NCBI GenBank assembly: GCA_049997795.1
Contig: JBEKVT010000001.1
Coordinates: 173,222 to 237,221 of the forward strand
Length of the DNA: 64,000 bases
Direction of reading: 5' to 3'
Source: Minisyncoccia bacterium
GTDB taxonomy: Bacteria; Patescibacteriota; Minisyncoccia; Phycocordibacterales; PALSA-1337
In this document: one piece after another, positions 1 through 64,000 of the stretch
How positions within the stretch are numbered: the stretch's first letter is position 1
How the letters are laid out: the number at the start of each line of letters is the position of its first letter
Notes under the pieces: model-generated
Database searches by the model: none
Told to the model about the DNA's origin: nothing
Seen by the model: the letters and a program-made list of their open reading frames with translations, nothing else
Program-made: the position numbers and the translations under genes

Positions 1-30
1 TCGGCAATCTGTCAATAATCATTGCCTGCT

Positions 31-62
31 TAATAAAAACCGTGCGATTGGCGTCGCACGGT
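31..62 (-). terminator. Rho-independent terminator downstream of the 90..563 gene
   Basis: 9-bp stem ACCGTGCGA/TCGCACGGT (about 39-47 and 54-62) with a 6-nt loop, followed on the minus strand by a T-run (TTTTATTA). Confidence 0.6.
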
Positions 63-89
63 TGGGGAGAGGCGGTGGAGTATCTCGTG

Positions 90-563
90 TTATCCGACTG
101 CGGCAGTCTGCTGTTCCTTGTGGTCCTTCCCGCCGGTCGACCACTCCCCGCCGGAAATGTCTGCGACTGAATGGATATGGATGCGGACGTAGAAGCTCAT
201 GGCGTCCCAGGCCAATTCCACATACATCGGTTTGTCCGCGGGAACGTCCGCGATCAGGAGCTGTCTTACGTTCCGATGGACTTCCGTCCAGAAGCTGTAT
301 TCGTCGTGGAGGACCGCCCGCTGCTTGGCGACAGCGGAGTTGATCTTGGGAGCAACTAATCCTGACGCCCAGAAATTCCGGTCGCCGTCCCAGGCGATCC
401 TCTCGACATTGATGACATTCTCTTCTCCTTTGTAAGCAACCGAGTAGTCGCCGGGAAGATGCATGAACACCCGTTCGATGTCGCAGATCCGTTCGGCGGC
501 CCTTGCCGCGAGCGGCCACAGGATCAATGCCGGGACCAGAAAAAACAGAGCCTTTGTCTTCAT
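90..563 (-). CDS. hypothetical secreted protein
   Basis: N-terminal signal peptide MKTKALFFLVPALILWPLAARAA; no recognisable catalytic motif. Confidence 0.45.
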   Translation of the reverse strand: MKTKALFFLVPALILWPLAARAAERICDIERVFMHLPGDYSVAYKGEENVINVERIAWDGDRNFWASGLVAPKINSAVAKQRAVLHDEYSFWTEVHRNVRQLLIADVPADKPMYVELAWDAMSFYVRIHIHSVADISGGEWSTGGKDHKEQQTAAVG

Positions 564-840
564 GTTCCTATTCCTCTAGAGATGTGCTTGCTCGGACCTC
601 GCCATGAAAATGGCTATAAACGAGCAGATATTTGGTTTTTGCTGGTTACAATATAGATCACAAAGTAATTTTTGTCAATAGGATTTGGTTCTGATGGCTC
701 TTGCATCTTGCCTTTTACAATGCCTGTGCTATGCTTCCCCCGTCAGTACGTTCGCCCTTCCGGCGGACTTATTTGTTAAGGGGGCCCGTACAGCCCAAAG
801 GCCAGAAAACTTAATAACAGCAGAATAACAACTAAATAAT

Positions 841-2145
841 ATGTTCGATCTCAAAACCATAAATTCGGTGGTCCAACAGCTCGAGGAAGAGCGCGGCATC
901 CCGCGCGAGAAGACCTTGGAGGCCATCGCCATGGCTTTCGCCACCGCTTACAAGAAGGAGTACGGCAAGAAAGGCCAGATCGTCCGCGCCTCGTTCGACG
1001 AGAATACCGGCGCAGTCGAATTCTGGCAGGTCAAGATCGTGGTCGACCGCGATCAGGTCATTATGGAGGGTGAAGAGGAAATGGCGCACGAGGAATTGAA
1101 GGCGGCCGACGTCGAAGACATCAAGATCCGCTTCAACCCGGAACAGCACATGCTCATAGAGGACGCCAGGAGGATCAAGAAAGACGCGGCGGTCGGCGAC
1201 GAGCTCGTCTTTCCGCTTGAGATGAAGGCCGATTTCGGCCGCATCGCCGCCCAGACCGCCAAGCAGATCATCATCCAGAAGATCCGCGAGGCCGAGAAGG
1301 TCTCGGTCATGAGCGAATACGGCGAGAAAGAAGGCGAGGTGGTGGCCGGCACGGTGGAGCGCGTTGAGCGCGGCGTGGTCTACATCGACATGGGCCGGGC
1401 TGTCGGCATCATTCCCTACGAGGAACAGATCCCGACCGAGCGCTGGAAGACCGGCGACCGCATCAGGGCCTACCTCTACGCCGTGGAGGAGACGCCGCGC
1501 GGCATTGTCCTCAAGCTGTCTCGCTCCCATCCGAAATTCCTGGCTAAGCTCTTCGAGACCGAGGCGCCGGAGATCGCTCAGGGCACCGTGGAAATCAAGG
1601 CTATCGCCCGCGAAGCCGGCTCGCGCTCGAAGGTCGCCGCCGTCTCGCATGACCCGCACATTGATCCGATCGGCTCTTTGGTCGGCCAGAGGGGCGTCCG
1701 CGTCTCGACCGTGACCAGCGAATTGTCAGGCGAGAAGATAGACATCGTCGAATGGAACGAGGACCCGGCTCTCTTCATCGAAGAGGCCCTGTCCCCCGCC
1801 GAAGTCGTCTCGCTTGAGCTCATCGACGAAGAGCATCGCGCCATCGTCACTGTGACAGAGGATGAGCAGTCGCTCGCCATAGGCAAGGGCGGCCAGAACG
1901 TCCGCCTGGCCGCCAAGCTGACCGGCTGGAAGATAGACATAAGATCGATCGGCGGAGACGTTCTCGATGAGGAGGAACCGGGGGAGGCCGAGGGCGTGGC
2001 CGATGTCGTGGCCAAGATAGAGGAAGAGAAGCTGGAAGAAAAAGTCGAGAAGAAGACTGAGGAAACCGAAAAAACCGAGACCGAACCGAAGGCTGAAGAA
2101 AAAAAGGCGGAGACGAAGGTGAAAAAGGCGAAGATTGGAAAATAA
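841..2145 (+). CDS. nusA: transcription termination/antitermination factor NusA
   Basis: 434 aa; N-terminal NusA domain plus S1 and tandem KH regions (GKGGQNVRLAAKLTGWKIDI), lysine/glutamate-rich C-terminal tail. Confidence 0.9.
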   Translation: MFDLKTINSVVQQLEEERGIPREKTLEAIAMAFATAYKKEYGKKGQIVRASFDENTGAVEFWQVKIVVDRDQVIMEGEEEMAHEELKAADVEDIKIRFNPEQHMLIEDARRIKKDAAVGDELVFPLEMKADFGRIAAQTAKQIIIQKIREAEKVSVMSEYGEKEGEVVAGTVERVERGVVYIDMGRAVGIIPYEEQIPTERWKTGDRIRAYLYAVEETPRGIVLKLSRSHPKFLAKLFETEAPEIAQGTVEIKAIAREAGSRSKVAAVSHDPHIDPIGSLVGQRGVRVSTVTSELSGEKIDIVEWNEDPALFIEEALSPAEVVSLELIDEEHRAIVTVTEDEQSLAIGKGGQNVRLAAKLTGWKIDIRSIGGDVLDEEEPGEAEGVADVVAKIEEEKLEEKVEKKTEETEKTETEPKAEEKKAETKVKKAKIGK

Positions 2146-2175
2146 AGACCGGCGATTAAGACAAAACGACGGACA

Positions 2176-2184
2176 TGCTATAAT
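2176..2184 (+). promoter_or_regulatory. extended -10 element TGcTATAAT upstream of the 2237 gene
   Basis: catGCTATAATctc about 50 nt upstream of the ATG at 2237; the same 9-mer recurs at many other starts in this window. Confidence 0.4.
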
Positions 2185-2236
2185 CTCTCCTGCCGCAAAT
2201 CCGTCCGCGGCGTCTTACTTCGGTAAACATCTTCCA

Positions 2237-3187
2237 ATGAAAAACTCATATATCTTGGGCGCGGCACTTGCTTCAATGCTCGTCCTCGGCCTGCCGGCCT
2301 TGGTCGGAGCGCAGGGGCCGATCGGCGCCGGAGTCACCACTACTAATAACGCGGTCATTCCCATCCCGCCGCCAGACCTTAGCCCCGGCAGCGTGCTTCC
2401 CGTCCCGCCCACCTCGATCAAAGACAGGCTGGAGAGTGGCTACGACGCGCGCATGCAGAATCTCCGCAATAACGAGGATTACCGGAACGCCGTCATGGGC
2501 ACCACTTCCGGCCCTTGGGCCAGCACGACCGCCAAGCTCCGGAATGAGATCTACAAGGTGCCTTCCCTTCCCGGAGAAACAACGGGGCCGGGAGCAGCGA
2601 TGCGGTTGGCCTCGACCAGCCCGTGGCGCGGGTACGCCGAGGAGACTACCACCGAGCCGCGCCCTTATTTGATGCCGCCTCTCATGAGGAGATTCGCCTC
2701 CTCGACTCCTTTCGCTTCGACCACCATAACGGAACAGGTCGATGCCAAACGCGGCCGGGTAGAGAAGATGCGCGCCGACCTGTTCGCCTGGGCCCAGGAT
2801 CATCTCATAGGCGAGCTCACGCAGGCCTTGGATAATCTGAAGCAGATCGAGAGCCGCATCGCTTCGAGGATCCAGACGGAAACCCAGAACGGCCGCGACA
2901 TGTCGAGCTCCACACGGCTTTTTTCGGTCGCCGACGGCAAGATAAACGAGGCCGATTCGGCCATCAAGGCTCTGGCCGTCTATATGCCGTCCGCTTCTTC
3001 CACGGAAGATATATCCGCTTCGACCACTATAGACCTAGGGCAACCAAGGACGCTGGGCACCGCGGCTATCAAGGCCGTGAATGACGCCAAGCAGGCCTTG
3101 AACGATGTCGTCGCGGCCATCATCGGAGCCCCCGGCCCGAGACCGGGCGAAAACAATCGCCGGAACGCCTCGACGACTATCCAATGA
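2237..3187 (+). CDS. hypothetical secreted/membrane-anchored protein
   Basis: internal ATG chosen at 2237 (MKNSYILGAALASMLVLGLPALVGAQG signal peptide); ORF track extends to 2135 but that extension lacks a signal-peptide context. Confidence 0.5.
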   Translation: MKNSYILGAALASMLVLGLPALVGAQGPIGAGVTTTNNAVIPIPPPDLSPGSVLPVPPTSIKDRLESGYDARMQNLRNNEDYRNAVMGTTSGPWASTTAKLRNEIYKVPSLPGETTGPGAAMRLASTSPWRGYAEETTTEPRPYLMPPLMRRFASSTPFASTTITEQVDAKRGRVEKMRADLFAWAQDHLIGELTQALDNLKQIESRIASRIQTETQNGRDMSSSTRLFSVADGKINEADSAIKALAVYMPSASSTEDISASTTIDLGQPRTLGTAAIKAVNDAKQALNDVVAAIIGAPGPRPGENNRRNASTTIQ

Positions 3188-3223
3188 TCCGAAGATAAAT
3201 TATAATAATCAACCAAAAGAGCC

Positions 3224-3559
3224 ATGGACCAAAACCAACAACAAGCACCACCGATCGGTGGTGCCACGAACGAGAGACAGCCCGCCCCGAGCGGCAACGG
3301 CGAGAAGAGGGTCGGCCCGATCATCGCCACGCTCATCATCGTCTTGGTCCTCATCATCGTCGCCCTGTATCTCTTCGCCTCAAGGATCAATCAGCCGGCT
3401 GTCCCGGAAGATAATTCCACGGCCGCCGGGAACGACAACTCCGGGGCCGTCGCGGCCGACCAATCGGTCCAGCCGGTCGTCGGTACTTCCACCGATCTAG
3501 ATTCCCTGCAGAACGACCTCAATAAGTCTACGACGGGCCTGGACAACCAGAACTTTTGA
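3224..3559 (+). CDS. small single-pass membrane protein
   Basis: 111 aa with one hydrophobic helix IIATLIIVLVLIIVALYLFA. Confidence 0.4.
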   Translation: MDQNQQQAPPIGGATNERQPAPSGNGEKRVGPIIATLIIVLVLIIVALYLFASRINQPAVPEDNSTAAGNDNSGAVAADQSVQPVVGTSTDLDSLQNDLNKSTTGLDNQNF

Positions 3560-3577
3560 GCTGGGCTCTCTCATCAT

Positions 3578-4648
3578 ATGGAACAAAAGACATACGGCGC
3601 GGCTTCGGTCGCGAAGCTTGACGGCTCTTGTGTTGAGATAACAGGCTCGATCCCGGCGGAAACCTGGGAGAGATTCCGGCCAGCGGCTCTCAAGAAGCTG
3701 AATGAGTCCACTGCCATCGACGGCTTCCGCATGGGCAACGCGCCCGAGAGCGTCCTCGTATCGAAAGTCGGCGAGACAGCGGTGCTCGAGGAGATGGCCG
3801 GGCTGGCCTTAAATGATGCTTATAAGGACATCCTGAAGGACCAGAAAATCGACGCCGTCGGAAGGACGGCCATCCAGCTCACCAAGCTGGCCAAGGGCAA
3901 TCCGCTGGAATTCAAGGCGACCACGGCTGTGGTGCCAGAAGTCAGGCTGCCTGATTACAAGAAGCTCTCCGCCAAGGCGATCGTAAAATCAGACGCAGAC
4001 GATGAAAAAGTCACTGACAAGGATATCGATGACGCCGTTTTGCGCATCCGCAAGATGCACGCCTCGCACGAAGGCCATGACCACGGGAAGATGACGCCGG
4101 AAGAGCACGAGAAGGCGATAATGGACAACCTGCCGGAGCTCACAGACGAGTTCGTGAGGAAGATGGGCGCCGGGAGCGACGTGCCCGACTTCAGGGCAAG
4201 GCTTGGAGCCATGCTCGCCGAAGACAAGCGCGGCGCAGCGCGAGACAAACGCCGCCTTAGGATCTCCGACGCCATCGCCGACGCAACGAAGGTGGAACTC
4301 CCTGATATCATGGTGGAGAGCGAGCTCCGGCGCATCGAGGCCCAATTCAGGGCCGACATAGAGCGCATGGACGTTAAGCTCGACGATTACCTCGAGCATG
4401 CCAAGAAGTCCATGGAGGACGTCCGCAAGGAATGGCGGCCGCACGCCGAAAAGAAAGTGAAGCTGCAGCTCATCTTGAACGCGATCGCCAAGGCCGAGAA
4501 CATCAAGGCAGAGCCGGCCGAGATCGAGGCCGAGGTCAAGCGCATCATGGAGAACTACAAAGATGCCGACCGCGAGCGCACGGCCGTCTACGCCGAAACC
4601 GTGCTAACTAACGAGAAGGTGTTCGAGTTCCTCGAGAAGGGGGCATGA
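3578..4648 (+). CDS. tig: trigger factor (ribosome-associated chaperone), PPIase domain absent
   Basis: N-terminal ribosome-binding signature GFRMGNAPESV (GFRxGxxP motif); C-terminal arm domain (NLPELTDEFVRKMG); 356 aa, with no FKBP-type segment between them. Confidence 0.7.
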   Translation: MEQKTYGAASVAKLDGSCVEITGSIPAETWERFRPAALKKLNESTAIDGFRMGNAPESVLVSKVGETAVLEEMAGLALNDAYKDILKDQKIDAVGRTAIQLTKLAKGNPLEFKATTAVVPEVRLPDYKKLSAKAIVKSDADDEKVTDKDIDDAVLRIRKMHASHEGHDHGKMTPEEHEKAIMDNLPELTDEFVRKMGAGSDVPDFRARLGAMLAEDKRGAARDKRRLRISDAIADATKVELPDIMVESELRRIEAQFRADIERMDVKLDDYLEHAKKSMEDVRKEWRPHAEKKVKLQLILNAIAKAENIKAEPAEIEAEVKRIMENYKDADRERTAVYAETVLTNEKVFEFLEKGA

Positions 4649-4800
4649 AACCGGGGGCAGTTGATGAAATCGGCCGGGCCGCGGATATCAGCCACAAAAG
4701 GGTAGGAACGAGGGCGGTAATCGCCCGCAGGCTATGTAGGCCTGGACAATGAACAAAAACAGTATTCTTGTGAAACGAGCCGGCCCCGCCTCAGGCCGTC

Positions 4801-5382
4801 TTATTTCTTATTCGCCAGGACCTGGTCTATGATGCCGTATTTCTTGGCTTCCTCGGCGTCCATGAAGAAGTCCCGGTCGACGTCTTTCTCGATCTTGGCG
4901 GGAGTCTGGCCCGTATTCTTCGCCAGGATCTTATTCAGGACGGCGCGCGTCTTCAGGATATGCTTGGCGCTTATCTCGATATCCGAGGCCTGGCCCTCCG
5001 CGCCGCCGAGCGGCTGATGGATCATCACTTCCGAGGTCGGCAGGGCGAAGCGCTTGCCTTTGGTGCCGGCGGAGAGAATGAGGGCCGCGCCGGAAGCCGC
5101 CACGCCGACGCAGACCGTGGAGATGTCGTTCTTCACGTGCTGCATAGTGTCGACGATGGCCAGGGTAGCCGTCACGGACCCGCCCGGCGAGTTGATGTAG
5201 AGGGATATCTCCTTCTTCGGGTCCTCATGCTGCAAGAACAGGAGCTGGGCGATCACGATATTGGCGACATTGTCGTCTATCGGCCCGCCCAGAAAGACGA
5301 TGTTCTCTTTCAGGAGCCGTGAGTAGATATCATAGACGCGCTCGCCGAAGCTTGACTTTTCGATGACGGTGGGGATGAGCAT
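4801..5382 (-). CDS. clpP: ATP-dependent Clp protease proteolytic subunit
   Basis: 193 aa; catalytic Ser ([11 protein letters not shown]), His (MIHQP) and Asp (DRDFFM) in canonical spacing. Confidence 0.92.
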
Positions 5383-5584
5383 GGCTTTTACGGATTACCC
5401 GACGAATATATCGCGGAGTTGCGCAAAAGTAAAGGGTGTTATATCATATCGATGTTATCAAATATTAATCCCGACTACGCATTCCTGATCTCGTGACACC
5501 CAATTTATGAGCCTTACTTCCCTATCCGAACACGATCATATATTGATTTCACCATAGTTCTCGAAGAGCGGGTCGCATCCGCAC

Positions 5585-7114
5585 ATGTCGTTAAAATTAG
5601 TAGCCCTTCTACTCTCCGCGGCGGGGGTGGCAGGCATCGCGATCGGATACTATCTCCGGTACCTCATCACCCTGGGCAAGAAAGGCTCCATGGAGATAGA
5701 GGTCAAGGAGATGCTCCTCGCGGCCAAGGAAGAGGCCAAGAGGATAACCGCCGAAGCCGAAGCAAAATCCGTCCAGGTCCTTAGCGCGGCCAACGTCGAG
5801 ATCAAGGAAAAGGAGGCCAAGGCCCGTCAGACCGAGGAACGCCTCATCAAGAAAGAGGACATTCTCGACAAGCGCCAGACTGACCTCGACAAGGAAGTCG
5901 AACTCATCAAAAAGCGTGCCGAGGAGATCAAGGTCATCCGCGAAAAGGCCGACAAACTGGAGCTTGACCGCCTGGCCGCCCTGGAAAAAGCAGCCAATCT
6001 CTCGGCGGAGGACGCCAAGAATGAGATCGTCAAGGCCCTCGAGAAGCAGAACGAGGAAGATTTCCTCGTTCGCCTGAATAAGCTGGAGAACCAAGGGGAG
6101 GAGATGCTCGACCAAAAAGCCAAGGATATCCTGGCGGTCTCCATCCAGCGCCTGGCTTCGTCCGTCGCCTCGGATTTCATGTCGTCTACCGTCGAGATCC
6201 CGAATGACGACATCAAAGGCAAGATCATCGGCAAGGAAGGCCGGAACATCAAGGCCTTCGAGCGCGCCACGGGCGTCGAAGTCCTGGTAGACGACACTCC
6301 CGGCGCCATCACCATATCGTCGTTCGACCCGGTGCGCCGACACGTAGCCTCGATTGCCCTGCGCGAGCTCATCAAGGACGGCCGCATCCAGCCGGCCAGG
6401 ATCGAGCAGGTCGTCGAGAAGGCCCGGCAGGACGCCAACAAGACCATCAAGGAGAAAGGCGAGCAGGCCGCCTACGAATGCGGTGTCTTGGGCCTTGACC
6501 CCCGCATCCTGCTCATCCTCGGCCGCCTCCACTTCCGCACCAGTTACGGCCAGAATGTCCTCATGCACTCGATAGAGATGGCCCACATCGCCGGCATGAT
6601 AGCCGAGGAGCTCGGCGCCAACGTCCAGGTGGCCAAGGCCGGAGCCCTCCTCCATGATATCGGTAAGGCCCTCGACCATGAAGTGGCCGGCACTCACGTC
6701 GAGATCGGCCGCCGCATCCTCCAGAAGTTCGGAGCCCCGGAAGACGTCATCAAGGCCATGCAGGCTCACCACGAAGAGTATCCGTATGAGACCGTCGAGT
6801 CGCGCATCGTCCAGACGGCCGACGCCATCTCCGGCGCCAGGCCGGGCGCCCGCCGCGACAACGTCGAGAATTACCTGAAGCGCCTGGGCGACCTCGAAGC
6901 CACGGCCGCTTCGTTCCCCGGCATCGAGAAGGCCTACGCCCTCCAAGCCGGCCGTGAGATCCGCGTCTTCGTCAAGCCAGAAGAGGTTGGCGATATGGAA
7001 GCAAGAGACTTGGCCCGCGACATCGCCTTGAAGATCGAAAAAGACCTGAAATATCCGGGGGAAATTAAGGTTATCGTCATCCGCGAGCTCCGTTCCATCG
7101 AGTTCGCGAGGTAA
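5585..7114 (+). CDS. rny: ribonuclease Y
   Basis: N-terminal TM helix, coiled-coil, KH domain (GKIIGKEGRNIKAFE) and HD domain (LLHDIGKA). Confidence 0.9.
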   Translation: MSLKLVALLLSAAGVAGIAIGYYLRYLITLGKKGSMEIEVKEMLLAAKEEAKRITAEAEAKSVQVLSAANVEIKEKEAKARQTEERLIKKEDILDKRQTDLDKEVELIKKRAEEIKVIREKADKLELDRLAALEKAANLSAEDAKNEIVKALEKQNEEDFLVRLNKLENQGEEMLDQKAKDILAVSIQRLASSVASDFMSSTVEIPNDDIKGKIIGKEGRNIKAFERATGVEVLVDDTPGAITISSFDPVRRHVASIALRELIKDGRIQPARIEQVVEKARQDANKTIKEKGEQAAYECGVLGLDPRILLILGRLHFRTSYGQNVLMHSIEMAHIAGMIAEELGANVQVAKAGALLHDIGKALDHEVAGTHVEIGRRILQKFGAPEDVIKAMQAHHEEYPYETVESRIVQTADAISGARPGARRDNVENYLKRLGDLEATAASFPGIEKAYALQAGREIRVFVKPEEVGDMEARDLARDIALKIEKDLKYPGEIKVIVIRELRSIEFAR

Positions 7115-7176
7115 TTAGAAAATCAAAAATCAGGCGTTTCCAGTAAAAACGGGCTCATTTCAGGGCCTGTTTTTGC

Positions 7177-7206
7177 TTGACTTTCTCAAATAAGATGTGC
7201 TATAAT
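7177..7206 (+). promoter_or_regulatory. sigma70-type promoter TTGACT-18-TGcTATAAT
   Basis: gcTTGACTttctcaaataagatgTGcTATAATtaa; drives the 7265 membrane-protein gene; leader of about 50 nt with an AAGGAA Shine-Dalgarno before the GTG start. Confidence 0.6.
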
Positions 7207-7264
7207 TAATTTGTATAGTTAGAGCACATTTCCAGCCACATCAACCTCGAAAGAAAGGAAATCT

Positions 7265-7921
7265 GTGAACACAAAGTTGTTTCGCATCACTGGAAGCGAC
7301 GTGTTCGCCGCTTTCCAGGTCTTCATGGCCTATTACTTTACGGTGCCGCAAGTCCGGCGGATGTTCGTCAGCGTCCAAGGCGTGACCATCAATTGGCTCC
7401 TGTGTGCAGCGATCTTCATCGGTCTTTGCTTGTACACGTCGGTCGGTTTATACCGCAAGGACGCTAGCCGTTCGACTCTGCAAGCTTTGGTCATCTACGC
7501 CAATTGGGCCGTCCTGCTCATCCCTTTGGTGACCATCGCCTTCCTGAAATGTGCCTGGACCAGGCAAGACTCGCTGATCTTCTCTCTCATCATGATCTCG
7601 GCTGTGGCTGTGGTCATCTGGGGAAAGTTCAATGGGCATGATCTGGGTCATCCCATCATCCGTGGTATGCTCGTAGGCTTGTTCCGGGTGGTTCCCCACC
7701 TATTCATGGCTTACTGCATCTTCAGTGTCAGGAGCGGACACGGCATAGCGGTAAAGACGGTCATGGCGGCTAATATCACCGCTCTGGCCAGGATCGGCAC
7801 CTTATACCTCTCGGGACGCAAGTCCCATTGGGAAAAAGGTGTACGAGCCCTGCTCTTGGCGGAGTCCGCCAATGAAGTGAGCTGGATGGTTACTACTTTG
7901 ATGTGGTACATCTACCTCTGA
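7265..7921 (+). CDS. hypothetical polytopic membrane protein (GTG start)
   Basis: 218 aa, 5-6 predicted TM helices; lies in a visibly AT-richer segment than its neighbours. Confidence 0.5.
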   Translation: MNTKLFRITGSDVFAAFQVFMAYYFTVPQVRRMFVSVQGVTINWLLCAAIFIGLCLYTSVGLYRKDASRSTLQALVIYANWAVLLIPLVTIAFLKCAWTRQDSLIFSLIMISAVAVVIWGKFNGHDLGHPIIRGMLVGLFRVVPHLFMAYCIFSVRSGHGIAVKTVMAANITALARIGTLYLSGRKSHWEKGVRALLLAESANEVSWMVTTLMWYIYL

Positions 7922-7975
7922 TTTGAACAAAACTGCCCCCTCGCACCTAGTTGTGCGGGGGGCTTATCATTTACA

Positions 7976-8719
7976 TCATTTCGAGATATGACCAGTGTAT
8001 GCCTCCACAGTAAGATTCTGGATTATGCCGGTCATTTTTTCAGGATATTCAATGCACTGCTTTATCGCCTTGGCAACAATGTGTGGGTTTTTCAGCTTAT
8101 GATTTTGAATGCCTTCCTTGGTACGTTCAAATAATTTACCTTTGCCCATACGAAATATATTCTCATGTATACGCGTCGCCGTCATGCCCGGACGGAATAT
8201 GATAAATCTCACAGACGAGTTATCCGGTAATTTTGAGCATTGAGTGAAATACTCTTCAAACTCTTTTTTTGTCTGCGCATATAACTCAACGACTGGATCA
8301 CGGTCGTCCTCCTTAAAAATGTCAGTTGAAATAAACACGACTGTCCCATTCGATTTCCTCAGTAGCGGCAATGTTTTCTGTAAAATATCCATATTGGCTT
8401 GAATGTTGACCTCGCGCACATAGCTTTCTGTATATTCTTTTTGATCGATATCACGTACGCCCGTTACCGCTGCGTTGAGGATAAGAGCATCAAGCGAGCT
8501 GTGAGAATCAATAATTTGGGCAATGAATCCTGTACGACTTCCTGGATTGCCAAGATCAACAGTCATGGCGTTGGCGCATTCAAGTGTTGAGCTAAGCATT
8601 TTGTTCTTGACATCATCACGTGAACATGTAATTACATGCCAAACACAGTGGGTGGAAAACAGCGTCACTAATTCACGCCCAATCCCTGACGAACCACCGG
8701 TAATTAGGATATTTTTCAT
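7976..8719 (-). CDS. short-chain dehydrogenase/reductase (SDR) family oxidoreductase
   Basis: N-terminal Rossmann motif ILITGGSSGIGRELV; start placed at MKNILITGG (ORF track extends to 8782); low-GC codon usage. Confidence 0.75.
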   Translation of the reverse strand: MKNILITGGSSGIGRELVTLFSTHCVWHVITCSRDDVKNKMLSSTLECANAMTVDLGNPGSRTGFIAQIIDSHSSLDALILNAAVTGVRDIDQKEYTESYVREVNIQANMDILQKTLPLLRKSNGTVVFISTDIFKEDDRDPVVELYAQTKKEFEEYFTQCSKLPDNSSVRFIIFRPGMTATRIHENIFRMGKGKLFERTKEGIQNHKLKNPHIVAKAIKQCIEYPEKMTGIIQNLTVEAYTGHISK

Positions 8720-8965
8720 TGTGTTACACACATTATACTTCACCTTATTACCACCCACATCCTGTTTTTCATACAAAAACACGACTTTCTAAAGGAAAGG
8801 AGCGAAAAATGAACAGGCTTGCTCAAAATCTATAAAAATGTCGCAATTCACAGCCCTGTTGACATGGCATTGCCTAAAATACGGCTTAATATATAATAGT
8901 CCCATAGTTCGTAGCTCGGTTGCGTCGGCGCCGAGACCATTTATAAGCATTAAAAGAACACACAG

Positions 8966-9238
8966 ATGAACAAAGCAAGCATTGTGGACGCGGTTCATGG
9001 CGTTCTCGGCGGCACCAAGGTCCAGGCCGAGCAAGCGGTCGAGACTATGATCAACACGGTCATCGACGCTCTTAAGAAGGGCGAGGAGGTTTCCATCGCC
9101 GGTCTCGGCATCTTCTCGGTCAAGCAGCGCGCTGCTCGCGAGGCCAGGAATCCGAGGACGGGCGAGGCCATCAAGGTCCCGGCCATGAAAGTCCCGAAGT
9201 TTCGCGCCGCAAAGGCCCTGAAGGACGCGGTGAAATAA
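8966..9238 (+). CDS. hup: DNA-binding protein HU
   Basis: 90 aa; HU/IHF signature GLGIFSVKQRAAREARNPRTGEAIKVPA. Confidence 0.9.
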   Translation: MNKASIVDAVHGVLGGTKVQAEQAVETMINTVIDALKKGEEVSIAGLGIFSVKQRAAREARNPRTGEAIKVPAMKVPKFRAAKALKDAVK

Positions 9239-9263
9239 CTACACCTTCCTTTCTGAAGCCCAA

Positions 9264-9290
9264 AAGCCGCCATGATGGCGGCTTTTGTCT
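9264..9290 (+). terminator. Rho-independent terminator after hup
   Basis: AAGCCGCCAT-G-ATGGCGGCTT palindrome followed by TTGTCTT. Confidence 0.6.
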
Positions 9291-9304
9291 TGCTTGGCCA
9301 CTTT

Positions 9305-9312
9305 GTGATAAT
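9305..9312 (+). promoter_or_regulatory. extended -10 TGtGATAAT, 8 nt upstream of the ATG (leaderless arrangement)
   Basis: cttTGTGATAATgtaaccgaATG. Confidence 0.35.
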
Positions 9313-9320
9313 GTAACCGA

Positions 9321-9995
9321 ATGACTGAATGCCACACTCTCATAATCTCCGACATCCACCTCGGCTCGAGGGTCTGCCGGGCCGAAAGGGTCTTAGAGGT
9401 CCTGCGAGAGGTCAAGTTCAAGGATCTGATCATAAACGGAGATCTGTTCGATTCCGACACGACGTATAAATTCAACGGCAAGCACTGGGAGGTGGTCTCG
9501 GCCATTGCTGACATCGCCGACAGGCATTACGTGGTCCTGGTCGGCGGCAATCACGGCCGGGAGCTGGATACCTTAGCGAGGAGGATCGGCCTGAGGGTCA
9601 TAGACAATCACGCCTTCACGGTCGGAAAGAGGAATTTCCTTTGCCTGCACGGCGATGAGTTCGATATCTTCATAAAATACCTGCCGATGACGAGTAAGCT
9701 GTTCGCGTGGCTCTATATCTTCATCCAGAGGTTCGGCGGCAAGAAGCAGCGAGTCTCTATATTCATAAAGAGGCTGAGCAAGATAATCCTGGGACTGGAT
9801 CGCAGCCAAAAAAGACTGGCTCTGCGCAAGGGCGCCAAACAACATGCCAATGTCGTCATCTGCTCCCATACGCATATTCCGCACGTCGATACCAGGAACG
9901 ACATCCTCTTCGTCAATTCCGGCTCGTTCTGCGACAACCCTTGCAACTACGTGACGATCGACAAGAGCGGGCTGGTAGAGCTCCGAGAGGTCTAA
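9321..9995 (+). CDS. calcineurin-like metallophosphoesterase
   Basis: motifs SDIHLG, GDLFD, GGNHG and CSHTH characteristic of the metallophosphatase superfamily (LpxH/YfcE-like). Confidence 0.7.
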   Translation: MTECHTLIISDIHLGSRVCRAERVLEVLREVKFKDLIINGDLFDSDTTYKFNGKHWEVVSAIADIADRHYVVLVGGNHGRELDTLARRIGLRVIDNHAFTVGKRNFLCLHGDEFDIFIKYLPMTSKLFAWLYIFIQRFGGKKQRVSIFIKRLSKIILGLDRSQKRLALRKGAKQHANVVICSHTHIPHVDTRNDILFVNSGSFCDNPCNYVTIDKSGLVELREV

Positions 9996-10002
9996 ATAGA
10001 AG

Positions 10003-10073
10003 TGCGGGCAGGGAGAATCGAACTCCCGACTACTGCTTGGAAGGCAGTCATTTTGCCATTAAACCATGCCCGC
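10003..10073 (-). tRNA. tRNA-Trp (anticodon CCA)
   Basis: cloverleaf drawn by hand: acceptor GCGGGCA/TGCCCGC, anticodon loop TTCCAAG, T-arm GGGAG-TTCGATT-CTCCC. Confidence 0.8.
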
Positions 10074-10127
10074 GCCTAAGCTTATATTAACACAAGCCTG
10101 CTTCTCTCCCTGGATGTTGCTTGCGTG

Positions 10128-10200
10128 TCGGAGCGCCGGGATTCGAACCCGGAATCACCTGTACCCAAAACAGGTATGTTAGCCGTTACACCACGCTCCG
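10128..10200 (-). tRNA. tRNA-Pro (anticodon TGG)
   Basis: acceptor CGGAGCG/CGCTCCG with a C1-G72 pair typical of tRNA-Pro, anticodon loop TTTGGGT, T-arm CCGGG-TTCGAAT-CCCGG. Confidence 0.75.
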
Positions 10201-10220
10201 CCTATGGCTCGCTCATCCTA

Positions 10221-10601
10221 TCACAGGACAATGTCTTTAATCCATTTCACCCTTGCCCGGCGCGCAGTCATGTCCATGAAGACACAGAGGACGTGGAAAT
10301 GGAATTCAACGTCCGGCCCCCATCCCCGGTCCGATATATAGGTCTCGACCATCTTTCTTATATGCCTCACCTTCAGCCCGTGCACATTATCCTCCGGCCT
10401 GTGGGCATCAAAGGATCGTTCCGCATGCGCCGCGGTCACGCTCTTGACTTCAAAGAAGTGCAGGAGGCTGTCCTTTAATGCCACGACATCCAGCTCACCC
10501 CATTTCTTCCAATAATTTCGAGCGATAATCTCAAATCCCCTATTCTTAAGGAAAAGGCAGGCGACATCTTCTCCAATATTCCCCTTTGCTCTTTTGTGCA
10601 T
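10221..10601 (-). CDS. YraN family (UPF0102) predicted endonuclease
   Basis: N-terminus KGNIGEDVACLFLKNRGFEIIARN matches the YraN family pattern. Confidence 0.65.
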   Translation of the reverse strand: MHKRAKGNIGEDVACLFLKNRGFEIIARNYWKKWGELDVVALKDSLLHFFEVKSVTAAHAERSFDAHRPEDNVHGLKVRHIRKMVETYISDRGWGPDVEFHFHVLCVFMDMTARRARVKWIKDIVL

Positions 10602-10900
10602 GGCTTGTTAAATGATTAAACATTAAATGACAGCTTTATTTACACGTGAAAATGTTTCTGGTGAAAAGATTTATGCTTGTTTTCTTATAAATCCATTATT
10701 ATTAAAGACGTGGATAGGCCATCATTCCTGTCTTTTATTAACAAAATCCACAGGATTATCAACACTTTTCACGTGCAACGAACGGATTTGGGCCGTATTT
10801 AAAGGAACAACCACATTATAAATCAAAAAGACGCCGAATTTTTGTCCGAAACAGATAAAACGGGCCAAAAAGATGATCCTTCTTTAACTTTCTAACCTTG

Positions 10901-10971
10901 TGCGGGTAGGGAGAATCGGACTCCCACCTCGTCCTTGGCAAGGACGCGTCCTACCACTAAACGATACCCGC
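10901..10971 (-). tRNA. tRNA-Gly (anticodon GCC)
   Basis: acceptor GCGGGTA/TACCCGC, anticodon loop TTGCCAA, T-arm GGGAG-TCCGATT-CTCCC. Confidence 0.8.
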
Positions 10972-11039
10972 AAAGTCACGAGATTATAGCGCAGATTCCA
11001 TATTTACAAAAGGCACCCATCGGGTCCGATCCTGACAAG

Positions 11040-11111
11040 CGCCCTCGGAGGGATTCGAACCCCCAACGACAGTTCCGAAGACTGTTGTGATATCCGTTTC
11101 ACCACGAGGGC
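11040..11111 (-). tRNA. tRNA-Arg (anticodon TCG)
   Basis: acceptor GCCCTCG/CGAGGGC, anticodon stem ACAGT/ACTGT with loop CTTCGGA, T-loop TTCGAAT. Confidence 0.7.
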
Positions 11112-11167
11112 GTGCGTCCATAGTAGCGCACATAGGAAAAAAGCGGAAACTGTAGTAGAATCTTCCC

Positions 11168-12655
11168 ATGAAAACGGCTCAAAATAGCCCTATTCCCAAG
11201 GAAGTCACTGACGTCGCCAGAACGCTGGAGAGGGCGGGGTTTCAGGCCTATCTGGTAGGCGGTTGCGTGCGGGATCTCCTGCTCGGCCGCACGCCAAAAG
11301 ACTGGGATTTTGCGACCAACGCCGCGCCGGAGAAAATCCAATCTCTGTTCCCGAAAACCGTCTACGAGAACGCTTACGGGACCGTGATGGTGATAAACGA
11401 ATCGGCCGAGGATGAAAGATTGAGGGCTATCGAGGTGACGCCGTATCGCCTGGAGTCCGGATACGCGGACCGCCGCCACCCCGACTCGGTAAGGTTCAGC
11501 GATAGGATAGATGATGATCTTAAAAGACGCGATTTCACCATAAACGCCCTGGCTGCCAGGCTTTCCGATAATGCCATAAAGGACGTGGTTGATCTGTTCG
11601 GAGGGTTTGGGGATGTAAAGGACAAAATCATCAGGACGGTGGGGGAGGCGGCTGATAGATTCAATGAGGACGCCTTACGCATGATGAGGGCGGTACGCTT
11701 GGCCGTGGAACTCGGATTCAAGATCAGCGACAGCATATTTAAGGCTATGCAGAGCCATAATTCACTGATAAAAGAAGTGTCGGCCGAGAGAGTCCGGGAT
11801 GAATTCACCAGGATAATCATGTCAAAAGGTCCAAAGAAGGGATTGGAATTGCTTCACGATTCCGGGATCTTAAAATATATCGTTCCGGAGCTAGAAAGAG
11901 GGCTCGGCGTCAAACAAAACCAAGCCCATGCCTATGACGTCTGGGAACATCTTTTAAGGAGCCTCCAACATGCCGCCGACAAGGAATGGGGGCTCGAAGT
12001 ACGCCTGGCCGCCCTTTTTCATGATATCTCGAAGCCGGAAACCAAGGGTTTTTCGCCGGAGACGAAACAACCGACCTTTTACGGCCATGAATTGAAAGGT
12101 TCACGTGAAACGAGAAAAATCCTTGAAAGGCTAAGATTTTCACGGGCAACGGTCGAAAGGGTCGTTAAATTGGTCCGTTGGCACATGTTCTTTGCCGACA
12201 CTGAGACGATAACGCTGTCGGCAGTCCGCCGGATGATAGTCAATGTCGGCAAGGAGAACATCTGGGACCTGATGAATTTGCGGGTCTGCGACCGCATAGG
12301 GACCGGCAGACCTAAGGAAAATCCATACCGGCTAAGGAAATATAAGGCGATGATCGAGGAAGCGCTTCATGACCCGATTTCCGTCGGCATGCTTAAAATA
12401 GACGGGAATAGGGTGATGGAGGTTTGCGCCATACCAGCCGGACCAAAAATCGGGAACATACTCCATGCGCTTTTTAACGAAGTCCTGGATGATCCCTCGT
12501 CGAATAGGGCTGACCATCTCGAGAAAAGGGCTCTCGAATTAGCGCGTCTTCCCGAGAAAGAGCTTGTCAAACTTGGCACGGAAGGAAAGGAACGGAAGGA
12601 AAGCGAGGAAGAGAAAAATATAGGGGAAATAAGGAAGAAACACCATGTCCTTTAA
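11168..12655 (+). CDS. cca: CCA-adding tRNA nucleotidyltransferase with HD domain
   Basis: pol-beta nucleotidyltransferase motif GGCVRDLLLGRTPKDWDFAT; C-terminal HD domain (LFHDISKP); a TAGAAT hexamer lies 6 nt upstream of the ATG. Confidence 0.85.
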   Translation: MKTAQNSPIPKEVTDVARTLERAGFQAYLVGGCVRDLLLGRTPKDWDFATNAAPEKIQSLFPKTVYENAYGTVMVINESAEDERLRAIEVTPYRLESGYADRRHPDSVRFSDRIDDDLKRRDFTINALAARLSDNAIKDVVDLFGGFGDVKDKIIRTVGEAADRFNEDALRMMRAVRLAVELGFKISDSIFKAMQSHNSLIKEVSAERVRDEFTRIIMSKGPKKGLELLHDSGILKYIVPELERGLGVKQNQAHAYDVWEHLLRSLQHAADKEWGLEVRLAALFHDISKPETKGFSPETKQPTFYGHELKGSRETRKILERLRFSRATVERVVKLVRWHMFFADTETITLSAVRRMIVNVGKENIWDLMNLRVCDRIGTGRPKENPYRLRKYKAMIEEALHDPISVGMLKIDGNRVMEVCAIPAGPKIGNILHALFNEVLDDPSSNRADHLEKRALELARLPEKELVKLGTEGKERKESEEEKNIGEIRKKHHVL

Positions 12656-12699
12656 TTATCCACAGGCATGTCCTTTACAATGTCCTTTATAGGACATAG
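12645..12699. repeat. three direct copies of ATGTCCTTTA plus dyad TGTCCTttatAGGACA just after the cca stop
   Basis: catgtcctttaattatccacaggcatgtcctttacaatgtcctttataggacatagg seen directly. Confidence 0.5.
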
Positions 12700-13042
12700 G
12701 ATATCTTCAGGTATAGCTTGCTCCCGGAGTTTAATCTAATTTAAATAGAGCGAGCAGCATGGCTCTTTGAACAACAATTGAAGAAGCTTGGGTAGGCCTC
12801 TTCATCTCTAGAAGTCATGCGAAACTCAGTCATCGCGTCCTTCCGTTGCTTGGGAATGAATGGCGACGTATTTTCTCTCATCAAATTTTAAATGCCTCCT
12901 CTCATCAGGAAGGCGACAATCTCGGAGAATGCACATCGTCACCCATAATGGGTCTTGAACGGATCTTGGAACGGTTCGGATGTGAAAGCTCTTTCATTCG
13001 CAGAACTTCATAGCCGCATCTTTGCGCATCCATCTCTCGTGG

Positions 13043-13070
13043 GCGCACTCAAAAGGTGCGGTTTTCTTTT
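13043..13070 (+). terminator. orphan Rho-independent terminator in the cca-xth spacer
   Basis: GCGCACtcaaaagGTGCG followed by GTTTTCTTTT; lies about 390 nt downstream of cca with no track ORF in between. Confidence 0.45.
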
Positions 13071-13163
13071 ATACGAATCTATCCGGATCGTTGATTTTTG
13101 GCCCAAAATAGCTCAAAAAATCGTAGTTTTTTAACTTAATAGGCCGCTGTTGAGCCGTAAAAA

Positions 13164-13931
13164 TCACCTCATGACAAGCTCTATCGGGCAATGGTCAGAA
13201 CCCATGATTTGGTCAAGGATCCTGGTTTTATCAACCCTTGGAAGCAGGCCCAGACTTACGAAAAAGTAGTCGATCCGCCAGCCGATATTGCGGTCTCTGG
13301 CGAACGTCTTCATGTCCCAGTATGTGTATTTGTCTTCGGCGGCAGGGTAAAAATGCCGGAAAACATCGACGTAGCCGGCGGCGAGCACGCCGTCTATCCA
13401 GGCCCGTTCGACCGGCAGGAAGCCGGTGTTCTCCTCATTCTCTTTCGGCCTTGCCAAATCGATCTCTGTGTGGGCCGTATTCACGTCCCCGCAGAATATG
13501 ACTTCATGTCCTTTTGCTCGCAGCCCATTGATGTACTTCAGAAATTCATCGTAATATCGGAGTTTGAAATCAAGCCGGTCTGGACCGCCGCCGCCATTCG
13601 GAAAATATATGTTCACGAGGACAAAATCTTTGAAAAACGAGGTCAAGGCGCGTCCTTCCTGGTCGTATTTCTCTATACCCAGGCCGTACTCGACTTTTTC
13701 CGGTTCGGTCTTCGAATACATGGCCACGCCGCTGTAACCTTTCTTATGTTTGGAGTGGTCGAAGTATGAAAAATAGCCGGGAGGGTTGCGGACGCCTTCC
13801 TCAAGCTGGTCCGCCTCGGCTTTGACTTCCTGGATACAATAAATATCGGGCGACTGGTTAAGGAACCAGTCAAAACCGCCCTTTTTGACGTTCGCCCGCA
13901 GACCGTTCACGTTCCAGGAGATGATCCTCAT
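13164..13931 (-). CDS. xth: exodeoxyribonuclease III (AP endonuclease)
   Basis: MRIISWNVNGLRA, IYCIQEVK and C-terminal SDHCPI motifs of the ExoIII/APE1 family. Confidence 0.9.
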   Translation of the reverse strand: MRIISWNVNGLRANVKKGGFDWFLNQSPDIYCIQEVKAEADQLEEGVRNPPGYFSYFDHSKHKKGYSGVAMYSKTEPEKVEYGLGIEKYDQEGRALTSFFKDFVLVNIYFPNGGGGPDRLDFKLRYYDEFLKYINGLRAKGHEVIFCGDVNTAHTEIDLARPKENEENTGFLPVERAWIDGVLAAGYVDVFRHFYPAAEDKYTYWDMKTFARDRNIGWRIDYFFVSLGLLPRVDKTRILDQIMGSDHCPIELVMR

Positions 13932-13952
13932 GTTGTTGATTATATCAATTAA

Positions 13953-14882
13953 TCACTTCCTCTTATCATGGAATTGCTTATGGATCCTGCCGAGCTCGCG
14001 GTCGGTCATGTGCGTGTAGATCTGGGTGGTACTGATGTTGGCGTGGCCCAAAAGGAGCTGAACGGAACGCAGGTCTGCGCCATTCTGCAGGAGATCGGTG
14101 GCGAACGAGTGGCGGATGACGTGCGGAGTGACTTTCTTCGAGATGCCGGCCTTCACGGCCCAGTGCTTGACGAGCCGCTCCACCGATCGTTTATCCAGAG
14201 CTAAGTCGCCGTTTCTGGCTTTTTCACGATTGAATCTGATGAATAAGGCGTCATCGACATCCGTCCGTTTGTCGAGATAGCGCTTAACGGCCTGCCTCGC
14301 CTCATCGGACAGGAAAACGACCCTGACCTTGTCGCCCTTGCCGCGGATTGGGAAGCTGTCTGCTCCGAAGTCGATGTCTCGGGTGAGGGAACACAGCTCC
14401 GAGGCGCGCAGGCCGGTGGAGAAGAGGAGCTCCAGGATGGCGCGGTCCCGCAGGGACTTCGCGTCCGTCCCGTCCGGGGCGTCGAGGAGCCGGCGCAGTT
14501 CTTCGTGAGATATGAGATCCAAATGGCGCTCCCCGGTCTTGGCCAGTTCTATATGCTCCGGCGAAAGAGCCCTGATGTCTCGCTTGGCGAGGAACTTGAG
14601 AAAGGCGCGCAGAGCGATCAGATGATAATTCTGGGTCCTTTTCTTCAAGGTCTCTCCTTTGTCGGCCTTATTCCGTCCCGTCAGCTGGCGGTTGAGCCAG
14701 AGGCGATAGTCCCGCACTACGGGATCGGTGATATCCTCGGCGCTCTTCACCCCGGTGCGGTCTATGAATCTGGTCAGATAATGATCGTAATTGATTATGG
14801 TCCTCAGCGACCGGCCCTTTTCGACTTCGATGTATTCCAGGAACTGCTGCTTGAGATCTTTGATATTGTACGACATAGACAC
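13953..14882 (-). CDS. tyrosine site-specific recombinase, XerC/XerD family
   Basis: C-terminal catalytic region HVIRHSFATDLL ... LLGHANISTTQIYTHM (R-H-R-Y family); N-terminal SAM-like domain. Confidence 0.85.
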   Translation of the reverse strand: MSMSYNIKDLKQQFLEYIEVEKGRSLRTIINYDHYLTRFIDRTGVKSAEDITDPVVRDYRLWLNRQLTGRNKADKGETLKKRTQNYHLIALRAFLKFLAKRDIRALSPEHIELAKTGERHLDLISHEELRRLLDAPDGTDAKSLRDRAILELLFSTGLRASELCSLTRDIDFGADSFPIRGKGDKVRVVFLSDEARQAVKRYLDKRTDVDDALFIRFNREKARNGDLALDKRSVERLVKHWAVKAGISKKVTPHVIRHSFATDLLQNGADLRSVQLLLGHANISTTQIYTHMTDRELGRIHKQFHDKRK

Positions 14883-14959
14883 ATTGTATCATGGCCCTAA
14901 TAAACGGAATATTCACGGTCAGTTGCACAAAAACGCTATTCGTGCTATTGTTATAAATC

Positions 14960-15226
14960 ATGTTAACCGCGAGACAGAAGAGCAACATCATCAAGAGCTC
15001 GGGCATCCATGAGAAAGACACCGGCTCGGCGGAAGTCCAGATTGCCCTACTTTCGAGGCGCATAGACGAGCTGACCGACCACCTGAAGAGGCATAAGAAG
15101 GACAATCACTCGCGTCGCGGCCTTCTCGGCATGGTCGCCGATCGCCAGACGCATCTCGGCTATCTCCGCAAGAATTATCCGCGTCGATATTCAAGCATTA
15201 TCAAAAAATTGGAGCTCAATAAGTGA
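14960..15226 (+). CDS. rpsO: 30S ribosomal protein S15
   Basis: 88 aa; [35 protein letters not shown] is the S15 signature. Confidence 0.9.
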
Positions 15227-15285
15227 TTTTGAGGGGAGTGCAGTCATAGGGCTGGCGCGCTTTTAATAGAACATAAAATTTTCAC

Positions 15286-15804
15286 ATGGCAGTCATCAAA
15301 CATAAGGAACAGCGCGTCGGAATTTTCATCGACGCGCAGAATCTCTACCACAGCGGCAAGAATCTCTATCATTCGAAGGTGAATTTCGGCAAGATCGTCG
15401 AGGACGCGCTCGACGGCAGGAAGCTCGTCCGGGCCTTGGCCTACGTGATCAAGACGGAATCCGGCGAAGAGAGCGCCTTTTTCGACGCCCTGGTCAAGAT
15501 GGGCATCGAGACAAAGATCAAGGACCTGCAAATCTTCAGTTCCGGCGCCAAAAAGGCCGATTGGGACGTGGGTATGGCGATAGACGCCGTGAAAATGGCG
15601 CCCAAGCTGGACGCCGTGATCCTAGTGACCGGCGACGGCGACTTCGTGCCGCTCGTCGAATATCTCCAGACCAATGAAGGTTGCCAAGTCGAGGTCGTTT
15701 CCTTCGGCAAATCCACCTCGGCCAAGTTGATCGAGGCCACCGACCACTTCATGGACCTCGACCAGTCGCCGAACAAGTATCTCTTGAGGACAGGGAGAAG
15801 GTAA
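15286..15804 (+). CDS. NYN-domain (LabA-like) protein
   Basis: RVGIFIDAQNL ... AVILVTGDGDFVPLVE pattern of NYN/LabA PIN-like domains; inserted between rpsO and pnp; a TAAAAT hexamer lies 6 nt before the ATG. Confidence 0.7.
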   Translation: MAVIKHKEQRVGIFIDAQNLYHSGKNLYHSKVNFGKIVEDALDGRKLVRALAYVIKTESGEESAFFDALVKMGIETKIKDLQIFSSGAKKADWDVGMAIDAVKMAPKLDAVILVTGDGDFVPLVEYLQTNEGCQVEVVSFGKSTSAKLIEATDHFMDLDQSPNKYLLRTGRR

Positions 15805-16031
15805 GATCGGATATCCGGGGACAGAAGGGGGGTCCGGGGCCAGCCCAGGCTTTTATGCGAGAACGCTGGTAATTTTGGCTTCCTTCTGCTACAGTTTCCT
15901 CGCTGTTAACCCAGCACCTTATAAATTAACTCGCCCCCGGATAGGCAGGTTTGAAGGAAACTTCAAGTCTGAAATCCTGGGGCGAAAAGCCGAAGAACGC
16001 CTTTGAATAAGGGCGCTTCGGACAAACCCTC

Positions 16032-18191
16032 ATGAAGAAAAAAGAATATTCGATCGAAGTCGGCGGCAAGACCTTGACCGCTGAATTCAACGATTTGGCG
16101 GACCAGGCCGACGGCGCCGTCATGCTGCGCTACGGCAACACCGTCGTCCTGGCCACGGCCGTCATGGGAGAGGTTCGCGAGAGCGATTATTTCCCGCTGA
16201 CCGTCGATTACGAGGAGCGCTTCTACGCGACAGGCAAGATTCTGGGTTCGAGATTCGTACGGCGGGAGGGCCGGCCTTCGACGGAAGCGATCCTCTCCGG
16301 CCGCGTCGTCGACAGGACCATTCGCCCCCTCTTCGACCAGAAGATGAGGAACGAGGTCCAGGTCGTGGTCACCACGATCTCCATCGATCAAGACGACCCG
16401 GACGTGGTCTCGGTCATCGCCGCTTCCTTGGCGCTCGGGACTTCCGACATCCCCTGGAATGGCCCCGTTTCAGCCGTCAGGATCGGCAAGAATCACCAGT
16501 GGCTGGTCAATCCGGACTTCAAGACCCGCGAGGATGTCGGGGTCGTGTTGGAATTGGTGGCTTGCGGCAAGGACGGGATGATAAATATGATCGAGGTCGG
16601 CTCCAAAGAAGTCTCGGAGGATGTCGTCAATGAAGGCCTGGCCAAGGCCTCGATCGAGATAGAAAAGATCCAGAAGTGGCAAGAAAAGATAGTGAAGGAG
16701 ATCGGTAAGAAGAAGACGGAGGTGAAACTGCCCCGGCCGACCCCCGGCACCGAGGAATTATTCAAGAAAGAGATAGCGCCGAAGCTCGCCAAGCACGTTT
16801 TCAGCGACGAACCTGGCCATGAGAAGATCAATGAGATCAACGACGGGTGGACGGCTCTCTTCGCCGAGAAACTGCCGGAAGGGGACGTCGCCATGGCGCA
16901 AGAAGTATTCGACGAGGCCGTCAATCAACTGATCCACGACGGGGCGATCGATGAAGACAAGCGTGCCGACGGCCGGAAAATGGATGATATCCGCCCGATC
17001 TTCGTAAGAGCCGGCGGCGTCTCGCCGATCCTGCATGGCTCGGGCATCTTCTATCGCGGCGGCACGCACATCCTGTCGGCTCTGACCTTGGGGTCGCCTG
17101 GCGATGCCCTGGTCATCGAGGGCGTAACGGTAGAAGAGAACAAGCGTTTCATGCATCACTACAACTTCCCGCCGTTCTCGACCGGCGAGACCGGCAGGAT
17201 CGGCGGCACCAACCGCCGGATGATCGGCCATGGCGCGCTCGCGGAAAAGGCCCTCTTGCCGGTCATCCCCGACAAAGATAAATTCCCCTACACTATCCGT
17301 CTGGTCTCCGAGGCTTTCGCCTCGAACGGCTCTACTTCCATGGGATCGGTCTGCGGCTCGACTCTGGCCCTAATGGACGGCGGCGTGCCGATCAAGGCGC
17401 CCGTGGCAGGTATTGCTTCGGGCCTCATGATGAGGAATGAGAAAGAATATAAGATCCTGACCGATATCCAAGGGCCGGAAGACCATCATGGGGACATGGA
17501 CTTCAAGGTCGCCGGCACTCGAGAAGGCGTCACGGCCGTGCAGATGGACGTCAAGGTTGGCGGCATCCCGCTCAAGATCCTGGGAGAGGCTTTCGCCAAG
17601 GCCAAGGCCGCCCGCTTGCGCATCTTAGACTTCATGGAGAAGGAGATCCCGAAGCCGCGCGCCAAGATCTCGCCGAACGCCCCGGAGATCCTCGTCATGA
17701 AGGTGAAGCCCGACCAGATCGGGCTCATCATCGGCTCCGGCGGCAAGACCATCAACGAGATAAGGGACGTCACACACGTAGAAGATATCACCATCGAGGA
17801 CGACGGCTCCGTCTTCATCACGGGGAAGAATGGCACGGCCGAGAAGGCCCGGGAAATCATATACAATATGACTCGAGAATACATGCCCGGCGAGCGCTTC
17901 GACGGGGAAGTGACGCGGCTCATGGATTTCGGCTTCTTCGTCAAGATCGGGCCGAATGCCGAGGGGCTCGTCCACGTCTCGGAGATGGCTCCGTTCCGGG
18001 TCGAGCGCGTCGAGACCTACGTCAAGGAGGGCGACAAGGTGCCGGTCGTGGTGAAAGAGATAGACGAGAAGGGCCGCATCAATCTGTCCATAAAACAAGC
18101 CAAGGCGGACTTCTTCTCCAAGAAGGAGGAGACGCCGAGGCCTCCGGGCGCCGGCCGGCCTCCGAGGAGAGAATTCAGGAAGCGGTATTGA
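16032..18191 (+). CDS. pnp: polynucleotide phosphorylase
   Basis: 719 aa; two RNase PH domains, KH (GSGGKTINEI) and S1 domains; conserved rpsO-pnp neighbourhood. Confidence 0.95.
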   Translation: MKKKEYSIEVGGKTLTAEFNDLADQADGAVMLRYGNTVVLATAVMGEVRESDYFPLTVDYEERFYATGKILGSRFVRREGRPSTEAILSGRVVDRTIRPLFDQKMRNEVQVVVTTISIDQDDPDVVSVIAASLALGTSDIPWNGPVSAVRIGKNHQWLVNPDFKTREDVGVVLELVACGKDGMINMIEVGSKEVSEDVVNEGLAKASIEIEKIQKWQEKIVKEIGKKKTEVKLPRPTPGTEELFKKEIAPKLAKHVFSDEPGHEKINEINDGWTALFAEKLPEGDVAMAQEVFDEAVNQLIHDGAIDEDKRADGRKMDDIRPIFVRAGGVSPILHGSGIFYRGGTHILSALTLGSPGDALVIEGVTVEENKRFMHHYNFPPFSTGETGRIGGTNRRMIGHGALAEKALLPVIPDKDKFPYTIRLVSEAFASNGSTSMGSVCGSTLALMDGGVPIKAPVAGIASGLMMRNEKEYKILTDIQGPEDHHGDMDFKVAGTREGVTAVQMDVKVGGIPLKILGEAFAKAKAARLRILDFMEKEIPKPRAKISPNAPEILVMKVKPDQIGLIIGSGGKTINEIRDVTHVEDITIEDDGSVFITGKNGTAEKAREIIYNMTREYMPGERFDGEVTRLMDFGFFVKIGPNAEGLVHVSEMAPFRVERVETYVKEGDKVPVVVKEIDEKGRINLSIKQAKADFFSKKEETPRPPGAGRPPRREFRKRY

Positions 18192-18215
18192 TGGTTTCCC
18201 GCTATAATAGCCATT

Positions 18216-19655
18216 ATGGAAGAAGACGACGCTTTACAGACGCCAAAAAACGAACCGGGTATGGAGGAGGGTGTTTCCCCGGGAGAGAGCGCGGATGAAG
18301 ACGGCGCCATCGACCCCGGAACCGGGGCCGGGCAGGTCTTCGACATCTCGCCTGATCTGAACATCTCTCTGCTCAAGGACGAGCCGGAAGCGGCGGCGGC
18401 GAAACAGGTCCCGCGGGACCAACCGACAGTGGCCGTTCCCTCCGCTCCGAAGATGGCCGTTCCTGCTTCTTCCGAAAACATCGCCCCTCCCTATGTCCGC
18501 CCCGTTCCTCCCGAGATCGACAGCCCTTCGGTCGCCAAGCCTATCATTCCCCCGGTCGGAGGTCCCGCGGTTCCTTCAGCCGTCCGGCCCGTTTTTCCTT
18601 CTCAGCCGCCGGCGAGCCGTCCTGCCGTCCCGCCCGCCGCTCCTTCCGCTGTCCGTCCGGCCTTTCCTTCACAACAGCCGCCCGCCGGTCCGGACACCCC
18701 CTTGGCTGCCGCCCTCTCCGGGGTGATCAGCAGCTTCGCCCCGGCAAAGCCGGTGCCACCGGTGACGCCGGCCATGCTCAAAAATCCCTCGAAGCTGAAG
18801 CCTTTGCGCACATACGAGAGCGACGTGGCCGAGATCATGTCTCACAAGGGCACTTCAGCCGCTTCCATCGCCATAGCCGAGAGAAAAAAGATGGGGATGG
18901 AAGGACAGGGGGGTGCGCCCGGCCCCGACGAAAAGAAAAAAGGGCGCTCTCGCTCCATATTAAAGCTTGTCCTCATTCTGGCGAGTCTCGCTCTCCTTGG
19001 CGGGGGAGCGGTCGTCGGCTACTATCTCTACAGCCAAAGCCCCCTCTCGATGCCGGCACCAGTCATGACCGAACCGAAGGAGTCGGTGTCTCTTGTGCCT
19101 TCCGATTCGCAGACGATCGTCAACATCGACAATCTCACGGCCTCGGCCATCTTGTCGCGCATCAAGGCTGAGGCATCGAAGCCGCAGAAGGCCGGCACCG
19201 TCAAAGAGATATCGGTGACCCGGACCGAAGGCGGCGTCCCGGCCCCGGTCTCAGCATCGGAAATGGCCGGAGCCGTGAACATGCCAGTACCCGACATCAT
19301 CCTCCGCACCCTGGAACCGATGTGGATGCTCGGCGTCTATGCCGGAGGGAGCGGCGCGAACAGCGCTTTCGTGGTGGTGACGACCAACCTCTTCCAGAAT
19401 GCCTTCGCCGGGATGCTCGGCTGGGAAGGCACCATGACGAACGACCTCGCGCCGTATATCGGCACCAGCACGCCGAACGGGCAATTCAAGGACGAGATCG
19501 TCAAGAACAAGGATGTGCGCGCCTTCGTCGCCGCGGACGGCTCGACCTTGTTCCTGTATTCATTCGTGGACAACTCGACCCTGGTCTTCTCCGGCAGCAA
19601 CGCGGCCCTGGCCGAAGCGATCAGCCGGCTTGAAAATCGGGCCTTCGTGCGCTAG
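18216..19655 (+). CDS. hypothetical proline-rich single-pass membrane protein
   Basis: N-terminal 230 aa rich in Pro/Ala/Ser repeats (AVRPVFPSQPPA / AVRPAFPSQQPP), one TM helix (ILKLVLILASLALLGGGAVVGYYLY), C-terminal globular domain; TATAAT 7 nt upstream of the ATG. Confidence 0.5.
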   Translation: MEEDDALQTPKNEPGMEEGVSPGESADEDGAIDPGTGAGQVFDISPDLNISLLKDEPEAAAAKQVPRDQPTVAVPSAPKMAVPASSENIAPPYVRPVPPEIDSPSVAKPIIPPVGGPAVPSAVRPVFPSQPPASRPAVPPAAPSAVRPAFPSQQPPAGPDTPLAAALSGVISSFAPAKPVPPVTPAMLKNPSKLKPLRTYESDVAEIMSHKGTSAASIAIAERKKMGMEGQGGAPGPDEKKKGRSRSILKLVLILASLALLGGGAVVGYYLYSQSPLSMPAPVMTEPKESVSLVPSDSQTIVNIDNLTASAILSRIKAEASKPQKAGTVKEISVTRTEGGVPAPVSASEMAGAVNMPVPDIILRTLEPMWMLGVYAGGSGANSAFVVVTTNLFQNAFAGMLGWEGTMTNDLAPYIGTSTPNGQFKDEIVKNKDVRAFVAADGSTLFLYSFVDNSTLVFSGSNAALAEAISRLENRAFVR

Positions 19656-19667
19656 CATATACGGCGC

Positions 19668-20031
19668 CATGAATAAGAAAGACACTGAACGGTTCAGGGC
19701 GATCCTCTTCGCCGAGAAAGCGCAGCTCGAAGAGGAGCTCGCCGGCGTCGGCAAGCGCGACCGCCAGAATCCAGACGGATGGGACGCCACGAGCGGCGGC
19801 ATGGACATCGATTCGGCCGATGAGAACGAGGTGGCGGACAAGCTCGAGGAGCTGGAAGACAACAGCGGCATCATCACCAAGCTCGAAAGCCAGCTGAACG
19901 AGGTCACGGCCGCCCTTGGCCGCATCGAAAAGGGCACGTACGGGACATGCGAGGTCTGCGGGAAGCCGATCGAGATGGAGCGGCTGGAAGCCAACCCGTC
20001 CGCCAGAGCGTCCATAAAACACGGCCATTAG
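19668..20031 (+). CDS. DksA/TraR-family C4 zinc-finger protein
   Basis: 120 aa with coiled-coil and CEVCGKPIEMERLEANP motif (CxxC-x17-CxxC type). Confidence 0.7.
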
Positions 20032-20033
20032 AA

Positions 20034-20056
20034 AACCGGGGAAGACCCGGTTTTTT
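20034..20056 (+). terminator. Rho-independent terminator after the dksA-like gene
   Basis: AACCGGG-gaaga-CCCGGTT followed by TTTTTT. Confidence 0.7.
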
Positions 20057-20137
20057 CGCGGAAATTTGAATGTTTCTTCATGAAAAATTGAACTTTTCTT
20101 GAAGATAATTTTAATCGCTGGGCGCTAGGATGCGCAG

Positions 20138-21670
20138 ATGAGCATCGCCAAATGCTACAGCGCCCATCTGGTCGGCCTCTCCGCCGAGATCATAGCCGTC
20201 GAGGTGGATATCTCGAACGGCCTGAATGCTCTCGCCATCGTCGGTCTCGGCGACCGGGCCGTCACGGAGGCCGGCGACCGGGTCTCGGCGGCCATCAAGA
20301 ATTCCGGCTATGTCTCGCCGAGACAGAAGAACCAGAAGGTCATCGTCTCTTTGGCGCCGGCCGATGTGCGCAAGGAAGGTCCGGCTTTCGATCTGTCCAT
20401 CGCTCTTTCGTATCTCCTAGCGGCCGGCGACATAGAATTCGACCCGGAAAAAATCCTCTTCCTCGGCGAGCTTTCGCTCGAGGGGCGGGTCAGGAAAGTG
20501 GCCGGCGTGCTGCCGATCCTGTGTCAGGCTCCAGGGCGCGGTTTCACAAGGGCTTTCGTGCCGAGCGAGAACGCTGAGGAAGCTTCGCTCGCCGGAGGCA
20601 TAACCGCCTATGCCGTATCGTCTCTTTGCGAGGCCGTCTCGTTCCTCTCCGGCGACAAGGAACTGAAACCTGTCAAATCGTCCGATATCTTCCGGCGCCG
20701 GGACCGCGGCGCGCCGGAGAATCTCGACATGAGGTCGATTCGCGGCAATGAAACCGCCAAACGCGGCCTCATGATAGCCGCTGCCGGCGCCCATAACGTT
20801 CTCCTGTACGGACCGCCCGGCACCGGCAAGACTATGCTGGCACGGAGCTTCCCGTCGATCCTGCCGCCATTATCGCGCGAAGAAGCGATCGAGGTCACGG
20901 GCATCCATTCGGCGGCGAGGGCTCTAGCCGGCGCCCTCATTCTCGATCCGCCGTTCCGGTCGCCGCACCATACGGCGTCTTATCCTGCCGTAGTCGGCGG
21001 CGGTTCATTCCCCAAGCCCGGCGAGATAACCTTGGCTCACCGGGGAGTGCTTTTCCTGGACGAATTGCCGGAATTCGACAGGAGCGTCCTCGAGGCCCTG
21101 CGCCAGCCTTTGGAAGAGAGGACGATCACCATCTCCAGGGCTCGCGGCTCCGTCGCCTTTCCGGCGCAATGCATCCTCATCGCCTCCATGAACCCGTGCC
21201 CCTGCGGCAAGCCCCGGGACAATGGCTGCACCTGCAGCGCGAAAGACCTCCGGTCTTACCGGCGGCGCGTCTCGGGGCCGATCATGGATCGCCTGGACAT
21301 CTGGGTGAACGTGAACAAGGTCGACTACGACAAGCTGGCCGCCAGGACGGCGGACGCCGAGCCGTCGACGGCCATCCGTGCCAAGGTCGTGGCGGCGCGA
21401 GCCATTCAGGAGGAACGATTCAGACGGCACGGCATCGACAAAAGATGCAACGGGGAGATGGACGCGACTGACATCGAGCGGCTCGTCGTCATGGAAGAGG
21501 ACGTCCGCCGGACCATGGCGGAGGCGGCCAAAAAGCTGTCGTTATCGGGACGGGCCTTCCATCACGTCATCAAGGTCGCCCGCACCATAGCGGACTTGTC
21601 GGATGAAGAAGCGCTGAAAGGGCCTCACATCCTTGAGGCCCTGCAGTACAGACAAAAGATCGCGGAATGA
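20138..21670 (+). CDS. comM: ComM/YifB family Mg-chelatase-like AAA+ ATPase
   Basis: N-terminal Lon-protease-like domain, Walker A GPPGTGKTMLA, Walker B VLFLDELPEF, C-terminal Mg-chelatase ChlI region. Confidence 0.85.
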   Translation: MSIAKCYSAHLVGLSAEIIAVEVDISNGLNALAIVGLGDRAVTEAGDRVSAAIKNSGYVSPRQKNQKVIVSLAPADVRKEGPAFDLSIALSYLLAAGDIEFDPEKILFLGELSLEGRVRKVAGVLPILCQAPGRGFTRAFVPSENAEEASLAGGITAYAVSSLCEAVSFLSGDKELKPVKSSDIFRRRDRGAPENLDMRSIRGNETAKRGLMIAAAGAHNVLLYGPPGTGKTMLARSFPSILPPLSREEAIEVTGIHSAARALAGALILDPPFRSPHHTASYPAVVGGGSFPKPGEITLAHRGVLFLDELPEFDRSVLEALRQPLEERTITISRARGSVAFPAQCILIASMNPCPCGKPRDNGCTCSAKDLRSYRRRVSGPIMDRLDIWVNVNKVDYDKLAARTADAEPSTAIRAKVVAARAIQEERFRRHGIDKRCNGEMDATDIERLVVMEEDVRRTMAEAAKKLSLSGRAFHHVIKVARTIADLSDEEALKGPHILEALQYRQKIAE

Positions 21671-21719
21671 GCGCCTTAACGGCACATCGCCGGAATGAGC
21701 GCCTTAACGGCACATCGCC
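21664..21719. repeat. perfect tandem duplication of a 28-bp unit (2 copies)
   Basis: GGAATGAGCGCCTTAACGGCACATCGCC repeated head-to-tail; copy 1 contains the comM stop, copy 2 the M23 peptidase stop. Confidence 0.8.
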
Positions 21720-22849
21720 GGATCGACGAACGGGTTGAAGGCCCCGCGGATCTCGAAATGGACATGGGGGCCGGTGGTCATGCCGGTCATGCCGATCCAG
21801 CCGATCGTCTCTCCTTGAGCCACTTCCTGGCCGACGCTGACAGCGGTCCTCGACATGTGCGCGTACAGCGTCTCGACCCCGTTCGGGTGCGAGATCATCA
21901 TGAAGTTGCCGTAACCGCCGTTCCACAGCCCGTTGGATTTGTTGACAATGACGATGCCTGACGCCGAAGCTTGAATGGGGGTGCCGTAGGCGATGGCTAG
22001 GTCGACGGCATTGTGGCCGTGCAAGCCCTGGCTCAAACGCGCGCCCGGCACCGGACAGACGAAATAGCCAGGATAAGACGGCCAGTTCCAGACGGCGTCG
22101 AGGAGCGGCTCGAAAGAAGGCACTCCAGATTTCTGGCGCGACAGCGACAAGAAATACACAGCCTCGCTCGCCGACGGCTTGCCATGAGGGATGATGAGCT
22201 GCTCTCCGGCAGCGATGGTGGACGAGGCCGTCGAAAGGCCGTTGTAAGCCGTGATGTCATCTAGGCTGATATTGTATTTTTTAGAGATCTTCTGGAGTGA
22301 ATCGTTCGACTGGACCGTGTAGAGCACGCCGGAAACTGGCAGGATGATCAGGCTCTGCCCGGGTCTGATGGTGTTCCCGGAGAGGTGGTTAGCCTGTCTT
22401 ATGGTGTCGACCGAGATGTCGAACATGTCCGCGATCCCCGAGAGAGTGTCGTCCTCTTGCACCACATACGTGCTGATCTGGGTATTCGGCGGCTCGATGT
22501 TGGATGCGCTGTCGTAGACGGCCAAATCGGCAGACAGAGCCAGGCCGTCGCCGGAAACGGGCATCGTCGACGATGCCCACAGGTCTGCTAGAGAGTAGGG
22601 GTTCGCCGGCCCATGGAGGACATCTATGGTAGCCGACGTCAGATAATCCGAGCCGATACGGGAAGAGCCCGTGCTCGCCGAGACCGGAGCTCCGGAGAAT
22701 GACGAGAACAAGGACGAAAGAAGGCCGGCATGAACGGTCTTCGAGAAAATGAGAGCGGCAGACAAGCAGATGACGGCAAGAATCGCAACCGGGGCGAGGC
22801 GCTTAAAAGAAAAAGGATATTGATTTTTGCCTGACGGATTTGATTGCAT
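21704..22849 (-). CDS. LysM-domain M23 family metallopeptidase (peptidoglycan endopeptidase)
   Basis: two LysM repeats (YVVQEDDTLSGIADMF..., YTVQSNDSLQKISKKY...) and C-terminal M23 motifs HNAVDLA ... GPHVHFEIR; start placed at the internal Met giving a signal anchor (MQSNPSGKNQ...), because the longer ORF would overlap uvrD. Confidence 0.8.
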   Translation of the reverse strand: MQSNPSGKNQYPFSFKRLAPVAILAVICLSAALIFSKTVHAGLLSSLFSSFSGAPVSASTGSSRIGSDYLTSATIDVLHGPANPYSLADLWASSTMPVSGDGLALSADLAVYDSASNIEPPNTQISTYVVQEDDTLSGIADMFDISVDTIRQANHLSGNTIRPGQSLIILPVSGVLYTVQSNDSLQKISKKYNISLDDITAYNGLSTASSTIAAGEQLIIPHGKPSASEAVYFLSLSRQKSGVPSFEPLLDAVWNWPSYPGYFVCPVPGARLSQGLHGHNAVDLAIAYGTPIQASASGIVIVNKSNGLWNGGYGNFMMISHPNGVETLYAHMSRTAVSVGQEVAQGETIGWIGMTGMTTGPHVHFEIRGAFNPFVDPAMCR

Positions 22850-23041
22850 AGTGGACGTGCCAGCTCCGACGTACAACCGCAGATATCGCGCCGTCATTCC
22901 GAAATCCAAACCCCATGAAATAATGGCTCCGCAGAGCCAATCTCTCGCATTCATCGGGTGGATGTGCCTTTTCAGGATAGCAGGGTTGGCCTGAGTGTCA
23001 ATCGCCGCTGTGCATAAGATGTTAATGGTAAGATAGCTCTT

Positions 23042-24970
23042 ATGACGACGCTGAACGAGGCGCAGAAGCGGGCCGTCCAGACGACGGCCGGACCCGTTCT
23101 TATCGTGGCCGGCGCCGGTTCCGGCAAGACGCGCGTCATCGCCCATCGGATCCTTAACCTCATCAAAAAAGGCGTCCCTCCGAGTTCGATCTTGGCTATA
23201 ACTTTCACCAACAAGGCGGCGAAGGAGATGCGCGGGAGGGTCCAGGCCCTTATCGAGAGCGACAAGACGCTGAATCTTCCGGTCTCGATCGCCGAACAGC
23301 CGTTCGTCGGGACTTTCCACGCCCTCGGCGCCCGGATCATCAGAGAGAACGCACGGACCATCGGTCTCGACCGTCATTTCACCATCTATGACCGCGCCGA
23401 TTCGAGAAGGGCAGTGAGGAATGCGATGCTCCAAGCGGGTATCGATCCGAAGAGATACGAGCCGGGGGCACTATTGGACATCATCTCCAGGGCCAAAGGC
23501 GACGGGCGCGGCGCAGCCGGATTCAAGGAGACGGCCGAAGGCTTCGTCGAGGAGACTGCCGCGGACATCTGGGAGAGATATGACGCCGTCCTGGCGGCGG
23601 AGAAGGCGCTGGATTTCGACGACTTGCTCTTGAAGGCGAGGGACCTCTTAGATCGTCCTGAGGTCAAGGCCCGTTATAACTCGACTTGGAGATATATACA
23701 TGTCGACGAATATCAGGACACGAATCGGGTGCAATATGAGATCGTCCGCCGTCTCGCCGGCCCTGGCCGCGACGTCTGCGTGGTCGGCGACCCGGATCAG
23801 AATATATACAGCTGGCGCGGGGCGACGATCGAGAACGTCATGCGCTTCGAAGAGGATTACCCTGACGCGGCCCTGATCGCCCTGGAGAAGAACTACCGCT
23901 CCACCAAGACCATCCTGGCGGCAGCCAATGGAGTCATTGAGAAAAACCTGAGGCGCAAGAAGAAGACCCTGCATACCGACAACCCGGTCGGCGAGAAGAT
24001 CGCTCTGCTTCGGTCTTATACGGAGAATGACGAGGCCCGGGCCATCGCCGATTCAGCGTCGGATCTCATCGGGTCGGGCGTGCCGCCGAAGGAGATAGCC
24101 GTCCTATATCGCACGAATTTCCAATCGCGCGTCATCGAGGAGGCCTTCATCAGGAAAGGCCTCCCATATCAGCTCGTCGGCGTGAGGTTCTTCGAACGCA
24201 AAGAGGTTAAAGACGTCCTGTCTTACATACGAGCCGCCCTGAACAGGGAAAGCAGGGGCGATATCGCCCGCATCCTGAACGTGCCGCCGCGCGGCATCGG
24301 AAGAGCCACGGCGGCGAAGGTCGTCTCCGGCGCGGAAGGCTCTCTCTCGGAAGCGACGAGAAAAAGGGTCGCCGATTTCTGGCATCTTTTGGACGACATC
24401 CGCGCGGAAATCGTAGAGAAAAAGCCGTCCGAGACCGTGAGGTTCGTCATCCGGGAAACCGGCATAGAGAAGGCCTTGCTCGAAGACGAGCATGACGAGG
24501 AGAAGCTGCTCAATATCCAGGAATTGGTCTCTGTGGCATCTCAGTACGACTCGCTGAGGCCGGGGGATGGCATTGAGGCACTCCTGGAGAACTCCGCGCT
24601 CGCCACGGACCAGGACGAATTGGAAGAAAGTGTGGACGCGGTCAGGCTGATGACCGTCCATGCCTCGAAGGGCTTGGAATTCGACCATGTCTTCATCGCC
24701 GGCCTGGAACAGGACCTGTTCCCGTTCAAGCACATAGACGGAAAAGAGACGGGTCAGGATGAAACGGAAGAGGAAAGGCGGCTGTTCTACGTGGCCCTGA
24801 CTAGGGCGCGTAAAAAGGCTCATCTGAGCTACGCCATGATCCGGAAGACATACGGAGCGGAAAGGATCAATACGCCTTCGGAGTTCATCGACGACATAGA
24901 AAAGGTATTGATCGAGGAGCATGCCCCGGAGAGGCCGACGGGGATGAGGGCCGTCTTCATAGATTTCTAG
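23042..24970 (+). CDS. uvrD: UvrD/PcrA-type ATP-dependent DNA helicase
   Basis: helicase motif I AGAGSGKTRVIAHRI, motif II VDEYQDTN, motif VI VALTRARK. Confidence 0.9.
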   Translation: MTTLNEAQKRAVQTTAGPVLIVAGAGSGKTRVIAHRILNLIKKGVPPSSILAITFTNKAAKEMRGRVQALIESDKTLNLPVSIAEQPFVGTFHALGARIIRENARTIGLDRHFTIYDRADSRRAVRNAMLQAGIDPKRYEPGALLDIISRAKGDGRGAAGFKETAEGFVEETAADIWERYDAVLAAEKALDFDDLLLKARDLLDRPEVKARYNSTWRYIHVDEYQDTNRVQYEIVRRLAGPGRDVCVVGDPDQNIYSWRGATIENVMRFEEDYPDAALIALEKNYRSTKTILAAANGVIEKNLRRKKKTLHTDNPVGEKIALLRSYTENDEARAIADSASDLIGSGVPPKEIAVLYRTNFQSRVIEEAFIRKGLPYQLVGVRFFERKEVKDVLSYIRAALNRESRGDIARILNVPPRGIGRATAAKVVSGAEGSLSEATRKRVADFWHLLDDIRAEIVEKKPSETVRFVIRETGIEKALLEDEHDEEKLLNIQELVSVASQYDSLRPGDGIEALLENSALATDQDELEESVDAVRLMTVHASKGLEFDHVFIAGLEQDLFPFKHIDGKETGQDETEEERRLFYVALTRARKKAHLSYAMIRKTYGAERINTPSEFIDDIEKVLIEEHAPERPTGMRAVFIDF

Positions 24971-24978
24971 CTTGATGT

Positions 24979-25803
24979 ATGATGGCCGTGATGGATGTCA
25001 GACCGAAAAAGTCGCTCGGCCAGCATTTCCTGAATTCGCCGGCCGCGATCGCGAAGATAGTCGAAGCTGCCAGAATAGTGCCGGGTGAAACCGTCTTAGA
25101 GATAGGCCCGGGTACCGGAGTTTTGACGGATGCCTTGCTTAAGGCCGGGGCACGAGTCGTCGCTGTGGAAAAAGATGTTCGCTCTTTCGAATTCCTGAAA
25201 GAAAGATTCTCAAAAAATATTGCTGACGGGGCATTGGCCCTGCATCAGACAGACATTTTAAAAACGGATCGCACCGGCCTCGGATTGAAAGATGCCTCGT
25301 ACGCTGTGGTGGCCAATATCCCTTACTACATAACCGGCGCCATCCTCGAATCGTTCCTGGAATACGAGCCGCGGCCCGATAGGATGGTCTTGTTGGTCCA
25401 AAAAGAGGTGGCCGAACGTATCGTCGCTAAGAATAAAAAAGAGGGTGTCCTTTCTATATCGGTGAAGGCCTTCGGTACGCCTCGGATCATTTCAAAAGTC
25501 CAGCGCGGGGCTTTCACGCCACCGCCAAAGGTAGATTCGGCCATATTAGCCATCGCTGGCGTATCCGACCAGAATTTCAAGCAAAATGGCCTTGAAATAA
25601 GGCGTTTTTTTGAGGTCATCAAGGCCGGGTTCGCTCATAAAAGGAAGCTTGTAAGGCGTAATCTGGAGGGCACCGCGAGCACACCAAAAATTAGCCGCGC
25701 TTGGAAAAAATTAAGCCTGGATGAAAAACTCCGGGCTGAGGATATGACGCTTGAAGATTGGCTAGGTATCGCTAAAGAGACGCAGAACCCACCTTGGGGG
25801 TAA
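24979..25803 (+). CDS. rsmA: 16S rRNA (adenine1518/1519-N6) dimethyltransferase
   Basis: LGQHFL start motif and SAM-binding GPGTGVLT. Confidence 0.9.
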   Translation: MMAVMDVRPKKSLGQHFLNSPAAIAKIVEAARIVPGETVLEIGPGTGVLTDALLKAGARVVAVEKDVRSFEFLKERFSKNIADGALALHQTDILKTDRTGLGLKDASYAVVANIPYYITGAILESFLEYEPRPDRMVLLVQKEVAERIVAKNKKEGVLSISVKAFGTPRIISKVQRGAFTPPPKVDSAILAIAGVSDQNFKQNGLEIRRFFEVIKAGFAHKRKLVRRNLEGTASTPKISRAWKKLSLDEKLRAEDMTLEDWLGIAKETQNPPWG

Positions 25804-26764
25804 TCACTCCCTCAACCGGGGCGGGGTAACAGTAAGGTGCGACTCCCATGTAACACAGCGGAGTTGATGGAGAATACGTGCCAAGAAGCCACGGGGTTGC
25901 CGGTATGTTATACGAGAGAAACGCCTGGGAAAACGGCACATATGCTAGAGAAGCTACATATGACGGAGGTAGCGGTGATATTGTAGTCCACCATGTGGCG
26001 CTGCACGTGCAAGGAAGAGCATAGACGAGGCTGCCGCCAAACGGCACGCCCGTGAATGCCGATGCTTGTTCAGGAGTGAATATCTTACCAAGCACTGCGG
26101 TTATGTTCGTCAGTATTACAGCAAACAAAGAATCGGGCTGGTCAGACGAGATAGCTTTTTTCCCCACCAGTCCTATGAACTCATGCTTTAAATCAGTCGT
26201 TGTGGCGATCTCCTTCATGACTTGGTCCTTGATGATGGCAACGGTTTGCGGGGACATGCCCTGTTTTGCCGAGACCTTGTCTATTGTAGCCAAAAATTTG
26301 TCTAGATTGACCAAGTTAGGATTGCCTACGGCTACCGAGTCTGTTGGGAGGAAAGCCGAGGACGTGGTTGATACGACGGCCCCAACCGATGAGCCTGGCG
26401 CAGTTTCTAAACCTGAAAGTACGGCCGCGGTGGAGGGCCCAACGATCCCCGTTCCGGCGCTGAGGCTGTTCGGCATTAAGATTTCTTGTTGATATTTATC
26501 CTGGAAACGCGTGACTGCGTCTTTTGTAAGTTGTCCAAAGTAGCCTGTTTCTTGGCCGGGAGAGCCTGGGCCGGCATTCGCTATCCTGGTCGTGAGATCG
26601 TTGTTCAAAACTTCCTGCAATTGGCGGACGTCTTCACCAGATACGCCGATCCTGAGCGTCCTTGTGAAAGACAGTTCTGCCGCCATGGCTCTCTGGACGT
26701 GCGCGGCATCCAAAAGCACGCACAGGACGACTGCCGCGATGATTGTGTGTGAGATTTTCATCAT
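25772..26764 (-). CDS. secreted protein with putative peptidoglycan-binding domain
   Basis: signal peptide MMKISHTIIAAVVLCVLL; PG_binding_1-like segment LRIGVSGEDVRQLQEVLN...GYFGQLTKDAVTRFQ; 3' end overlaps the rsmA end by about 30 nt. Confidence 0.5.
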   Translation of the reverse strand: MMKISHTIIAAVVLCVLLDAAHVQRAMAAELSFTRTLRIGVSGEDVRQLQEVLNNDLTTRIANAGPGSPGQETGYFGQLTKDAVTRFQDKYQQEILMPNSLSAGTGIVGPSTAAVLSGLETAPGSSVGAVVSTTSSAFLPTDSVAVGNPNLVNLDKFLATIDKVSAKQGMSPQTVAIIKDQVMKEIATTTDLKHEFIGLVGKKAISSDQPDSLFAVILTNITAVLGKIFTPEQASAFTGVPFGGSLVYALPCTCSATWWTTISPLPPSYVASLAYVPFSQAFLSYNIPATPWLLGTYSPSTPLCYMGVAPYCYPAPVEGVITPKVGSASL

Positions 26765-26771
26765 TGGCGTG

Positions 26772-26780
26772 ATTATATCA
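26772..26780 (-). promoter_or_regulatory. extended -10 (TGaTATAAT on the minus strand) 7 nt upstream of the 26764 start
   Basis: reverse complement of attatatca; divergent partner of the 26821-26829 promoter. Confidence 0.45.
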
Positions 26781-26805
26781 TGTTCTGTTAACAACCTTGC
26801 GCCCA

Positions 26806-26821
26806 AAATACGGCCGTATTT
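26806..26821. promoter_or_regulatory. 16-bp perfect palindrome AAATACGGCCGTATTT (candidate operator)
   Basis: self-complementary 16-mer abutting the TGcTATAAT -10 of the T4SS-like operon promoter, and lying between two divergent leaderless promoters. Confidence 0.45.
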
Positions 26822-26829
26822 GCTATAAT
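26821..26829 (+). promoter_or_regulatory. extended -10 TGcTATAAT, 12 nt upstream of the ATG at 26842
   Basis: tttGCTATAATctacccggcactATG; no Shine-Dalgarno in the gap. Confidence 0.5.
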
Positions 26830-26841
26830 CTACCCGGCACT

Positions 26842-27684
26842 ATGGCCGCTTACCCGCGCAAACAGACTGTGGTGATTTTTATCCTATGTGCCCTTGCTGT
26901 CGGTGGCATAGCTTTCTACGTCTACGGAGGATTCACGGTCACCGGGACCAGCTCGGGGCGTCAGTCTGGGGTTGCAACTGCCGCGGTTCAGAATCTGTCG
27001 ACCTCTAATGTCGATTGGCAAAAACAGTTTTTGGGCGCGGCTGCAAACACAAGCGCCTTCAAGGCAACGGGGACCATGGTCGCATCCAAAAACGACGCGG
27101 GCCTGACCGCCGTCGATGACCTGGGGAGAAATTTTTTCACCAAGTATGCCGAGTTGCGCCAGTCTGGCTTGACGACCGATCCACAGACTGTGAACGATGC
27201 TATGGGACAGGTCGCCTCGCAGGCCGTTAGTGAGTTGTCCGGGCCAAAGGTCTACTCGTTGAAAGACATCGTGATTGGCGGGAACAGCAGAACTGTCACA
27301 AGCGCCTATGGCAACGCTGTGGTGTTGGTCTTCAGAGACTATATGCCCAAACAAAATGAGGCAGTGGTGGCCCAACAGGCCTTCGACGATAACGATATGA
27401 GCGAGTTAGCACAAATCAATCCGATCATTTCAAGCTACAAGGATGCGATATCGCTGCTCATTAAGATACCGACGCCACAACCGCTCGCTCAATACCACGT
27501 CAATCTGATAAATGGCTTGAGTATCGCTCTTTACAATGCCGAATCGTTCCGCCACGTAGACACCGACCCAGTGCGCGGCCTGGCGGCAGTCGGTCTGGAG
27601 ATGGTGTGGCTGAAGGATGTCTCTCTGGCGATCGCGGATATCCAAAATTACTTCATCGGTGCCGGCATCCCTTTCGGAGTATGA
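26842..27684 (+). CDS. hypothetical membrane-anchored protein, first gene of the T4SS-like operon
   Basis: N-terminal anchor QTVVIFILCALAVGGIAFYVYGG, remainder hydrophilic; start chosen at MAAYPRK (track ORF from 26797). Confidence 0.45.
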   Translation: MAAYPRKQTVVIFILCALAVGGIAFYVYGGFTVTGTSSGRQSGVATAAVQNLSTSNVDWQKQFLGAAANTSAFKATGTMVASKNDAGLTAVDDLGRNFFTKYAELRQSGLTTDPQTVNDAMGQVASQAVSELSGPKVYSLKDIVIGGNSRTVTSAYGNAVVLVFRDYMPKQNEAVVAQQAFDDNDMSELAQINPIISSYKDAISLLIKIPTPQPLAQYHVNLINGLSIALYNAESFRHVDTDPVRGLAAVGLEMVWLKDVSLAIADIQNYFIGAGIPFGV

Positions 27685-27696
27685 TCATAAGATAAG

Positions 27697-29253
27697 ATGA
27701 CCACTTCACTTCAAAGACACAGCAATAAGACAAAAGGCATTCTTGTGCTGATACTCGCCGTGGTCTTTCTATTCTATGGAGCGAGAGAGAACCAGGTCAG
27801 CGCCCAAGTGAAAGAGAATCCAGCCACCGTTCCTATCGGCACCGGCTGGGATCCGAATTCAATCATGGCCGACATGAAAAACTTCATCCTGGACAAGCTT
27901 GCTTCCACGGTCGCCAAACAGATTCTTCAACAAATGACCGTCGCCACCATCAATTGGATCAATTCCGGTTTCAACGGCAGCCCGGCCTTCCTGACCAATC
28001 CGGAAGGATTCTTCCTGGATACCGCCGACCAGATCACGGGAGCGATGATAGCCGAGAGCGGGCCGCTCCAAAAGCTCTGTTCGCCGTGGAACGTAGACAT
28101 CAGGCTGTCGCTGGCCCTCCTGCAGACCCAGCCCTTGTCTCAACGTTACATATGCACTCTGAGCACTGTCATCAACAATGCCAGCAACGCGACGATAGGC
28201 GGCCACAGCATCCAAGGCTTCGTGAGGGGAGATTTCTCTCAGGGCGGCTGGCCGGCCTTCATATCCATGACAACCGAGCCGCAGAATAATCCTTACGGGA
28301 TCTATCTCCAGGCCCATAGCGACATCTTGAGCGCCGTCGGAGCGAAACAGTCGTTCATCAACCAAGATCTGTTACAAGGTCACGGGTTCTTGTCATGGAA
28401 GAGCTGTAAGAACGTGCAGGTCTCGGCTCTGGACGCCAATCAAGCTATTTTTGGCAGCGCGTCCGTGCTCGGCAGTTCCGGCAACACCAGCGACAACAAC
28501 GGGTCGGTATTGCAGACCGTCCAACAGTGCGAGACCGAGACTCCAGGTTCCGTCATAGAGAACTCCCTTGCCGAGCACCTCGGCACCGGCGTAAGGGAGC
28601 TCGAGCTGGCCAACGACATAAATTCCGTCGTCAACGCCCTGGTCTCGCAGCTAGTCAGCCAGATGCTGACCAAAGGCCTGCGCTCTCTGAGTGCTGGCGG
28701 TTCCGGCCTAAGCGGCAACGGCTTGAGCAGCCTGAATTCATACACTTCCCAGTTACAAGCTGACGCCACGGCGCAAAAAAGCGTGCCGAATGTGGCGTCG
28801 ACTGGGTTCGGCTCGTCGTCTTCGGCCGAGTCGACATATGACCAGGCGATTGGCCTCATCACCGATAGCAAGGACCGCTACGAGACCGCTCGGTCGTGTT
28901 TCACCAACAAGCCAGATTACGCGGCCGCTCCCAGCGCATATAGCGCGGTCCTTGCCATAGACAACACCGTAGAGACCAGCATCGATCCCCTTCTCACGAA
29001 CCTCGCGGCCAAACGAGCAAGCGTCGCCAGCGCCCCAGAGAGCCCGGCCACCCTGAGCGTCTCCGCTACGACCGACATCGGCCAGCTGGTCGAATCCCAA
29101 ACGCAGATCGTCAACGACGCAGTCTCGCAAGGCCAAGCGAGCTCCGACCAGGCGGCGGCAGCGGCGACGGATCTGGAAAATGCCCAGACCCAAGCCCAGG
29201 CGTTCAACCAGGACGCTGCCAGATACCAGTCTGAATGCGATTCCATGCAATAA
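27697..29253 (+). CDS. hypothetical large secreted protein
   Basis: 518 aa, signal peptide GILVLILAVVFLFYGARENQVSAQ; Ser/Thr/Gln/Ala-rich; no identifiable catalytic motif. Confidence 0.45.
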   Translation: MTTSLQRHSNKTKGILVLILAVVFLFYGARENQVSAQVKENPATVPIGTGWDPNSIMADMKNFILDKLASTVAKQILQQMTVATINWINSGFNGSPAFLTNPEGFFLDTADQITGAMIAESGPLQKLCSPWNVDIRLSLALLQTQPLSQRYICTLSTVINNASNATIGGHSIQGFVRGDFSQGGWPAFISMTTEPQNNPYGIYLQAHSDILSAVGAKQSFINQDLLQGHGFLSWKSCKNVQVSALDANQAIFGSASVLGSSGNTSDNNGSVLQTVQQCETETPGSVIENSLAEHLGTGVRELELANDINSVVNALVSQLVSQMLTKGLRSLSAGGSGLSGNGLSSLNSYTSQLQADATAQKSVPNVASTGFGSSSSAESTYDQAIGLITDSKDRYETARSCFTNKPDYAAAPSAYSAVLAIDNTVETSIDPLLTNLAAKRASVASAPESPATLSVSATTDIGQLVESQTQIVNDAVSQGQASSDQAAAAATDLENAQTQAQAFNQDAARYQSECDSMQ

Positions 29254-29258
29254 AGCCG

Positions 29259-31196
29259 ATGAAAAAGCACTTGCCGCGCATAATCTGTATCTTCTCTCTC
29301 TCCACCTTGATCGTCGGGGTGTTCGGCCACGTGGCGCAGGCACAGTCCATCATCAGCAGCGTGCTCGGCTACGGCAACTTCGCCGCCCTTTTTGCCGAAG
29401 TCGTCGCCACGTTCATGAACTGGCTGATCACGGGCATGAGCGTCCTATTGGCCCTGGCCGGCTATCTCCTCAATTTCTCCATAAACCTCACTCTGAACAT
29501 CAAGAGCTTCGTGGACAGCTCCCCCGCCATATACAACACCTGGCGGGCCATCAGGGACATCAGTGACATGTTCATCATCTTCGTCCTTCTGTACGCCGCC
29601 ATCAGGCTCATCTTGGGCTTCGACGCCAAGTTCGGCTCGCTCATCAAGAACATCGTCGTCGCCGGCGTGCTCATAAATTTCAGCTTCTTCTTCGCCGGCC
29701 TGGGCATCGACGCCTCGAACATCATATCCGTACAGCTCTACAACGCCATCGCGCCGGCCAACAGCCTGAACGCCGGCACAGTGAGCTCGAACATGTTCCA
29801 AGGCAGCTTCACGACCGGTCTTGACGGCGGGCTGTCGGACGTCTTCATGAGCTCGCTGAAGATCCCGGCCCTGTATAACGAGAGCCTCACGGACCAGTCG
29901 GCCGCGAGCAAGACGGTGAGCGGGAATACCATCGGGGCGGGCACGGTTTCGGCGCCGCTCAAGATATTCCTCATGGGGGTAGTGGCGCTCGTGATAGAGC
30001 TGACCGCTACCCTGAGCTTCGCCGTGGCGGCCCTCGCCTTCGTCATCAGGTTCGTGATACTCCTATTGCTCCTGGCTTTCTCGCCGATATGGTTCGCCTC
30101 TCATGTGGTGCCAATGACGGCGGAATACGCCAAGAAATGGGTCAGTGCCTACAAGGGCATGCTCATCTTCATGCCGGCTTATCTCCTGCTCATGTATCTA
30201 GCCCTGAACGTCCTCACCACCAGCCCGCTTTTCGGCACCCTGAACAGCGCGGGGGCGCTGGGGAACGGGAAGTGGTACAGCGACTTCCTCGTCCTCGGCG
30301 TCAACGCCGCCATCGTCATCATCCTACTGAACGCGCCTCTGGTCGCCGCCGCCTCGATCGCCGGCACCTCGATCCCGCTCCTCGACAAGGCCGCCAAGAG
30401 CATCGGAGCTAGAGCGATATGGGGCAGGGTCGGGGGGTTTGCCGGGACGCACACCGCGGGCGCCTGGGCCGGCAGACTGGACAAGGGCCTCGCCGGTACG
30501 TGGGCCGGGAATACCCTGCTTGGAAGGGATATAAGGGATGTGACTACCGGCCCTCTGGCCAAGAGCAGGATGGGCGGAGTCCGTTCTTATGAGGAGAGGG
30601 TCACCGCCAGGAAAGAGGTGACTAAGAAGGCCAAGGAAATAGAGCACGGCGAAAGATTGGACAGCCTTCTAGACGAGGTCAAGGCCGGCAAGCCGATGAA
30701 GATCGACCCTGTCACTGGCAAACCCATGATAATGTCGATCATCGGGCAGATGAATGAGAAAGAGAAGCTGGCATTCATCGGGAAGAATGTCAAGGACGAG
30801 GCGGCTCTCAAGGAGATAATCAAACATGTCAAATCGTCAGACTTCGAGGCCGTCAAAAAATCAGACGATCTCCTGGATGAAGAGAAGATAAAGATCGCTA
30901 ACATGCGCAAGGACGCCTTGAACGACGCCCTCAGTAAACACCAGGCTGAAGCAATAAAGAACATGCTGGATAATATGGACGGCAAGGAGCTGCTGAAGCT
31001 TGGCGGCGGCACCTTGATACTCGATGAGGTGATCGGCAACTTGAAACCGAGCCAACTCAAGAATATGGCTGACGAGGGGCTGGATGACACGACAAAGCGC
31101 GTCATTGGGGGCGCGATAGATACGTGGCTCACTGCTCACGGAACTCCTCATCGCGCCAGAGGATATGTGAACAAGAATAGAGCCGAATGGACATGA
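29259..31196 (+). CDS. VirB6/TrbL-like polytopic membrane protein with long charged C-terminal domain
   Basis: signal peptide MKKHLPRIICIFSLSTLIVGVFGHVAQAQS, then at least 6 hydrophobic helices (e.g. LLMYLALNVLTTSPLFG), then a 250-aa Lys/Glu-rich coiled-coil-like tail; sits just upstream of the VirB3-like and VirB4 genes as in Gram-positive T4SS operons. Confidence 0.5.
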   Translation: MKKHLPRIICIFSLSTLIVGVFGHVAQAQSIISSVLGYGNFAALFAEVVATFMNWLITGMSVLLALAGYLLNFSINLTLNIKSFVDSSPAIYNTWRAIRDISDMFIIFVLLYAAIRLILGFDAKFGSLIKNIVVAGVLINFSFFFAGLGIDASNIISVQLYNAIAPANSLNAGTVSSNMFQGSFTTGLDGGLSDVFMSSLKIPALYNESLTDQSAASKTVSGNTIGAGTVSAPLKIFLMGVVALVIELTATLSFAVAALAFVIRFVILLLLLAFSPIWFASHVVPMTAEYAKKWVSAYKGMLIFMPAYLLLMYLALNVLTTSPLFGTLNSAGALGNGKWYSDFLVLGVNAAIVIILLNAPLVAAASIAGTSIPLLDKAAKSIGARAIWGRVGGFAGTHTAGAWAGRLDKGLAGTWAGNTLLGRDIRDVTTGPLAKSRMGGVRSYEERVTARKEVTKKAKEIEHGERLDSLLDEVKAGKPMKIDPVTGKPMIMSIIGQMNEKEKLAFIGKNVKDEAALKEIIKHVKSSDFEAVKKSDDLLDEEKIKIANMRKDALNDALSKHQAEAIKNMLDNMDGKELLKLGGGTLILDEVIGNLKPSQLKNMADEGLDDTTKRVIGGAIDTWLTAHGTPHRARGYVNKNRAEWT

Positions 31197-31864
31197 ATAT
31201 GAACCCACAAGAAGTACCAGAGACAATCAAGAGGTTGGCCGATGACCCGAAGATATATGACGCGATAGAAAAAATCGGGGACAAATTCGACCTGCACATC
31301 GATCAGATCGGGGACCTGGATGCGGAGGTGCGCAGGGTCATACTCGGCATAAGCAAGCCGACTGAGTTCATAAAAAACATCGCTAAGCTGCTGGAGATCG
31401 ACCAAGACAAGGGGGGGCGGATAGCTGAAGAGATAAACAAAGACGTAATTCAATCTATAAGATCCGAGCTGCAGTCACAGACATCGGATAACAGAGCCGC
31501 CGATAACCTATCTCCCATCGAGCGCGCTGGCGGTTTCGAGATAGAGCGGGAACCGGCGAAAAACGCCTCAGACGAGAAGGCCCGGGCCATGACGGAGACC
31601 CAGAAGATAAACATGCTCTCGGACATCGAGAGTCCGACGCCCATCAGGAAGGCGGTCCCGCAGGGCGAAGAGACCTTGAAGACGCTGCAGGGCGAAGAGA
31701 TCAGAAGGGAGCCTTTGGTAGATAGGCTTCTCAAGAATCCTTTGTCCCTTCCGGAGGAAAAGGTCGAGGGGGTCCCGGAAAGGGCACCGGCAGCGAGACC
31801 AGCGCCGAAGGCGGAGCCGCCGCGCAACCTGCCGACGAACGATCTTTATAGGGAGCCCGTCTGA
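31193..31864 (+). CDS. hypothetical acidic soluble protein
   Basis: start overlaps the preceding stop (ATGA); Asp/Glu-rich, no TM segments. Confidence 0.4.
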   Translation: MNMNPQEVPETIKRLADDPKIYDAIEKIGDKFDLHIDQIGDLDAEVRRVILGISKPTEFIKNIAKLLEIDQDKGGRIAEEINKDVIQSIRSELQSQTSDNRAADNLSPIERAGGFEIEREPAKNASDEKARAMTETQKINMLSDIESPTPIRKAVPQGEETLKTLQGEEIRREPLVDRLLKNPLSLPEEKVEGVPERAPAARPAPKAEPPRNLPTNDLYREPV

Positions 31865-31892
31865 CGGCCGCTTTTTGGGCATTGGCTGCCTC

Positions 31893-31903
31893 TGCGGTAT
31901 AAT
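31893..31903 (+). promoter_or_regulatory. -10 element TATAAT 11 nt upstream of the ATG at 31915
   Basis: ctgcggTATAATagaaggccaagATG. Confidence 0.4.
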
Positions 31904-31914
31904 AGAAGGCCAAG

Positions 31915-32349
31915 ATGCGCTTCCAAGTCCCTCAATTCATCGAGGTCGAAGACAGGATCTTCGGGCCGCTCACTCTGAAACAATTCATATATCTGGCCGG
32001 GGGCGGCGGGCTTTCTTTCCTCGTATACGTCCTCGTCGGGAACATCGCCATAGCCATCCTTCCTATCCTCGTCATCATGGGGGGCGTATCGGCCTTGGCG
32101 TTCTATAAGGTCAACAACAAGCCCCTGATCGGCGTCCTGGAGTCGGCTTTCAAATACTGGCTCGGGGGCAAATTGTACATCTGGAAGAAAGAGGCCCGGC
32201 AGCCGCCGACCACGGCCGAAGCCGCAGCCAAGGACGTCAAGAGCTTCGCCTCGGTCATGGTGCCGAAGATCTCCGACAGCAAGCTGAAGGACTTGTCATG
32301 GAGCCTGGATATCAAAGAGAGCATATATTCGAGCAAGGATCAAAAGTGA
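31915..32349 (+). CDS. PrgI/TcpE-like (VirB3-like) small T4SS membrane protein
   Basis: N-terminus MRFQVPQFIEVEDRIFGPLTLKQFIYLAGGGG followed by two TM helices; matches the PrgI-family pattern of Gram-positive conjugation systems; stop overlaps the next start (TGATG). Confidence 0.55.
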   Translation: MRFQVPQFIEVEDRIFGPLTLKQFIYLAGGGGLSFLVYVLVGNIAIAILPILVIMGGVSALAFYKVNNKPLIGVLESAFKYWLGGKLYIWKKEARQPPTTAEAAAKDVKSFASVMVPKISDSKLKDLSWSLDIKESIYSSKDQK

Positions 32350-32993
32350 TGGCCAAGACCCAAGACACAACCCAGGATTTCGTGCCGATCCAGGAGATCC
32401 GCGACGGCGTGGTCATCCTGAAAGACGGCGGCATGCGCGCCATCATCCTGGCGACTTCCCTCAATTTCGCCCTGAAATCGGGTGATGAGCAGAGCGCCAT
32501 CCTGCTCCAGTTCCAGAATTTCCTGAACTCGCTGGACTTCTCCATCCAGATCTTCGTCCAGTCGAAGAAGCTCGACATCCGCCCCTACATCGCCCTCCTC
32601 GAAGACCGATACAAAGAGCAGGTGACTGAGCTCATGAAGATCCAGGTCCGCGAGTACATCGAGTTCATCAAGACCTTCGTGGAATCCACCAATATCATGT
32701 CTAAGAGCTTCTTCGTGGTCATACCGTATGACCCGCCGATACTATCGAACAAGAAGAACCCTCTTTCAGGCGTCTTTGGCGGCAAGAAGAAGGGCGGAGC
32801 GGGAGCCGCGGCCTCGCTCGACCAGCAATTCCAGGAATATCGGGGCCAGCTCGAGCAGCGCGTGGCGGTGGTCGAACAGGGCCTGGTGCGATGCGGCATC
32901 AGGGCGGCCGAGCTCGGCACCGAAGAGGTGGTGGAGCTATTCTATAAGATCTTCAATCCCGGCGAGACCGAGAAGCCTATACAGATAACATGA
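32349..32993 (+). CDS. virB4: VirB4-family ATPase, N-terminal domain fragment (split gene)
   Basis: DFVPIQEIRDGVVILKDGGMRAIILATSLNFALKSGDEQSAILLQFQNFLNSLDFSIQIF resembles the N-terminus of Gram-positive VirB4 homologues (ConE/PrgJ/TcpF type); ends with ATGA overlap onto the next ORF in another frame. Confidence 0.6.
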   Translation: MAKTQDTTQDFVPIQEIRDGVVILKDGGMRAIILATSLNFALKSGDEQSAILLQFQNFLNSLDFSIQIFVQSKKLDIRPYIALLEDRYKEQVTELMKIQVREYIEFIKTFVESTNIMSKSFFVVIPYDPPILSNKKNPLSGVFGGKKKGGAGAAASLDQQFQEYRGQLEQRVAVVEQGLVRCGIRAAELGTEEVVELFYKIFNPGETEKPIQIT

Positions 32994-34804
32994 GCATATT
33001 CTCGAAATTATTCGGCAAAAAGGCGCCTTCGCCCATCGTCTCGGTCCTCCCCGAAGAGATATATCAGGCTGGGGTCTTGGAATTGAAGGACGTCATCGCC
33101 CCGTCGGCCCTGAAGGTGAGCCCCAAGGACGTCAACCTGGGCGAGAAGGTCGGCCGGACGCTCTTCGTCATCTCATATCCGCGCTTCCTGGACGAGAGCT
33201 GGTTCGCGCCGATTATAAATCTCGACAAGGTCTTCAACGTCTCCATATTCATCCATCCCGTCGACACCGCCAAGATCCTTCGCCACTTCCAGAAGAAGGT
33301 CGCTGAGGTCCAGAGCCAGATATCGAGAAGGGAAGAGAAGGGCTTGGTCAGGGACCCGGCCCTCGACACCGCCTATCAGGACCTGGAGACCCTTCGCGAC
33401 CAGCTGATGCAGGCCCAGGAGCACCTTTTCGACGTCGGCGTCTACATAACCATCTTCGCCGACTCCGAGAACGAGCTAGACAAGCTGGAGTCGGAGATCA
33501 AATCAATCCTCGAAGCCAAGCTGGTCTATCTGAAACCGGCCTTGTTCCAGCAGGAGCAGGGCTTCAAGAGCGTCATCCCGATCGGCGATGACCAGCTGGC
33601 GGTCCATTCAAAATTGAATTCCTCGCCCCTCTCGAGCGTCTTCCCGTTCGTGTCCTTCGATCTGACTTCCAACAAGGGCATCCTTTACGGCATCAACCGC
33701 CACAACTCCTCGCTGGTCCTCTTCGATCGTTACTCCCTGGAGAACTATAATTCGGTGACCTTTGCCGTGGCCGGCGCCGGTAAATCCTACTGCACAAAGC
33801 TCGAGATCCTCCGCACTCTTATGTTCGACGGCGATGTCCTGGTCATCGACCCTGAGAAGGAATATGAGTACATGTCGGAGGCCACCGGCGGCAAGTATTT
33901 CAACATCTCCCTCAATTCCGAGCATCATATTAACCCGTTCGACCTGCCGGCCGTGGCCGAGGACGAATCCGCCGCAGACGTCTTGCGCTCGAACATCATC
34001 AACCTGGTCGGCCTCTTCCGCATCATGTTGGGCGGCCTTTCCCAGGAAGAAGACGCCATCATCGACCGGGCCATCACCGAGACTTACGCCCTGAAAGACA
34101 TCACCGCCGAATCAAATTTCCAGAGCGTGGAGCCGCCGCTCCTGTCCGACTTCGAGATGGTCCTCGCGGGGATGGAGGGCGCGGACTCGCTGGTCCAGCG
34201 CCTGACCAAGTACACCAAAGGCACGTGGTCCGGCTTCATCAACCGCCCGTCCAACATCGACATCAACAACAAATTCATCGTCTTCTCGCTCCGCGACATG
34301 GAAGACGAGCTCAAGCCGGTGGCTATGTACATCGTCACCCATTACATCTGGAACGCCGTCCGAAGGGTCAGGAAGAAGAGGCTTCTGGTCATAGATGAGG
34401 CTTGGTGGATGATGAAATCAGAAGACACGGCCTCGTTCCTGTTCAGCCTGGCCAAGCGGGGCCGCAAATACTATCTGGGCTTGGCCACCATCACCCAAGA
34501 CGTGGATGACTTCTTGAGGTCCCCGTACGGCCTGCCGATCCTCACGAACTCGTCCATCCAGATACTCTTGAAGCAATCGCCGACGATCATCGACCATATC
34601 CAGAAGACATTCAATCTGACCGATGAAGAGAAGTACCTGCTCCTCGAATCCGACGTCGGCGAGGGCATCTTCTTCGTCGGCCTGAAGCATGTGGCCATCC
34701 AGATCCGCGCCTCGTACACCGAAGACCAAATCATAACCACCAATCCGGCCCAGGTCATGCAGATCGAGCAGGCCAAGAGGGACCTCGAGCAGGCCGGGGG
34801 CTGA
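32990..34804 (+). CDS. virB4: VirB4-family T4SS ATPase (C-terminal AAA domain-containing part)
   Basis: Walker A AVAGAGKSYCTKLE, Walker B LLVIDEAWWMM, downstream GLATITQD; 604 aa. Confidence 0.8.
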   Translation: MSIFSKLFGKKAPSPIVSVLPEEIYQAGVLELKDVIAPSALKVSPKDVNLGEKVGRTLFVISYPRFLDESWFAPIINLDKVFNVSIFIHPVDTAKILRHFQKKVAEVQSQISRREEKGLVRDPALDTAYQDLETLRDQLMQAQEHLFDVGVYITIFADSENELDKLESEIKSILEAKLVYLKPALFQQEQGFKSVIPIGDDQLAVHSKLNSSPLSSVFPFVSFDLTSNKGILYGINRHNSSLVLFDRYSLENYNSVTFAVAGAGKSYCTKLEILRTLMFDGDVLVIDPEKEYEYMSEATGGKYFNISLNSEHHINPFDLPAVAEDESAADVLRSNIINLVGLFRIMLGGLSQEEDAIIDRAITETYALKDITAESNFQSVEPPLLSDFEMVLAGMEGADSLVQRLTKYTKGTWSGFINRPSNIDINNKFIVFSLRDMEDELKPVAMYIVTHYIWNAVRRVRKKRLLVIDEAWWMMKSEDTASFLFSLAKRGRKYYLGLATITQDVDDFLRSPYGLPILTNSSIQILLKQSPTIIDHIQKTFNLTDEEKYLLLESDVGEGIFFVGLKHVAIQIRASYTEDQIITTNPAQVMQIEQAKRDLEQAGG

Positions 34805-34809
34805 CGACG

Positions 34810-35457
34810 ATGGCCTCGCGCATAGGAAAAGGGGAATGGATCGCCTTGTATGCCGCAACCGGCGCGATCGATCTCATCCAGTTCCTGATCGATTTCACCG
34901 GCGTCGGCGCCGGGGTGAACGAGGCCGCCGATCCGTTCATTGGCGTCGCTCTCGGCGGCTACTTCCAGCTGCGCGGAGTCTCGATGATCAAAAATATCAG
35001 CCGCCTCATGTCGCTTCTCGGCGTCGTCGGGTTGGAGGAAGTGACTTTCGGGGTCGCACCGGCCTGGGTCGTGGACACGTGGTACATCCACAAGACCGTG
35101 CGCCAAGAGAAAGTGGAACAAGAGGAGCAAGAACAGGGCGAGGCCGTAACTTTGAACGTGGCCGATCGGCCCTTGAATCAAGATGGTCGGCGTGAGCCAT
35201 CAGCAGACGGCTCCAAGCCGAGCCGCAACCAAGGTCTCCAACCGCTCAATGTGGACGGTGTAAGGTCACCAAGACCGTCATTGAGTTCGACAATAGGCTC
35301 GGCCGAGTTCAAATCACGGACGGAGAAAGAGATTCAGGATAAAACATATATTCAGGCCAAGTTGAGGGGCTATACTGAGGAACAAGCGACTGAACAGGCG
35401 ACAAACGCAACAAAACCTGATTATAAACAGGTCTGGAAGGCACACGGCGACAGTTAA
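34810..35457 (+). CDS. hypothetical membrane protein
   Basis: 215 aa, 2-3 hydrophobic helices in the N-terminal half, hydrophilic Glu/Gln-rich tail. Confidence 0.4.
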   Translation: MASRIGKGEWIALYAATGAIDLIQFLIDFTGVGAGVNEAADPFIGVALGGYFQLRGVSMIKNISRLMSLLGVVGLEEVTFGVAPAWVVDTWYIHKTVRQEKVEQEEQEQGEAVTLNVADRPLNQDGRREPSADGSKPSRNQGLQPLNVDGVRSPRPSLSSTIGSAEFKSRTEKEIQDKTYIQAKLRGYTEEQATEQATNATKPDYKQVWKAHGDS

Positions 35458-35493
35458 CCGTGCATAACCCGATATCACAGGAGTCTGATTATC

Positions 35494-35502
35494 TGATAAA
35501 AT
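35494..35502 (+). promoter_or_regulatory. internal extended -10 TGaTAAAAT 7 nt upstream of the ATG at 35510
   Basis: tctGATAAAATacagccaATG. Confidence 0.35.
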
Positions 35503-35509
35503 ACAGCCA

Positions 35510-36556
35510 ATGAATCGGTCCGTTCTTCTCTTCAAAACCGTTTTGTTGGTCATGGCTATCTCAGCCGTGGCGGCTTCGGCGGCCTTCGCCCAGGGCATCC
35601 CGACGACCATAGGTGGCCTGGAGCTCACAGCCTCGTCCGACAGCCCGGCCCCGGGCCAGTCAGTGACCATCACGGCCGCGAGCTACAGCGTCGATATCAA
35701 CGCCGCGAATCTGGTTTGGACGGCTGGCGGTAAGACGATAGCCAAGGGAGTCGGTGTAACAAGCGTCACGGTCCAGGCCCCGGCCTTGGGCAAGCGGCTC
35801 AAGGTGAACGTGTCGGCGGTCGCCTCGGACGGGACCTCCTTTAATAGTTCCGTAGTCATAGGCTCCGGCGCAGTGGACCTCATAATCGAGCCTGACGGTT
35901 ATGCGCCTCCCTTTTTCAAAGGAAAGCTGCCTGTGGTATACCAGAATGCCGTTAAGGTCACCGCCGTGCCCCATCTCGCCAATTCTTCGGGGGTCGAGTA
36001 CGACCCCAAGACCTTGGTGTACAAGTGGCAACAGGGTGATTCGGTATTGCAAGACCAGTCTGGATACGGCAGGCAATCGGTCGTTATACAGGGCGGCATC
36101 ATCCCGCGGGCCTATACTCTGACGGCCACAGTGACGACCCGCGACGGCAGTACGCAAGGGATGGGACTAACCACGGTATCTTTCGGACCTCCATCCCTAA
36201 TTTTCTACAGGAACGATCCATTGTACGGGCCTCTTTTCAACAACGCCATAGGGAACAGTATATATCTGGGAACCCAGCGCGAGGCTGGCGTCCTCGCAGT
36301 ACCTTACGGCTTCGGCCTGCCGGCGTCTGGCCTCGGCGATTTGTCGCTCGCTTGGTTCATCAACGGCAAGGAGCATCCGGAGTTGGCGTCGGGCGATTCC
36401 GTCACCCTGCGCGCGCCGGACAATTCGGCTGGGTCGTCGAACATCGAGCTGGACGTCGACAATAAGATCGACATCCTCCAACAGGCCAGTGCCATATTCC
36501 AGGCGGTGTTCAACGCCGCGGCGAGCACTACCTCGCAGTCGCCGGTGACTTTTTAA
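35510..36556 (+). CDS. hypothetical secreted beta-rich protein
   Basis: signal peptide MNRSVLLFKTVLLVMAISAVAASAAFAQG; repetitive beta-strand-like segments (VTITAASYSVDINAANLVWTAGG, VTVQAPALGKRLKVNVSAVASDG), suggestive of Ig-like folds. Confidence 0.45.
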   Translation: MNRSVLLFKTVLLVMAISAVAASAAFAQGIPTTIGGLELTASSDSPAPGQSVTITAASYSVDINAANLVWTAGGKTIAKGVGVTSVTVQAPALGKRLKVNVSAVASDGTSFNSSVVIGSGAVDLIIEPDGYAPPFFKGKLPVVYQNAVKVTAVPHLANSSGVEYDPKTLVYKWQQGDSVLQDQSGYGRQSVVIQGGIIPRAYTLTATVTTRDGSTQGMGLTTVSFGPPSLIFYRNDPLYGPLFNNAIGNSIYLGTQREAGVLAVPYGFGLPASGLGDLSLAWFINGKEHPELASGDSVTLRAPDNSAGSSNIELDVDNKIDILQQASAIFQAVFNAAASTTSQSPVTF

Positions 36557-36607
36557 TCAAATTCCGTGGACAATTCTCATCTCAAATCAATCGTCAAGGG
36601 GGGCCTT

Positions 36608-38053
36608 ATGGCCGCGGCTCTTTTGGCGCTAGCGTTAATGACCCCGCTGGCGGCCTCAGCACAAACGGCATCGTCTGGTGTGACGTCATTTTCAGCAGAA
36701 CCATTAACTTTACCGACAACTCCTTCTCCACAGACAGCGCCATCCTCACTAACAACATTACCACCAGCAACGTTATCTTTACCCGCAACACCTTCTTCTG
36801 TGACGCCGTTTTCGGCAGCACCATTAACCTTGCCAACCTTATTGCCCACGGCGCCTTCACAAAACAACCCAGTAAACAACCCGGCGGCGCCGACGTATAC
36901 CCCCCTCGAGCCGTTGCCGTGCATCCCCACAGGGAGCAGCACCTCTTGCACGAGTGGCGGAGTAACTTACACCAGGGGAAGTTCGATGAGCAGCGTCGAT
37001 TTTCAGGGCTATATCCAATACATGTTCAACCTGGCCATCGCCGTGGCGGCGGCCGCGGCTGTATTCATGATCGTCTTCGGCGGCTTCCAGTATATGACCA
37101 CCGACTCGTGGCAAGGGAAGAGCGCCGGGTTGGATAAGGCCAGGAACGCCGTCTATGGCCTTCTTTTGGTGCTCGCCTCATACCTCATCCTGCGGACCAT
37201 TGATCCGCGCCTGGTGGCCATCCCGAGCACTTTGGTGGCGCCGCTCAACATCAATTATGGGGGCCTGACCACGTCCGAGAGCCTTCTTTCCACGATAGCA
37301 AGCGACGCCAATCAATACTTATCTCAAGACAAGCAGTTCATGGGCGACGCCGCGGCGACGCAAAGCAAGATAACCGACCTGGAATCTCAGAAGACAGCTC
37401 TGGAAAACAAGATATGTTCGGCTCCAGGAAACTCTTGTCCTGGAGGCCCGGACGTCGCCAACCAGATGTGCAGTGACGCGATCTCCAACAAAGACGACCC
37501 TATCTATAATGATTGCGTGGCCCTGGCAAAGCTCAACGATCAGGAAGGCGGGCTCAAAGGAACGCTGTGGACTGAGACTGCGCAACATCTCATGGCCGGC
37601 AATCTGAGCGCGTGCTTCTCGACCGGCGGCGCCCAGTCGGACCCATCCGCCCAAGCGGACGCCTGTCATAAAATGATCAATGATTGGGCTAATACCTACA
37701 GCGGTCTGTCGACCGGGGCGGGACAATCGGCTCAAATGATAAGCGACTACGCCGCCTACGCGAACGCCATCATCGATATCCAAAAAACTATCCTGGCCTA
37801 TAACCCCGGCGCGGCCTCGACAATCAACACACTTGAGAACATCCAGAGTATAGCGTCCCTCGGCGCATCGAAGGCCTTAGGGACGAACACCATCGTCAGT
37901 TGGCTGTTACCTAACAGCTTGACTACCTCCGGGACCGTCAAGGGCATACAATCCATAGCGGACAAGACGACCATTCAGGACCCGTCCTTGAGAGCCCAAT
38001 TCGTCAGCCAAGTGCAGGCGTATGAGGCGCAGCTCAACGGCGGCAGAAAATGA
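36608..38053 (+). CDS. secreted protein with tandem Pro/Ser/Thr repeats and a VirB2/TrbC-like two-helix hydrophobic hairpin (candidate pilin)
   Basis: start chosen at the ATG preceded by the Shine-Dalgarno AAGGGGGG; signal peptide MAAALLALALMTPLAASAQT; two roughly 40-aa repeats (VTSFSAEPLTLPTT / VTPFSAAPLTLPT); hairpin YMFNLAIAVAAAAAVFMIVFGG-FQYMTTDSWQGKSAGLDKARN-AVYGLLLVLASYLIL. Confidence 0.4.
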   Translation: MAAALLALALMTPLAASAQTASSGVTSFSAEPLTLPTTPSPQTAPSSLTTLPPATLSLPATPSSVTPFSAAPLTLPTLLPTAPSQNNPVNNPAAPTYTPLEPLPCIPTGSSTSCTSGGVTYTRGSSMSSVDFQGYIQYMFNLAIAVAAAAAVFMIVFGGFQYMTTDSWQGKSAGLDKARNAVYGLLLVLASYLILRTIDPRLVAIPSTLVAPLNINYGGLTTSESLLSTIASDANQYLSQDKQFMGDAAATQSKITDLESQKTALENKICSAPGNSCPGGPDVANQMCSDAISNKDDPIYNDCVALAKLNDQEGGLKGTLWTETAQHLMAGNLSACFSTGGAQSDPSAQADACHKMINDWANTYSGLSTGAGQSAQMISDYAAYANAIIDIQKTILAYNPGAASTINTLENIQSIASLGASKALGTNTIVSWLLPNSLTTSGTVKGIQSIADKTTIQDPSLRAQFVSQVQAYEAQLNGGRK

Positions 38054-39366
38054 AAAAAACAAACCTCATCATATTGATAGCCGTGATCGTCTTCGTCCTC
38101 GTCGCAGCCGGAGGGACGTACTGGTTCTTCTTCATGCAAGCCCCGGCTCCGACTACGACCGGAACCGGCGGGACGGGCCAGTCCGGCTTCCAGCCCTTCG
38201 GCAGGACGACACCGTTCGGGGGCGGCTCGAATACAAATGCGACCGGCACGAGTACCGGTAACCAGAATTACAATGGTTGGGTACCGGGGGCTCCGTTCAA
38301 GCTTCCGATCTTGCGCTTGCTTTCCGACACGCCGATCGGCGGCTACGGCGCTTCGACCACTGCCTCGACTACCGTGGTGCGCTGGGTCGATCGGGGGAGA
38401 GGAAATGTGTATGAAGCGACGTATGATTCGCCGCTCATCACGACCATCTCCAACACCGTCGTGCCAAGGATATACGAGAGTATGTGGAACAAGAACTTAA
38501 CGGCCTTCATAGGCTCGCTCCTCCCGGACGGCGATCGGGCGCCAACGAACGTATATGCCCAGATCGTCGCCCATTCGACTTCGACCGGGGCCATGACGAG
38601 CACTGGAAGCGCATCTGGGAACGCCTCCGTCACGCCATTCGAACTGCGGGGCAAAAATCTGCCGACCGGCCTCATCGGCTACGCCGTCTCGCCAGACAAG
38701 AGCAAGCTATTCATGCTCATAAACCAGAATGGTAACGGCGTTGGGTATGTCTCGACCTTCGATGGTCAGAAGACGGCCGCGATCTTCACGTCCCCGCTCA
38801 CTGAGGTCAATGTCGACTGGCCGACGGATAACGCAATCGCCATAACCACCAAAGGATCGTCCGTCTATGACGGTTTCCTCTACCTGGTCAATCCGAAGAC
38901 TGGTGTATGGAAAAGAGCCGTCGGGCCGCTCCCGGGACTCAGCGCTTCGGTGAGCCACGATGGTAAATATGCTCTTGTCTCGTCGGCGGACGGCAACAAC
39001 GGAATCTCGACGAGCATATACTCTCTGGCCTCCGGCACTTCCGCAAACGCCGCAATCCATACCTTGGCTGACAAGTGCGCGTGGGGTAATTTCTACAAAG
39101 ACACGGTGTACTGCGCGGTGCCGTCGCAGGCTGTCACCGGAGCTTATCCGGAAGACTGGTACGCCGGCACGCTTTCGACCATCGACAAGATATGGCAGCT
39201 TGACGCCTTGACGGGAGGGGTCCGCCTGGTCTCCTCGATCACGGGCCAATCTGACCGTGTCGTCGATGCCTTCAACCTCGGCCTGGACGCCAAGGACGGC
39301 TACCTCTTCTTCATGAACAAGGATGACTTGTCTTTCTGGTCGCTGGACCTCGTGCGATCGCAATAG
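38050..39366 (+). CDS. membrane-anchored beta-propeller-like protein
   Basis: N-terminal anchor LIILIAVIVFVLVAAGGTYWFFF; Gly/Thr-rich linker; repeated segments resembling PD40/TolB-type blades (DGKYALVSSADGNNGISTSIYSL); start overlaps the previous stop (ATGA). Confidence 0.45.
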   Translation: MKKTNLIILIAVIVFVLVAAGGTYWFFFMQAPAPTTTGTGGTGQSGFQPFGRTTPFGGGSNTNATGTSTGNQNYNGWVPGAPFKLPILRLLSDTPIGGYGASTTASTTVVRWVDRGRGNVYEATYDSPLITTISNTVVPRIYESMWNKNLTAFIGSLLPDGDRAPTNVYAQIVAHSTSTGAMTSTGSASGNASVTPFELRGKNLPTGLIGYAVSPDKSKLFMLINQNGNGVGYVSTFDGQKTAAIFTSPLTEVNVDWPTDNAIAITTKGSSVYDGFLYLVNPKTGVWKRAVGPLPGLSASVSHDGKYALVSSADGNNGISTSIYSLASGTSANAAIHTLADKCAWGNFYKDTVYCAVPSQAVTGAYPEDWYAGTLSTIDKIWQLDALTGGVRLVSSITGQSDRVVDAFNLGLDAKDGYLFFMNKDDLSFWSLDLVRSQ

Positions 39367-39408
39367 CGGGGCACAGGGCTCGTCTCCCCGGGACAACCAG
39401 GGTCCGTT

Positions 39409-40152
39409 CTACATCTTGAGGTGCCTCTTTCGTATGTACAATTCCTGGAAGAGCGTCATGAGAGAGCTGGTCATCCAGTAGACGGCCATAACGGATGATG
39501 CTTCGGGAAAGCGGGCGGGAATGATCCAGTATATCGAAACGAAAGCCAGGACTGGCACGAGATATTTCATCTGCGTGTTCATTGAATCAGCCAGTCTGGC
39601 CGGCGAGCTCTGTCCTGGCGGGGCTTTGGGCGCCTGCTTGGCTTGTTTGGAGGCCAGCGAGAACTGGAGCTGGAGGAATTGGATGATGCCCGTGGCGACC
39701 GCCAGGATGAGGCTCGGCTTGGTCAAATCTATGAACCCGAGAAAATTGGTCTTCAGAATGGGCGCGAAAACTAGAGGGTATAGGAGGTTGGTTTGGACCG
39801 TCGGGATGATCTTATAGAAGACCGAGATGAGCGCGAGCAGGATGGGCAGTTGGATGATAAGGAGCAGGAAGCCGGAAAAGGGCTTGACGCCCTTCTCCTT
39901 GTAGAGCTCCATGATCTTCAAGGCCTGGACCTGGCGGTCGCTCGCATACTGGTTCCTCAGCCTGTTCGCCTCCGGCTCGATGCTCTTCATGCGCACCTGG
40001 GTGAGCAGGGCCGACTTCGAGAGAGGGAAGAGGATGACTTTGACGATCGCCGTGAAGATTATCACTGCTATGCCCACGTCAATCCACGGCAAGAGGTCCA
40101 TGATGACGATCAAGCAGTTGTAGAGCGGCCGGAAGATGAACTCGTTATACAT
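39409..40152 (-). CDS. yidC: membrane protein insertase YidC (short form)
   Basis: LLPWIDVGIAVIIFTAIVKVILFPLS and 5 TM helices typical of YidC/Oxa1; conserved rnpA-yidC order; start chosen at MYNEFIF. Confidence 0.8.
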   Translation of the reverse strand: MYNEFIFRPLYNCLIVIMDLLPWIDVGIAVIIFTAIVKVILFPLSKSALLTQVRMKSIEPEANRLRNQYASDRQVQALKIMELYKEKGVKPFSGFLLLIIQLPILLALISVFYKIIPTVQTNLLYPLVFAPILKTNFLGFIDLTKPSLILAVATGIIQFLQLQFSLASKQAKQAPKAPPGQSSPARLADSMNTQMKYLVPVLAFVSIYWIIPARFPEASSVMAVYWMTSSLMTLFQELYIRKRHLKM

Positions 40153-40163
40153 GTCGTGTAATG

Positions 40164-40517
40164 TTAGCGCAAAACCCCGGCCTTCACAAAAAGATCTCGG
40201 AGGTCGCATGTCATCTCCGTCATTGTGGCGGTCGTGGCCTTCCTCGTGGCGAACACAATGGCGCGGAGGCCCGTTTTACCGACCATCCGGAGCAGGGGCC
40301 TGGCCGCGGCATACATCCGGCGTCTCATGGCGTTCCTGGTCACGGCCGTCTTGGCGATCCTCTTCGGCGCCACGACGGATGCGCGGAAACTCTTTCCGTC
40401 GCCGGCGTCAAACGATCTCAATAAGAAAAGGGGGGAATGAAAAATCCTCCCTTTTTCCATCGTTTCATCGAATTGTCCCTTGGAAAGCCTATTAGATCGG
40501 CGGAACATCCTGTTCAT
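40164..40517 (-). CDS. rnpA: ribonuclease P protein component
   Basis: RLSKGQFDETMEKGRIFHSPLFLL matches the RnpA family; start (MNRMF) overlaps the rpmH stop by 1 nt. Confidence 0.7.
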   Translation of the reverse strand: MNRMFRRSNRLSKGQFDETMEKGRIFHSPLFLLRSFDAGDGKSFRASVVAPKRIAKTAVTRNAMRRRMYAAARPLLRMVGKTGLRAIVFATRKATTATMTEMTCDLRDLFVKAGVLR

Positions 40518-40651
40518 TATACCGCTATGCGGCGGCGCCCCTTGGCTCGGCGACGGGCCAGGGTCCTTTTGCCGCCGGGGGTTCTCATTCTCGTTCTGAA
40601 CCCGTGAGACCTGGCGCGCTTGCGTTTTCTCGGTTTGTAGGTGAACGACAT
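40517..40651 (-). CDS. rpmH: 50S ribosomal protein L34 (below the ORF-track length cutoff)
   Basis: hand translation [44 protein letters not shown], 44 aa, classic L34 sequence. Confidence 0.85.
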
Positions 40652-40670
40652 GTGGGAAGAGCATAGCAGA

Positions 40671-40709
40671 CTATCCACAAATTATCAACATGTTTTTCAG
40701 ACATCCACA
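40671..40709 (+). promoter_or_regulatory. cluster of three DnaA-box-like 9-mers upstream of dnaA
   Basis: CTATCCACA, TTATCAACA and ACATCCACA in the same orientation within the 106-bp rpmH-dnaA spacer (consensus TTATCCACA). Confidence 0.5.
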
Positions 40710-40757
40710 AGTTTGCAGATTTGTAAACAAGTATATACTTACCCCCGACGTACCCCC

Positions 40758-42101
40758 ATGAACGACTTCTCAAAGATGTGGCAGACGGCTCTCATCGAGA
40801 TAGAATCGGCCGTGTCCCAGGCCAATTTTTCCACGTGGTTCAAGGAGACGGTCATACTGAGGGAGGAGGGCGGGACCATATATCTCGGCGTGCCAAACTC
40901 GTTCACCCAGGAATGGCTCCAGAAGAAATTCCACAACTCCATCCTTCGCATCCTCCGGCAGATGAACGACCGGGTGCGAGCCCTGGAATACGTCATCGTC
41001 AAGGACGAGGCCCGGCCGGCCGGGCCGAGGAAGTCCTCGTCTCCGGCGCCGACCATGCCGATGCCGCTCCAGGACTTCTATATCAATAAAGAAGACAACC
41101 TCAATCCCAGATACACCTTCGATACTTTCGTGGTCGGGCCTTTTAACGAGCTGCCATACGCCGCCTCCCAAACAGTCATCAAGAATCCCGGGCAGACATA
41201 CAATCCGCTGTTCATCTACGGGGAGACCGGGAGAGGCAAAACCCATCTGATCCAGGCGGTCGGCAACCAGATCAAGGCGCTGTACCCCAACAAAAAAGTC
41301 TTCTATCTCACCTCCGAACGGTTCGGCAGCGAGCTCCTGGCGGCCCTCCAGGAGGGGAAGGCCCAGCAATTCAAGGATAAGTACCGTAAATACGAGGTCC
41401 TGATCATGGACGACGTGCAATTCTTCTCCGGCAAGGAGAAATTCCAGGAGGAGTTCTTCCATCTGTTCAATCTGTTCAAGGACAGCGGCCGGCAGCTGGT
41501 CTTCTCGTCGGACAAGCATCCGAACACTCTCCCCGGTATGGAGGACCGCTTGCGCGGCCGATTCAACGCCGGTATGGTCCTCGACATCCCCGAGCCGGAT
41601 CACGAGTCGAGGATGTGCATCGTCAAGGCCAAGTGCGGCGCCTATAACGTCACCTTGTCGAATGAGGCAGTCGAGTATGTGGCCTCGACCATCAAAGACA
41701 ACATCCGTGAGATAGAAGGGGTGGTCAATATCATCGCTTGCCAGAGCCAATTCAAGAACCGGGAGCTGAATCTGAACGAGATAAGGAGCATCCTGAAGAA
41801 CAACACCAAACCAAGGAAGCTCCTGTCCGTGAAGGACTTAGTCAAGACCGTCTCAGAATTCTACAATATCGGGGAAGAAACCATATACAACAAGACCAGA
41901 CGGAAAGAGGTGGTGAGGCCGAGGCAGGTCGTCATGTACCTCCTGCGGGAGGACTTCAGCGTCTCCTTTCCGTCGATCGGCGAGAAGTTGGGAGGCAGGG
42001 ACCACACCACCGTCATTCATTCCTATAACAAGATGAAGGAGGAAATAAAGGTCGATCCGCTCCTGTCGCAGGAGATAAGTCAGCTGCGGTCGATGATCTG
42101 A
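40758..42101 (+). CDS. dnaA: chromosomal replication initiator DnaA
   Basis: start chosen at MNDFSKMWQTALIEIE; AAA+ Walker A GETGRGKTHL, Walker B LIMDDVQF; C-terminal DNA-binding domain (VVMYLLRE...GGRDHTTVIHS). Confidence 0.92.
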   Translation: MNDFSKMWQTALIEIESAVSQANFSTWFKETVILREEGGTIYLGVPNSFTQEWLQKKFHNSILRILRQMNDRVRALEYVIVKDEARPAGPRKSSSPAPTMPMPLQDFYINKEDNLNPRYTFDTFVVGPFNELPYAASQTVIKNPGQTYNPLFIYGETGRGKTHLIQAVGNQIKALYPNKKVFYLTSERFGSELLAALQEGKAQQFKDKYRKYEVLIMDDVQFFSGKEKFQEEFFHLFNLFKDSGRQLVFSSDKHPNTLPGMEDRLRGRFNAGMVLDIPEPDHESRMCIVKAKCGAYNVTLSNEAVEYVASTIKDNIREIEGVVNIIACQSQFKNRELNLNEIRSILKNNTKPRKLLSVKDLVKTVSEFYNIGEETIYNKTRRKEVVRPRQVVMYLLREDFSVSFPSIGEKLGGRDHTTVIHSYNKMKEEIKVDPLLSQEISQLRSMI

Positions 42102-42335
42102 TTTGTGGAAATGGTGTTGAATGATTGTTATCGGGCTGTGTCACAGGCCAGGGACAAGAAGGGACTAAAAGAGACAGTCACGATCGGGTATGGCGACTTA
42201 TCAATTCACAATCAACAGGACACCGGGCTAGACCATCCGAAACGAGCAGCCAGAGTATGAGCTTTTTGGGATACCAACCTCTCCCCACCCCTAATAACAA
42301 TAATAAGATCTTTTTATAAGATATATAAAACATCC
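42102..42335. other. dnaA-dnaN spacer: candidate oriC segment with weak DnaA-box-like sites and an AT-rich tract
   Basis: TGTGGAAAT near 42105 (7/9 to the box complement) and an AT-rich run taataacaataataagatctttttataagatatataaaac next to the dnaN start. Confidence 0.35.
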
Positions 42336-43442
42336 ATGAAGTGCGAAGTCCAGGTGGAAAAACTCAAACGCGCGATATCTCTGACCGAGAAAGTCGCAGG
42401 TCGCCGCACCACATTACCTGTATTGTCTTGCGTTTTTGTCGACATAAAGAAGGAACGCGCCGTTTTCAAGGCCACTAATCTCGATCTCGGCGTCAGCGTG
42501 GAGATCCCGGTGAAATCCGATTGGGAGGGAGTATTCGCCGTTCCGGCCCGCACAATTTCTTCGTTCCTGGCTCAGATAGGAGACAAAGAGCAGCTGGCCC
42601 GCCTCGAGCCCATCTCGAAAAACCTCGATATAACCCTGTCCAAATCGAGAGGTGTCTTGAAGACGCTCCCACCCGAAGACTTCCCGGAGATTCCGACGGT
42701 CGCTGAAGGGAAGACGATATCTTTCCCGTCCGAGGCCTTGGTCAAAGGATTCAGATCCGTGTGGTACAGCGCCTCGGCCTCCAACGTGAAGCCGGAGCTC
42801 TCGAGCATATATGTGCACCATGACGCCGGATTCGTGGTGTTCGTCGCCACAGACTCCTTCCGTCTGGCCGAGAAGAAGGTCCGTCTGCAGAAGACGGCCG
42901 GGTTCGATGACATCCTCATCCCCTTCAAGAATAGCAGTGAGATAACCAGGATCTTGGAGGCAATGGGACCGACCGTCACCATGCGGTCGAACAAGAACCT
43001 GGTGTCCTTCGAGTCGGGCGACGTCCGAGTGACCTCTCGTGTCATCGACGGAGTCTTCCCGGATTACCGGCAAATCGTACCAAAAGGCTATACCACCGAG
43101 GCGATCGTCCTGAAGCAGGATCTCATGAACGCCCTGAAGGTCTCCACTGTGTTCTCTGATGCCTTCAACCAGATCCGCCTCACCGCCGACCCAAAGAAGA
43201 AGACCTTCAGCATCGAGACCAAGAACGCCGATGTCGGCGAGAACCGCTCCGAGATAGACGCCGCTCTCTCCGGAGAGCCGATCGAGGTCAACTTCAACTG
43301 TAAATATGTCTCCGACAGCCTCCAATCTATCGAAGCGGACAGCGTCTCTCTCCAGTGGAACGGCCGCAACAAGCCCATGGTCGTGAGGCCGGTTTCCGGG
43401 GACCAGACCTTCATGTACCTAGTCATGCCCATGAACAGGTGA
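42336..43442 (+). CDS. dnaN: DNA polymerase III beta sliding clamp
   Basis: 368 aa, three-domain clamp; conserved dnaA-dnaN synteny; TATAAA hexamer 6 nt upstream of the ATG. Confidence 0.9.
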   Translation: MKCEVQVEKLKRAISLTEKVAGRRTTLPVLSCVFVDIKKERAVFKATNLDLGVSVEIPVKSDWEGVFAVPARTISSFLAQIGDKEQLARLEPISKNLDITLSKSRGVLKTLPPEDFPEIPTVAEGKTISFPSEALVKGFRSVWYSASASNVKPELSSIYVHHDAGFVVFVATDSFRLAEKKVRLQKTAGFDDILIPFKNSSEITRILEAMGPTVTMRSNKNLVSFESGDVRVTSRVIDGVFPDYRQIVPKGYTTEAIVLKQDLMNALKVSTVFSDAFNQIRLTADPKKKTFSIETKNADVGENRSEIDAALSGEPIEVNFNCKYVSDSLQSIEADSVSLQWNGRNKPMVVRPVSGDQTFMYLVMPMNR

Positions 43443-43455
43443 GCGGCGCCGCGCC

Positions 43456-43725
43456 ATGAAGAGCATCTCCGAGTTCTTCGAGAACATAAGGACGAGACAA
43501 GCTCGGACGGCGCGCCTCTGCACGGTCGTGCAGGGGGCGGTAGAGGAGCACGCGCACATCCCCGTCCAGTTAGAGGCGATAAGCTTCTCTGGCCGGACGG
43601 CGGTCATCAGGGGATTGGACCAGACCGCCAAGTCCGTCGTTTTCGTAAAAAAGACCGCCATTCTGGCGGAGATAGGCGCAAAACTCGGTGACCGATCGGT
43701 CGTCGACATCCGTTTGGCGGCCTGA
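43456..43725 (+). CDS. DUF721 (DciA-like) small protein
   Basis: 89 aa; AVEEHAHIPVQLEAISFSGRTAVIRGLDQTAKSVVFVKKTAILAEIGAKLGDRSVVDIRL fits the DUF721 pattern; position right after dnaN as for recF-region DUF721 genes. Confidence 0.45.
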   Translation: MKSISEFFENIRTRQARTARLCTVVQGAVEEHAHIPVQLEAISFSGRTAVIRGLDQTAKSVVFVKKTAILAEIGAKLGDRSVVDIRLAA

Positions 43726-43726
43726 T

Positions 43727-46279
43727 CTAATTCTGAACGGGGCTGAAGTCCGGGACCGCGAAGGTCGTCGTCGCCTGGGCCCTGTCGTAGACGTCATCGT
43801 ACAGCGTGACTGAGATTATGTTGTTTGCCGATATATTCCCGACGTCCGAGGGAACGAAGGAGAAAGACAGCGGGTTATCGCTGGCCGTCATCGCATATTT
43901 GCCGTTCAGATACACCTCCGTCTTCAGCGGAGGATATTTGCCATTCTCGAGAAGCTGGACGTTAAGAAGGCCGTCTTTCGAGACGACGTCGCCCTGGACG
44001 GGGGAGACGATGCTCACCTTGGGGAAATTACCAGGCACGTGGACGTCGTCGGTGGCCGTCGGAACGAGCGGACTGACGGCATTCTGGAAATCAGGATGGG
44101 CGGCCTGCCACGTTTTGAACCACTGGGCCACCGCATATTCCCAATACTGGAACTGTGAGTCCTGTGAAGGCGCGGAAGGGGCCGGCCCTTGCGGGTCGTC
44201 CTTGTTCACCCAATTGAGGATCGAGTGGACGTCATGAAATACCACCTCTTGCCTGGTCTCCGGCGGCGTGTACTGGGTAGCGACCTTCCCGGAGATCGTG
44301 TCCTTCCAATAAGATACGCCGCCCTGCCAGACGCCGCGCAGGACCGGCTTGCCGTCGGAAAGCGGGGGCGGGGGCGGCCCGAAGGCTTCGGGCGGGAAAT
44401 CTTTGGCCACCTGCGCCATGAAAGCGCCCCATAATGGCGAGATGATCAGGCCGGCCACGTTCGGTTTCATCGCCGTATTGTCGTCGTTGCCGGCCCAGGC
44501 GCCCACGACCAGGCTCGGCGTATAGCCCAAAGTCCAGACGTCGTGGTAATCGTTCGTTGTCCCGGTCTTGATGGCCACTGGCCGGCCGATGGAGTCCCCG
44601 ATCGGCTTCAGGCTGTTCATACGCACGCTCTCATCGGACAGGATGTCCGTCACTTGCCTGGCGATATCGGCCGGAATGACTTGGATCGGGTTGACGACGG
44701 CCCTCTCGAGCGTATTCCCTGAGGCGTCGTCGACTTCCAGGACAGAGCGGTACTGATTCCTGACACCATCGTTGGCGAAGACCCCGTAGGCGCTCGCCAT
44801 GTCTATCAGGCTGATGTCGCATCCGCCGAGGACCAGGCTCAGGCCGCATTGGCTCGGATCGGTGACGGTGACCCCCATCTTTTCGGCGGTGTCAAGAGCG
44901 TTCGGTATGCCGGCCAAGTACAGGGCCTCGACGGCCGGCAGGTTCCTCGACTGGGCCAGGGCCTGTCGGATGGTGAGCGGGCCCTCGAAATTGTTGTCAT
45001 ATTCCCCGGGCGAATAACAGACCTTCTTCGGATCGTCCGAGGGATTCTTCGGGGTGCCGTCGGGGTTGCAAAAGGTGGAGAATTCAGTCTTGATGTCCCA
45101 CAGGACCGTCTCCGGAGTATATCCCTTCTCGAAGTCAGTGGCGTAGATGAACGGCTTGAAAGTCGAACCCGGCTGGCGCTTGGCCAGAGTCACGTTGTAG
45201 TTGCCGTCTATAGAGGCGTCGAAATAATCCTTCGAACCGACCATTGTGAGGATGTCGCCAGTCTTCGGATCAATAGCGATCATGGCCGTATTGCTGGCGT
45301 TGAAATTCTCCGCCAGGGTCGGAGCGAACTTGGTTATGACGTTCTCCGCCTTCTGCTGCATGTCGTAATCCAAGGTGGTGATGACCTTCAGGCCGCCGTT
45401 ATCGACCTCGTCCTCGCCGTACTTTCCCACCAGGTAGTCTATGACGAACATCACGAAGTGAGGCGCCCTGATGCCGGCGCTGTTCTTCGACAGGAACTCG
45501 ACCTTCTCCGCCGAGGCCGACTTGTACTCGGCGTCGGTGATCATGCCGAGCTCCTTCATGCGCCCGAGGACCGTTTTTTGCCTCTTGTCGAGGTCGTCTC
45601 GGTGCGTGCCGTAAGGGGAATAATAAGTGGGAGCCTGGGGTATGGCCGCCAGATAGGCGGACTCGGCCAGAGAATCGTCTTTGGCCGAATGCCCGAAGAA
45701 TTCCTGGCTGGCCTCCTCGACGCCGTAGACGGTGCCGCCGTAAGAGATCTCGTTCAGATATGTCTCCATGATCTGCTCCTTGCTCATGACCCGCGCCAAT
45801 TTGACCGCCAGGACCAACTCCTTCACCTTGCGGACGATCGTCTTGTCCTGGGTCAGAAGGCTGTTCTTGACGACCTGCTGGGTGATTGTCGAAGCTCCCT
45901 GGTCGAAGCCGCCGGAGACCACGTCCGCTATGAAGGCGCGCACGATCGATGTCGGCTCGATGCCGATATTGCTGTAGAAGCTCGAATCCTCGATGGCGAC
46001 CGTCGCTTCCGGTATGTACGGGGACACGTCCCCCAAGGAGACGACGGTCCTTTTGGCGTTCGTGCCGGTGTCATACAGAAGGACGGTGCCGGTGCGATCG
46101 TATATCTTCGTCGACTCTATGATCTTGCGGTTCTCGAAAGACTTCACGTCCGGGAGAGGAAGGGAAGCTACCCATAAGACGAGAAGGCCGGCGCAGACGA
46201 GAAGGGCCGAGGCCGCCACGGCAAGGACAGCCAAGATCCGATGATGGGACCATCGGCGCGCGCGGGCTTGGCGCGTCAT
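43727..46279 (-). CDS. class A penicillin-binding protein (bifunctional glycosyltransferase/transpeptidase, PBP1A type)
   Basis: GT51 motifs EDSSFY and GASTITQQ, transpeptidase STFKPF (SxxK); N-terminal TM anchor; start chosen at MTRQ (ATGA overlap with the small upstream ORF; alternatives at 46288 and 46360). Confidence 0.88.
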   Translation of the reverse strand: MTRQARARRWSHHRILAVLAVAASALLVCAGLLVLWVASLPLPDVKSFENRKIIESTKIYDRTGTVLLYDTGTNAKRTVVSLGDVSPYIPEATVAIEDSSFYSNIGIEPTSIVRAFIADVVSGGFDQGASTITQQVVKNSLLTQDKTIVRKVKELVLAVKLARVMSKEQIMETYLNEISYGGTVYGVEEASQEFFGHSAKDDSLAESAYLAAIPQAPTYYSPYGTHRDDLDKRQKTVLGRMKELGMITDAEYKSASAEKVEFLSKNSAGIRAPHFVMFVIDYLVGKYGEDEVDNGGLKVITTLDYDMQQKAENVITKFAPTLAENFNASNTAMIAIDPKTGDILTMVGSKDYFDASIDGNYNVTLAKRQPGSTFKPFIYATDFEKGYTPETVLWDIKTEFSTFCNPDGTPKNPSDDPKKVCYSPGEYDNNFEGPLTIRQALAQSRNLPAVEALYLAGIPNALDTAEKMGVTVTDPSQCGLSLVLGGCDISLIDMASAYGVFANDGVRNQYRSVLEVDDASGNTLERAVVNPIQVIPADIARQVTDILSDESVRMNSLKPIGDSIGRPVAIKTGTTNDYHDVWTLGYTPSLVVGAWAGNDDNTAMKPNVAGLIISPLWGAFMAQVAKDFPPEAFGPPPPPLSDGKPVLRGVWQGGVSYWKDTISGKVATQYTPPETRQEVVFHDVHSILNWVNKDDPQGPAPSAPSQDSQFQYWEYAVAQWFKTWQAAHPDFQNAVSPLVPTATDDVHVPGNFPKVSIVSPVQGDVVSKDGLLNVQLLENGKYPPLKTEVYLNGKYAMTASDNPLSFSFVPSDVGNISANNIISVTLYDDVYDRAQATTTFAVPDFSPVQN

Positions 46280-46455
46280 TCTTCCCATTTGTCTCCGAAG
46301 GGGTTCAGTTCCTCGTCGTCCAGCACGGGCTCGTCGCTGCCGTCGTCGCCCTCGTTCCATTCTTCCGGGCCGAGGCCGTCCTCCTTCGCCTTCTCGCCGT
46401 GGACGGAGAGGTCTTCATCCTCGACCTCGAGCTCTCTTTTGTTGTCTCTAGCCAT
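46276..46455 (-). CDS. small acidic protein (59 aa) translationally coupled to the PBP gene
   Basis: hand translation MARDNKRELEVEDEDLSVHGEKAKEDGLGPEEWNEGDDGSDEPVLDDEELNPFGDKWEE; below the ORF-track cutoff; stop overlaps the PBP start. Confidence 0.3.
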   Translation of the reverse strand: MARDNKRELEVEDEDLSVHGEKAKEDGLGPEEWNEGDDGSDEPVLDDEELNPFGDKWEE

Positions 46456-46476
46456 GGAGATGATGCCTATTTTGTA

Positions 46477-46995
46477 TCAAATGGGCCTGCTTTTGCAATG
46501 ACCCGCGGCTGTGGATAATCCGGAGCCGCGAACAGCCAAATGGGCGACGGCGACTGCCACAGCGTCATATTCATCGTCAACGGTCTTTTTATCCGGCATG
46601 TCGATCAAGAGGCGCACCATCTTCGTCATCCTAGCCTTGTCGGCCCGGCCATCTCCCGCAACTGCCGTCTTTATCTCCGTGGGCCCGTACTCGCTCGTCG
46701 GAATGCCCCTTTTGGCCGCCTCGTATATGATGATGCCCCTCGCTTCGGCCACGCGCATGGCTGTCTTCCTGTTGTTGGTGACGAACAAGGTCTCGAGCGC
46801 CATGGCATCCGGCTTGAATCCCTCCAGGATGCGCCCGATCTCGCCGCCGATCGACCTGAATCTCGAGGAGATGTCTTCTTCCGGCGAGGTCCTGAAGCAG
46901 CCGGAATACAGCAACACATCCTTTCCTTTGGCCGGCCTCTCTATGATCGCGAGGCCGAGGCGGTCGTAGCCGGGATCGACGCCGACGATCCTCAT
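46477..46995 (-). CDS. ruvC: crossover junction endodeoxyribonuclease RuvC
   Basis: MRIVGVDPGYDRLGLAII start; catalytic acidic residues in DPG ... ETLF ... DEYDA. Confidence 0.85.
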   Translation of the reverse strand: MRIVGVDPGYDRLGLAIIERPAKGKDVLLYSGCFRTSPEEDISSRFRSIGGEIGRILEGFKPDAMALETLFVTNNRKTAMRVAEARGIIIYEAAKRGIPTSEYGPTEIKTAVAGDGRADKARMTKMVRLLIDMPDKKTVDDEYDAVAVAVAHLAVRGSGLSTAAGHCKSRPI

Positions 46996-46999
46996 GGGC

Positions 47000-47530
47000 T
47001 TACTCCGCATTGGTGAAGACTTCTTGCACCTCCTCGCTCCCCTCGAGGTCAGCGACGATCGCCGAGAGCTTATCGATGTCGGCGTCATCGAGCGGCATGA
47101 CGGAGGTCGGCGTCCAGGCGAGGCCGTGCCTTTGGAAGGCCCAGGAGGCGCTGCCCGGCGCGGCCAGGGCGAGCCCGTGCTTTGAGAGGATGAATTTTAT
47201 GTCCTGGGCGGCCTTGTTCCGGTTGTCGGTCAACGCCTCGATCAATATCGCCACCCCGCCCGGGCCGTAGGCCTCATAGATGTGCGATTCCATGGCGGCC
47301 GAGTTGTCGGCAATGGCCTTCTTGATGGCCCGGTCGATGGTGTCGTTCGGCATATTCTCCTTCCGGGCCTTGTCAATGGCGGCCGAGAGGCCCGGCGAAG
47401 CCTGGTTGCCCCCGGACTTTTTCGCCTCGACGGAGATGAGCCGAACGAGCTTGCCGAAATGGGCGCTCTTCTCGGCGTCATTCTTCGCCTTTAGGTGCTT
47501 TATCTTCGAGAATTTGTTGTGTCCGGACAT
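47000..47530 (-). CDS. yebC: YebC/PmpR family probable transcriptional regulator (short form)
   Basis: MSGHNKFSKIKHLKAKNDAEKSAHFGKL matches the YebC N-terminus; 176 aa. Confidence 0.8.
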   Translation of the reverse strand: MSGHNKFSKIKHLKAKNDAEKSAHFGKLVRLISVEAKKSGGNQASPGLSAAIDKARKENMPNDTIDRAIKKAIADNSAAMESHIYEAYGPGGVAILIEALTDNRNKAAQDIKFILSKHGLALAAPGSASWAFQRHGLAWTPTSVMPLDDADIDKLSAIVADLEGSEEVQEVFTNAE

Positions 47531-47536
47531 GATGTG

Positions 47537-48547
47537 TCAGATCAATCTGCCGCGAGGCCTGGTCCCGAGATGTTTTGCGGCCTTTTCCGTGGCGATCCGG
47601 CCCCTCGGGGTGCGCTCGAGCATGCCGAGCTGTATGAGATACGGCTCGTACACTTCCTCGACGGTGGATTGCTCCTCGGACAAGGCGGCGGCGATGGTAT
47701 TCAAGCCGACCGGGCCGCCGTTGAACTTCTCGATGATCGTCCTCAAGATGCCGCGATCGGCGGAGGTCAGGCCGATCTCGTCGACTCCGAGCATAGCCAA
47801 GGCCCTCTCGACGACCTCCTTGGTGAGAGGGGTCTTGCCTATCTGAGCGTAGTCGCGGCAACGCTTCAGGTGATAGTTCGCGGTCCGAGGCGTGAAACGG
47901 GAGCGCCTGGCGATCTCACCCACGGCCCCCTCGTCGATGTCGACGCCGAGCTTCTTCGCCGAACGGCGGACGATCTCTGCTATCTCCGCGTCGGAATAGA
48001 ACTCCAGCTTGAAGACCCCGCCGGAAAAACGGGATCGCAGGGGAGACGAGATCATGGCGATCCTGGTGGTGGCGGCGATCAAAGTGAAAGGCGGCAAGTC
48101 CAACTGGATCGTCCTTGCCGACGGCCCCTTGCCTATGATAATGTCGAGCGTTCCGGATTCCATTGCGGGGTATAAGACTTCCTCAATGGCCTTATTGAGG
48201 CGATGGGCCTCGTCTATGAAGAGGATGTCGCCGGCGGAAAGGTTCGTGATTATGGAAGCCAGATCCCCCACCTTGAGTATGGCCGGCCCCGAAGTCACCT
48301 TTATCTCCGCGCCGGTCTCCTTGGCGACCAGATAGGCGAGGGTGGTCTTGCCAAGGCCGGGAGGCCCGTAAAAAAGGATGTGTTCAGGCGGGTGGGAACG
48401 CTCTTTGGCGGCGGAAAGCAGTATGTGGAGATTGTCTTTGACCGACTTCTGGCCGATGTAATCATCCCAGCGCGTCGGCCGCAGAGTCTGATCCAGGAAG
48501 ACCTCTTCCTTATCGTCCTTCCCAGCGGTCTTTGATGTTCTTGACAT
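47537..48547 (-). CDS. ruvB: Holliday junction branch migration ATPase RuvB
   Basis: LRPTRWDDYIGQ, Walker A GPPGLGKTTLA, Walker B LFIDEAHRL. Confidence 0.93.
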   Translation of the reverse strand: MSRTSKTAGKDDKEEVFLDQTLRPTRWDDYIGQKSVKDNLHILLSAAKERSHPPEHILFYGPPGLGKTTLAYLVAKETGAEIKVTSGPAILKVGDLASIITNLSAGDILFIDEAHRLNKAIEEVLYPAMESGTLDIIIGKGPSARTIQLDLPPFTLIAATTRIAMISSPLRSRFSGGVFKLEFYSDAEIAEIVRRSAKKLGVDIDEGAVGEIARRSRFTPRTANYHLKRCRDYAQIGKTPLTKEVVERALAMLGVDEIGLTSADRGILRTIIEKFNGGPVGLNTIAAALSEEQSTVEEVYEPYLIQLGMLERTPRGRIATEKAAKHLGTRPRGRLI

Positions 48548-48569
48548 ATATATATCTTTATGCTAGGAT
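48541..48569 (+). promoter_or_regulatory. plus-strand promoter-like element TTGACA-17-TAGGAT pointing into the pilB-ruvB spacer
   Basis: TTGACAtatatatatctttatgcTAGGAT; overlaps the ruvB start codon on the other strand. Confidence 0.3.
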
Positions 48570-48599
48570 ATTGAGGATCCTGATTGAAATTACGCCGGT

Positions 48600-48760
48600 T
48601 CGAGCTCGGAAACCTCTAAGCAATGGCCTTCCAAGGTTTGGGCATGGTGCTAAGGACATGTTGGTTGTCACCCTTCGGGGTGGCGTACTGAAATTATCCT
48701 CGGGACTCTGCCTCGCTTCCGGCATCACGCCGAAAGATATTGCTTAGAGATTCTCGCGCT
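48600..48760. ncRNA. candidate structured RNA element (unclassified)
   Basis: 11-bp perfect long-range complementarity CTCTAAGCAAT (about 48614-48624) with ATTGCTTAGAG (about 48739-48749), enclosing a CACCC-UUCG-GGGUG tetraloop hairpin and a TGCC-ggaagcga-GGCA hairpin; strand undetermined. Confidence 0.25.
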
Positions 48761-48856
48761 TGAATCTCATATAAAAAGTATTTCTTCCGCTATCCTACTC
48801 TCAACCGTATTTAAAAAGCAATTGACAAGGCTGGGGATAGCGGGTTTTGTTGCAGA

Positions 48857-50530
48857 TCAATCGGTGATGGAGATGACCCGCTCCAATTCCTCGAGCGAGG
48901 TCATGCCTGAAAGGACCTTCAGGACGCCGTCCTGCTTCATGGTCAAGAGACCTTGTCCTCTGGCGGCGAGCCATATCTCCCGGTCGCTTTGGCTCGCCTG
49001 CACGGCCTTTTCTATCCGCTCGTCCATGAGAATTGCCTCATATATGCCTACCCGGCCCTTGTAGCCGGTCTTGTTGCACTTGTCGCAGCCGGCAGCCGAC
49101 CACATCTTCGAACGGCCGGCCGGGACGAGAGCCTTGTCCTCGATGCTGGCGATCGTCGCTTCTATGTCCGACTTCGCTTGGCCGTCGACCGCCCCCTCCT
49201 TCCTGCAATACGGGCAGAGGCGGCGTACGAGCCGCTGGGCCATCGAGACCCTGAGAGCCGACGGGATGGTGGTCGGATTGGCGCCCAGGTCTATGAGGCG
49301 CGGGAACGTCCCGGCGGCATCGTTAGTATGCAGGGTTGAGAAGACGAGATGGCCGGTCAAGGCTGAATTGATGGCGATCCCGGCCGTCTCGCCGTCGCGG
49401 ATCTCACCGATCATTATGATGTCCGGGTCCTGGCGCACGGCGGCCCGGAGGCCTTCCAGGAAGTTATAGCCCTTCTCGTTGACTTGGGTCTGGACGATGC
49501 CGGGCAGATGGTATTCGATCGGGTCTTCGATGGTGATGATCTTGACTTCCGGAGTGTGGACTTTCTTCAGGAAGGCGTACAAAGTCGTGGTCTTGCCCGA
49601 GCCGGTCGGCCCGGTGGTCAAGATCATGCCGTTCGGCCGGTTCATCTCAGCCGTAAGGATGCCGAGGAGCTTCGGATGGATGCCGAGCTCCTCCAGGGGC
49701 ACGCTGATCGCCTTCGGATTGAGGAGCCGCATGACCACCGACTCGTTGTAAGCACCGGGAAGGACAGAAGCGCGGACCTCGACGTCGCCTATAGCCAGGC
49801 GGATCGAGAAGCGCCCGTCCTGGGAGTCTTTCTTGACGTTCAGCTTCATGCCGGAGATCAGTTTGATGCGCGACAGGAGCAGGTTGTACGTATCGTTGTC
49901 GAAGCGGATAACATCTTGGAGAACCCCGTCCAGACGATACCTGAGCCGTACGTATGCTTCCTCTGGCTCGAAATGTACGTCGGAGGCGTCTATGGCTAGA
50001 GCCCCAGCGATGGCGGTCTCCAGGATGCGGGAGACCCGGTAGACTTTCTTGGCGGAGATGGTGTTCTCCAGGATGGAGACGATGGTCGGCAGGCTCTTCG
50101 CTTGATCGATGATGGCGGCGATCTCGGCGCTGGATATCTCGAGCGAGCCAGCCCGGCTCTCATAGGCGAACGACAAGTCTTTGTAAGATCTCCAAGCCTT
50201 CTCCAGGCTCTGGGTGGAAGCGATGGCGAGCTCCGGCTGGTATCCTTTGGCGGCGATGCCGTTTATCACTTCGCGGGCCTTCGGATCTTCCGGATTCCGG
50301 GCGGCAACTTTGACTTTCTTGTCGATCAAGGCATAAGCGGCCACCTTCGCGGCCCTGGCCGTCTGCTCGTCTATGAGGCGCAGAGCGTCGGTGTTGATGC
50401 CGGTTCCGAGCAGGTTGACGTATTCCAGACCGTACTTGCCGGAAAGGAGCTGGACCAGGTCTTCCTCCTCCTTGCGCATAAGGTCGTTATATCTTTGTTT
50501 CTGCTTGTCCTCGTCGAATTTGATGGCCAT
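48857..50530 (-). CDS. pilB: type IV pilus assembly / type II secretion ATPase (PilB/GspE family)
   Basis: Walker A TGPTGSGKTTTLYA, Asp and His boxes, C-terminal tetra-Cys motif CPYC...CDKC; start chosen at MAIKFDED, 10 nt downstream of a TGcTATAAT. Confidence 0.85.
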   Translation of the reverse strand: MAIKFDEDKQKQRYNDLMRKEEEDLVQLLSGKYGLEYVNLLGTGINTDALRLIDEQTARAAKVAAYALIDKKVKVAARNPEDPKAREVINGIAAKGYQPELAIASTQSLEKAWRSYKDLSFAYESRAGSLEISSAEIAAIIDQAKSLPTIVSILENTISAKKVYRVSRILETAIAGALAIDASDVHFEPEEAYVRLRYRLDGVLQDVIRFDNDTYNLLLSRIKLISGMKLNVKKDSQDGRFSIRLAIGDVEVRASVLPGAYNESVVMRLLNPKAISVPLEELGIHPKLLGILTAEMNRPNGMILTTGPTGSGKTTTLYAFLKKVHTPEVKIITIEDPIEYHLPGIVQTQVNEKGYNFLEGLRAAVRQDPDIIMIGEIRDGETAGIAINSALTGHLVFSTLHTNDAAGTFPRLIDLGANPTTIPSALRVSMAQRLVRRLCPYCRKEGAVDGQAKSDIEATIASIEDKALVPAGRSKMWSAAGCDKCNKTGYKGRVGIYEAILMDERIEKAVQASQSDREIWLAARGQGLLTMKQDGVLKVLSGMTSLEELERVISITD

Positions 50531-50540
50531 ATTCCCGCTA

Positions 50541-50549
50541 ATTATAGCA
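50541..50549 (-). promoter_or_regulatory. extended -10 TGcTATAAT (minus strand) 10 nt upstream of the pilB start
   Basis: reverse complement of attatagca. Confidence 0.45.
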
Positions 50550-50582
50550 GGAACGAGGCCGGCCTCCGCCGCCCCGGGGGTA

Positions 50583-50612
50583 TTGACTTTTTCATATATT
50601 GTGTGGTAGAAT
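50583..50612 (+). promoter_or_regulatory. sigma70-type promoter TTGACT-18-TGgTAGAAT for the lipoprotein gene
   Basis: tatTGACTttttcatatattgtgTGgTAGAATtg, followed by the Shine-Dalgarno GGAGG 10 nt before the ATG at 50665. Confidence 0.55.
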
Positions 50613-50664
50613 TGCGTCGCAACTCTGACAGAATAAGCTGTGAGTTGTAGGAGGCTCTTTCCCA

Positions 50665-51093
50665 ATGAAAACAATGATTCGTTCGTTCGCAAGCTTGTTC
50701 GCAGCGCCCTTGGTGCTGCTGTTCGCAGGTTGTAACCACACGACATCGCATTCGTCAGTGGAACAATTCCCCGACGGGCACTATAGCGATATCGTCGATT
50801 ATAAATCGACGTCAGTATCTCCGTTTGTGTTCGTGTGCGCCGGGGATCTGCCGGTGGCTCAGCCGATCTCCCAGCGAGTCGTCGTGGGGCCGCCCGCCAT
50901 GCGTGGTACCGCCTACCCGTCCCCCGGCCCCGGCAGTTTCTCGCCGGCGCCCCGGGCGCAGGGCACGGGCGGCAACGGCCACTGGTTCTTCATGCCTGAC
51001 GGCACCTACGTTTTTGTCCCGTCCGCTCAGGCCGAGAAGGAACAGATAGGCCAGACGGAACGAAACCTCGGCATCAAGCCACACAATCTGTAG
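50665..51093 (+). CDS. hypothetical lipoprotein
   Basis: signal peptide with lipobox LLFAGC; Pro/Gly-rich. Confidence 0.55.
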   Translation: MKTMIRSFASLFAAPLVLLFAGCNHTTSHSSVEQFPDGHYSDIVDYKSTSVSPFVFVCAGDLPVAQPISQRVVVGPPAMRGTAYPSPGPGSFSPAPRAQGTGGNGHWFFMPDGTYVFVPSAQAEKEQIGQTERNLGIKPHNL

Positions 51094-51117
51094 CCGTTCC
51101 GGCCCGATCATCCCATT

Positions 51118-51150
51118 GGCCACCTTCCCCCGAAGGTGGCCATCTTTTTT
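51118..51150 (+). terminator. Rho-independent terminator after the lipoprotein gene
   Basis: GGCCACCTT-cccccg-AAGGTGGCC followed by ATCTTTTTT. Confidence 0.65.
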
Positions 51151-51170
51151 ATACGCGGTATCATTCAGCC

Positions 51171-51614
51171 ATGAAATCTTTCGAGTCGCGCTCGGTCGAA
51201 GAGACCGGAAAGATCGCCGCCGGCTGGCTTTCGGACATCACGAATAGATACATCGATCTTGATGAAGCCTTGATCGTCGGCTTATCCGGGCATCTCGGCG
51301 CGGGCAAGACGGCATTCGTAAAACTGGTGGCGAAAGAGCTTGGCGTCTCGGAAGGAGTGACGAGCCCGACCTTCGTCATCATGAAAATCTATGAGACGAA
51401 AAACGAACGCTGGCCCAGATTGGTCCACATAGACGCTTACCGCCTGGAAAAAAGGCGAGAGCTGGAAGCGATAAGATTTGAAGATGTGGTAGCAGACAAG
51501 AATAACCTAGTGATGATCGAATGGCCAGAGAACGTCGGCCTTAAGGAATTCGGCAGGTCGGCCCGCATGAGATTCGAGGCAAAGGACGGCGCTTATTCCA
51601 TCACGATAAAGTGA
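51171..51614 (+). CDS. tsaE: tRNA threonylcarbamoyladenosine biosynthesis protein TsaE
   Basis: P-loop LSGHLGAGKTAFVK and downstream SPTFVIM, characteristic of TsaE/YjeE. Confidence 0.75.
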   Translation: MKSFESRSVEETGKIAAGWLSDITNRYIDLDEALIVGLSGHLGAGKTAFVKLVAKELGVSEGVTSPTFVIMKIYETKNERWPRLVHIDAYRLEKRRELEAIRFEDVVADKNNLVMIEWPENVGLKEFGRSARMRFEAKDGAYSITIK

Positions 51615-51658
51615 TCCGTCGAGAGTGTTTTGGTCCTTCGATAGGGTACAATAAGGGC

Positions 51659-54115
51659 ATGAAGCGCCTCGTTTTATTGGATGCCCACGCCATCCTGCAC
51701 CGGGCCTACCACGCCCTGCCGGATTTCTCGACGGCGAAGGGCGAGCCGACCGGCGCTCTATACGGCCTGTCTTCGATGCTCTTGAAGACGATCGGCGATC
51801 TCGAACCGGATTACATCGTCGCCTGCTACGACGTTAAAGGCCCGACCCACCGGCACGAAGCTTTCAAGGAGTACAAGGCCCAAAGGAAAAAGGCAGAGGA
51901 GGATCTTATCGAGCAGATCAAGCGGTCACGCGACGTCTTCTCGGCCTTCGGCATCCCGATATACGACAAGCAAGGATTCGAGGCGGACGATATCCTCGGG
52001 ACGATCGCGGAGCAGCTGAAGAAGCGTGCCGACATCGAGACTATCATCGCTTCCGGCGACATGGACACTCTCCAGCTGGTCAAAGACGGCCAGGTCAAGG
52101 TCTACACCCTGAAGAAGGGCATAAGCGACACCGTCATGTACGACGAGAAGGCCGTGAAGGCGCGGTATGGCTTCGGACCGGCCCTGATCCCAGACTACAA
52201 AGGCCTTTCCGGCGATCCATCGGACAACATCCCAGGCGTCAAGGGCGTCGGCGACAAGACCGCCACCGCTCTTATCACCGCGTTCGGCCAGATCGAGAAC
52301 ATATACCGCGAATTGGAAGCCGGCCACGAGGACAAGTTCGCCAAGGCCGGCGTGAGCCCCCGGCTCGTGAAGTTGCTCAAAGAAAACAAAGAGGAAGCGG
52401 AATTCAGCAAGATGCTCGCTACCATCCGCCGAGACGTCCCCATCGAGTTCAGGCTGCCCGAAAAGACCCTCAAGGACGGGTTAGATATCTCCAAGGTGAA
52501 TGCCTTATGGAACGAGCTTGAATTCAGGACTCTGCCGCAGAGATTGAAGCAGTTGGTCGAGGACAGGTCGCAGCAAGGGAGTCGTTCCGAGGAACTCCGT
52601 GACAAGAAGGGGTCCGCACCTAAAGGAACGGGCGCAAAGACTGCTCCCGCTGGGAATGTTCCTCGGAACGACTCCCTTGCTGCTCCTAATCAATCGATGT
52701 TCGACGAACAATCTGTCGGTTCAGACGACATTGAAAAGACCGCCCTGGCCCTATGGCTGGTGAATTCGAACGTGACCGACCCGAAGAGAGAAGACATCCT
52801 GAATTTCGCCAACACGGAGGATCTCGAAGAGGCGGAGAAGGCCGTCTTCGCCGAGCTCGACAGGAGAAAGGCCCGCAAGGTCTATGAGGAGATCGAGCTG
52901 CCGCTCCTGCCCATCATCCGTAAGATGGAGAGGCGCGGCATAAAGATCGACCGCGAGGTCCTGAAGAGGCTCTCGAAGGAGTATCACGCCAAGGCGGACG
53001 GGGTAAAGAGCCTAATCTGGAAGGAGGCCGGCGCGGAATTCAACATCAATTCGCCGAAACAGCTCGGGGATGTCCTTTTCGACAGGCTCGGCTTGGCCGC
53101 GAAAGGCATGAAGAAGACGGCCGGCGGCGCTCGCTCGACGCGCGAATCGGAGCTGGAGAAATTGCGCGGCTTGCACCCCGTCATCCCGCTCATCTTCGAA
53201 TACCGCGAATTGGAGAAACTGCTCTCGACCTACATCGACGCCATTCCGCCGCTTCTCGACGGCGACGACCGTTTACATACGCGCTTCATCCAAACCGGCA
53301 CGACCACCGGCCGGATGGCCTCCGAAAATCCTAATCTGCAGAATATCCCCATCCATTCGGAGCTCGGCAAGGCCATCCGCGACGCCTTCGTGGCCGAGAG
53401 GGGGTTCGTCCTTGCGGGCCTGGATTATTCCCAGATGGAACTGCGCATCGCGGCCTTCATGTCCGGCGACCAGAAGCTCATAGACATATTCAAAAGAGGC
53501 GAAGACGTCCACAGAGCCGTGGCCAGCTACGTTTTCAAGGTGCCGAAGGATAAGGTAGACGCCGAAATGCGCCGCCGGGCCAAGGTCATCGACTTCGGCA
53601 TCATATACGGCATGGGCGTGCTCGCCCTGCGGCAGAATCTCGGCACGACCAGGGAGGAAGCGCAGAGGTTCTACAGTAATTATTTCGCCGAATTCTCGAC
53701 CCTGGCTGAATATCTCGACATCGTGAAGAGAGAAGCGGCCAAGAAGGGCTACACCGAGACATTCTTCGGCCGGCGACGGTATTTCGAAGGCATCGACTCC
53801 AGGGTGCCGTACGTCAGGGCCCAGGCCGAGCGCATGGCCATCAACGCGCCGATCCAAGGCACGGAAGCCGACGTCATTAAACTGGCTATGGTCCGCGTCG
53901 ATGAATACTTAAGGCACGAAGGCCTGGATAAAGACGCCTTCCCGCTGCTTCAGGTCCACGATGAATTGATATACGAGATCAAAGAAGACAAGGCCACGGC
54001 AGTCTCGGCGGAGATAAAGAAGATCATGGAATCCGTCATCGACCCGGAAGATACCAAGGGCGTCGTATTGAAAGCCGAGGCCCACATCGGCAAGAATTGG
54101 GGAGAGCTGAAGTAG
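51659..54115 (+). CDS. polA: DNA polymerase I
   Basis: 5'-3' exonuclease domain (LLDAHAILHRAYHAL, GVKGVGDKTA) and family A polymerase motifs (DYSQMELRI, RRRAKVIDFGIIYG, QVHDELIYE); start chosen at MKRLVLLD. Confidence 0.9.
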   Translation: MKRLVLLDAHAILHRAYHALPDFSTAKGEPTGALYGLSSMLLKTIGDLEPDYIVACYDVKGPTHRHEAFKEYKAQRKKAEEDLIEQIKRSRDVFSAFGIPIYDKQGFEADDILGTIAEQLKKRADIETIIASGDMDTLQLVKDGQVKVYTLKKGISDTVMYDEKAVKARYGFGPALIPDYKGLSGDPSDNIPGVKGVGDKTATALITAFGQIENIYRELEAGHEDKFAKAGVSPRLVKLLKENKEEAEFSKMLATIRRDVPIEFRLPEKTLKDGLDISKVNALWNELEFRTLPQRLKQLVEDRSQQGSRSEELRDKKGSAPKGTGAKTAPAGNVPRNDSLAAPNQSMFDEQSVGSDDIEKTALALWLVNSNVTDPKREDILNFANTEDLEEAEKAVFAELDRRKARKVYEEIELPLLPIIRKMERRGIKIDREVLKRLSKEYHAKADGVKSLIWKEAGAEFNINSPKQLGDVLFDRLGLAAKGMKKTAGGARSTRESELEKLRGLHPVIPLIFEYRELEKLLSTYIDAIPPLLDGDDRLHTRFIQTGTTTGRMASENPNLQNIPIHSELGKAIRDAFVAERGFVLAGLDYSQMELRIAAFMSGDQKLIDIFKRGEDVHRAVASYVFKVPKDKVDAEMRRRAKVIDFGIIYGMGVLALRQNLGTTREEAQRFYSNYFAEFSTLAEYLDIVKREAAKKGYTETFFGRRRYFEGIDSRVPYVRAQAERMAINAPIQGTEADVIKLAMVRVDEYLRHEGLDKDAFPLLQVHDELIYEIKEDKATAVSAEIKKIMESVIDPEDTKGVVLKAEAHIGKNWGELK

Positions 54116-54127
54116 TATACTTATCCC

Positions 54128-54760
54128 ATGCTCTACGTCTTCCATGGTCCTGATACGCGGGCGGCGGCGAAGAAAGCGCACACGCTCATAGATTCGTTGC
54201 GTGCCAAAAGGCCCGACGCGGCATTCGAGAAGGTCGACGCCGATTCCTGGAGCCCCGCGATCGTCGAGGGCCATCTCGGCGGGCAGGGATTATTCTCGAG
54301 CAAATACATCGTATTCCTTGACAGGGTCACGGAGAACCAGGAAGCGAAGGAGAAGATCGCCGATTTCATCAGGGCGATGGAAGAATCGCCGAACATCTTC
54401 ATCGTGCTGGAAGGGAAGCTGGGCGCCGAGCTGAAGAGAGCATTTCAGAAAGGCGCCGAGAGGGTCGTCGAATGCGAGCCGAAAGCCAAGAGCGCGCCGT
54501 TCAAGAAAGATGAATTCAATGTCTTCGCCCTGGCCAATGCCGTGGGCCGGCGCGAGCCGCTCAAGGCCTGGATCATGTATCGGCGGGCCGTGGAAGCGGG
54601 GGTCGCCGCGGAGAACATCCTCGGCGTCCTGTTCTGGAAAGCCAAATCAATGCCGTCACCGGCGCTCGCCCGGGACATCCTTCTCTTGTATCACGAGGGC
54701 CATCGCGGCGCCCGCGATCTCGAGCTCGGCTTGGAGAGGATGCTTTTAGCGATCCGATAG
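54128..54760 (+). CDS. DNA polymerase III delta subunit-like protein (short)
   Basis: MLYVFHGPD ... LFSSKYIVFLD pattern resembling the HolA N-terminal domain; only 210 aa. Confidence 0.45.
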   Translation: MLYVFHGPDTRAAAKKAHTLIDSLRAKRPDAAFEKVDADSWSPAIVEGHLGGQGLFSSKYIVFLDRVTENQEAKEKIADFIRAMEESPNIFIVLEGKLGAELKRAFQKGAERVVECEPKAKSAPFKKDEFNVFALANAVGRREPLKAWIMYRRAVEAGVAAENILGVLFWKAKSMPSPALARDILLLYHEGHRGARDLELGLERMLLAIR

Positions 54761-54770
54761 CGACAAACCG

Positions 54771-55154
54771 ATGCCAGGCTTGCAATTATTCGGGCCGGTC
54801 ATCCTCCGCCTCGTCCTCGGGGCCGTCTTCTTCGACTTCGGCAGGACGAAGGTCGCCAGGCTAAGAAGCCCGAAGAGCGCCATGTTCGAGGCCGCCGGCA
54901 TGAAGCCGGGCGGCGCTTATGTCTGGACCATAGGATTGACGGAGATGGTCGTCGGTCTGACGCTCATCGCCGGGCTCTTCACCAGGACCGCCGCGCTTAT
55001 TTCCGCCATCATCATGTCTGTCGCCCTCATTCTGAGGAAGAAGAGCCCCGCGTCATTCGAAAGCAGCGCGAGCTTCCTTTTCTTGTGCCTCGTGATCGGC
55101 CTGTCGCTCTTCATGACGGGGCCAGGATGCTGGGCGCTCGATCTCCTGTTGTGA
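54771..55154 (+). CDS. DoxX family membrane protein
   Basis: 4 TM helices, LRLVLGAVFFDFG start; C-terminal motif TGPGCWALDLLL. Confidence 0.7.
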   Translation: MPGLQLFGPVILRLVLGAVFFDFGRTKVARLRSPKSAMFEAAGMKPGGAYVWTIGLTEMVVGLTLIAGLFTRTAALISAIIMSVALILRKKSPASFESSASFLFLCLVIGLSLFMTGPGCWALDLLL

Positions 55155-55229
55155 AGAGGGTTCGTCCGACCGGCGCGCCCGGCTTAAATTGCGGAAAAAC
55201 AGCGGTGTGATAACCTGTGAAGCGCGCAT

Positions 55230-55303
55230 GCGCCCATAGCTCAGCCCGGTAGAGCACCTGCCTTTTAAGCAGAGGGTCGCTGGTTCGAATCCAGCTGGGC
55301 GCA
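55230..55303 (+). tRNA. tRNA-Lys (anticodon TTT)
   Basis: acceptor GCGCCCA/TGGGCGC, D-arm GCTC/GAGC, anticodon loop CTTTTAA, T-arm GCTGG-TTCGAAT-CCAGC; CC (not CCA) follows. Confidence 0.8.
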
Positions 55304-55309
55304 CCGGTT

Positions 55310-55684
55310 TTAGAGCGGCAGGTCGAAGGCGAACAAGCCGGGGCCGGTGAAGAGGAGCGACACGGCCATAGCGAGGAGCAGGATATAATAGTTGATGCCG
55401 TCTGAGAGCAGTTTTTTCTCTCTCGCCTTGATCCCTAGCTTGATGACGAGGATGACGGCGTTCAGAAGCGCCGCGAGCTGGGTCCACAAGCCGATGACCA
55501 AGAAGATAGCGATGAAGATCTCCACGCCGCCATACATCTTGCTGTTGCTCCCGGAGCTCTGGCCCCTCCCTTTGATCTTCTCGTAACCGAAGTAGGCGAG
55601 CGTGACGCCGAGGACGACGCGGATTATGAGCGGGGAGACCTGGCCAAACGAGAGCAGGGACGGGAACAATGATAGCGGATGCAT
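55310..55684 (-). CDS. DoxX family membrane protein (paralog)
   Basis: LIIRVVLGVTLAYFGYEK start; C-terminal TGPGLFAFDLPL parallels the neighbouring DoxX. Confidence 0.65.
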   Translation of the reverse strand: MHPLSLFPSLLSFGQVSPLIIRVVLGVTLAYFGYEKIKGRGQSSGSNSKMYGGVEIFIAIFLVIGLWTQLAALLNAVILVIKLGIKAREKKLLSDGINYYILLLAMAVSLLFTGPGLFAFDLPL

Positions 55685-55724
55685 GTTAGTGACGATAGGT
55701 TATGTGATAATGTACCAATTATAG

Positions 55725-56189
55725 ATGATTATCCTTCTGCTCGACAATGTAAGAAGCGTCTATAACACCGGCTCCATCTTCCGCACGGCCGAAACGCTGG
55801 GGATCTCCAAGATCTATTGCGCCGGCACGACGCCCGCGCCAGTCGACCGATTCGGCCGCAAGAGGAAGGATTTCGCTAAAGTAGCCCTGGGCGCGGAAGA
55901 GTCGATAGAATGGGAGCGCGTCGGACGGGCAGAGCCGGTTGTCGAGGCCCTTAAGAGCAGGGGATTCGGAGTCATCGCGCTCGAGCAGGCGGAAGGCTCC
56001 GTCGATTACAAAGAAGTCAGGCCCCGGAAGAGATCTTTGATCATCCTCGGCAACGAAGTCGACGGCGTCTCCGAGCCATTATTGGAACTGTCCGATGTCA
56101 TCGCCGAGATCCCGATGAGAGGGAGGAAAGAGTCGTTGAACGTGTCGGTAGCGGCTGGGATATTCCTCTACCGCCTATTTGACGAGTAA
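55725..56189 (+). CDS. SpoU/TrmH-family RNA 2'-O-methyltransferase
   Basis: SPOUT motifs LDNVRSVYNTGSIFRTAE, LILGNEVDGVS, IPMRGRKESLNVSVAAGIFLY. Confidence 0.8.
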   Translation: MIILLLDNVRSVYNTGSIFRTAETLGISKIYCAGTTPAPVDRFGRKRKDFAKVALGAEESIEWERVGRAEPVVEALKSRGFGVIALEQAEGSVDYKEVRPRKRSLIILGNEVDGVSEPLLELSDVIAEIPMRGRKESLNVSVAAGIFLYRLFDE

Positions 56190-57116
56190 TCTCTGGTGCT
56201 TGTCGCAGAAATGGGCGCTGCGGCCGCCGACGACCTTCCTGACAATAGTGCCCTTGCATCCCGGTTTGCTGCATTTTTCGCCAGTCTTTTGGTAAGCGTG
56301 GTGGTGCTCCTGGAACTTGCCGGGTTTGCCGTCGATGTTCCGGTAATCGGACATAGAGTCGCCGCCGAAATCGATGCCCCTCTCGAGGACCGTTCTGATG
56401 GCCGAGTGCAGCTTTTTAAGAAGAGAATCAGGGATGTTCCTCACTCGTTCCTCCGGATTCAAGCCGGCCCGCCACAGAGCCTCGTCGCTGTAGATGTTGC
56501 CGATGCCGGCTATCACGCCCTGGTCCATCAGGGCCTGTTTGATCCTGCCGGTTGGCTTGCGCGCCAGTCTTTCCTTGAATGTCTTGAAATCGAAGCTTTT
56601 TTCCAGAGGATCGGGGCCGATTGATTCTAAGTGAATGGTCCTGTCGAGGTCTTTCTCTCGGATGAGAGTGACTTTCGCGAATTTCCTCATATCCGACAGG
56701 ACGACGTGCTTTTTATCCGAAAGGACCATGACGAAATGGATGAACCGGTTGAACGGGTCAGAAAGAGAAGACGGTTCGCCCGGGGCCGGCATCCACGAGC
56801 CCTCCTTGCCGTTCTTCTTGAGGATGTAGCGGCCGTACATAAGGTGCCCGGTCATCTTCATGTGGACCAAGATCACCGATCTCTCCCGGCCCTTCTCGAT
56901 ACGGATCAAGACATTCTTGGCCTTGCGGTCTACGCCGACGATCCTAGCGCCAGAGACCTTCCGCCTGAAATATCTGAAGTAAGGCGGGTCCTTTATGGAA
57001 TCTTTGCCTTTGTGAAAACGGCTGCCGTAATCGGTCCATACGCCGACAATCTTCAGGCCGCGAACGCGCCTATTCAACCCGCTTGCTGTGGTTTGGACTT
57101 CCGGTAGTTCCGGCAT
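56175..57116 (-). CDS. mutM: formamidopyrimidine-DNA glycosylase (Fpg/Nei family)
   Basis: N-terminal MPELPEV with catalytic Pro2/Glu3; H2TH region; C-terminal zinc finger CSKPGC...HFCDKHQ. Confidence 0.85.
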   Translation of the reverse strand: MPELPEVQTTASGLNRRVRGLKIVGVWTDYGSRFHKGKDSIKDPPYFRYFRRKVSGARIVGVDRKAKNVLIRIEKGRERSVILVHMKMTGHLMYGRYILKKNGKEGSWMPAPGEPSSLSDPFNRFIHFVMVLSDKKHVVLSDMRKFAKVTLIREKDLDRTIHLESIGPDPLEKSFDFKTFKERLARKPTGRIKQALMDQGVIAGIGNIYSDEALWRAGLNPEERVRNIPDSLLKKLHSAIRTVLERGIDFGGDSMSDYRNIDGKPGKFQEHHHAYQKTGEKCSKPGCKGTIVRKVVGGRSAHFCDKHQRLLVK

Positions 57117-57151
57117 GCGGTCATGATACACGAATGCTACAATAACCGCAC

Positions 57152-58423
57152 ATGCGCTATCTTCTGACGTCATTCGTCCTCCTGGTGCTTCTCGGCGGCC
57201 CCTGGTTCATGTCGAATTATCCGAGTCAGGCCATGGCGATCACCTCGGCCGTCGAAAGGTCCGGCAACGAGCTGGCCGCCGTCATCCTTTACCACAATCC
57301 GGTCACGATAGCCGGCCTGAAGTCGAGCTACGACGCGGCGGGAGCGCCGGAAGGCCCTAAGGTGCGCATCCTCATCGTGCCCGGCCACGAGCCGAACTAC
57401 GGCGGCGCCAAGTTCGGGGACCTCAAGGAACGCGACTTGAACGTGGAGCTTGCCCAGGATCTCATGGGTTTCCTCCTTCAGAACGGCCGGTACGAGGTCT
57501 TCACCACTCGGGACAAGAGTTCCTGGACGCCCATCTTCGCTTCCTATTTCAAGAACGATTGGGACGCCATCGTCGCTTGGGAACAGGCCCATAAGCAGGA
57601 ATTCGCCGACATGGTCCGTCTTGGAGAGATGAAGCAAGTCGCGCCGGTCGCCTTCCACAACGACGCGCCGGATACCGTGGCCCTGCGTCTGTACGGCATC
57701 GACAAGTGGGTCGGCGACAGCGGCGTAAGCGTCGTCATCCACGTCCATTTCAACGATTTTCCCCGCCCCGACCAATCTTCGCCAGGCAAGTACTCTGGGT
57801 TCGCCATATACGTGCCGGAGGGCCAGTACTACAATAGCTCGACCACCAAGGCCGTGGCCAACGCCATTGCCGGCCGTCTCAGCGAGTACAATCCCGTATC
57901 CGATCTGCCCACTGAACAATCCGGCGTGGTGGAAGATCAGGACCTGATAGCCGTCGGTTCGTTCGACTCGGTCGACGCCGCCAGCATGCTCATCGAATAC
58001 GCCTACCTGTATGAGCCGCAGATCCTCAATCCGGCGGTGCGCCCGGTCTTCCTGAAAGAGCTGGCGTATGAAACGTATCTCGGCCTGCAGGATTTCTTCG
58101 GATCGTCGACCACCACCAATCTCGGCGGACTGGTTTACGATACCCTGGTCCTGCCGCATACCTGGAACAAGCCGATCACTGGCAAGAATGATCTTCAGAG
58201 CGACGTCTTCGCTCTGCAGACGGCCCTCATCAAAGACGGCGATTATCCGCCGGCGGGCAAGTCCATGAATGACTGTCCCAGAACGGGCAGGGTCGGCGCT
58301 TGCACCACTGCGGCCATTGCGACCTTCCAGGAGAAATACGACATTTCATCAGACCAGAGAGGGGTGGCGGGGCAGGGAACGATCGACGAGCTGAATCACT
58401 TATACTCGGTTAGAGCTATGTGA
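57152..58423 (+). CDS. N-acetylmuramoyl-L-alanine amidase (Amidase_3 type) with C-terminal peptidoglycan-binding domain
   Basis: signal peptide; ILIVPGHEPNYGGA ... ERDLNVELAQDL ... VVIHVHFND pattern of amidase_3; C-terminal LQTALIKDGDYP...IATFQEKYDI resembles PG_binding_1. Confidence 0.65.
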   Translation: MRYLLTSFVLLVLLGGPWFMSNYPSQAMAITSAVERSGNELAAVILYHNPVTIAGLKSSYDAAGAPEGPKVRILIVPGHEPNYGGAKFGDLKERDLNVELAQDLMGFLLQNGRYEVFTTRDKSSWTPIFASYFKNDWDAIVAWEQAHKQEFADMVRLGEMKQVAPVAFHNDAPDTVALRLYGIDKWVGDSGVSVVIHVHFNDFPRPDQSSPGKYSGFAIYVPEGQYYNSSTTKAVANAIAGRLSEYNPVSDLPTEQSGVVEDQDLIAVGSFDSVDAASMLIEYAYLYEPQILNPAVRPVFLKELAYETYLGLQDFFGSSTTTNLGGLVYDTLVLPHTWNKPITGKNDLQSDVFALQTALIKDGDYPPAGKSMNDCPRTGRVGACTTAAIATFQEKYDISSDQRGVAGQGTIDELNHLYSVRAM

Positions 58424-58426
58424 GCG

Positions 58427-58543
58427 GAAAGCAAGAGAACAGCCCTCTGAAGAACACTCCCAGCGGGAGTTCGTCTTTGGGTCCTTTTTTGGCCTTGAAT
58501 CTTTGATAAGTGGAGTTCTTCAGAGGGCTGTTCTCTTGCTTTC
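58427..58543. repeat. 29-bp perfect inverted repeat with 59-nt spacer between convergent genes
   Basis: GAAAGCAAGAGAACAGCCCTCTGAAGAAC at 58427-58455 and its exact reverse complement at 58515-58543; the right arm encodes the last 7 codons of the Mur ligase gene. Confidence 0.85.
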
Positions 58544-59854
58544 AGACTCTAAGCGTTTCTTTATCTCCTCTCGGGCGACCCTGGCGTCGCTCCACGGTGT
58601 CTTCGAGCCGCGCGGCCCCATGATATAAGGATCGGTGCCCTTGCCGGTGATGAGGACCACGTCGTTGGCCCTCGCCCTTTCGACGGCCTCTCTTATAGCC
58701 TCGCGCCGGTCCATGATGACGAGCGGCTTCTTCGAAACGATGCCGATTGCCACGTCTTTTATGATCTCGGCCGGGTCTTCGTCGTAAGGATCCTCGTCGG
58801 TCAGGATGACTTCGTCGCAATAGATATCGGCCAACCTCCCCATCTCCCGGCGCTTCCAGGAATCCCGGCCGCCGCCGGTACCGCCGAGGACGGCGATAAG
58901 GCGCTTGCTGCCCCGGCCGGCTGCGCTTGGGTCAGGCCTGAAGACCTTGTATAGCTTTTCAAGCGAATCGGAGGTATGGGCGTAGTCGACGATCACTTCG
59001 AAGTCCTGGCCGGCTCTTACTCTCTCCACGCGCCCCGGCACGCCGTGGAAGGCCTCGACAGCCGACAGGATATTTTCCGTGGAGACGCCTTCGTTGCTCG
59101 CGCCGGCCACGGCCGCCGTGATGTTGTATAGATTGAAGAGCCCTGAGAGGTGCGACCGGACGGTCCGGCCCTTCATGGTGAAATCCAGGCCGTCCGGCCT
59201 TATCCTGTACGGCTCGAAGTCGCGGACGCTGTAAGTTATCTTGCGGTCGGCTTGGCAAGCCAGGAACCGATCGCTTTCCTTGTCGTCGGCATTCCCGATG
59301 ATGGTCGTCTTCTTGCGCGACCGCCGCATGTCGCGGGCGATCGAGAGCTTCGATTGGACGTAATCCTCGTAAGAGCCGTGGGCCTTGATGTGCTCGGGCG
59401 ACAGGTTGGTGAAGATGAGGGTGTCGATCTCGATCCATCGATGCCGGTGGAAGAGGGCCCCCTGCGAGGTCATCTCGATTGTGATGTATTGGCAGCCTTC
59501 GTCGACCGCCTTGCGGATGAGTTTTTGCATGGCGAACCGGCCCGGCATGCTCATCTTGTAGAGATTCCTCCATGATTTGTCGCCGACCTTGAATCTGATG
59601 GTGTCCGAAAGCGCTGTCTTGAAACCGGCCTCTTCCAATATGGCATTCAGGATCTCTACGGTCGAGCTCTTGCCTTTCGTGCCGGTCACGGCGATGACCT
59701 TGATCTTCCTGGAAGGGAAGCGATACCGGAGGGCGGCGAGGTAAGCTAGCGCCCAATGATAGGGGCGCTGGAAGATGCCGAAAAGCCTCCTCGGGATGAG
59801 CCGACGGATAGTGCCGAGAGACTTATCGAGCGTGTCGCGATTGTTGTCGGTCAT
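58520..59854 (-). CDS. Mur ligase family protein (MurE/MurF- or CapB-like; exact substrate unclear)
   Basis: P-loop VIAVTGTKGKSST, central motif TNLSPEHIKAHGSYEDY; short N-terminal region. Confidence 0.6.
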   Translation of the reverse strand: MTDNNRDTLDKSLGTIRRLIPRRLFGIFQRPYHWALAYLAALRYRFPSRKIKVIAVTGTKGKSSTVEILNAILEEAGFKTALSDTIRFKVGDKSWRNLYKMSMPGRFAMQKLIRKAVDEGCQYITIEMTSQGALFHRHRWIEIDTLIFTNLSPEHIKAHGSYEDYVQSKLSIARDMRRSRKKTTIIGNADDKESDRFLACQADRKITYSVRDFEPYRIRPDGLDFTMKGRTVRSHLSGLFNLYNITAAVAGASNEGVSTENILSAVEAFHGVPGRVERVRAGQDFEVIVDYAHTSDSLEKLYKVFRPDPSAAGRGSKRLIAVLGGTGGGRDSWKRREMGRLADIYCDEVILTDEDPYDEDPAEIIKDVAIGIVSKKPLVIMDRREAIREAVERARANDVVLITGKGTDPYIMGPRGSKTPWSDARVAREEIKKRLESESKRTAL

Positions 59855-60432
59855 CCGAGCTTCTTCAAGGCCGCCTTGACCTTGGCGCCGGTATCGGAGA
59901 TGCTCTTTTCTATCTTCTTCAAGGCATCGCGCGACTCGTCAGCGTCGTAACCGAGGGCCTTCAGAGCCTCGATGGCGTCGAGGTCGCTAGACATCTCTGC
60001 GGAAATAGCCGAGCCGCCTCCTTCCATGGCCGCTCCGCCGAGCCTGTCTTTCAATTCGAGCACGATCTTTTCCGCGGTCTTCTTGCCGACGCCGGAGACC
60101 TTGACCAGATGCGCGGTCGCTCCGGTGCGGATGGCTCCGATGAGAGCGTCGCTCGACACGAGCGATAATATATTCATGGCCGATCTCGGGCCGATGCCGG
60201 AGACTGTTATGAGGAGTTCGAAGAAATCCCTTTCTTTCTTGCTCGGGAAGCCGTAGAGGTCCATGGCGTCTTCGCGGACGGCAAGATGCGTCCAGAGCCC
60301 GGCTTCGGCCCCCGGTTTCAATCCACGGAGCGCGTCGCCTGTCATGAAGACCTTGTATCCCACGCCGCCGACGCCGACGACGGCATAGTTGCCGCTCAGT
60401 TCTTCTACTTTGCCGCGAAGCGTCGAGATCAT
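59851..60432 (-). CDS. ruvA: Holliday junction DNA helicase RuvA
   Basis: MISTLRGKV start, helix-hairpin-helix LITVSGIGPRSAMNIL and second HhH; 4-nt overlap with the downstream Mur ligase gene. Confidence 0.88.
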   Translation of the reverse strand: MISTLRGKVEELSGNYAVVGVGGVGYKVFMTGDALRGLKPGAEAGLWTHLAVREDAMDLYGFPSKKERDFFELLITVSGIGPRSAMNILSLVSSDALIGAIRTGATAHLVKVSGVGKKTAEKIVLELKDRLGGAAMEGGGSAISAEMSSDLDAIEALKALGYDADESRDALKKIEKSISDTGAKVKAALKKLG

Positions 60433-60506
60433 GCGCCAATCATAGCATTTCTTTACTTTCAGGGCATGATATGATAGTTTCTCTCCATTCGCCCGAGCCA
60501 CGGATC

Positions 60507-60770
60507 ATGCCGATCACCTCTTCAGCCAAGAAAGCCATGCGCGCCGCAAGGCACAAGCGCGTCTTCAACCTCCGCCGCAAGAGCGCTGTCGAGAGCGAGC
60601 TGAAGCGCTTCCGCAAGGCGATTGCCGGAAATGACAGGAAAGGCGCCGAGAAGCTCATGCCCGGCCTCTTCCGGACTCTCGACAAATCAGCCAAGACCGG
60701 CTATCTCAAGCCGAACGCCGCCGCCCGCCTCAAATCCCGCGCCGCCGCAGCCCTAAAAAAGATCTCCTAG
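60507..60770 (+). CDS. rpsT: 30S ribosomal protein S20
   Basis: MPITSSAKKAMRAARHKRVFNLRRKS, typical S20 N-terminus. Confidence 0.88.
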   Translation: MPITSSAKKAMRAARHKRVFNLRRKSAVESELKRFRKAIAGNDRKGAEKLMPGLFRTLDKSAKTGYLKPNAAARLKSRAAAALKKIS

Positions 60771-60792
60771 GCGTGCTAATCTATCCTCGTCC

Positions 60793-60867
60793 GCCCTCGT
60801 CGTTCAACGGATAGGACACAAGATTGCGGATCTTGTAATCGAGGTTCGATTCCTCGCGGGGGCACCA
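60793..60867 (+). tRNA. tRNA-Arg (anticodon GCG) with encoded CCA
   Basis: hand-folded: acceptor GCCCTCG/CGGGGGC (one G-U pair), D-arm GTTC/GGAC, anticodon stem CAAGA/TCTTG with loop TTGCGGA, T-arm CGAGG-TTCGATT-CCTCG, then A-CCA. Confidence 0.55.
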
Positions 60868-60870
60868 TAC

Positions 60871-60900
60871 AAAAAGCGCCGAGAAGAGTCGGGCGCTTTT
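60871..60900. terminator. bidirectional Rho-independent terminator between the convergent tRNA-Arg/rpsT and membrane-protein gene
   Basis: AAGCGCC-gagaagagtcg-GGCGCTT flanked by an A-run on the left and a T-run on the right. Confidence 0.6.
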
Positions 60901-60929
60901 GCGATGCAGGGAAAGACGCCGGGCGGCCG

Positions 60930-61394
60930 TCAGAACCCGAGCCACTCGAGGAAGCGCTTCAGGAAGGGCTCGTTATGCTCGGTCTCGGCGATGTATTTCA
61001 GCAGGACCTCCCGGACTTCCTCTGGGTCGACGTCGCTTATGTAGGCGACGATGAGCGGCATGAAGAGCTTGCGCGATTTGAGCAGGACCTTCGGCGGGAA
61101 TTCGTCGTGAGGGATCCAAAAAGAATCGAGCGAGAGGAAGGGATAGAGCTTCTCGTCGAAGACGATGCCCCTATCATTGACCTCATAGTAGACGTTCTGC
61201 GGCGGCTTGGAGGCGTGGAGGACCAGGGCCACGGCGGCCACGACGATGAAGATGCCCGTCAGGACCTCGCCGAACATGAAAGACACGGCGGCCAGAGCCA
61301 GAGTGACGATGCCGACGGCCCAATACCAGTCGGGCCTCTTCTTCGTGTAGAGATGCGCCGGAGCGCTCCAGGAGATCAAGGCTTCGGTGGCCAT
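60930..61394 (-). CDS. hypothetical membrane protein
   Basis: start chosen at MATEALIS because the longer track ORF would overlap tRNA-Ser; two TM helices (WAVGIVTLALAAVSFMF, IFIVVAAVALVLHA). Confidence 0.45.
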   Translation of the reverse strand: MATEALISWSAPAHLYTKKRPDWYWAVGIVTLALAAVSFMFGEVLTGIFIVVAAVALVLHASKPPQNVYYEVNDRGIVFDEKLYPFLSLDSFWIPHDEFPPKVLLKSRKLFMPLIVAYISDVDPEEVREVLLKYIAETEHNEPFLKRFLEWLGF

Positions 61395-61400
61395 GCCGGA

Positions 61401-61409
61401 ATTATAGCA
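61401..61409 (-). promoter_or_regulatory. extended -10 TGcTATAAT (minus strand) 6 nt upstream of the start at 61394
   Basis: reverse complement of attatagca. Confidence 0.45.
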
Positions 61410-61438
61410 CTTCCATCGGGGCGGCCGTGTGAACAGTG

Positions 61439-61525
61439 CGGACGGGGTGAGATTCGAACTCACGGTCCCCTTGCGGGGACGACGGTTTTCAAGACCGTTG
61501 CCTTAGACCGCTCAGCCACCCGTCC
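61439..61525 (-). tRNA. tRNA-Ser (anticodon TGA)
   Basis: class II tRNA: acceptor GGACGGG/CCCGTCC, anticodon stem ACGGT/ACCGT with loop CTTGAAA, long variable arm CGTCCCCGCAAGGGGACCG, T-arm GTGAG-TTCGAAT-CTCAC. Confidence 0.8.
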
Positions 61526-61587
61526 GTTCCCGGCTATCATAGGCCAAAAAACGTGGCTCGGCAAAGATTTCGTGCTATCTTATCTCC

Positions 61588-61980
61588 ATGCGGTCTATCG
61601 GCATAGATTACGGCTCAAGGCGCGTGGGCGTGGCGGTCTCCGACGAATCCGGCAGATTCGCCCTGCCGGTCGCGGTCCTCGTCAACTCGCCGGAGCTTGC
61701 CGCGGAGATAAGGAAGATCGCGGCGGAGGGCGAGACCAAGGAAGTCGTGCTCGGCGAATCCAGGAAATACGACATGAGCCCGAACCCTGTCCTGCCGGAC
61801 ATCATGGCCTTCAAGAGCCGCCTGGAGAGCGCAGGCCTTTCGGTCCATCTGGAACCGGAATTCATGACCACGGCCCAGGCCGAGCGCACCCAGGGCAGGC
61901 ACGACAAGACGGACGCTTCGGCGGCGGCCCTTATCCTACAGAGCTTCCTGGACCGGCGACACGGCGGCGAAAAGCCATGA
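61588..61980 (+). CDS. ruvX: Holliday junction resolvase-like protein RuvX/YqgF
   Basis: MRSIGIDYGSRRVGVAVSD N-terminus typical of YqgF. Confidence 0.85.
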   Translation: MRSIGIDYGSRRVGVAVSDESGRFALPVAVLVNSPELAAEIRKIAAEGETKEVVLGESRKYDMSPNPVLPDIMAFKSRLESAGLSVHLEPEFMTTAQAERTQGRHDKTDASAAALILQSFLDRRHGGEKP

Positions 61981-62348
61981 TCACTCACGCCGACTTCAAA
62001 AAAGTGGAGATCCGCGCCGGTAAGATCCTCTCGGCCGAGAAGATGCCGGACACCGATAAGCTGCTCAGGCTCATGGTCGATCTTGCGGAAGTCAAAGAGG
62101 TCGTCGATGCCGCGGGCGCGAAGTCCACAGTGCCAGCGCCGCGGCAGATCATCTCCGGCATCGCGGCGTATTTCCCCGATCCGGCCGTCCTGGTGGGGAA
62201 GGTCTGCATGTTCGTGACGAACTTGGAGCCGCGGACGATCCGCGGCTTCGAATCGAACGGCATGCTGTTCGCAGTTTCCGACGGCGCCGGGCATTTTTCG
62301 CTCCTTGAACCGGACGCTTCCATCCTGCCGGGCACGCTCGCCGTCTGA
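61977..62348 (+). CDS. tRNA-binding protein (CsaA/Trbp111 family, MetRS C-terminal-like domain)
   Basis: FKKVEIRAGKILSAEKMPDTDKLLRLMVDL ... QIISGIAAYF ... NLEPRTIRGFESNGMLFA; ATGA overlap with the ruvX stop; the 457-aa track ORF upstream of this Met is rejected. Confidence 0.75.
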   Translation: MITHADFKKVEIRAGKILSAEKMPDTDKLLRLMVDLAEVKEVVDAAGAKSTVPAPRQIISGIAAYFPDPAVLVGKVCMFVTNLEPRTIRGFESNGMLFAVSDGAGHFSLLEPDASILPGTLAV

Positions 62349-62357
62349 ACCGGAGCC

Positions 62358-62957
62358 ATGAACGCCCTGTCATTCATCGATCCCAAATACATCATCTCCG
62401 CCTTTGGCCTTTTGGGCGTCGTCGCCGCAGTCTTCATGGAGACCGGCTGCTTCTTCGGCTTCTTCTTCCCCGGCGACTCGCTCTTATTCACTGCCGGGCT
62501 CCTGGCCTCTCAGCATTACCTGCCTGTTGCTTGGCTCGCCTTCGGCGTATTCCTGGCCGCGGTCGCGGGCGACAGCACGGGCTACGCCTTCGGTAAGAAA
62601 GTCGGGCCGGCTCTGTTCGCCAAAGACGACTCGATCTTCTTCAATAAGAGACATATTGTCCGGGCGCAGCATTTTTACGAGAAGTACGGCGTGAAGACGA
62701 TCGTCCTGGCCAGATTCGTGCCGGTCGTGCGGACCTTCGCGCCCATCGTGGCTGGCGTAGGAGAGATGAGATACGGAAGATTCTTCGCCTGGAACGTCGT
62801 CGGCGGCCTCGCCTGGACGCTCCTCCTTGTTGGCCTGGGCTACGGTTTCGGTTCGGTCATCCCGGATCCAGATCGTTATGTCCTGCCGGCGGTGGCGATC
62901 ATCATCATCTTGTCGGTCATGCCGGCGCTGCGGCAGATCGCGAAAGGGGGCCGGTGA
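62358..62957 (+). CDS. DedA family membrane protein
   Basis: FFPGDSLLFTAGLLAS and YGVKTIVLARFVPVVRTFAPIVAGVGEM motifs of DedA/SNARE-associated proteins. Confidence 0.8.
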   Translation: MNALSFIDPKYIISAFGLLGVVAAVFMETGCFFGFFFPGDSLLFTAGLLASQHYLPVAWLAFGVFLAAVAGDSTGYAFGKKVGPALFAKDDSIFFNKRHIVRAQHFYEKYGVKTIVLARFVPVVRTFAPIVAGVGEMRYGRFFAWNVVGGLAWTLLLVGLGYGFGSVIPDPDRYVLPAVAIIIILSVMPALRQIAKGGR

Positions 62958-62994
62958 GACGGCCTCGGGCAGCGGGAGACATCGCCGCCGCCTA

Positions 62995-63003
62995 TGCTAC
63001 AAT
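62995..63003 (+). promoter_or_regulatory. extended -10 TGcTACAAT 6 nt upstream of the pilM start
   Basis: ctaTGCTACAATttacccATG. Confidence 0.4.
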
Positions 63004-63009
63004 TTACCC

Positions 63010-63987
63010 ATGCTCGCTTCATTCGCGCTCTTCAAGCTCTTCCCGCCGCCGGCCTTCATGCTCATGCCGCACGCGGGGCTCGACGTGTCGGACGACGCTA
63101 TCCGGGTCTTGTCGTACTCCGGCTTCGGCCGCGGTCGGCGGCTCTCGATCCACGGCGCCGTCGACTTGCCCCAAGGTCTCATCGAAGGCGGCGACGTGAA
63201 GGATGAGAAGGAATTCGTCTCCCGCCTCGGCGAGTTCGGCCGCGCTCACGGCCTGTCGTACGTCAAAGCGTCGATCCCCGAGGAGAAAGCTTATCTCTTT
63301 CAGACGGACGTGCCGGCCGCGGAGCGGAAGGTCATGGAACAGAACATCGAATTCAGGCTGGAAGAGAACGTGCCCCTCTCCGCGTCGGATGCCGTCTTCT
63401 GTTTCGATCCCGTGTCTTATGCCGGGACCGGCAGCCTCCGGGTGAGCGTCACCGCCGTGCCCTTGGCGTACGTCGAACATTACACGTCGCTCCTCCGGAG
63501 CGCCGGGCTTGTGCCGGTCGCCTTCGAGACGGCCCCCCGGTCGATTGCCCGGGCGGTTGTCCCCGCCGGATCCGACGACACCAGGCTCGTTGTCCATGCC
63601 ATGAGCCGTAAGACCGGCATATACATCTTGTCCGGCCGGATCACGAGCTTCGCCTCCACCGTGGCTCGAGATGCGGAACCGTCCGACGGCTCCCCGGCCG
63701 ATGCCCCCGTCCTGCTCGAAAAAGAGATAGACCGGGTGCTCTCGTACTGGTCTTCTCACGGCACCGGCAAGGCCGTGAAGGAGGCCCTTCTGGTCGGCCG
63801 GAACGCCGCTGCCCTGGAAGACGCCTGCCGCCGGGGGAGCGGCGAAACCCCCCTTACGGTCCGCCTCGCCGACGTGTGGCGCAATTCCCTAGACGTCGAC
63901 CGGCGCTTGCCGCCGATATCGCGGGCGGATTCCCTGGAATACGCGGTAGCCGCCGGCCTGGCTCTTGACGCTTCTTCCCCCGCCTAG
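63010..63987 (+). CDS. pilM: type IV pilus assembly protein PilM
   Basis: actin-like ATPase fold protein: N-terminus LFPPPAFMLMPHAGLDVSDDAIRVLSY, central FCFDPVSYAG, SLLRSAGLVPVAFETAP; start chosen at MLASFALF. Confidence 0.7.
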   Translation: MLASFALFKLFPPPAFMLMPHAGLDVSDDAIRVLSYSGFGRGRRLSIHGAVDLPQGLIEGGDVKDEKEFVSRLGEFGRAHGLSYVKASIPEEKAYLFQTDVPAAERKVMEQNIEFRLEENVPLSASDAVFCFDPVSYAGTGSLRVSVTAVPLAYVEHYTSLLRSAGLVPVAFETAPRSIARAVVPAGSDDTRLVVHAMSRKTGIYILSGRITSFASTVARDAEPSDGSPADAPVLLEKEIDRVLSYWSSHGTGKAVKEALLVGRNAAALEDACRRGSGETPLTVRLADVWRNSLDVDRRLPPISRADSLEYAVAAGLALDASSPA

Positions 63988-64000
63988 ACACGTCCATGAT

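What the first reader, a model, noticed from the sequence alone, without database searches (positions are those of the whole stretch)
2176..63010. Recurrent TGcTATAAT-type -10 elements 6-12 nt upstream of start codons: many leaderless transcription units
The near-identical motif tgcTATAAT, or close variants such as TGtGATAAT, TGaTAAAAT, TATAAA and TAGAAT, appears immediately upstream of many genes with only 6-13 nt to the ATG and no Shine-Dalgarno. These include the metallophosphoesterase gene at 9321 (gap 8), cca at 11168 (gap 6), the NYN-domain gene at 15286 (gap 6), 18216 (gap 7), 26764 on the minus strand (gap 7), 26842 (gap 12), 31915 (gap 11), 35510 (gap 7), dnaN at 42336 (gap 6), pilB at 50530 on the minus strand (gap 10), the SpoU/TrmH methyltransferase at 55725 (gap 13), 61394 on the minus strand (gap 6), ruvX at 61588 (gap 8) and pilM at 63010 (gap 6). 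With transcription starting about 7 nt after the -10, these mRNAs would begin at or within a few nt of the AUG. By contrast, genes with longer leaders (7265, 36608, 50665) have clear AAGGAA/GGAGG ribosome-binding sites. This implies mixed leaderless and Shine-Dalgarno-dependent initiation, and it is useful for correcting start-codon calls in this genome.
Basis: seen in the sequence. Interest (0 to 1): 0.5.

Follow-up and report, generated by a model that had tools for sequence, protein, structure and literature searches.

The report
Leaderless genes in a CPR bacterium
In this small uncultured (Patescibacteria/CPR) bacterium about a third of all genes have a promoter "-10 box" sitting 6-8 bases in front of the ATG, so their mRNAs should start at the start codon with no ribosome-binding site. 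This way of expressing genes is well known in Actinobacteria and Deinococcus, but I found no report of it for this lineage.

Summary
All 14 listed sites exist; one gap is misquoted (61588 is 6, not 8). Against independent JGI gene calls, 24 of 70 genes have a -10-like hexamer (TAnnnT) exactly 6-8 nt upstream of the start. Local shuffling predicts about 3 (maximum 11 in 2000 shuffles). The modal gap is 6, which puts the A of ATG at the expected transcription start.

The motif behaves as a promoter, not a ribosome-binding site:
- TGn precedes it six times more often than expected.
- There is no -35 element.
- The same motif precedes tRNA genes.
- Only ATG, not GTG, is enriched downstream of it.

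Shine-Dalgarno motifs are not enriched upstream of any gene class in the window.

The arrangement is conserved in 21 loci from related Patescibacteria (71 cases against 7.9 expected, p=3e-42). It recurs at orthologous genes (RuvA 11/11, TsaE about 12/16) while the flanking sequence diverges. It is not significant in 8 loci from more distant Patescibacteria or in 50 non-CPR loci, and the non-CPR loci show strong SD signals.

This is the known "leaderless" (GeneMarkS-2 group C) architecture in a lineage where I found no published report. No transcription start has been mapped, so leaderlessness remains an inference.

The parts
9304..9323 (+). tgtGATAAT-8 nt-ATG, metallophosphoesterase gene
   Evidence: JGI start 9321
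11156..11170 (+). TAGAAT-6 nt-ATG, CCA-adding enzyme gene
13929..13947 (-). TGaTATAAT-7 nt-ATG, Exo_endo_phos gene. The promoter lies 21 nt after the xerC/D-like gene.
14874..14891 (-).
14943..14962 (+).
15274..15288 (+). TAAAAT-6 nt-ATG, NYN-domain gene
18203..18218 (+). TATAAT-7 nt-ATG, 479-aa hypothetical gene, 24 nt after the pnp stop
20126..20140 (+). TAGGAT-6 nt-ATG, comM-like Mg-chelatase gene (not listed)
23026..23044 (+). TGgTAAGAT-7 nt-ATG, uvrD-like helicase gene (not listed)
26762..26780 (-). TGaTATAAT-7 nt-ATG, PG-binding protein gene. JGI called TTG 26806 as the start; ATG 26764 is preferred.
26821..26844 (+). TGcTATAAT-12 nt-ATG, first gene of the T4SS-like cluster. The predicted 5' UTR is about 5-6 nt.
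31898..31917 (+). TATAAT-11 nt-ATG, prgI-like gene (short leader)
35494..35512 (+). TGaTAAAAT-7 nt-ATG, 348-aa hypothetical gene
40150..40166 (-). TAACAT-8 nt-ATG, yidC, 11 nt after rnpA (not listed)
40649..40668 (-). TGcTATGCT-8 nt-ATG of rpmH (L34, 40517-40651). JGI did not call this gene.
40506..40521 (-). TATAAT-7 nt-ATG, alternative leaderless start of rnpA. The same TATAAT contains the rpmH stop codon and a TAATG coupled start.
42317..42338 (+). dnaN start. It has TAAGAT at gap 13 or the weak TATAAA at gap 6, so it is ambiguous in this genome. It is a clean gap-6 site in relatives L009 and L015.
50528..50549 (-). TGcTATAAT-10 nt-ATG, pilB (557-aa form)
51159..51173 (+). TATCAT-6 nt-ATG, tsaE, directly after terminator 51117-51142 (not listed)
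51647..51661 (+). TACAAT-6 nt-ATG, polA (not listed)
54116..54130 (+). TATACT-6 nt-ATG, 210-aa gene. The -10 abuts the polA stop codon (not listed).
55703..55727 (+). TGtGATAAT-13 nt-ATG, SpoU/TrmH methyltransferase gene (short leader of about 6-7 nt)
57114..57128 (-). TATCAT-6 nt-ATG, fpg (not listed)
57135..57154 (+). TGcTACAAT-8 nt-ATG, amidase gene (not listed)
60430..60447 (-). TGcTATGAT-6 nt-ATG, ruvA. The -10 before the aligned ATG is kept in 11/11 orthologues (not listed).
61392..61409 (-). TGcTATAAT-6 nt-ATG, 154-aa hypothetical gene, just downstream of tRNA-Ser
61573..61590 (+).
62995..63012 (+). TGcTACAAT-6 nt-ATG, pilM-like gene
8717..8737 (-). TATAAT-12 nt-ATG 8719, the true start of the SDR gene (MKNILITGGSSGIG). 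JGI called GTG 8782.
10972..10988 (-). TATAAT 11 nt upstream of the mature 5' end of tRNA-Gly(gcc). It is one example of the -10 boxes found 8-14 nt upstream of all 7 tRNA genes in the window.
2176..2239 (+). TGcTATAAT with a 52-nt leader to ATG 2237 (leadered unit, no SD)
7198..7267 (+). TGcTATAAT, a 58-nt gap between hexamer and start, AAAGGAA, then GTG 7265 (leadered unit with an SD-like element)
50627..50667 (+). CAGAAT, then GGAGG 10 nt before ATG 50665 (leadered unit with a canonical SD)
36590..36610 (+). AAGGGGGG 5 nt before ATG 36608, the T4SS pilin gene. A signal peptide supports this start, and the gene is probably co-transcribed from the 35510 promoter.

Best explanation
The window comes from a 657-kb contig of an uncultured Patescibacteria (CPR; Parcubacteria/Paceibacteria-like) bacterium. 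Most of its transcription units are driven by -35-independent, extended -10 promoters (consensus TGnTAnAAT) recognised by the housekeeping sigma-70-type RNA polymerase.

In about one third of all genes, and about half of first-in-unit genes, the hexamer ends 6-8 nt before the ATG. Transcription should then start on the A of the start codon (pyrimidine at -1, A at +1), giving an mRNA that begins 5'-pppAUG. Such leaderless mRNAs carry no Shine-Dalgarno sequence. They are translated by direct binding of a ribosome carrying fMet-tRNA and IF2 (70S, or 30S-IF2-tRNA) to the 5'-terminal AUG. A further roughly 15% of genes have the -10 box 9-14 nt upstream, giving leaders of 2-8 nt that are too short for an SD.

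Downstream genes in operons mostly overlap or abut the previous stop codon (ATGA overlaps or gaps of 4-13 nt). They are probably translated by termination-reinitiation coupling. Only a handful of leadered genes carry an SD-like element.

Shown here: the motif, its exact placement, its statistics, its promoter-type features and its conservation in relatives. Inferred: the transcription start position, the mode of ribosome recruitment and the coupling.
For: Placement: the peak is at gap 6 > 7 > 8 (14, 6 and 4 of 70 genes), against 3.06 +/- 1.67 after local shuffling. The annotation-free test gives 18 against 2.6.

Promoter identity:
- TG at -15/-14 in 13/34 sites against 2.1 expected, and no information at -35.
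- All 7 tRNA genes in the window have TAnnnT 8-14 nt upstream of the mature 5' end, 4 of them with TGn.
- A terminator is followed directly by the -10 and the ATG at tsaE.

Start-site context: C in 36/70 genes at -1 and A at +1.

Translation signature:
- ATG is enriched after the motif (24 against 7 in the window, 90 against 19 in relatives). GTG is not (5 against 5.5; 6 against 9).
- SD 4-mers are at or below chance, while non-CPR control loci scored by the same method show 336 against 102.

Gene starts are independently supported. JGI calls coincide at 12 of the 14 listed sites. Pfam N-terminal domains align from residue 1-2 for DnaN, RuvX and SpoU.

Conservation: 21 related Patescibacteria loci with GC 30-58% give 71 against 7.9 (p=3e-42), with the peak at gap 6. 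Orthologues of ruvA (11/11), tsaE (about 12/16), polA, amidase, dnaN and S20 keep a -10 at 6-8 nt (9 in a few) before the aligned ATG, although the flanks are unalignable. Eighteen hold-out genes outside the window give 5 at gap 6-8.

Precedent: the same signature (Pribnow box 6-8 nt from the start) marks experimentally verified leaderless genes in M. tuberculosis and D. deserti (PMC6028130, PMC4007540, PMC3160421).
Against: - No transcription start data exist for this organism or its clade. The one attempt to find RNA-derived contigs returned nothing.
- Four genes have the motif only 11-24 nt after an upstream same-strand gene. They may also be read from upstream promoters as internal cistrons.
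- Some assigned hexamers are weak (for example TATCTT, TATTGT, TAGGAT, AAAAAT). About 3 of the 24 are expected by chance.
- The 16S rRNA 3' end was not available, so loss or retention of the anti-SD is unknown.
- Five tRNAs just outside the window have their best -10 box farther away (17-25 nt) or none of their own, so the tight tRNA spacing is not universal.
- The sample is 88 genes of a genome of roughly 0.7 Mb or more.
Confidence: 0.85

Rival explanations
1. The A/T-rich hexamer is a non-Shine-Dalgarno ribosome-binding signal on leadered mRNAs, as in Bacteroidetes-type 'group B' genomes. On this view it is read by the ribosome rather than by RNA polymerase.
For: The motif lies where an RBS would lie (6-8 nt from the start). 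SD is absent. A few instances occur only 11-24 nt after an upstream gene on the same strand.
Against: - The consensus is the sigma-70 -10 box, with invariant A2 and T6 and an upstream TGn.
- The same motif precedes tRNA genes, which are not translated.
- It is absent from the 16 genes in the 70-gene set (window plus its 4.4-kb extension) that overlap or abut the previous gene and score below threshold, whereas a general RBS should be present there.
- C(-1)/A(+1) at the ATG fits transcription start-site selection.
- The strict ATG requirement is typical of leaderless initiation.
Confidence: 0.04
2. The -10 boxes are real promoters, but they are minor or conditional internal promoters. Most protein would come from longer transcripts started farther upstream and translated by an SD-independent mechanism acting on unstructured leaders.
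For: Several sites lie within or just after upstream genes (18216, 13931, 40152, 54128). Leadered promoters with 32-68-nt leaders and no SD also exist (2176, 8892, S20, DoxX2).
Against: Most gap-6-8 sites are at divergent or well-separated unit starts where no other -10 box is seen upstream. A terminator directly precedes the tsaE promoter. Conservation of the exact spacing to the ATG across distant orthologues is not needed for a mere internal promoter. ATG specificity indicates that the 5' end matters for translation.
Confidence: 0.09
3. The pattern is a by-product of AT-rich intergenic composition, of gene callers choosing starts next to a learned motif, or both.
For: Intergenic DNA is more AT-rich than coding DNA: the -10 hit rate is 1.4% against 0.5% genome-wide. 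Some gene finders do learn promoter motifs.
Against: Local shuffles give 3.06 against 24 observed, and permuted matrices fail. Other A3T3 hexamers show no association. The annotation-free first-ATG test reproduces the peak. Non-CPR control loci of similar GC show no comparable peak (2.6% against 17-21% of ORFs; 31 against 20.5 expected). Pfam and orthologue N-termini confirm the starts.
Confidence: 0.02

Closest known systems
Leaderless transcriptome of Actinobacteria (Mycobacterium tuberculosis and M. smegmatis, Corynebacterium, Streptomyces); GeneMarkS-2 'group C' genomes
   Same: A TAnnnT -10 box sits 6-8 nt upstream of the start codon of first genes in operons. The -35 is weak or absent. 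These genes have no SD. The start codon lies at the 5' end of the mRNA (PMC6028130).
   Different: Group C genomes are described as using SD sites for the remaining genes, whereas here SD-like motifs are at chance level in every class. The proportion here (about 34% of genes, about half of unit-first genes) is at the top of the 25-50% range predicted for group C. GTG is not used here, though mycobacteria tolerate GUG (my own knowledge). The lineage is Patescibacteria, with a genome of roughly 0.7 Mb or more, not a high-GC Gram-positive.
Deinococcus deserti leaderless mRNAs (de Groot et al. 2014, PMC4007540)
   Same: Leaderless mRNAs form the majority or near-majority: 60% of mRNAs, 47% starting exactly at the initiation codon. 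A -10-like motif lies immediately upstream of the start.
   Different: D. deserti was validated by dRNA-seq and proteogenomics. Here the evidence is sequence-only. The phylum is different.
'TA-led' genes of Zheng et al. 2011 (PMC3160421)
   Same: This is the same operational signature: a TA-like signal about 10 bp upstream of the translation start, taken to indicate leaderless genes. They reported more than 20% of genes in Actinobacteria and Deinococcus-Thermus.
   Different: That survey of 953 bacterial genomes predates CPR genomes, so this lineage was not covered.
Extended -10 (TGn) promoters of E. coli and Gram-positive bacteria
   Same: TG lies one base upstream of the -10 hexamer and compensates for a missing -35 (established knowledge). 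Here TGn is present in 13/34 sites and -35 carries no information.
   Different: In model organisms these promoters are not systematically positioned so that +1 falls on the start codon.
Leaderless tRNA genes of Nanoarchaeum equitans (Randau et al. 2008; from memory, not checked here)
   Same: Promoters are placed very close to tRNA genes, so 5' leaders are minimal.
   Different: Here predicted leaders are about 1-18 nt rather than zero, and an RNase P protein gene (rnpA, 40164-40517) is present. This is a resemblance only.

Membership tests
Bacterial leaderless-rich genome (GeneMarkS-2 group C / 'TA-led' genes) | [quoted passage not shown] | tested here: met
   24/70 genes at gap 6-8 with mode 6, against 3.06 +/- 1.67 by shuffling. 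About 22 of 45 unit-first genes by my count from the table.
Bacterial leaderless-rich genome (GeneMarkS-2 group C / 'TA-led' genes) | The transcription start coincides with the start codon (5' UTR 0 to about 5 nt) by dRNA-seq or 5'-RACE. | not testable with these tools
   No RNA data are available. A 37-mer of rpsO found no contig in the metagenome collection.
Bacterial leaderless-rich genome (GeneMarkS-2 group C / 'TA-led' genes) | Leaderless genes have no Shine-Dalgarno sequence. | tested here: met
   1 of 24 gap-6-8 genes has an SD-like 4-mer, against 2.7 expected.
Bacterial leaderless-rich genome (GeneMarkS-2 group C / 'TA-led' genes) | The remaining genes (operon-internal or leadered) use SD-type RBS sites. 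| tested here: not met
   5/36 against 5.4 expected in the window. There is no positional SD peak. Related loci show only a modest SD peak (44 against 20.3), while non-CPR loci show 336 against 102.
Bacterial leaderless-rich genome (GeneMarkS-2 group C / 'TA-led' genes) | The upstream motif is a promoter element, not an RBS. | tested here: met
   TGn is enriched 6-fold. The motif precedes tRNA genes. It is absent from overlapping or abutting genes.
Bacterial leaderless-rich genome (GeneMarkS-2 group C / 'TA-led' genes) | A 5'-terminal AUG is preferred as the initiation codon. | tested here: met
   All 24 gap-6-8 starts are ATG. ATG is enriched but GTG is not, in the window and in 21 related loci.
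Non-SD RBS genomes (GeneMarkS-2 group B, Bacteroidetes-type) | The same A-rich motif occurs upstream of all genes, including internal operon genes, on leadered mRNAs. | tested here: not met
   16 overlapping or abutting internal genes lack the motif. The motif carries sigma-70-specific TGn and an invariant T6, and it occurs at tRNA genes.
Extended -10, -35-independent sigma-70 promoters | TG at -15/-14, a TAnnnT hexamer, and little or no -35 conservation. | tested here: met
   The 25 gap-6-8 promoters (24 plus the corrected 26764 start) aligned on the hexamer show T 15/25 and G 17/25 at the two positions, T1 23/25, A2 25/25, T6 25/25, and at most 0.35 bit at every position upstream of the TG dinucleotide.

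The most novel reading that the evidence does not exclude
A clade of Patescibacteria (this organism and relatives with about 43-70% PolA identity, GC 30-58%) may have largely abandoned Shine-Dalgarno-guided initiation. First cistrons would be leaderless, with +1 on the AUG. Downstream cistrons would be reinitiated by stop-start coupling. Even many tRNA genes are driven by promoter-proximal -10 boxes. On this reading, 5'-end or 70S-type initiation is the default mode in a bacterial lineage with reduced ribosomes. That would make it a third major leaderless-rich bacterial group after Actinobacteria and Deinococcus-Thermus, and a natural model for SD-independent translation.
Probability: 0.35. 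Interest if true: 0.65.

Novelty: new member of a known kind. Interest (0 to 1): 0.45.

Why it matters
1. Annotation. Start codons in CPR/Patescibacteria genomes assembled from metagenomes are called by tools tuned to SD sites. In this 64-kb window at least 4 of about 64 genes were given wrong starts and one ribosomal protein gene (rpmH) was missed. The -10/ATG rule resolves three of the four starts and locates rpmH; the T4SS pilin start rests instead on a signal peptide and an SD-like element.

2. Biology. CPR bacteria have reduced ribosomes and few biogenesis factors (PMC12641178). A clade in which roughly a third to a half of genes are leaderless and SD use is undetectable links that reduction to an SD-independent, possibly ancestral, initiation mode. 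That link becomes testable.

3. Practical use. Transcription units, promoters and probable transcription starts can be read directly from sequence in organisms that cannot be cultured. This helps in interpreting metatranscriptomes and in designing expression constructs for the few cultivable CPR systems.

4. Evolution. The trait appears specific to a clade within Patescibacteria: it is strong in 21 close loci and not significant in 8 more distant ones. That offers a gain-or-loss contrast for comparative study.

Tried and rejected
- Two-hexamer (-35 + -10) promoter scan of 44-64 kb: 13 sites against 6.1 expected, and few coincide with gene starts. It is uninformative because these promoters lack a -35.
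- Search for RNA-derived contigs with a 37-nt rpsO probe in metagenome contigs: 0 hits. The collection does not even hold the source contig, so no 5'-end evidence could be obtained.
- Search for a 16S rRNA 3' end in all fetched loci, to read the anti-SD: none present.
- Rfam at gathering and at permissive thresholds: only tRNAs, and no leader, riboswitch or ncRNA that would explain the leadered genes.
- The orphan promoter region 10602-10808(-) folded as RNA: z = -1.36, so it is not convincingly structured.
- My own crude codon-usage gene caller missed several genes. I replaced it with JGI calls plus an annotation-free test.
- Literature searches for leaderless + Patescibacteria / CPR / Parcubacteria / Saccharibacteria / TM7x found no relevant report. 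The paper with the only CPR transcription-start data set (N. lyticus, PMID 35975994) is not held in the library.
- I first thought ATATAT was over-represented (54 counts). That was double counting of a palindrome on both strands; there is no repeat.

Full report
**What the window is.**
The 64-kb window (GC about 57%) is part of a 657-kb JGI metagenome contig, Ga0427927_000007 of sample 3300038416. It carries dnaA/dnaN, ruvABC, polA, type IV pilus genes and a T4SS-like cluster. The closest PolA relatives among GTDB species representatives (43-70% identity) are MAGs (metagenome-assembled genomes) labelled Parcubacteria, Patescibacteria group, Campbellbacteria, Kaiserbacteria, Paceibacterota or (by automatic labelling) Saccharibacteria. 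The organism is therefore a CPR/Patescibacteria bacterium, most likely of the Parcubacteria/Paceibacteria type.

**Checking the observation.**
All 14 promoter/ATG pairs and the three 'leadered' examples are present at the stated coordinates. There are two small errors:
- The gap at 61588 is 6 nt (TGCTATCTT-atctcc-ATG), not 8.
- The dnaN 'TATAAA' lacks the conserved last T. The better hexamer there, TAAGAT, is 13 nt upstream.

I mapped the JGI gene calls for the same contig onto the window. With a 4.4-kb extension this gave 70 genes.

**Is it more than chance?**
- Exact TATAAT occurs 23 times on both strands. Nine are followed within 4-13 nt by an ATG opening an ORF of at least 100 codons. The other 19 permutations of A3T3 give 0-2 each.
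- With a textbook -10 weight matrix, hits upstream of the 70 starts pile up at gap 6 (14 genes), 7 (6) and 8 (4). About one per gap is expected from the intergenic hit rate.
- Shuffling the 20 nt upstream of every start gives 3.06 +/- 1.67 genes (maximum 11 in 2000 shuffles), against 24 observed. Among 720 column permutations of the matrix, only those that preserve the TATAAT consensus reach 24.
- The signal does not depend on annotation. Using only the first ATG of every ORF of at least 120 codons gives 18 against 2.6.
- A blind scan for '-10, 5-8 nt, ATG, ORF of at least 25 codons' returns 30 hits. Of these, 22 are annotated starts or in-frame alternative starts.

Within the window, 35 starts have a -10 box at 4-14 nt and 24 have one at 6-8 nt. 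These counts use three corrected starts and include rpmH and the alternative rnpA start.

By my count from the table, about 22 of 45 first-in-unit genes are strictly leaderless-type. About 10 more would have leaders of only 2-8 nt, and about 13 have longer leaders.

**Promoter or ribosome-binding site?**
Several features identify the motif as a sigma-70 -10 element.
- Aligned on the hexamer, the 25 gap-6-8 sites (24 plus the corrected 26764 start) show T1 23/25, A2 25/25 and T6 25/25. TG lies one base upstream (T 15/25, G 17/25). Over the 34 strong sites, TGn occurs 13 times against 2.1 expected. No position upstream of the TG dinucleotide reaches 0.4 bit, so there is no -35. These are extended -10 promoters.
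- All seven tRNA genes in the window have TAnnnT, four of them with TGn, 8-14 nt upstream of the mature 5' end. An RBS has no business there.
- Five further tRNAs just outside the window are less tidy. Their best -10 boxes are at 17-25 nt, or the tRNA is co-transcribed. Leaders are therefore short but not uniformly minimal.
- The base before the ATG is C in 36 of 70 genes. This is the usual pyrimidine(-1)/purine(+1) preference of transcription start selection.
- A strong terminator (51117-51142) is followed within 17 nt by the tsaE -10 box and ATG.
- Sixteen genes that overlap or abut the preceding gene lack the motif. A general RBS should be present at such genes.

**Translation signature.**
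Downstream of -10-like hexamers at gap 6-8, ATG is enriched: 24 against 7 in the window and 90 against 19 in 21 related loci. GTG is not enriched: 5 against 5.5 and 6 against 9. All 24 leaderless-type genes start with ATG.

Shine-Dalgarno 4-mers show no positional peak. They are at chance level in every class: 1/24 against 2.7, 1/10 against 0.9 and 5/36 against 5.4. The same crude method gives a very strong SD peak in 50 non-CPR control loci (336 against 102).

A few leadered genes do have plausible SD elements: GGAGG before 50665, AAAGGAA before 7265 and AAGGGGGG before 36608. SD use is therefore possible but rare, and 'mixed initiation' overstates it.

Internal genes mostly overlap the upstream stop (seven ATGA overlaps) or follow it by 4-13 nt. 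This suggests termination-reinitiation coupling, which is an inference.

**Conservation.**
The annotation-free test gave these results on the fetched loci:

| Group | ORFs | -10 at gap 6-8 | Expected |
|---|---|---|---|
| 21 loci from the closest Patescibacteria (GC 30-58%) | 342 | 71 (peak at gap 6, 43 cases) | 7.9 (p=3e-42) |
| 8 loci from more distant Patescibacteria (Sung-, Uhr-, Kerfeldbacteria-like) | 111 | 6 | 3.6 (not significant) |
| 50 non-CPR loci | 1175 | 31 | 20.5 |

At orthologous genes the -10/ATG arrangement is kept although the surrounding DNA is unalignable:
- ruvA: 11/11, including three of the distant group.
- tsaE: about 12/16.
- polA: at least 8 relatives.
- Also the amidase gene, dnaN, S20 and the DoxX-like gene.

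Selection therefore maintains the spacing between hexamer and start codon. This is expected if the 5' end of the mRNA must be the AUG.

**Start-codon corrections.**
The promoter rule, checked against protein features, corrects the JGI annotation at several genes.
- The SDR gene starts at ATG 8719 (MKNILITGGSSGIG, with TATAAT 12 nt upstream), not at GTG 8782.
- The PG-binding gene starts at 26764, not at TTG 26806.
- pilB starts at 50530, as three of the four contigs' annotations already have it.
- The T4SS pilin gene starts at 36608, giving the signal peptide MAAALLALALMTPLAASA, not at 36986.
- rpmH (44 aa, 40517-40651, minus strand, with TGCTATGCT 8 nt upstream) was not called at all.

**Comparison with what is known.**
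A Pribnow box 6-8 nt upstream of the start codon is the defining signature of GeneMarkS-2 'group C' genomes. That group covers 90% of Actinobacteria and 97% of Deinococcus-Thermus, with 25-50% of operons predicted leaderless (PMC6028130). It is also the signature of the 'TA-led' genes of Zheng et al. (PMC3160421). dRNA-seq confirmed it in M. tuberculosis and in D. deserti, where 60% of mRNAs are leaderless (PMC4007540).

The present case meets every sequence-level criterion of that kind. It departs in one respect: the non-leaderless genes show no SD enrichment.

Full-text searches combining 'leaderless' with Patescibacteria, CPR, Parcubacteria, Saccharibacteria or Nanosynbacter found no report of this architecture in CPR bacteria. 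The only CPR organism with mapped transcription starts in the library is Nanosynbacter lyticus, a different class, with 188 starts (PMC12641261). The absence of a report in this library is not proof that none exists.

**Verdict.**
- It is a new lineage-level member of a well-known kind, not a new mechanism.
- The main uncertainty is that no transcription start has been mapped.
- The most interesting open possibility is that this clade has almost entirely dispensed with SD-guided initiation. Testing that needs the 16S 3' tail and whole-genome counts.
- Interest is moderate (0.45).

Noticed in passing
window 10002-11111 (-), 55230-55305 (+), 60793-60867 (+), 61438-61525 (-); L089 12457-16188: Every tRNA gene in the window has its own -10-like box 8-14 nt upstream of the mature 5' end, which predicts 5' leaders of about 1-8 nt. 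Of five tRNAs just beyond the window, four have boxes at 17-25 nt and one is co-transcribed. An RNase P protein gene (rnpA) is present.
   Followed up: partly
window 40517-40651 (-): rpmH (ribosomal protein L34, [22 protein letters not shown]...) is not in the JGI gene calls. Its stop codon lies inside a TATAAT and overlaps the rnpA ATG (TAATG). rnpA could therefore be translated by coupling or from a second ATG 7 nt after that TATAAT.
   Followed up: partly
window 40671-40690 and 10602-10899: DnaA-box-like 9-mers (CTATCCACA, TTATCAACA) lie in the rpmH-dnaA spacer. The AT-rich 298-nt gap between tRNA-Gly(gcc) and the UPF0102 gene also contains TGTGGAT/TATCCAC motifs and an orphan TATAAT (10815-10820, minus strand). 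That gap has no Rfam hit and no significant fold (z = -1.36). I did not resolve whether it is an origin-like region or encodes an unknown RNA.
   Followed up: partly
window 58420-58551: A long hairpin lies between the convergent amidase and Mur-ligase genes. It was picked up only as weak matches to plant miRNA-precursor models, and is probably a bidirectional terminator.
   Followed up: no
window 26842-39366: This is a T4SS-like gene cluster: PrgI-like, TraC-like and VirB4/TraG-type ATPase genes, a T4SS-pilin-domain protein with a signal peptide, and several large hypothetical proteins. Internal promoters lie at 31915 and 35510. It resembles the Patescibacteria T4SS described in bioRxiv 10.1101/2025.01.22.634366.
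   Followed up: no
window 2176-2237, 7198-7265, 8892-8966, 60463-60507, 55684-55723 (-): A minority of strong TGnTATAAT-type promoters drive leaders of 32-68 nt (hyp316, hyp218, HU, S20, DoxX-like). Most of these leaders carry no SD, and how they are translated is unexplained. pnp has a 227-nt upstream spacer with no nearby -10 box.
   Followed up: no
window 8719/8782, 26764/26806, 36608/36986, 50530/50665, 24979/24991: The public gene calls disagree with the promoter-guided and protein-feature-guided starts at four or five genes. ksgA may start at 24991 (TATGAT, 7 nt, ATG) rather than at 24979.
   Followed up: partly
L032, L033, L071 (other Patescibacteria): ruvA, and in L032 also rpsT, keep a -10 box 6-9 nt before the ATG even in more distant Patescibacteria whose loci show no overall leaderless peak. 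Individual leaderless genes may therefore be older than the clade-wide trait.
   Followed up: no

Follow-up and report, generated by a model that had tools for sequence, protein, structure and literature searches.

The window, a 64,000-nucleotide stretch of a 657-kb contig from a Minisyncoccia (Paceibacteria) MAG of the ultra-small Patescibacteria, contains a locus that is very probably a chromosomal, vertically inherited T4SS of the Patescibacteria (CPR), in its Paceibacteria arrangement and most likely serving a host-dependent lifestyle. The locus consists of 11 co-directional, tightly packed genes on the plus strand (26842–39366, g1–g11), as the first-pass annotation had described and as gene calls bear out; the locus start proposed there, 26764, falls within the divergent gene at 25772–26806 (-). 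Independent gene calls that are publicly available for the contig give the same genes except g10. The genes of the locus and its neighbours are as follows:

g1, 26842–27684 (+): bitopic membrane protein
g2, 27697–29253 (+): exported or anchored protein of 518 aa
g3, 29235 (or 29259)–31196 (+): extended VirB6/TrbL-like polytopic membrane protein
g4, 31187–31864 (+): acidic soluble protein of 225 aa
g5, 31915–32349 (+): PrgI/VirB3-like small membrane protein
g6, 32349–32993 (+): TrsD-like, free-standing homologue of the VirB4 N-terminal domain
g7, 32990–34804 (+): VirB4 ATPase of the CD1110 / MPF-FATA type
g8, 34810–35457 (+): fast-evolving protein of 215 aa
g9, 35510–36556 (+): secreted protein with probable tandem Ig-like beta-sandwich domains
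g10, 36566–38053 (+): VirB2-like T4SS pilin domain with long extensions (495 aa)
g11, 38050–39366 (+): N-terminally membrane-anchored, probably TolB-like beta-propeller
25772–26806 (-): divergently transcribed gene for an exported PG_binding_1 protein of 344 aa
39409–42101: origin-proximal housekeeping block, yidC (-), rnpA (-), rpmH (-) and dnaA (+)

All reading frames of g1–g11 are intact and their junctions are coupled, with distances (negative for overlaps) of +12 (g1/g2), -19 or, with the alternative start, +5 (g2/g3), -10 (g3/g4), +50 (g4/g5), -1 (g5/g6, TGATG), -4 (g6/g7, ATGA), +5 (g7/g8), +52 (g8/g9), +9 (g9/g10) and -4 (g10/g11, ATGA).

The HMM searches proposed in the first-pass annotation assign the ATPase to VirB4 and g5 to PrgI, both above curated cut-offs. 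The g7 product matches NF045971 (VirB4-like CD1110 family) over profile positions 184–733 of 752, scoring 379 bits (cut-off 325), as well as PF19044 (E 1e-26). Its closest solved structure is the Thermoanaerobacter VirB4 (4AG5, E 3e-38); TrwK is matched with E 4e-4. The CD1110 model and 4AG5 confirm, for the ATPase, the supposed MPF-FATA affinity, and by its sequence g7 is classified as an enzyme of the Gram-positive (MPF-FATA) type. Its Walker B motif (LLVIDE) was found by pattern search, and its Walker A motif (AVAGAGKS) was read from the translation and fits [AG]x4GK[ST], a stricter pattern giving no match. The product of g6, precomputed as PF26593 (TraC-like), matches only the N-terminal parts of NCBIfam VirB4 models, including positions 1–105 of the CD1110 profile, TrsD (E 1.6e-7) and VirB4_plasma (E 5.8e-11); the earlier description of a VirB4 in two pieces, with g6 as the N-terminal part, is therefore correct. 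In the profile search g5 was identified as PF12666 PrgI (E 1.2e-10). The same search gave no direct Pfam match for the g3 protein of the window, which comprises about eight hydrophobic helices and then a charged cytoplasmic tail of ~270 aa. The sole recurrent family among g3 orthologues is PF04610 TrbL/VirB6 (8 of 61, best E 6e-5), and this indirect assignment suggests a divergent, extended VirB6/TrbL protein, the true start of which is likely 29259. The order g3, g5, g6–g7 thus reproduces the VirB6-like, VirB3/PrgI, VirB4 core order recognised at first reading.

The product of g10 contains a PF18895 T4SS_pilin domain at residues 150–210 (E 4e-6; 27.2 bits, barely over the cut-off of 26.6), with hydrophobic helices at 156–174 and 194–212. 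On its N-terminal side the domain has a signal peptide as well as a Pro/Thr-rich repeat insert, and on its C-terminal side a Cys-containing extension of ~280 aa. In the public gene calls g10 starts at 36986, downstream of the conserved YTxLxPLP motif (Y111), and therefore the long ORF is the correct one. Polymerisation of this protein into a pilus is not assured, because the PF18895 match is marginal and its size is ~4 times that of a normal VirB2.

Two exported or anchored proteins are encoded at the beginning of the operon. The g1 protein comprises a transmembrane helix (residues 7–28), a disordered linker and an extracytoplasmic all-alpha four-helix bundle (90–274). The g2 protein comprises a conserved Cys-containing domain (~55–330) and a C-terminal three-helix coiled coil (373–516). 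Profile searches with g2 revealed no Pfam or NCBIfam family, and every homologue is annotated as "hypothetical"; among representatives of clusters at 50% identity, a g2 profile collects 5,598 with E<=1e-3, of which 4,724 reach E<=1e-10, making it a member of a large uncharacterised family without a Pfam model. No fold match was detected for its AF2 model (mean pLDDT 66.6). A structural comparison with VirB8/PrgL and VirB1 had been suggested at first reading; since the modelled domain of g1 is a membrane-anchored four-helix bundle and the predicted structure of g2 is without a detectable fold match, both were rejected as VirB8- or VirB1-like. No such components were found at the locus by profile searches or among the g1 and g2 models.

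The g4 protein has no transmembrane segment, a net charge of -11 and a C-terminal D-x-Y-R-E motif, whose residues D219, Y221 and E223 do not vary among 26 orthologues; it is possibly an adaptor, and in profile searches it matched neither a family nor a PDB entry. The g8 protein has no match in Pfam or NCBIfam. Of 75 loci, 65 have an ORF of 110–340 aa at its position between virB4 and g9, and similarity to the g8 sequence can be detected in just 8 of 42. The Ig-like call previously made for g9 now draws on weak, recurrent Ig-fold matches of its orthologues (BiPBP_C in 14, Ig_3 in 10 and PKD_3 in 5 of 61) and on a PDB profile match to Hoc (E 0.005); with its signal-like N-terminus, g9 is probably a secreted protein of tandem Ig-like beta-sandwich domains. 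Likewise, the beta-propeller call for g11 is weakly supported by PDB profile matches to several TolB chains (E 0.04–0.5) and by weak matches of orthologues to the propeller families DPPIV_N, DUF5050 and PD40, and g11, with a transmembrane segment at 6–24, is probably a membrane-anchored TolB-like propeller. The statement that the accessory proteins are without recognisable families held in the profile searches and two structure predictions. The divergent gene at 25772–26806 (-), which 18 of the 42 related loci carry at the same place, encodes a protein with PF01471 PG_binding_1 (E 2.9e-7) and a Cys-rich C-terminal region, in which no hydrolase domain was detected. It is a possible cell-wall accessory of uncertain membership in the T4SS.

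The locus is flanked by housekeeping genes, rsmA on one side and yidC-rnpA-rpmH/dnaA-dnaN on the other, with yidC identified as Pfam 60KD_IMP, and rnpA and dnaA as Ribonuclease_P and Bac_DnaA in the public calls. Two adjacent DnaA boxes, each with one mismatch, are located in the rpmH-dnaA spacer (40671–40690). For comparison, 42 species-level relatives with full flanks were picked as the best VirB4 matches. The operon occupies the same site, from rsmA to yidC-rnpA-dnaA-dnaN, with the same 11-gene order in all 42, and its GC content (0.55–0.59) is that of the flanks, so the chromosomally fixed apparatus with native base composition postulated in the first-pass annotation, as opposed to a recent mobile element, is borne out. 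Genes g3, g5, g6, g9 and g11 are present in 42/42 loci, g2 in 41/42 and g10 in 39/42. Median identity across the loci is 79% for VirB4, a value somewhat inflated relative to the other genes because of the choice of loci by VirB4, 65% for TrsD and 55% for PrgI, compared to 59% for DnaA and 47% for DnaN; the exported components are ~30% identical. Such a pattern reads as that of a constrained motor and a fast-evolving, putative host interface.

Relaxase and T4CP genes were found neither among the larger ORFs of the window (most ORFs of at least ~170 aa were searched) nor, by the precomputed Pfam matches of publicly called genes, outside its two ends (10 kb and 6 kb), where their presence together with att sites had been named as the sign of an ICE; the search covered ~79 kb of the 657 kb. 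The earlier claim of a window devoid of VirD4, relaxase and integrase thus stands for the first two; a Xer-type tyrosine recombinase is encoded at 13953–14882 (-), 12 kb upstream of the locus among housekeeping genes and separated from it by the PNPase, comM-like, uvrD and rsmA genes.

From these data we infer an assembled secretion system. Its cytoplasmic-membrane core would consist of VirB4 (g7), TrsD (g6), PrgI (g5) and the extended VirB6-like channel protein (g3), with VirB4 supplying the energy by which the VirB2-like pilin (g10) is assembled into a filament or conduit at the surface. The lineage-peculiar g1, g2, g9 and g11 proteins could form the extracellular part, crossing the wall and contacting the host cell. 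The role would most likely be in the host-dependent lifestyle rather than conjugation, with proteins exported into, or macromolecules taken from, a bacterial or archaeal host cell.

Less likely, the locus may be by analogy a Ced-like import machine, drawing host DNA, RNA or nucleotides through the pilus or channel. The archaeal Ced system also runs on a VirB4-family ATPase, and the model of the DNA-import protein CedB picks up g7 weakly (E 4.5e-8); nucleotide synthesis is absent from the lineage of the organism, and for a cultivated relative, feeding on host RNA has been reported, along with T4SS-like tubes where the two cells meet. In the ABY1 class, moreover, comF, recG and radA are located alongside the T4SS (Quinonero-Coronel et al., 2025, Microb Genom, PMC12102498). 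However, the CedB match is much weaker than those to conjugative VirB4, no CedA-like partner was recognised at the locus, and no bacterial VirB4 system of the Patescibacteria clade is known to work in the import direction. Loss of comEC in Southlakia epibionticum abolished competence and left viability intact, and DNA uptake by ComEC is therefore not the essential role.

It is improbable that the locus is a working machine for conjugation or DNA export, with a coupling protein and an unrecognised relaxase elsewhere in the genome. Every core part of a mating channel is present, most Patescibacteria genomes encode homologues of the VirD4-like T4CP, as a rule at a large distance from virB4 (PMC12102498), and the relaxase and T4CP search extended over the portion of the contig given above. 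However, 3,035 Patescibacteria genomes yielded only 109 relaxases, and in S. epibionticum the T4SS genes are essential and the distant T4CP is not (PMC12102498); the origin-side position between housekeeping flanks is fixed in 42/42 species, and no att sites or element borders occur at the locus. That the locus is a functionless leftover of an integrated conjugative element, in decay after the loss of relaxase and coupling protein, is effectively refuted by the conservation data: relaxase, T4CP, VirB8 and VirB1 are missing and a tyrosine recombinase lies upstream, but the 11 frames, coupled junctions and Walker motifs are intact, base composition is native, VirB4 is more conserved than DnaA in the 42 species with operon order and position kept, and the recombinase is Xer-like and set apart by the genes named above.

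The preferred reading, a T4SS serving host dependence, places the locus in a published group. The VirB4 proteins of Patescibacteria form a clade inside MPF-FATA, with TrsD, PrgI, VirB6 and PF18895 pilins near virB4, relaxases almost absent and, in Paceibacteria, a location close to dnaA, dnaN, rnpA, ksgA and rpmH (PMC12102498); the clade is also covered by a 2025 review. Epibiotic growth of S. epibionticum requires the T4SS cluster, pilins included (Wang et al., 2023, Cell, PMC10633639; PMC12857230), essentiality having been shown only for this Saccharibacterium, and T4SS pili have been suggested as the identity of tubular structures where a parasite meets its host (bioRxiv 10.64898/2026.06.21.733656). 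Since the system, the missing relaxase and the dnaA-side position were published in 2023–2025, the locus is one more typical example and not a discovery, contrary to the novelty implied at first. The additions made here are small: the per-gene conservation of the unannotated neighbours g1, g2, g4, g8, g9 and g11, the extent of the g2 family (at least 4,700 clusters), the negative structural tests of g1 and g2 and the extended pilin architecture.

Among known systems, the locus shares with archaeal Ced (CedA/CedB) a VirB4-family ATPase and a probably non-conjugative character without relaxase; unlike in Ced, g7 is far closer to bacterial VirB4, no CedA-like partner is recognised and import is hypothetical. 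With Gram-positive MPF-FATA systems such as pCF10 (PrgH-PrgI-PrgJ) it shares the VirB6-like, VirB3-like, VirB4 order, and with pGO1 (TrsC-TrsD-TrsE) the free-standing TrsD-type N-terminal VirB4 homologue; the family of CD1110-type ICEs of C. difficile provides the best model for g7, and the Thermoanaerobacter VirB4 its best structure. Gram-positive T4SSs normally carry VirB8-like and VirB1-like components and are not known to have a VirB2-like pilin. Unlike them, the locus has such a pilin, belongs to no mobile element and is without relaxase, T4CP, a recognisable VirB8-like protein, a VirB1-type hydrolase or an LPXTG adhesin.

The synteny check against Saccharibacteria, also proposed in the first-pass annotation, revealed the same core order in the S. 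epibionticum ML1 cluster SEML1_0006–0019 (PMC10633639): VirB6-like, PrgI, an unannotated ~290-aa protein in the TrsD position, and VirB4. That cluster is likewise a few genes from the chromosome start, contains PF18895 pilins and no recognisable relaxase or coupling protein, and has an exported Ig-fold protein beside it (SEML1_0005). It differs in having six small tandem pilins instead of one extended 495-aa pilin, a lysozyme (SEML1_0006), absent here, and an NTF2-like (VirB8-type) protein (SEML1_0012), while the modelled g1 and g2 are not NTF2-like; g1, g2 and the membrane-anchored, probable beta-propeller are extra at this locus. From the Paceibacteria T4SS (PMC12102498) there is no essential difference: both are chromosomal, with neither relaxase nor T4CP nearby, and share VirB4 with an adjacent TrsD homologue, PrgI/VirB3, a VirB6 homologue, a PF18895 pilin and the neighbours dnaA, dnaN, rnpA, ksgA (rsmA) and rpmH.

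The window's type IV secretion system (T4SS) is encoded by eleven plus-strand genes lying within 26842–39366:

26842–27684 (+): g1, accessory protein
27697–29253 (+): g2, accessory protein with a signal peptide
29235 (or 29259)–31196 (+): g3, putative VirB6 homologue
31187–31864 (+): g4, acidic soluble protein
31915–32349 (+): g5, PrgI (VirB3-like) protein
32349–32993 (+): g6, TrsD-like protein
32990–34804 (+): g7, VirB4 ATPase
34810–35457 (+): g8, accessory protein
35510–36556 (+): g9, accessory protein, possibly Ig-like
36566–38053 (+): g10, T4SS pilin
38050–39366 (+): g11, accessory protein, possibly a beta-propeller

The successive junctions from g1 to g11 measure +12, -19 (+5 if g3 starts at 29259), -10, +50, -1, -4, +5, +52, +9 and -4 bases, and, g10 excepted, the same genes appear in public calls made independently on the source contig. 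A consensus scan for promoters and terminators returned no more sites than expected by chance, the noteworthy ones being two, in the 50-nt gaps preceding g5 and g9.

The best family model for the g7 product is the Firmicutes-type NCBIfam equivalog "VirB4-like conjugal transfer ATPase, CD1110 family" (379 bits, cut-off 325), the match spanning profile positions 184–733 of 752. An alternative assignment to the FtsK/HerA ATPases was rejected, the DUF87 match having E = 3e-6 as against 379 bits for the VirB4 equivalog. A Walker A motif (AVAGAGKS) was read off the translation, and a Walker B motif (LLVIDE) was found by pattern search. The nearest solved structure is Thermoanaerobacter VirB4 (4AG5, E = 3e-38), with TrwK of plasmid R388 far behind (4e-4). 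Among the matches listed (the best 120 of at least 8,000 scored) all are at least 89% identical to g7, and wherever a source supplies an organism name it is that of a Patescibacteria group. The identical protein is on record from a Minisyncoccia (Patescibacteria/CPR) MAG, on a 657-kb contig. Together with the family and structure matches, this is strong though indirect evidence that g7 would fall in the Patescibacteria VirB4 clade nested within MPF-FATA.

The g6 product matches TrsD (E = 1.6e-7) and only the N-terminal part of VirB4 models, indicating that the N-domain of the ATPase is encoded by a separate gene, which overlaps g7, coding for the remainder, by 4 bases. Since the VirB4 proteins of relatives are all about 604 aa long and g6 is present in 80/80 related loci, the two-piece VirB4 described in the first-pass annotation is a conserved arrangement and not a frameshift. 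The g5 product matches PrgI (PF12666) above the curated cut-off. The g3 product combines some eight hydrophobic helices with a long, charged tail; a direct profile search gave no family match for g3 itself, while PF04610 (TrbL/VirB6), the sole recurrent family among its orthologues, is matched by 8 of 61. Through these orthologues g3 can be regarded as a probable VirB6 homologue. The proposed gene order of VirB6-like, VirB3-like and VirB4 proteins is thus backed by family evidence for g3, g5 and g7.

The pilin subunit is encoded by g10, which scores just above the cut-off of the T4SS pilin family PF18895 (27.2 bits against 26.6) and contains two hydrophobic pilin helices. The protein is atypically long for a pilin, comprising a signal peptide, a Pro/Thr-rich repeat insert, a conserved YTxLxPLP motif, the two helices and a Cys-containing C-terminal extension of about 280 aa. 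The insert is duplicated (residues 35–110). Normal VirB2 pilins lack such a C-terminal extension, and the g10 orthologues also carry extensions, of variable length. In the public calls g10 begins only at 36986, which gives 355 aa, and its upstream part is covered by a spurious ORF on the minus strand, so that the signal peptide and the conserved motif are lost. As both lie upstream and in frame, translation probably begins at GTG 36566 and yields the 495-aa protein.

Searching species-representative genomes revealed 80 loci, all in MAGs of the Paceibacteria type such as Taylorbacteria and Zambryskibacteria, in which VirB4 is 76–93% identical. Where sufficient sequence was available to either side (42 loci, compared by sequence-level detection), the conserved order is rsmA, (g1) g2 g3 (g4) g5 g6 g7 (g8) g9 g10 g11, yidC, rnpA, dnaA, dnaN. 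Detectable matches were obtained in 42/42 loci for g3, g5, g6, g7, g9, g11, yidC and dnaA, in 41/42 for g2, 39/42 for g10, 30/42 for g1, 20/42 for g4 and 8/42 for g8; an ORF occupies the g8-equivalent position in 65 of 75 loci.

Across the 42 genomes VirB4, with a median identity of 79%, is better conserved than DnaA (40758–42101; 59%), RsmA (49%) or DnaN (47%), this value and its gap to the three housekeeping proteins being somewhat overstated because the loci were chosen as best VirB4 matches. The corresponding medians are 65% for the TrsD-like g6 and 55% for PrgI, but only 27–33% for g1, g2, g3, g9 and g11. The motor is clearly under tight constraint whereas the exported parts evolve fast, a contrast that holds despite the selection bias and that excludes a recent mobile element as well as a remnant in decay.

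The genomic surroundings agree with this conclusion. Apart from the T4SS, all larger ORFs of the window with a family match are housekeeping genes. One flank includes nusA, tig, clpP, rny, cca, pnp, a comM-like gene, uvrD/pcrA and rsmA, and the other carries yidC, rnpA, rpmH, dnaA, dnaN, a class A PBP gene, ruvC, ruvB, pilB, polA, fpg, a Mur ligase gene and ruvA. An Amidase_3 gene is located 18 kb from the locus, and dnaA starts 1.4 kb from the end of g11. The contig continues beyond both window ends with type IV pilus genes and further housekeeping genes. The GC content of the locus (0.55–0.59) equals that of its flanks, as had been noted from the sequence. Neither a relaxase nor a coupling protein was found in the approximately 79 kb comprising the window and its immediate extensions, so that the absence reported for the window extends to the DNA just outside it, where the two, together with att sites, would have pointed to an ordinary integrative and conjugative element (ICE). 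The first-pass annotation was not strictly right in finding no integrase, as a Xer-type tyrosine recombinase is encoded at 13953–14882 (-); several housekeeping genes separate it from the locus. An ICE was rejected on the basis of synteny and flanks, and the view of a chromosomally fixed apparatus is upheld by the housekeeping neighbours, the same position in 42/42 relatives and the identity contrast.

Several other features of the region were recorded. The segment 7000–14000 is a patch of lower GC content (0.46–0.50 versus about 0.58 elsewhere) containing genes for an SDR protein, a metallophosphoesterase, the CCA-adding enzyme, an ExoIII-like nuclease and the Xer-type recombinase, together with four tRNA genes (Gly, Pro, Gly, Arg) at 10002–11111. 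Two ORFs, 2135–3187 (350 aa) and 18216–19655 (479 aa), lack a Pfam match and lie amid housekeeping genes. The segment 60975–62348, listed as a 457-aa ORF, is not a single gene: tRNA-Ser (61438–61525, -) lies inside it, and in the public calls the region is divided between RuvX and a small gene with a tRNA_bind domain. Type IV pilus genes flank the origin region: the window contains a gene for a PilB-type ATPase and an ORF weakly resembling PilM (48857–50746, -, and 62827–63987, +), and a second PilB/PilC/pilin cluster is located directly outside its left end (3037–8411 of the sequence designated L084). The number of DnaA boxes in the window is not above chance; two adjacent one-mismatch boxes are present at 40671–40690, in the rpmH–dnaA spacer, and the cumulative GC skew has a local minimum near 38–39 kb. 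If oriC is located in this spacer, the 12.5-kb operon runs toward the origin, head-on to the replication fork. Its orientation relative to the spacer (40671–40760) is the same in all 42 relatives.

Most accessory proteins are without a recognisable family, as originally stated. Homologues of g2 are annotated as "hypothetical" throughout, and neither Pfam nor NCBIfam contains a model for this family. A g2 profile searched against 1.84 billion cluster representatives retrieved 5,598 relatives at E<=1e-3, of which 4,724 remained at E<=1e-10, revealing a large family not covered by Pfam. The AlphaFold2 model (120 sequences) is of moderate quality; it is largely helical, and the three-helix coiled coil at its C terminus is predicted with confidence. 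Foldseek comparison with the PDB yielded coiled-coil noise only and no fold match. Weak DUF4141 matches in some homologues were set aside, as they cover the signal-peptide region. Invariant residues of g2 include W87, N89, G91, P96 and Cys153/Cys278. A new curated family associated with T4SSs could be based on this protein.

Structure prediction gives g1 as an all-alpha four-helix bundle. The g9 orthologues show weak but consistent matches to Ig-fold families, and those of g11 weak matches to TolB, DPPIV and PD40 propellers. When profiles built from orthologue alignments were searched against the full set of PDB sequences, g1, g2, g3, g4 and g10 had no significant match, and there were weak hints only for g9 (Hoc/Ig) and g11 (TolB). 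The Ig-like and beta-propeller folds ascribed to g9 and g11 are therefore plausible through their orthologues but not proven. In g4, the C-terminal D-x-Y-R-E motif has D219, Y221 and E223 invariant in 26 orthologues and looks like a short docking peptide. A divergently transcribed gene (25772–26806, -), found at the same position in 18/42 related loci, encodes an exported protein that carries a peptidoglycan-binding domain and whose C-terminal region is rich in Cys and Pro. This protein may act alongside the T4SS at the cell wall, although it showed no sign of a hydrolase domain.

The inner-membrane core genes and the pilin gene of the T4SS are complete, intact, strongly conserved and fixed beside the origin, with no DNA-processing genes nearby. 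By analogy with established T4SSs, VirB4 together with TrsD would be anchored via PrgI/VirB3 and seated on a VirB6 platform, where it would power pilin extraction and assembly, while the wall-spanning and host-contacting part would be built from exported proteins. In the saccharibacterium S. epibionticum, a homologous cluster and its pilins are essential for on-host growth, and recognisable coupling and relaxase proteins are lacking (Wang et al., 2023; PMC10633639). The system has been reviewed as a non-conjugative T4SS, possibly forming pili (PMC12857230), and a 2026 preprint described tubes at the parasite–host interface and proposed host-RNA uptake (bioRxiv 10.64898/2026.06.21.733656). Sequence does not distinguish between effector export and import of host macromolecules, either of which the locus may serve. 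It is conceivable, though unlikely, that a Paceibacteria-specific extracellular module (the g2 family, g1, Ig-like g9, TolB-like g11 and the C-terminally extended pilin g10) replaces VirB8, VirB1 and adhesins, turning the T4SS into a feeding conduit for host RNA, nucleotides and other macromolecules; this would make it a T4SS of a new functional kind, assembled from novel structural components.

The T4SS of Patescibacteria belongs to the small number of machines that probably account for the way in which a very large group of ultra-small, host-dependent bacteria live at the expense of other cells. The locus does not represent a new kind of system, being a clean, complete Paceibacteria example with a motor conserved more tightly than DnaA and quickly diverging exported parts. 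The remaining interest lies in the T4SS substrate and in the conserved accessory proteins g2, g9, g11 and the extended pilin, which current T4SS profiles and structure searches leave unclassified and which are sensible structural and genetic targets once a Paceibacterium can be manipulated.

Overall, the locus shares the VirB4, VirB3-like and VirB6-like core with conjugative Gram-positive (MPF-FATA) systems of the pCF10/ICEBs1/pCW3 type but lacks recognisable VirB8 and VirB1 components, a coupling protein or relaxase within the approximately 79 kb covered, and their mobile-element character. A VirB8-like NTF2 fold was found neither in g1 nor in the g2 model, which is of moderate quality, and profile searches gave no VirB8 match for g4, g8, g9 and g11. 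No lysozyme, transglycosylase, CHAP or NlpC domain of a VirB1-type hydrolase is present in the eleven proteins or in the divergently encoded PG_binding_1 protein. That the flanks are housekeeping genes, the GC content is native and the position is fixed in 42 species argues against a location on a plasmid or ICE bordered by integration or transfer sites. By the available evidence, the locus is a T4SS-family descendant working like a T4SS channel and not a conjugation system. The S. epibionticum cluster resembles it in core order and in having an exported Ig-fold protein adjacent; its lysozyme, its NTF2-like protein and its set of six small pilins distinguish it. The closest resemblance is to the system described in a survey of 3,035 Patescibacteria genomes (Quinonero-Coronel et al., 2025; PMC12102498), in which VirB4 forms a monophyletic clade nested in MPF-FATA, TrsD is the commonest companion, PrgI/VirB3, VirB6 and PF18895 pilins are encoded near virB4, VirB8 and VirB1 homologues are scarce, relaxases are almost absent, coupling protein homologues are mostly distant from virB4, and the Paceibacteria locus lies near dnaA, dnaN, rnpA, ksgA and rpmH. 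The same arrangement is found here, with a TrsD-like homologue of the VirB4 N terminus (g6) adjacent to virB4, PrgI/VirB3 (g5), VirB6 (g3, via its orthologues) and a PF18895 pilin (g10) nearby, and a chromosomal location near dnaA, with no relaxase in the approximately 79 kb and with the same context in 42/42 relatives. The initial observation is thus confirmed and its interpretation supported, and the system is one already known, the survey matching it point by point.

Follow-up and report, generated by a model that had tools for sequence, protein, structure and literature searches.

A perfect palindrome in the promoter of a Patescibacteria T4SS-like operon may be a lineage-specific form of a constrained spacer

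Comparison of orthologous promoters suggests that the perfect 16-bp palindrome upstream of a T4SS-like operon in a Minisyncoccia bacterium is the form that a constrained promoter spacer has taken in one lineage, probably created by mutation, and not the operator of the operon, a reading to which we assign a probability of about one half. A deeply conserved promoter with an extended -10 and without a -35, with a spacer of 24 nt, would drive the T4SS-like operon of Patescibacteria. The palindrome would have arisen, probably by a single event, in the common ancestor of the window genome and its nearest relative (L001), and would since have been retained by purifying selection on the whole RNA-polymerase footprint of the promoter. 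The dyad symmetry would not itself be selected, nor would it serve as the general operator of the operon. The window, i.e., the whole stretch of 64,000 nucleotides that was analysed, comes from a metagenome-assembled genome (MAG) of Minisyncoccia (Patescibacteria/CPR), with the annotated proteins MGC9605358-65 on a 657-kb contig. A central part in the host dependence of the ultra-small Patescibacteria is ascribed to the T4SS-like machine. The palindrome is a weak lead, and perfect dyad symmetry in a promoter does not by itself make an operator; the comparison yields a testable promoter architecture, in which an extended -10 is combined with a gap fixed at 12 nt, a spacer that is clade-specific but constrained, and an upstream box peculiar to the cluster. 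It could be used to find the regulator, to predict co-regulated genes and to build expression tools.

The gene cluster downstream of the palindrome (26842..39366, plus strand), delimited by domain matches and synteny, is indeed T4SS-like, as had been proposed in a sequence-only reading of the window. Its first gene (26842..27684, plus strand, NCBI annotation) encodes a 280-aa membrane-anchored protein (MGC9605359.1), of which the N-terminus MAAYPRKQTV is conserved, at the nucleotide level too. It is followed by a VirB6/TrbL-like gene (29235-31196), a PrgI/VirB3-like gene (31915-32349), a TrsD-like gene (32298-32993), the VirB4 gene (VirB4/TraG P-loop; 32990-34804), whose ATPase product is named "VirB4-like, CD1110 family" by NCBI, and the gene of a T4SS_pilin-domain protein (36566-38053). 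The profile matches of the cluster (PF19044/PF12846, PF12666, PF18895 and NF041427) are those of a Patescibacteria/monoderm-type T4SS. Its end adjoins yidC-rnpA and dnaA-dnaN, with dnaA at 40641. The Patescibacteria T4SS is homologous to the monoderm conjugation machinery and has been described with the same gene arrangement (PMC12102498). The window shares with that description the VirB4, PrgI/VirB3 and pilin-like genes, the location beside rnpA-yidC-dnaA-dnaN and the M23/LysM hydrolase genes nearby. That paper does not analyse promoters or operators (neither "promoter" nor "operon" occurs in it), and the cis-elements of the cluster are new relative to it. On the opposite strand, the divergent gene (25772..26764, minus strand, NCBI annotation) encodes a 330-aa secreted protein with a PG_binding_1 domain (PF01471; MGC9605358.1), which some relatives have and others do not.

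Both of the divergent promoters proposed for this intergenic region are borne out, by the genome-wide convention of -10 placement and by conservation in orthologues. The operon promoter carries the extended -10 TGCTATAAT (26821..26829, plus strand), 12 nt before the ATG at 26842, and the divergent promoter carries the extended -10 TGATATAAT (26772..26780, minus strand), which lies, as claimed, 7 nt before the ATG of the peptidoglycan-binding protein gene at 26764. In the window, TGNTATAAT occurs 7 times against 0.53 expected (13-fold enriched; 0/100 shuffles reach 7), and TGn directly upstream of a TATAAT-like hexamer, the mark of an extended -10, is non-random. The operon promoter shows no recognisable -35; TTGCGC, the only TTG-hexamer present, was rejected, being too far from the -10 (21 bp).

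A TAnAAT hexamer is found 6-8 nt 5' of the ATG at a dozen or more window genes. Such a Pribnow box near the start codon is the pattern of the leaderless "group C" genomes (GeneMarkS-2, PMC6028130), described in a text without mention of "candidate phyla" or "Parcubacteria", the phylum of the window thus not being named there. The minus-strand gene, with its -10 at 7 nt and without a Shine-Dalgarno, fits the leaderless type. The description of both promoters as leaderless does not strictly hold for the operon gene, which is only near-leaderless. The stretch from its -10 to the ATG (26830..26841, plus strand), again without a Shine-Dalgarno, is fixed at 12 nt, and a leader of ~5 nt is therefore deduced, with a start near 26836. 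RNA polymerase most likely starts ~7 nt after TGCTATAAT, which would yield a near-leaderless mRNA. The window thus resembles extended -10 promoters and "group C" genomes in having TGn with TATAAT, no -35 and a Pribnow box 6-8 nt before the start codon, whereas the operon promoter differs from "group C" in its fixed 12-nt gap and in a conserved box at about -50..-41.

The palindrome AAATACGGCCGTATTT occupies positions 26806..26821 (no strand assigned) and is gap-free, with 8/8 pairs. Its sequence, its coordinates and its abutment on the extended -10 are as first reported; its final T doubles as the first base of TGCTATAAT. Relative to the predicted start, the dyad spans about -30..-15, and it would overlap the RNA-polymerase contact region of the orthologue-conserved promoter. 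Of the placement over the "-35/spacer" that had been ascribed to it, the spacer and the T of TGn are correct, but a -35 hexamer is not covered, as none is recognisable. Perfect palindromes of at least 16 bp number 4 in the whole window against 1.23 expected, and at least one arises in 73/100 dinucleotide shuffles. In the 6.8 kb of intergenic DNA there is 1 against 0.13 expected, with at least one in 12% of the shuffles. Because of these chance expectations the palindrome is only mildly unusual, and not compelling alone, especially as a feature picked by eye.

A palindrome is self-complementary by definition, and this one might act as a hairpin or cruciform, either as a terminator or as a structural barrier between the divergent promoters. 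Folded as DNA, AAATACGGCCGTATTT reaches only -2.1 kcal/mol (z = 0.09), and 92/200 shuffles fold equally well; it was not called in a terminator scan, and it is neither an intrinsic terminator nor a stable hairpin. It also lies upstream of both predicted starts, so no transcript should cross it. A structural role is extremely unlikely.

Thirteen orthologous upstream regions of the first gene of the operon, from 70% down to 32% protein identity, form the comparison set, and a profile search of genome contigs with a 14-sequence alignment gave 6 loci. One locus, L133, is from the same strain as the window (99.98% identity) and adds nothing to the comparison. The window and L001 are referred to as clade A, and L008, L140, L010, L137 and L012 as clade B. 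Of the 13 regions, 12 have the element TTGCTATAAT, which takes the form TTGCTATACT in L006; in the most distant one, L013, it has diverged. Its distance to ATGGCC is 12 nt in most, the exceptions among the compared orthologues being L134 and the diverged L013, and the arrangement of TTGCTATAAT, 12 nt and ATG is kept in orthologues down to 32% protein identity. The alignment shows which parts of the predicted promoter are conserved: a box upstream with the consensus TGTGAATAAC, the element TTGCTATAAT, and its spacing of 12 nt from ATGGCC. On the minus strand, TGNTATAAT is kept 5-7 nt before the ATG in L001, L002, L005, L011 and L134. This -10 has decayed where the divergent gene is absent, and ksgA there extends up to the region; in L006, L008, L010, L012, L137 and L140, which are without the PG-binding gene, the ksgA stop codon TAA lies inside the conserved TGTGAATAAC box.

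When ten sequences are compared without gaps from -60 up to the ATG, the columns of the palindrome, the stretch in which the clades differ, are the least conserved. Their majority fraction is 0.4-0.7, whereas most columns in the box and in the -10 reach 0.8-0.9 or more. The palindrome is found only in the window and, with one mismatch, in L001 (70% protein identity), where a change of G26816 to A cuts the symmetry to 7/8 pairs and is uncompensated. At the same position, L002 (62-63%) and L005 (54-55%) carry unrelated sequence of equal length, as do all the others. Outside the window, the longest gap-free perfect palindrome of the region has 4-bp arms, and the dyad is kept only in L001. The sequence-only reading had taken the palindrome for a repressor operator and had itself named a lack of other copies, together with absence from orthologous regions, as grounds to refute that proposal. 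By this test the proposal largely fails, the palindrome being missing in 12 of the 13 regions, symmetry-broken in the thirteenth and without a second copy in the 64 kb of the window.

A lineage-specific operator is a narrower alternative, which is possible although doubtful. A dimeric protein encoded elsewhere in the genome would bind the dyad at -30..-15, block RNA polymerase and repress the operon, and the spacers of other clades would carry different operators for diverged regulators. The tetO sites of TetR, the LexA SOS boxes and the symmetric lacO are palindromic repressor operators that overlap the core promoter. The window resembles them in its perfect 16-bp dyad between the -35 position and the -10, where a bound dimer would exclude RNA polymerase; it differs in having no cognate regulator or second site in the window and no conservation in orthologous promoters, which leaves it a candidate site only. 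Two points favour such an operator: the dyad is perfect, and it occupies the classic position, sharing the T of TGn. The same features speak against regarding the dyad as incidental: it sits exactly between the upstream elements and the -10, where repressors bind, and the chance expectation of 0.13 per window for intergenic DNA would be lower still for promoter spacers.

Conservation of the spacer within clades is also in favour of this operator. Between the window and L001, the spacer is identical at 23 of 24 positions, despite an identity of only 0.55-0.59 at 4-fold sites; over 26785-26904 (-57 to +62), 110 of 120 positions are identical. In clade B, the spacer TTTCGGCCTTATTTCAAGCCAAAC, 24 nt upstream of TTGCTATAAT, is identical at 17-21 of 24 positions among the compared spacers, although the synonymous (4-fold) sites are saturated (0.23-0.35 identity), and at this saturated divergence an identity of about 89% extends over the whole stretch between -56 and the ATG. 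Some clade-B spacers hold a GGCCT-N6-AGGCC dyad. The left part of the window spacer, CTTGCGCCCA (26796..26805, plus strand), is semi-conserved, with a yTTsCGCC stretch common to several clades. Judged from these alignments, the spacer is under strong clade-specific constraint, and something would appear to read this DNA in a clade-specific manner. RNA-polymerase contacts alone do not readily explain the within-clade conservation, which agrees with proteins that bind in a clade-specific manner. The clade with the palindrome is precisely the one in which the upstream box is degenerate, and this could reflect a rewiring.

However, the conservation takes in the full polymerase footprint with the 12 nt that follow the -10, as well as, in the window and L001, the first 20 codons; therefore the constraint is not specific to the dyad. 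The dyads of other clades are short and centred 6-10 nt away, without covariation, and the sole change in the L001 palindrome is the one that breaks its symmetry. The block conserved between the window and L001 extends to the synonymous sites of the first ~20 codons (MAAYPRKQTV...); recombination, an RNA structure or the needs of initiating translation on a near-leaderless mRNA might account for this. A resemblance to the clade-B spacer, GCCTTATTTCAAGGC at 25589-25603, lies inside the ksgA coding sequence and was judged coincidental. A MerR-like activator bound to the spacer would be a variant of the operator reading. Operators of the MerR type have their dyad in a 19-20-bp spacer and are served by a MerR regulator; here 21 bp separate the -10 from TTGCGC, the sole TTG-hexamer, and there is no MerR gene or domain in the window.

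Where the window has GCCCAAAATACGG, the outgroups share GCCTTTATTG. About ten changes within 12 nt, with unchanged flanks, make the stretch perfectly symmetric with GGCCGTATTT next to it. Palindromes can be created by template switching (quasipalindrome "correction") or by a small inversion, and here either event could copy the right-hand GGCCGTATTT onto the left. Such a single step would give a perfect palindrome without selection for symmetry. The likeness to quasipalindrome correction lies in the changes, which are confined to ~12 nt and render a non-symmetric spacer perfectly palindromic with the adjacent sequence while its flanks stay the same. The evidence for inversion is mixed: the reverse complement of 26802-26813 fits 6 of 10 orthologues better than the forward strand does (7-9 vs 5-6 of 12 positions), but three of the ten fit the forward strand better. 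A one-step origin by inversion or template switch is plausible, if weakly supported.

A search of the rest of the genome for the same 16-mer had been proposed as a way to define a regulon. Within these 64 kb of the ~657-kb genome, no second copy of the palindrome was found with up to 3 mismatches; it is thus single-copy there, not a repeated palindromic element (REP/MITE-like). The half-site AAATACGG, which was likewise to delimit a regulon, has 4 further occurrences in the window, a background frequency. Matches of 14/18 at 8873, upstream of the HU gene, and at 31862, inside the cluster, are at background frequency too, 12.5% of intergenic 18-mers having such a partial match. Metagenome contigs scanned for AAATACGGCCRTATTT gave at least 119 matches; those listed are all in unrelated contexts, and the locus of the window itself is not among them.

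Pfam and NCBIfam scans of the ~60 proteins of the window revealed no sequence-specific regulator, only HU and a DksA/TraR zinc finger, and the nearby HTH regulator that was to be looked for is not recognisable in the 64-kb window. The flanks of the syntenic loci likewise yielded no HTH or other domain of a transcription factor. A regulator inside the cluster was considered and rejected, since its soluble proteins without assigned function show no DNA-binding signature. The gene of the HU-type DNA-binding protein (PF00216; 8966-9238, plus strand) is missed by simple longest-ORF picking. Upstream of it, just before a TATAAT, lies CCTAAAATACGGC (8873-8885), a 12/13 match to the left side of the palindrome at background frequency. 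The DksA/TraR-type zinc-finger gene (19669-20031, plus strand; 3906-4274 in L006) lies ~7 kb upstream of the T4SS operon, in a gene order that is conserved (PNPase - unknown - DksA/TraR - comM). The DksA/TraR family acts on RNA polymerase and not on DNA, and could tune promoters without a -35.

Palindromic 6-mers such as CGGCCG are typical of restriction-modification recognition sites, and the core of the palindrome is of this kind. Methylation of CGGCCG/GGCC might then modulate promoter activity, as an epigenetic or restriction-modification target, and roughly half of the orthologues have a GGCC/RGCC tetramer 4 nt 5' of TTGC. Against this stands the frequency of these sites in the window: CGGCCG occurs 91 times and GGCC 685 times, so the core site is not special. 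Moreover, the only methylases seen in the window are the rRNA methylases KsgA and SpoU, and the AT-rich arms are left unexplained. Like the structural role discussed above, a methylation site is unlikely, and we give it very little weight.

Dedicated control of the secretion operon, which had been deduced from the palindrome, is plausible, but as a role of the conserved GTGnATAAC box rather than of the palindrome. The box (consensus TGTGAATAAC/GTGnATAAC) lies at about -50..-41, with 27-29 nt between its end and the -10 hexamer. Nine orthologous main promoters match it exactly, and in the palindrome-bearing clade the main-promoter copy is degenerate; in the window this copy, TGTTAACAAC (26786..26795, plus strand), matches at 6/8 positions and ends 28 nt before the -10 hexamer. 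A second copy is found at an internal promoter of the cluster (35460..35502, plus strand), with the box GTGCATAAC (35460-35468), 28 nt and TAAAAT (35497-35502). The ATG at 35510 follows 7 nt after this hexamer; the gene that it opens encodes 348 aa and precedes the pilin-like gene. L005, L006 and L013 share the internal box, and L012 has it in the form GTGATAAC.

In the 208 kb of the window and loci, exact GTGNATAAC occurs 13 times, always at the main or the internal promoter and never elsewhere, where a composition-based estimate for the same 208 kb gives about 4. Besides the window, box sites are located at 6666 and 15144 in L005, at 18674 in L006, at 15216 in L013, and in other loci. Among the ~20 leaderless-type promoters of the window, only the main and internal cluster promoters score above 4/8 at the box position. 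A CRP/Rex-like reading of the TGTGA in the box was dropped, as a second half-site was not seen on inspection of the orthologous regions. No paper describing the box motif or the promoters of the Patescibacteria T4SS was found.

UP elements and class I/II activator sites sit at about -40 to -60. The box resembles them in its fixed distance upstream of the -10 and its presence at two promoters of one cluster; it is unlike them in not being an A-tract and in lacking a dyad or direct repeat. Because the box is common to the main and the internal promoter of the cluster, dedicated control would more likely act through it, which makes it a better candidate than the palindrome. Box and palindrome might also act together in a two-part cis-regulatory code for the T4SS cluster of these Paceibacteria-type Patescibacteria, in which a dedicated activator reads a "T4SS box" and a clade-specific spacer operator, here the palindrome, is read by a fast-evolving repressor. 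We regard this code as unlikely; if true, it would give organisms that are thought to be nearly devoid of transcription factors a switch dedicated to their host-interaction machinery.

Several other features of the window were recorded. A 12-bp palindrome, GAGGCCGGCCTC (50555-50566), lies in the spacer of a minus-strand promoter, 5 nt upstream of TGCTATAAT (-10 at 50549..50541). This promoter belongs to the gene of a PilB-like T2SSE ATPase and is thus a second surface-machine promoter with a GGCC-centred dyad. GAGGCCGGCCTC differs from AAATACGGCCGTATTT in sequence and offset, and 12-bp palindromes are at chance frequency in the window (22 vs 20.6). The perfect 20-bp palindrome GCACCACCGATCGGTGGTGC (3245-3264) is located 21 nt into a 111-aa ORF (ATG 3224), which is preceded by the promoter-like site AATTATAAT; other palindromes of 16-20 bp lie inside coding sequence at 22559-22578 and, in dnaA, at 41009-41026. 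The stretch of about 8000-14900 may be an integrated element: its GC is lower (0.48-0.50 vs about 0.57), and four tRNA genes (10002-11111) are found there along with a gene for a tyrosine recombinase/integrase (13953-14882). Finally, TGCTATAAT is present at 61401-61409 (minus strand), 6 nt before the ATG of a 154-aa minus-strand ORF and directly downstream of tRNA-Ser (61438-61525). The long plus-strand ORF at 60975-62348, which overlaps this promoter site and the tRNA-Ser, is probably partly spurious.
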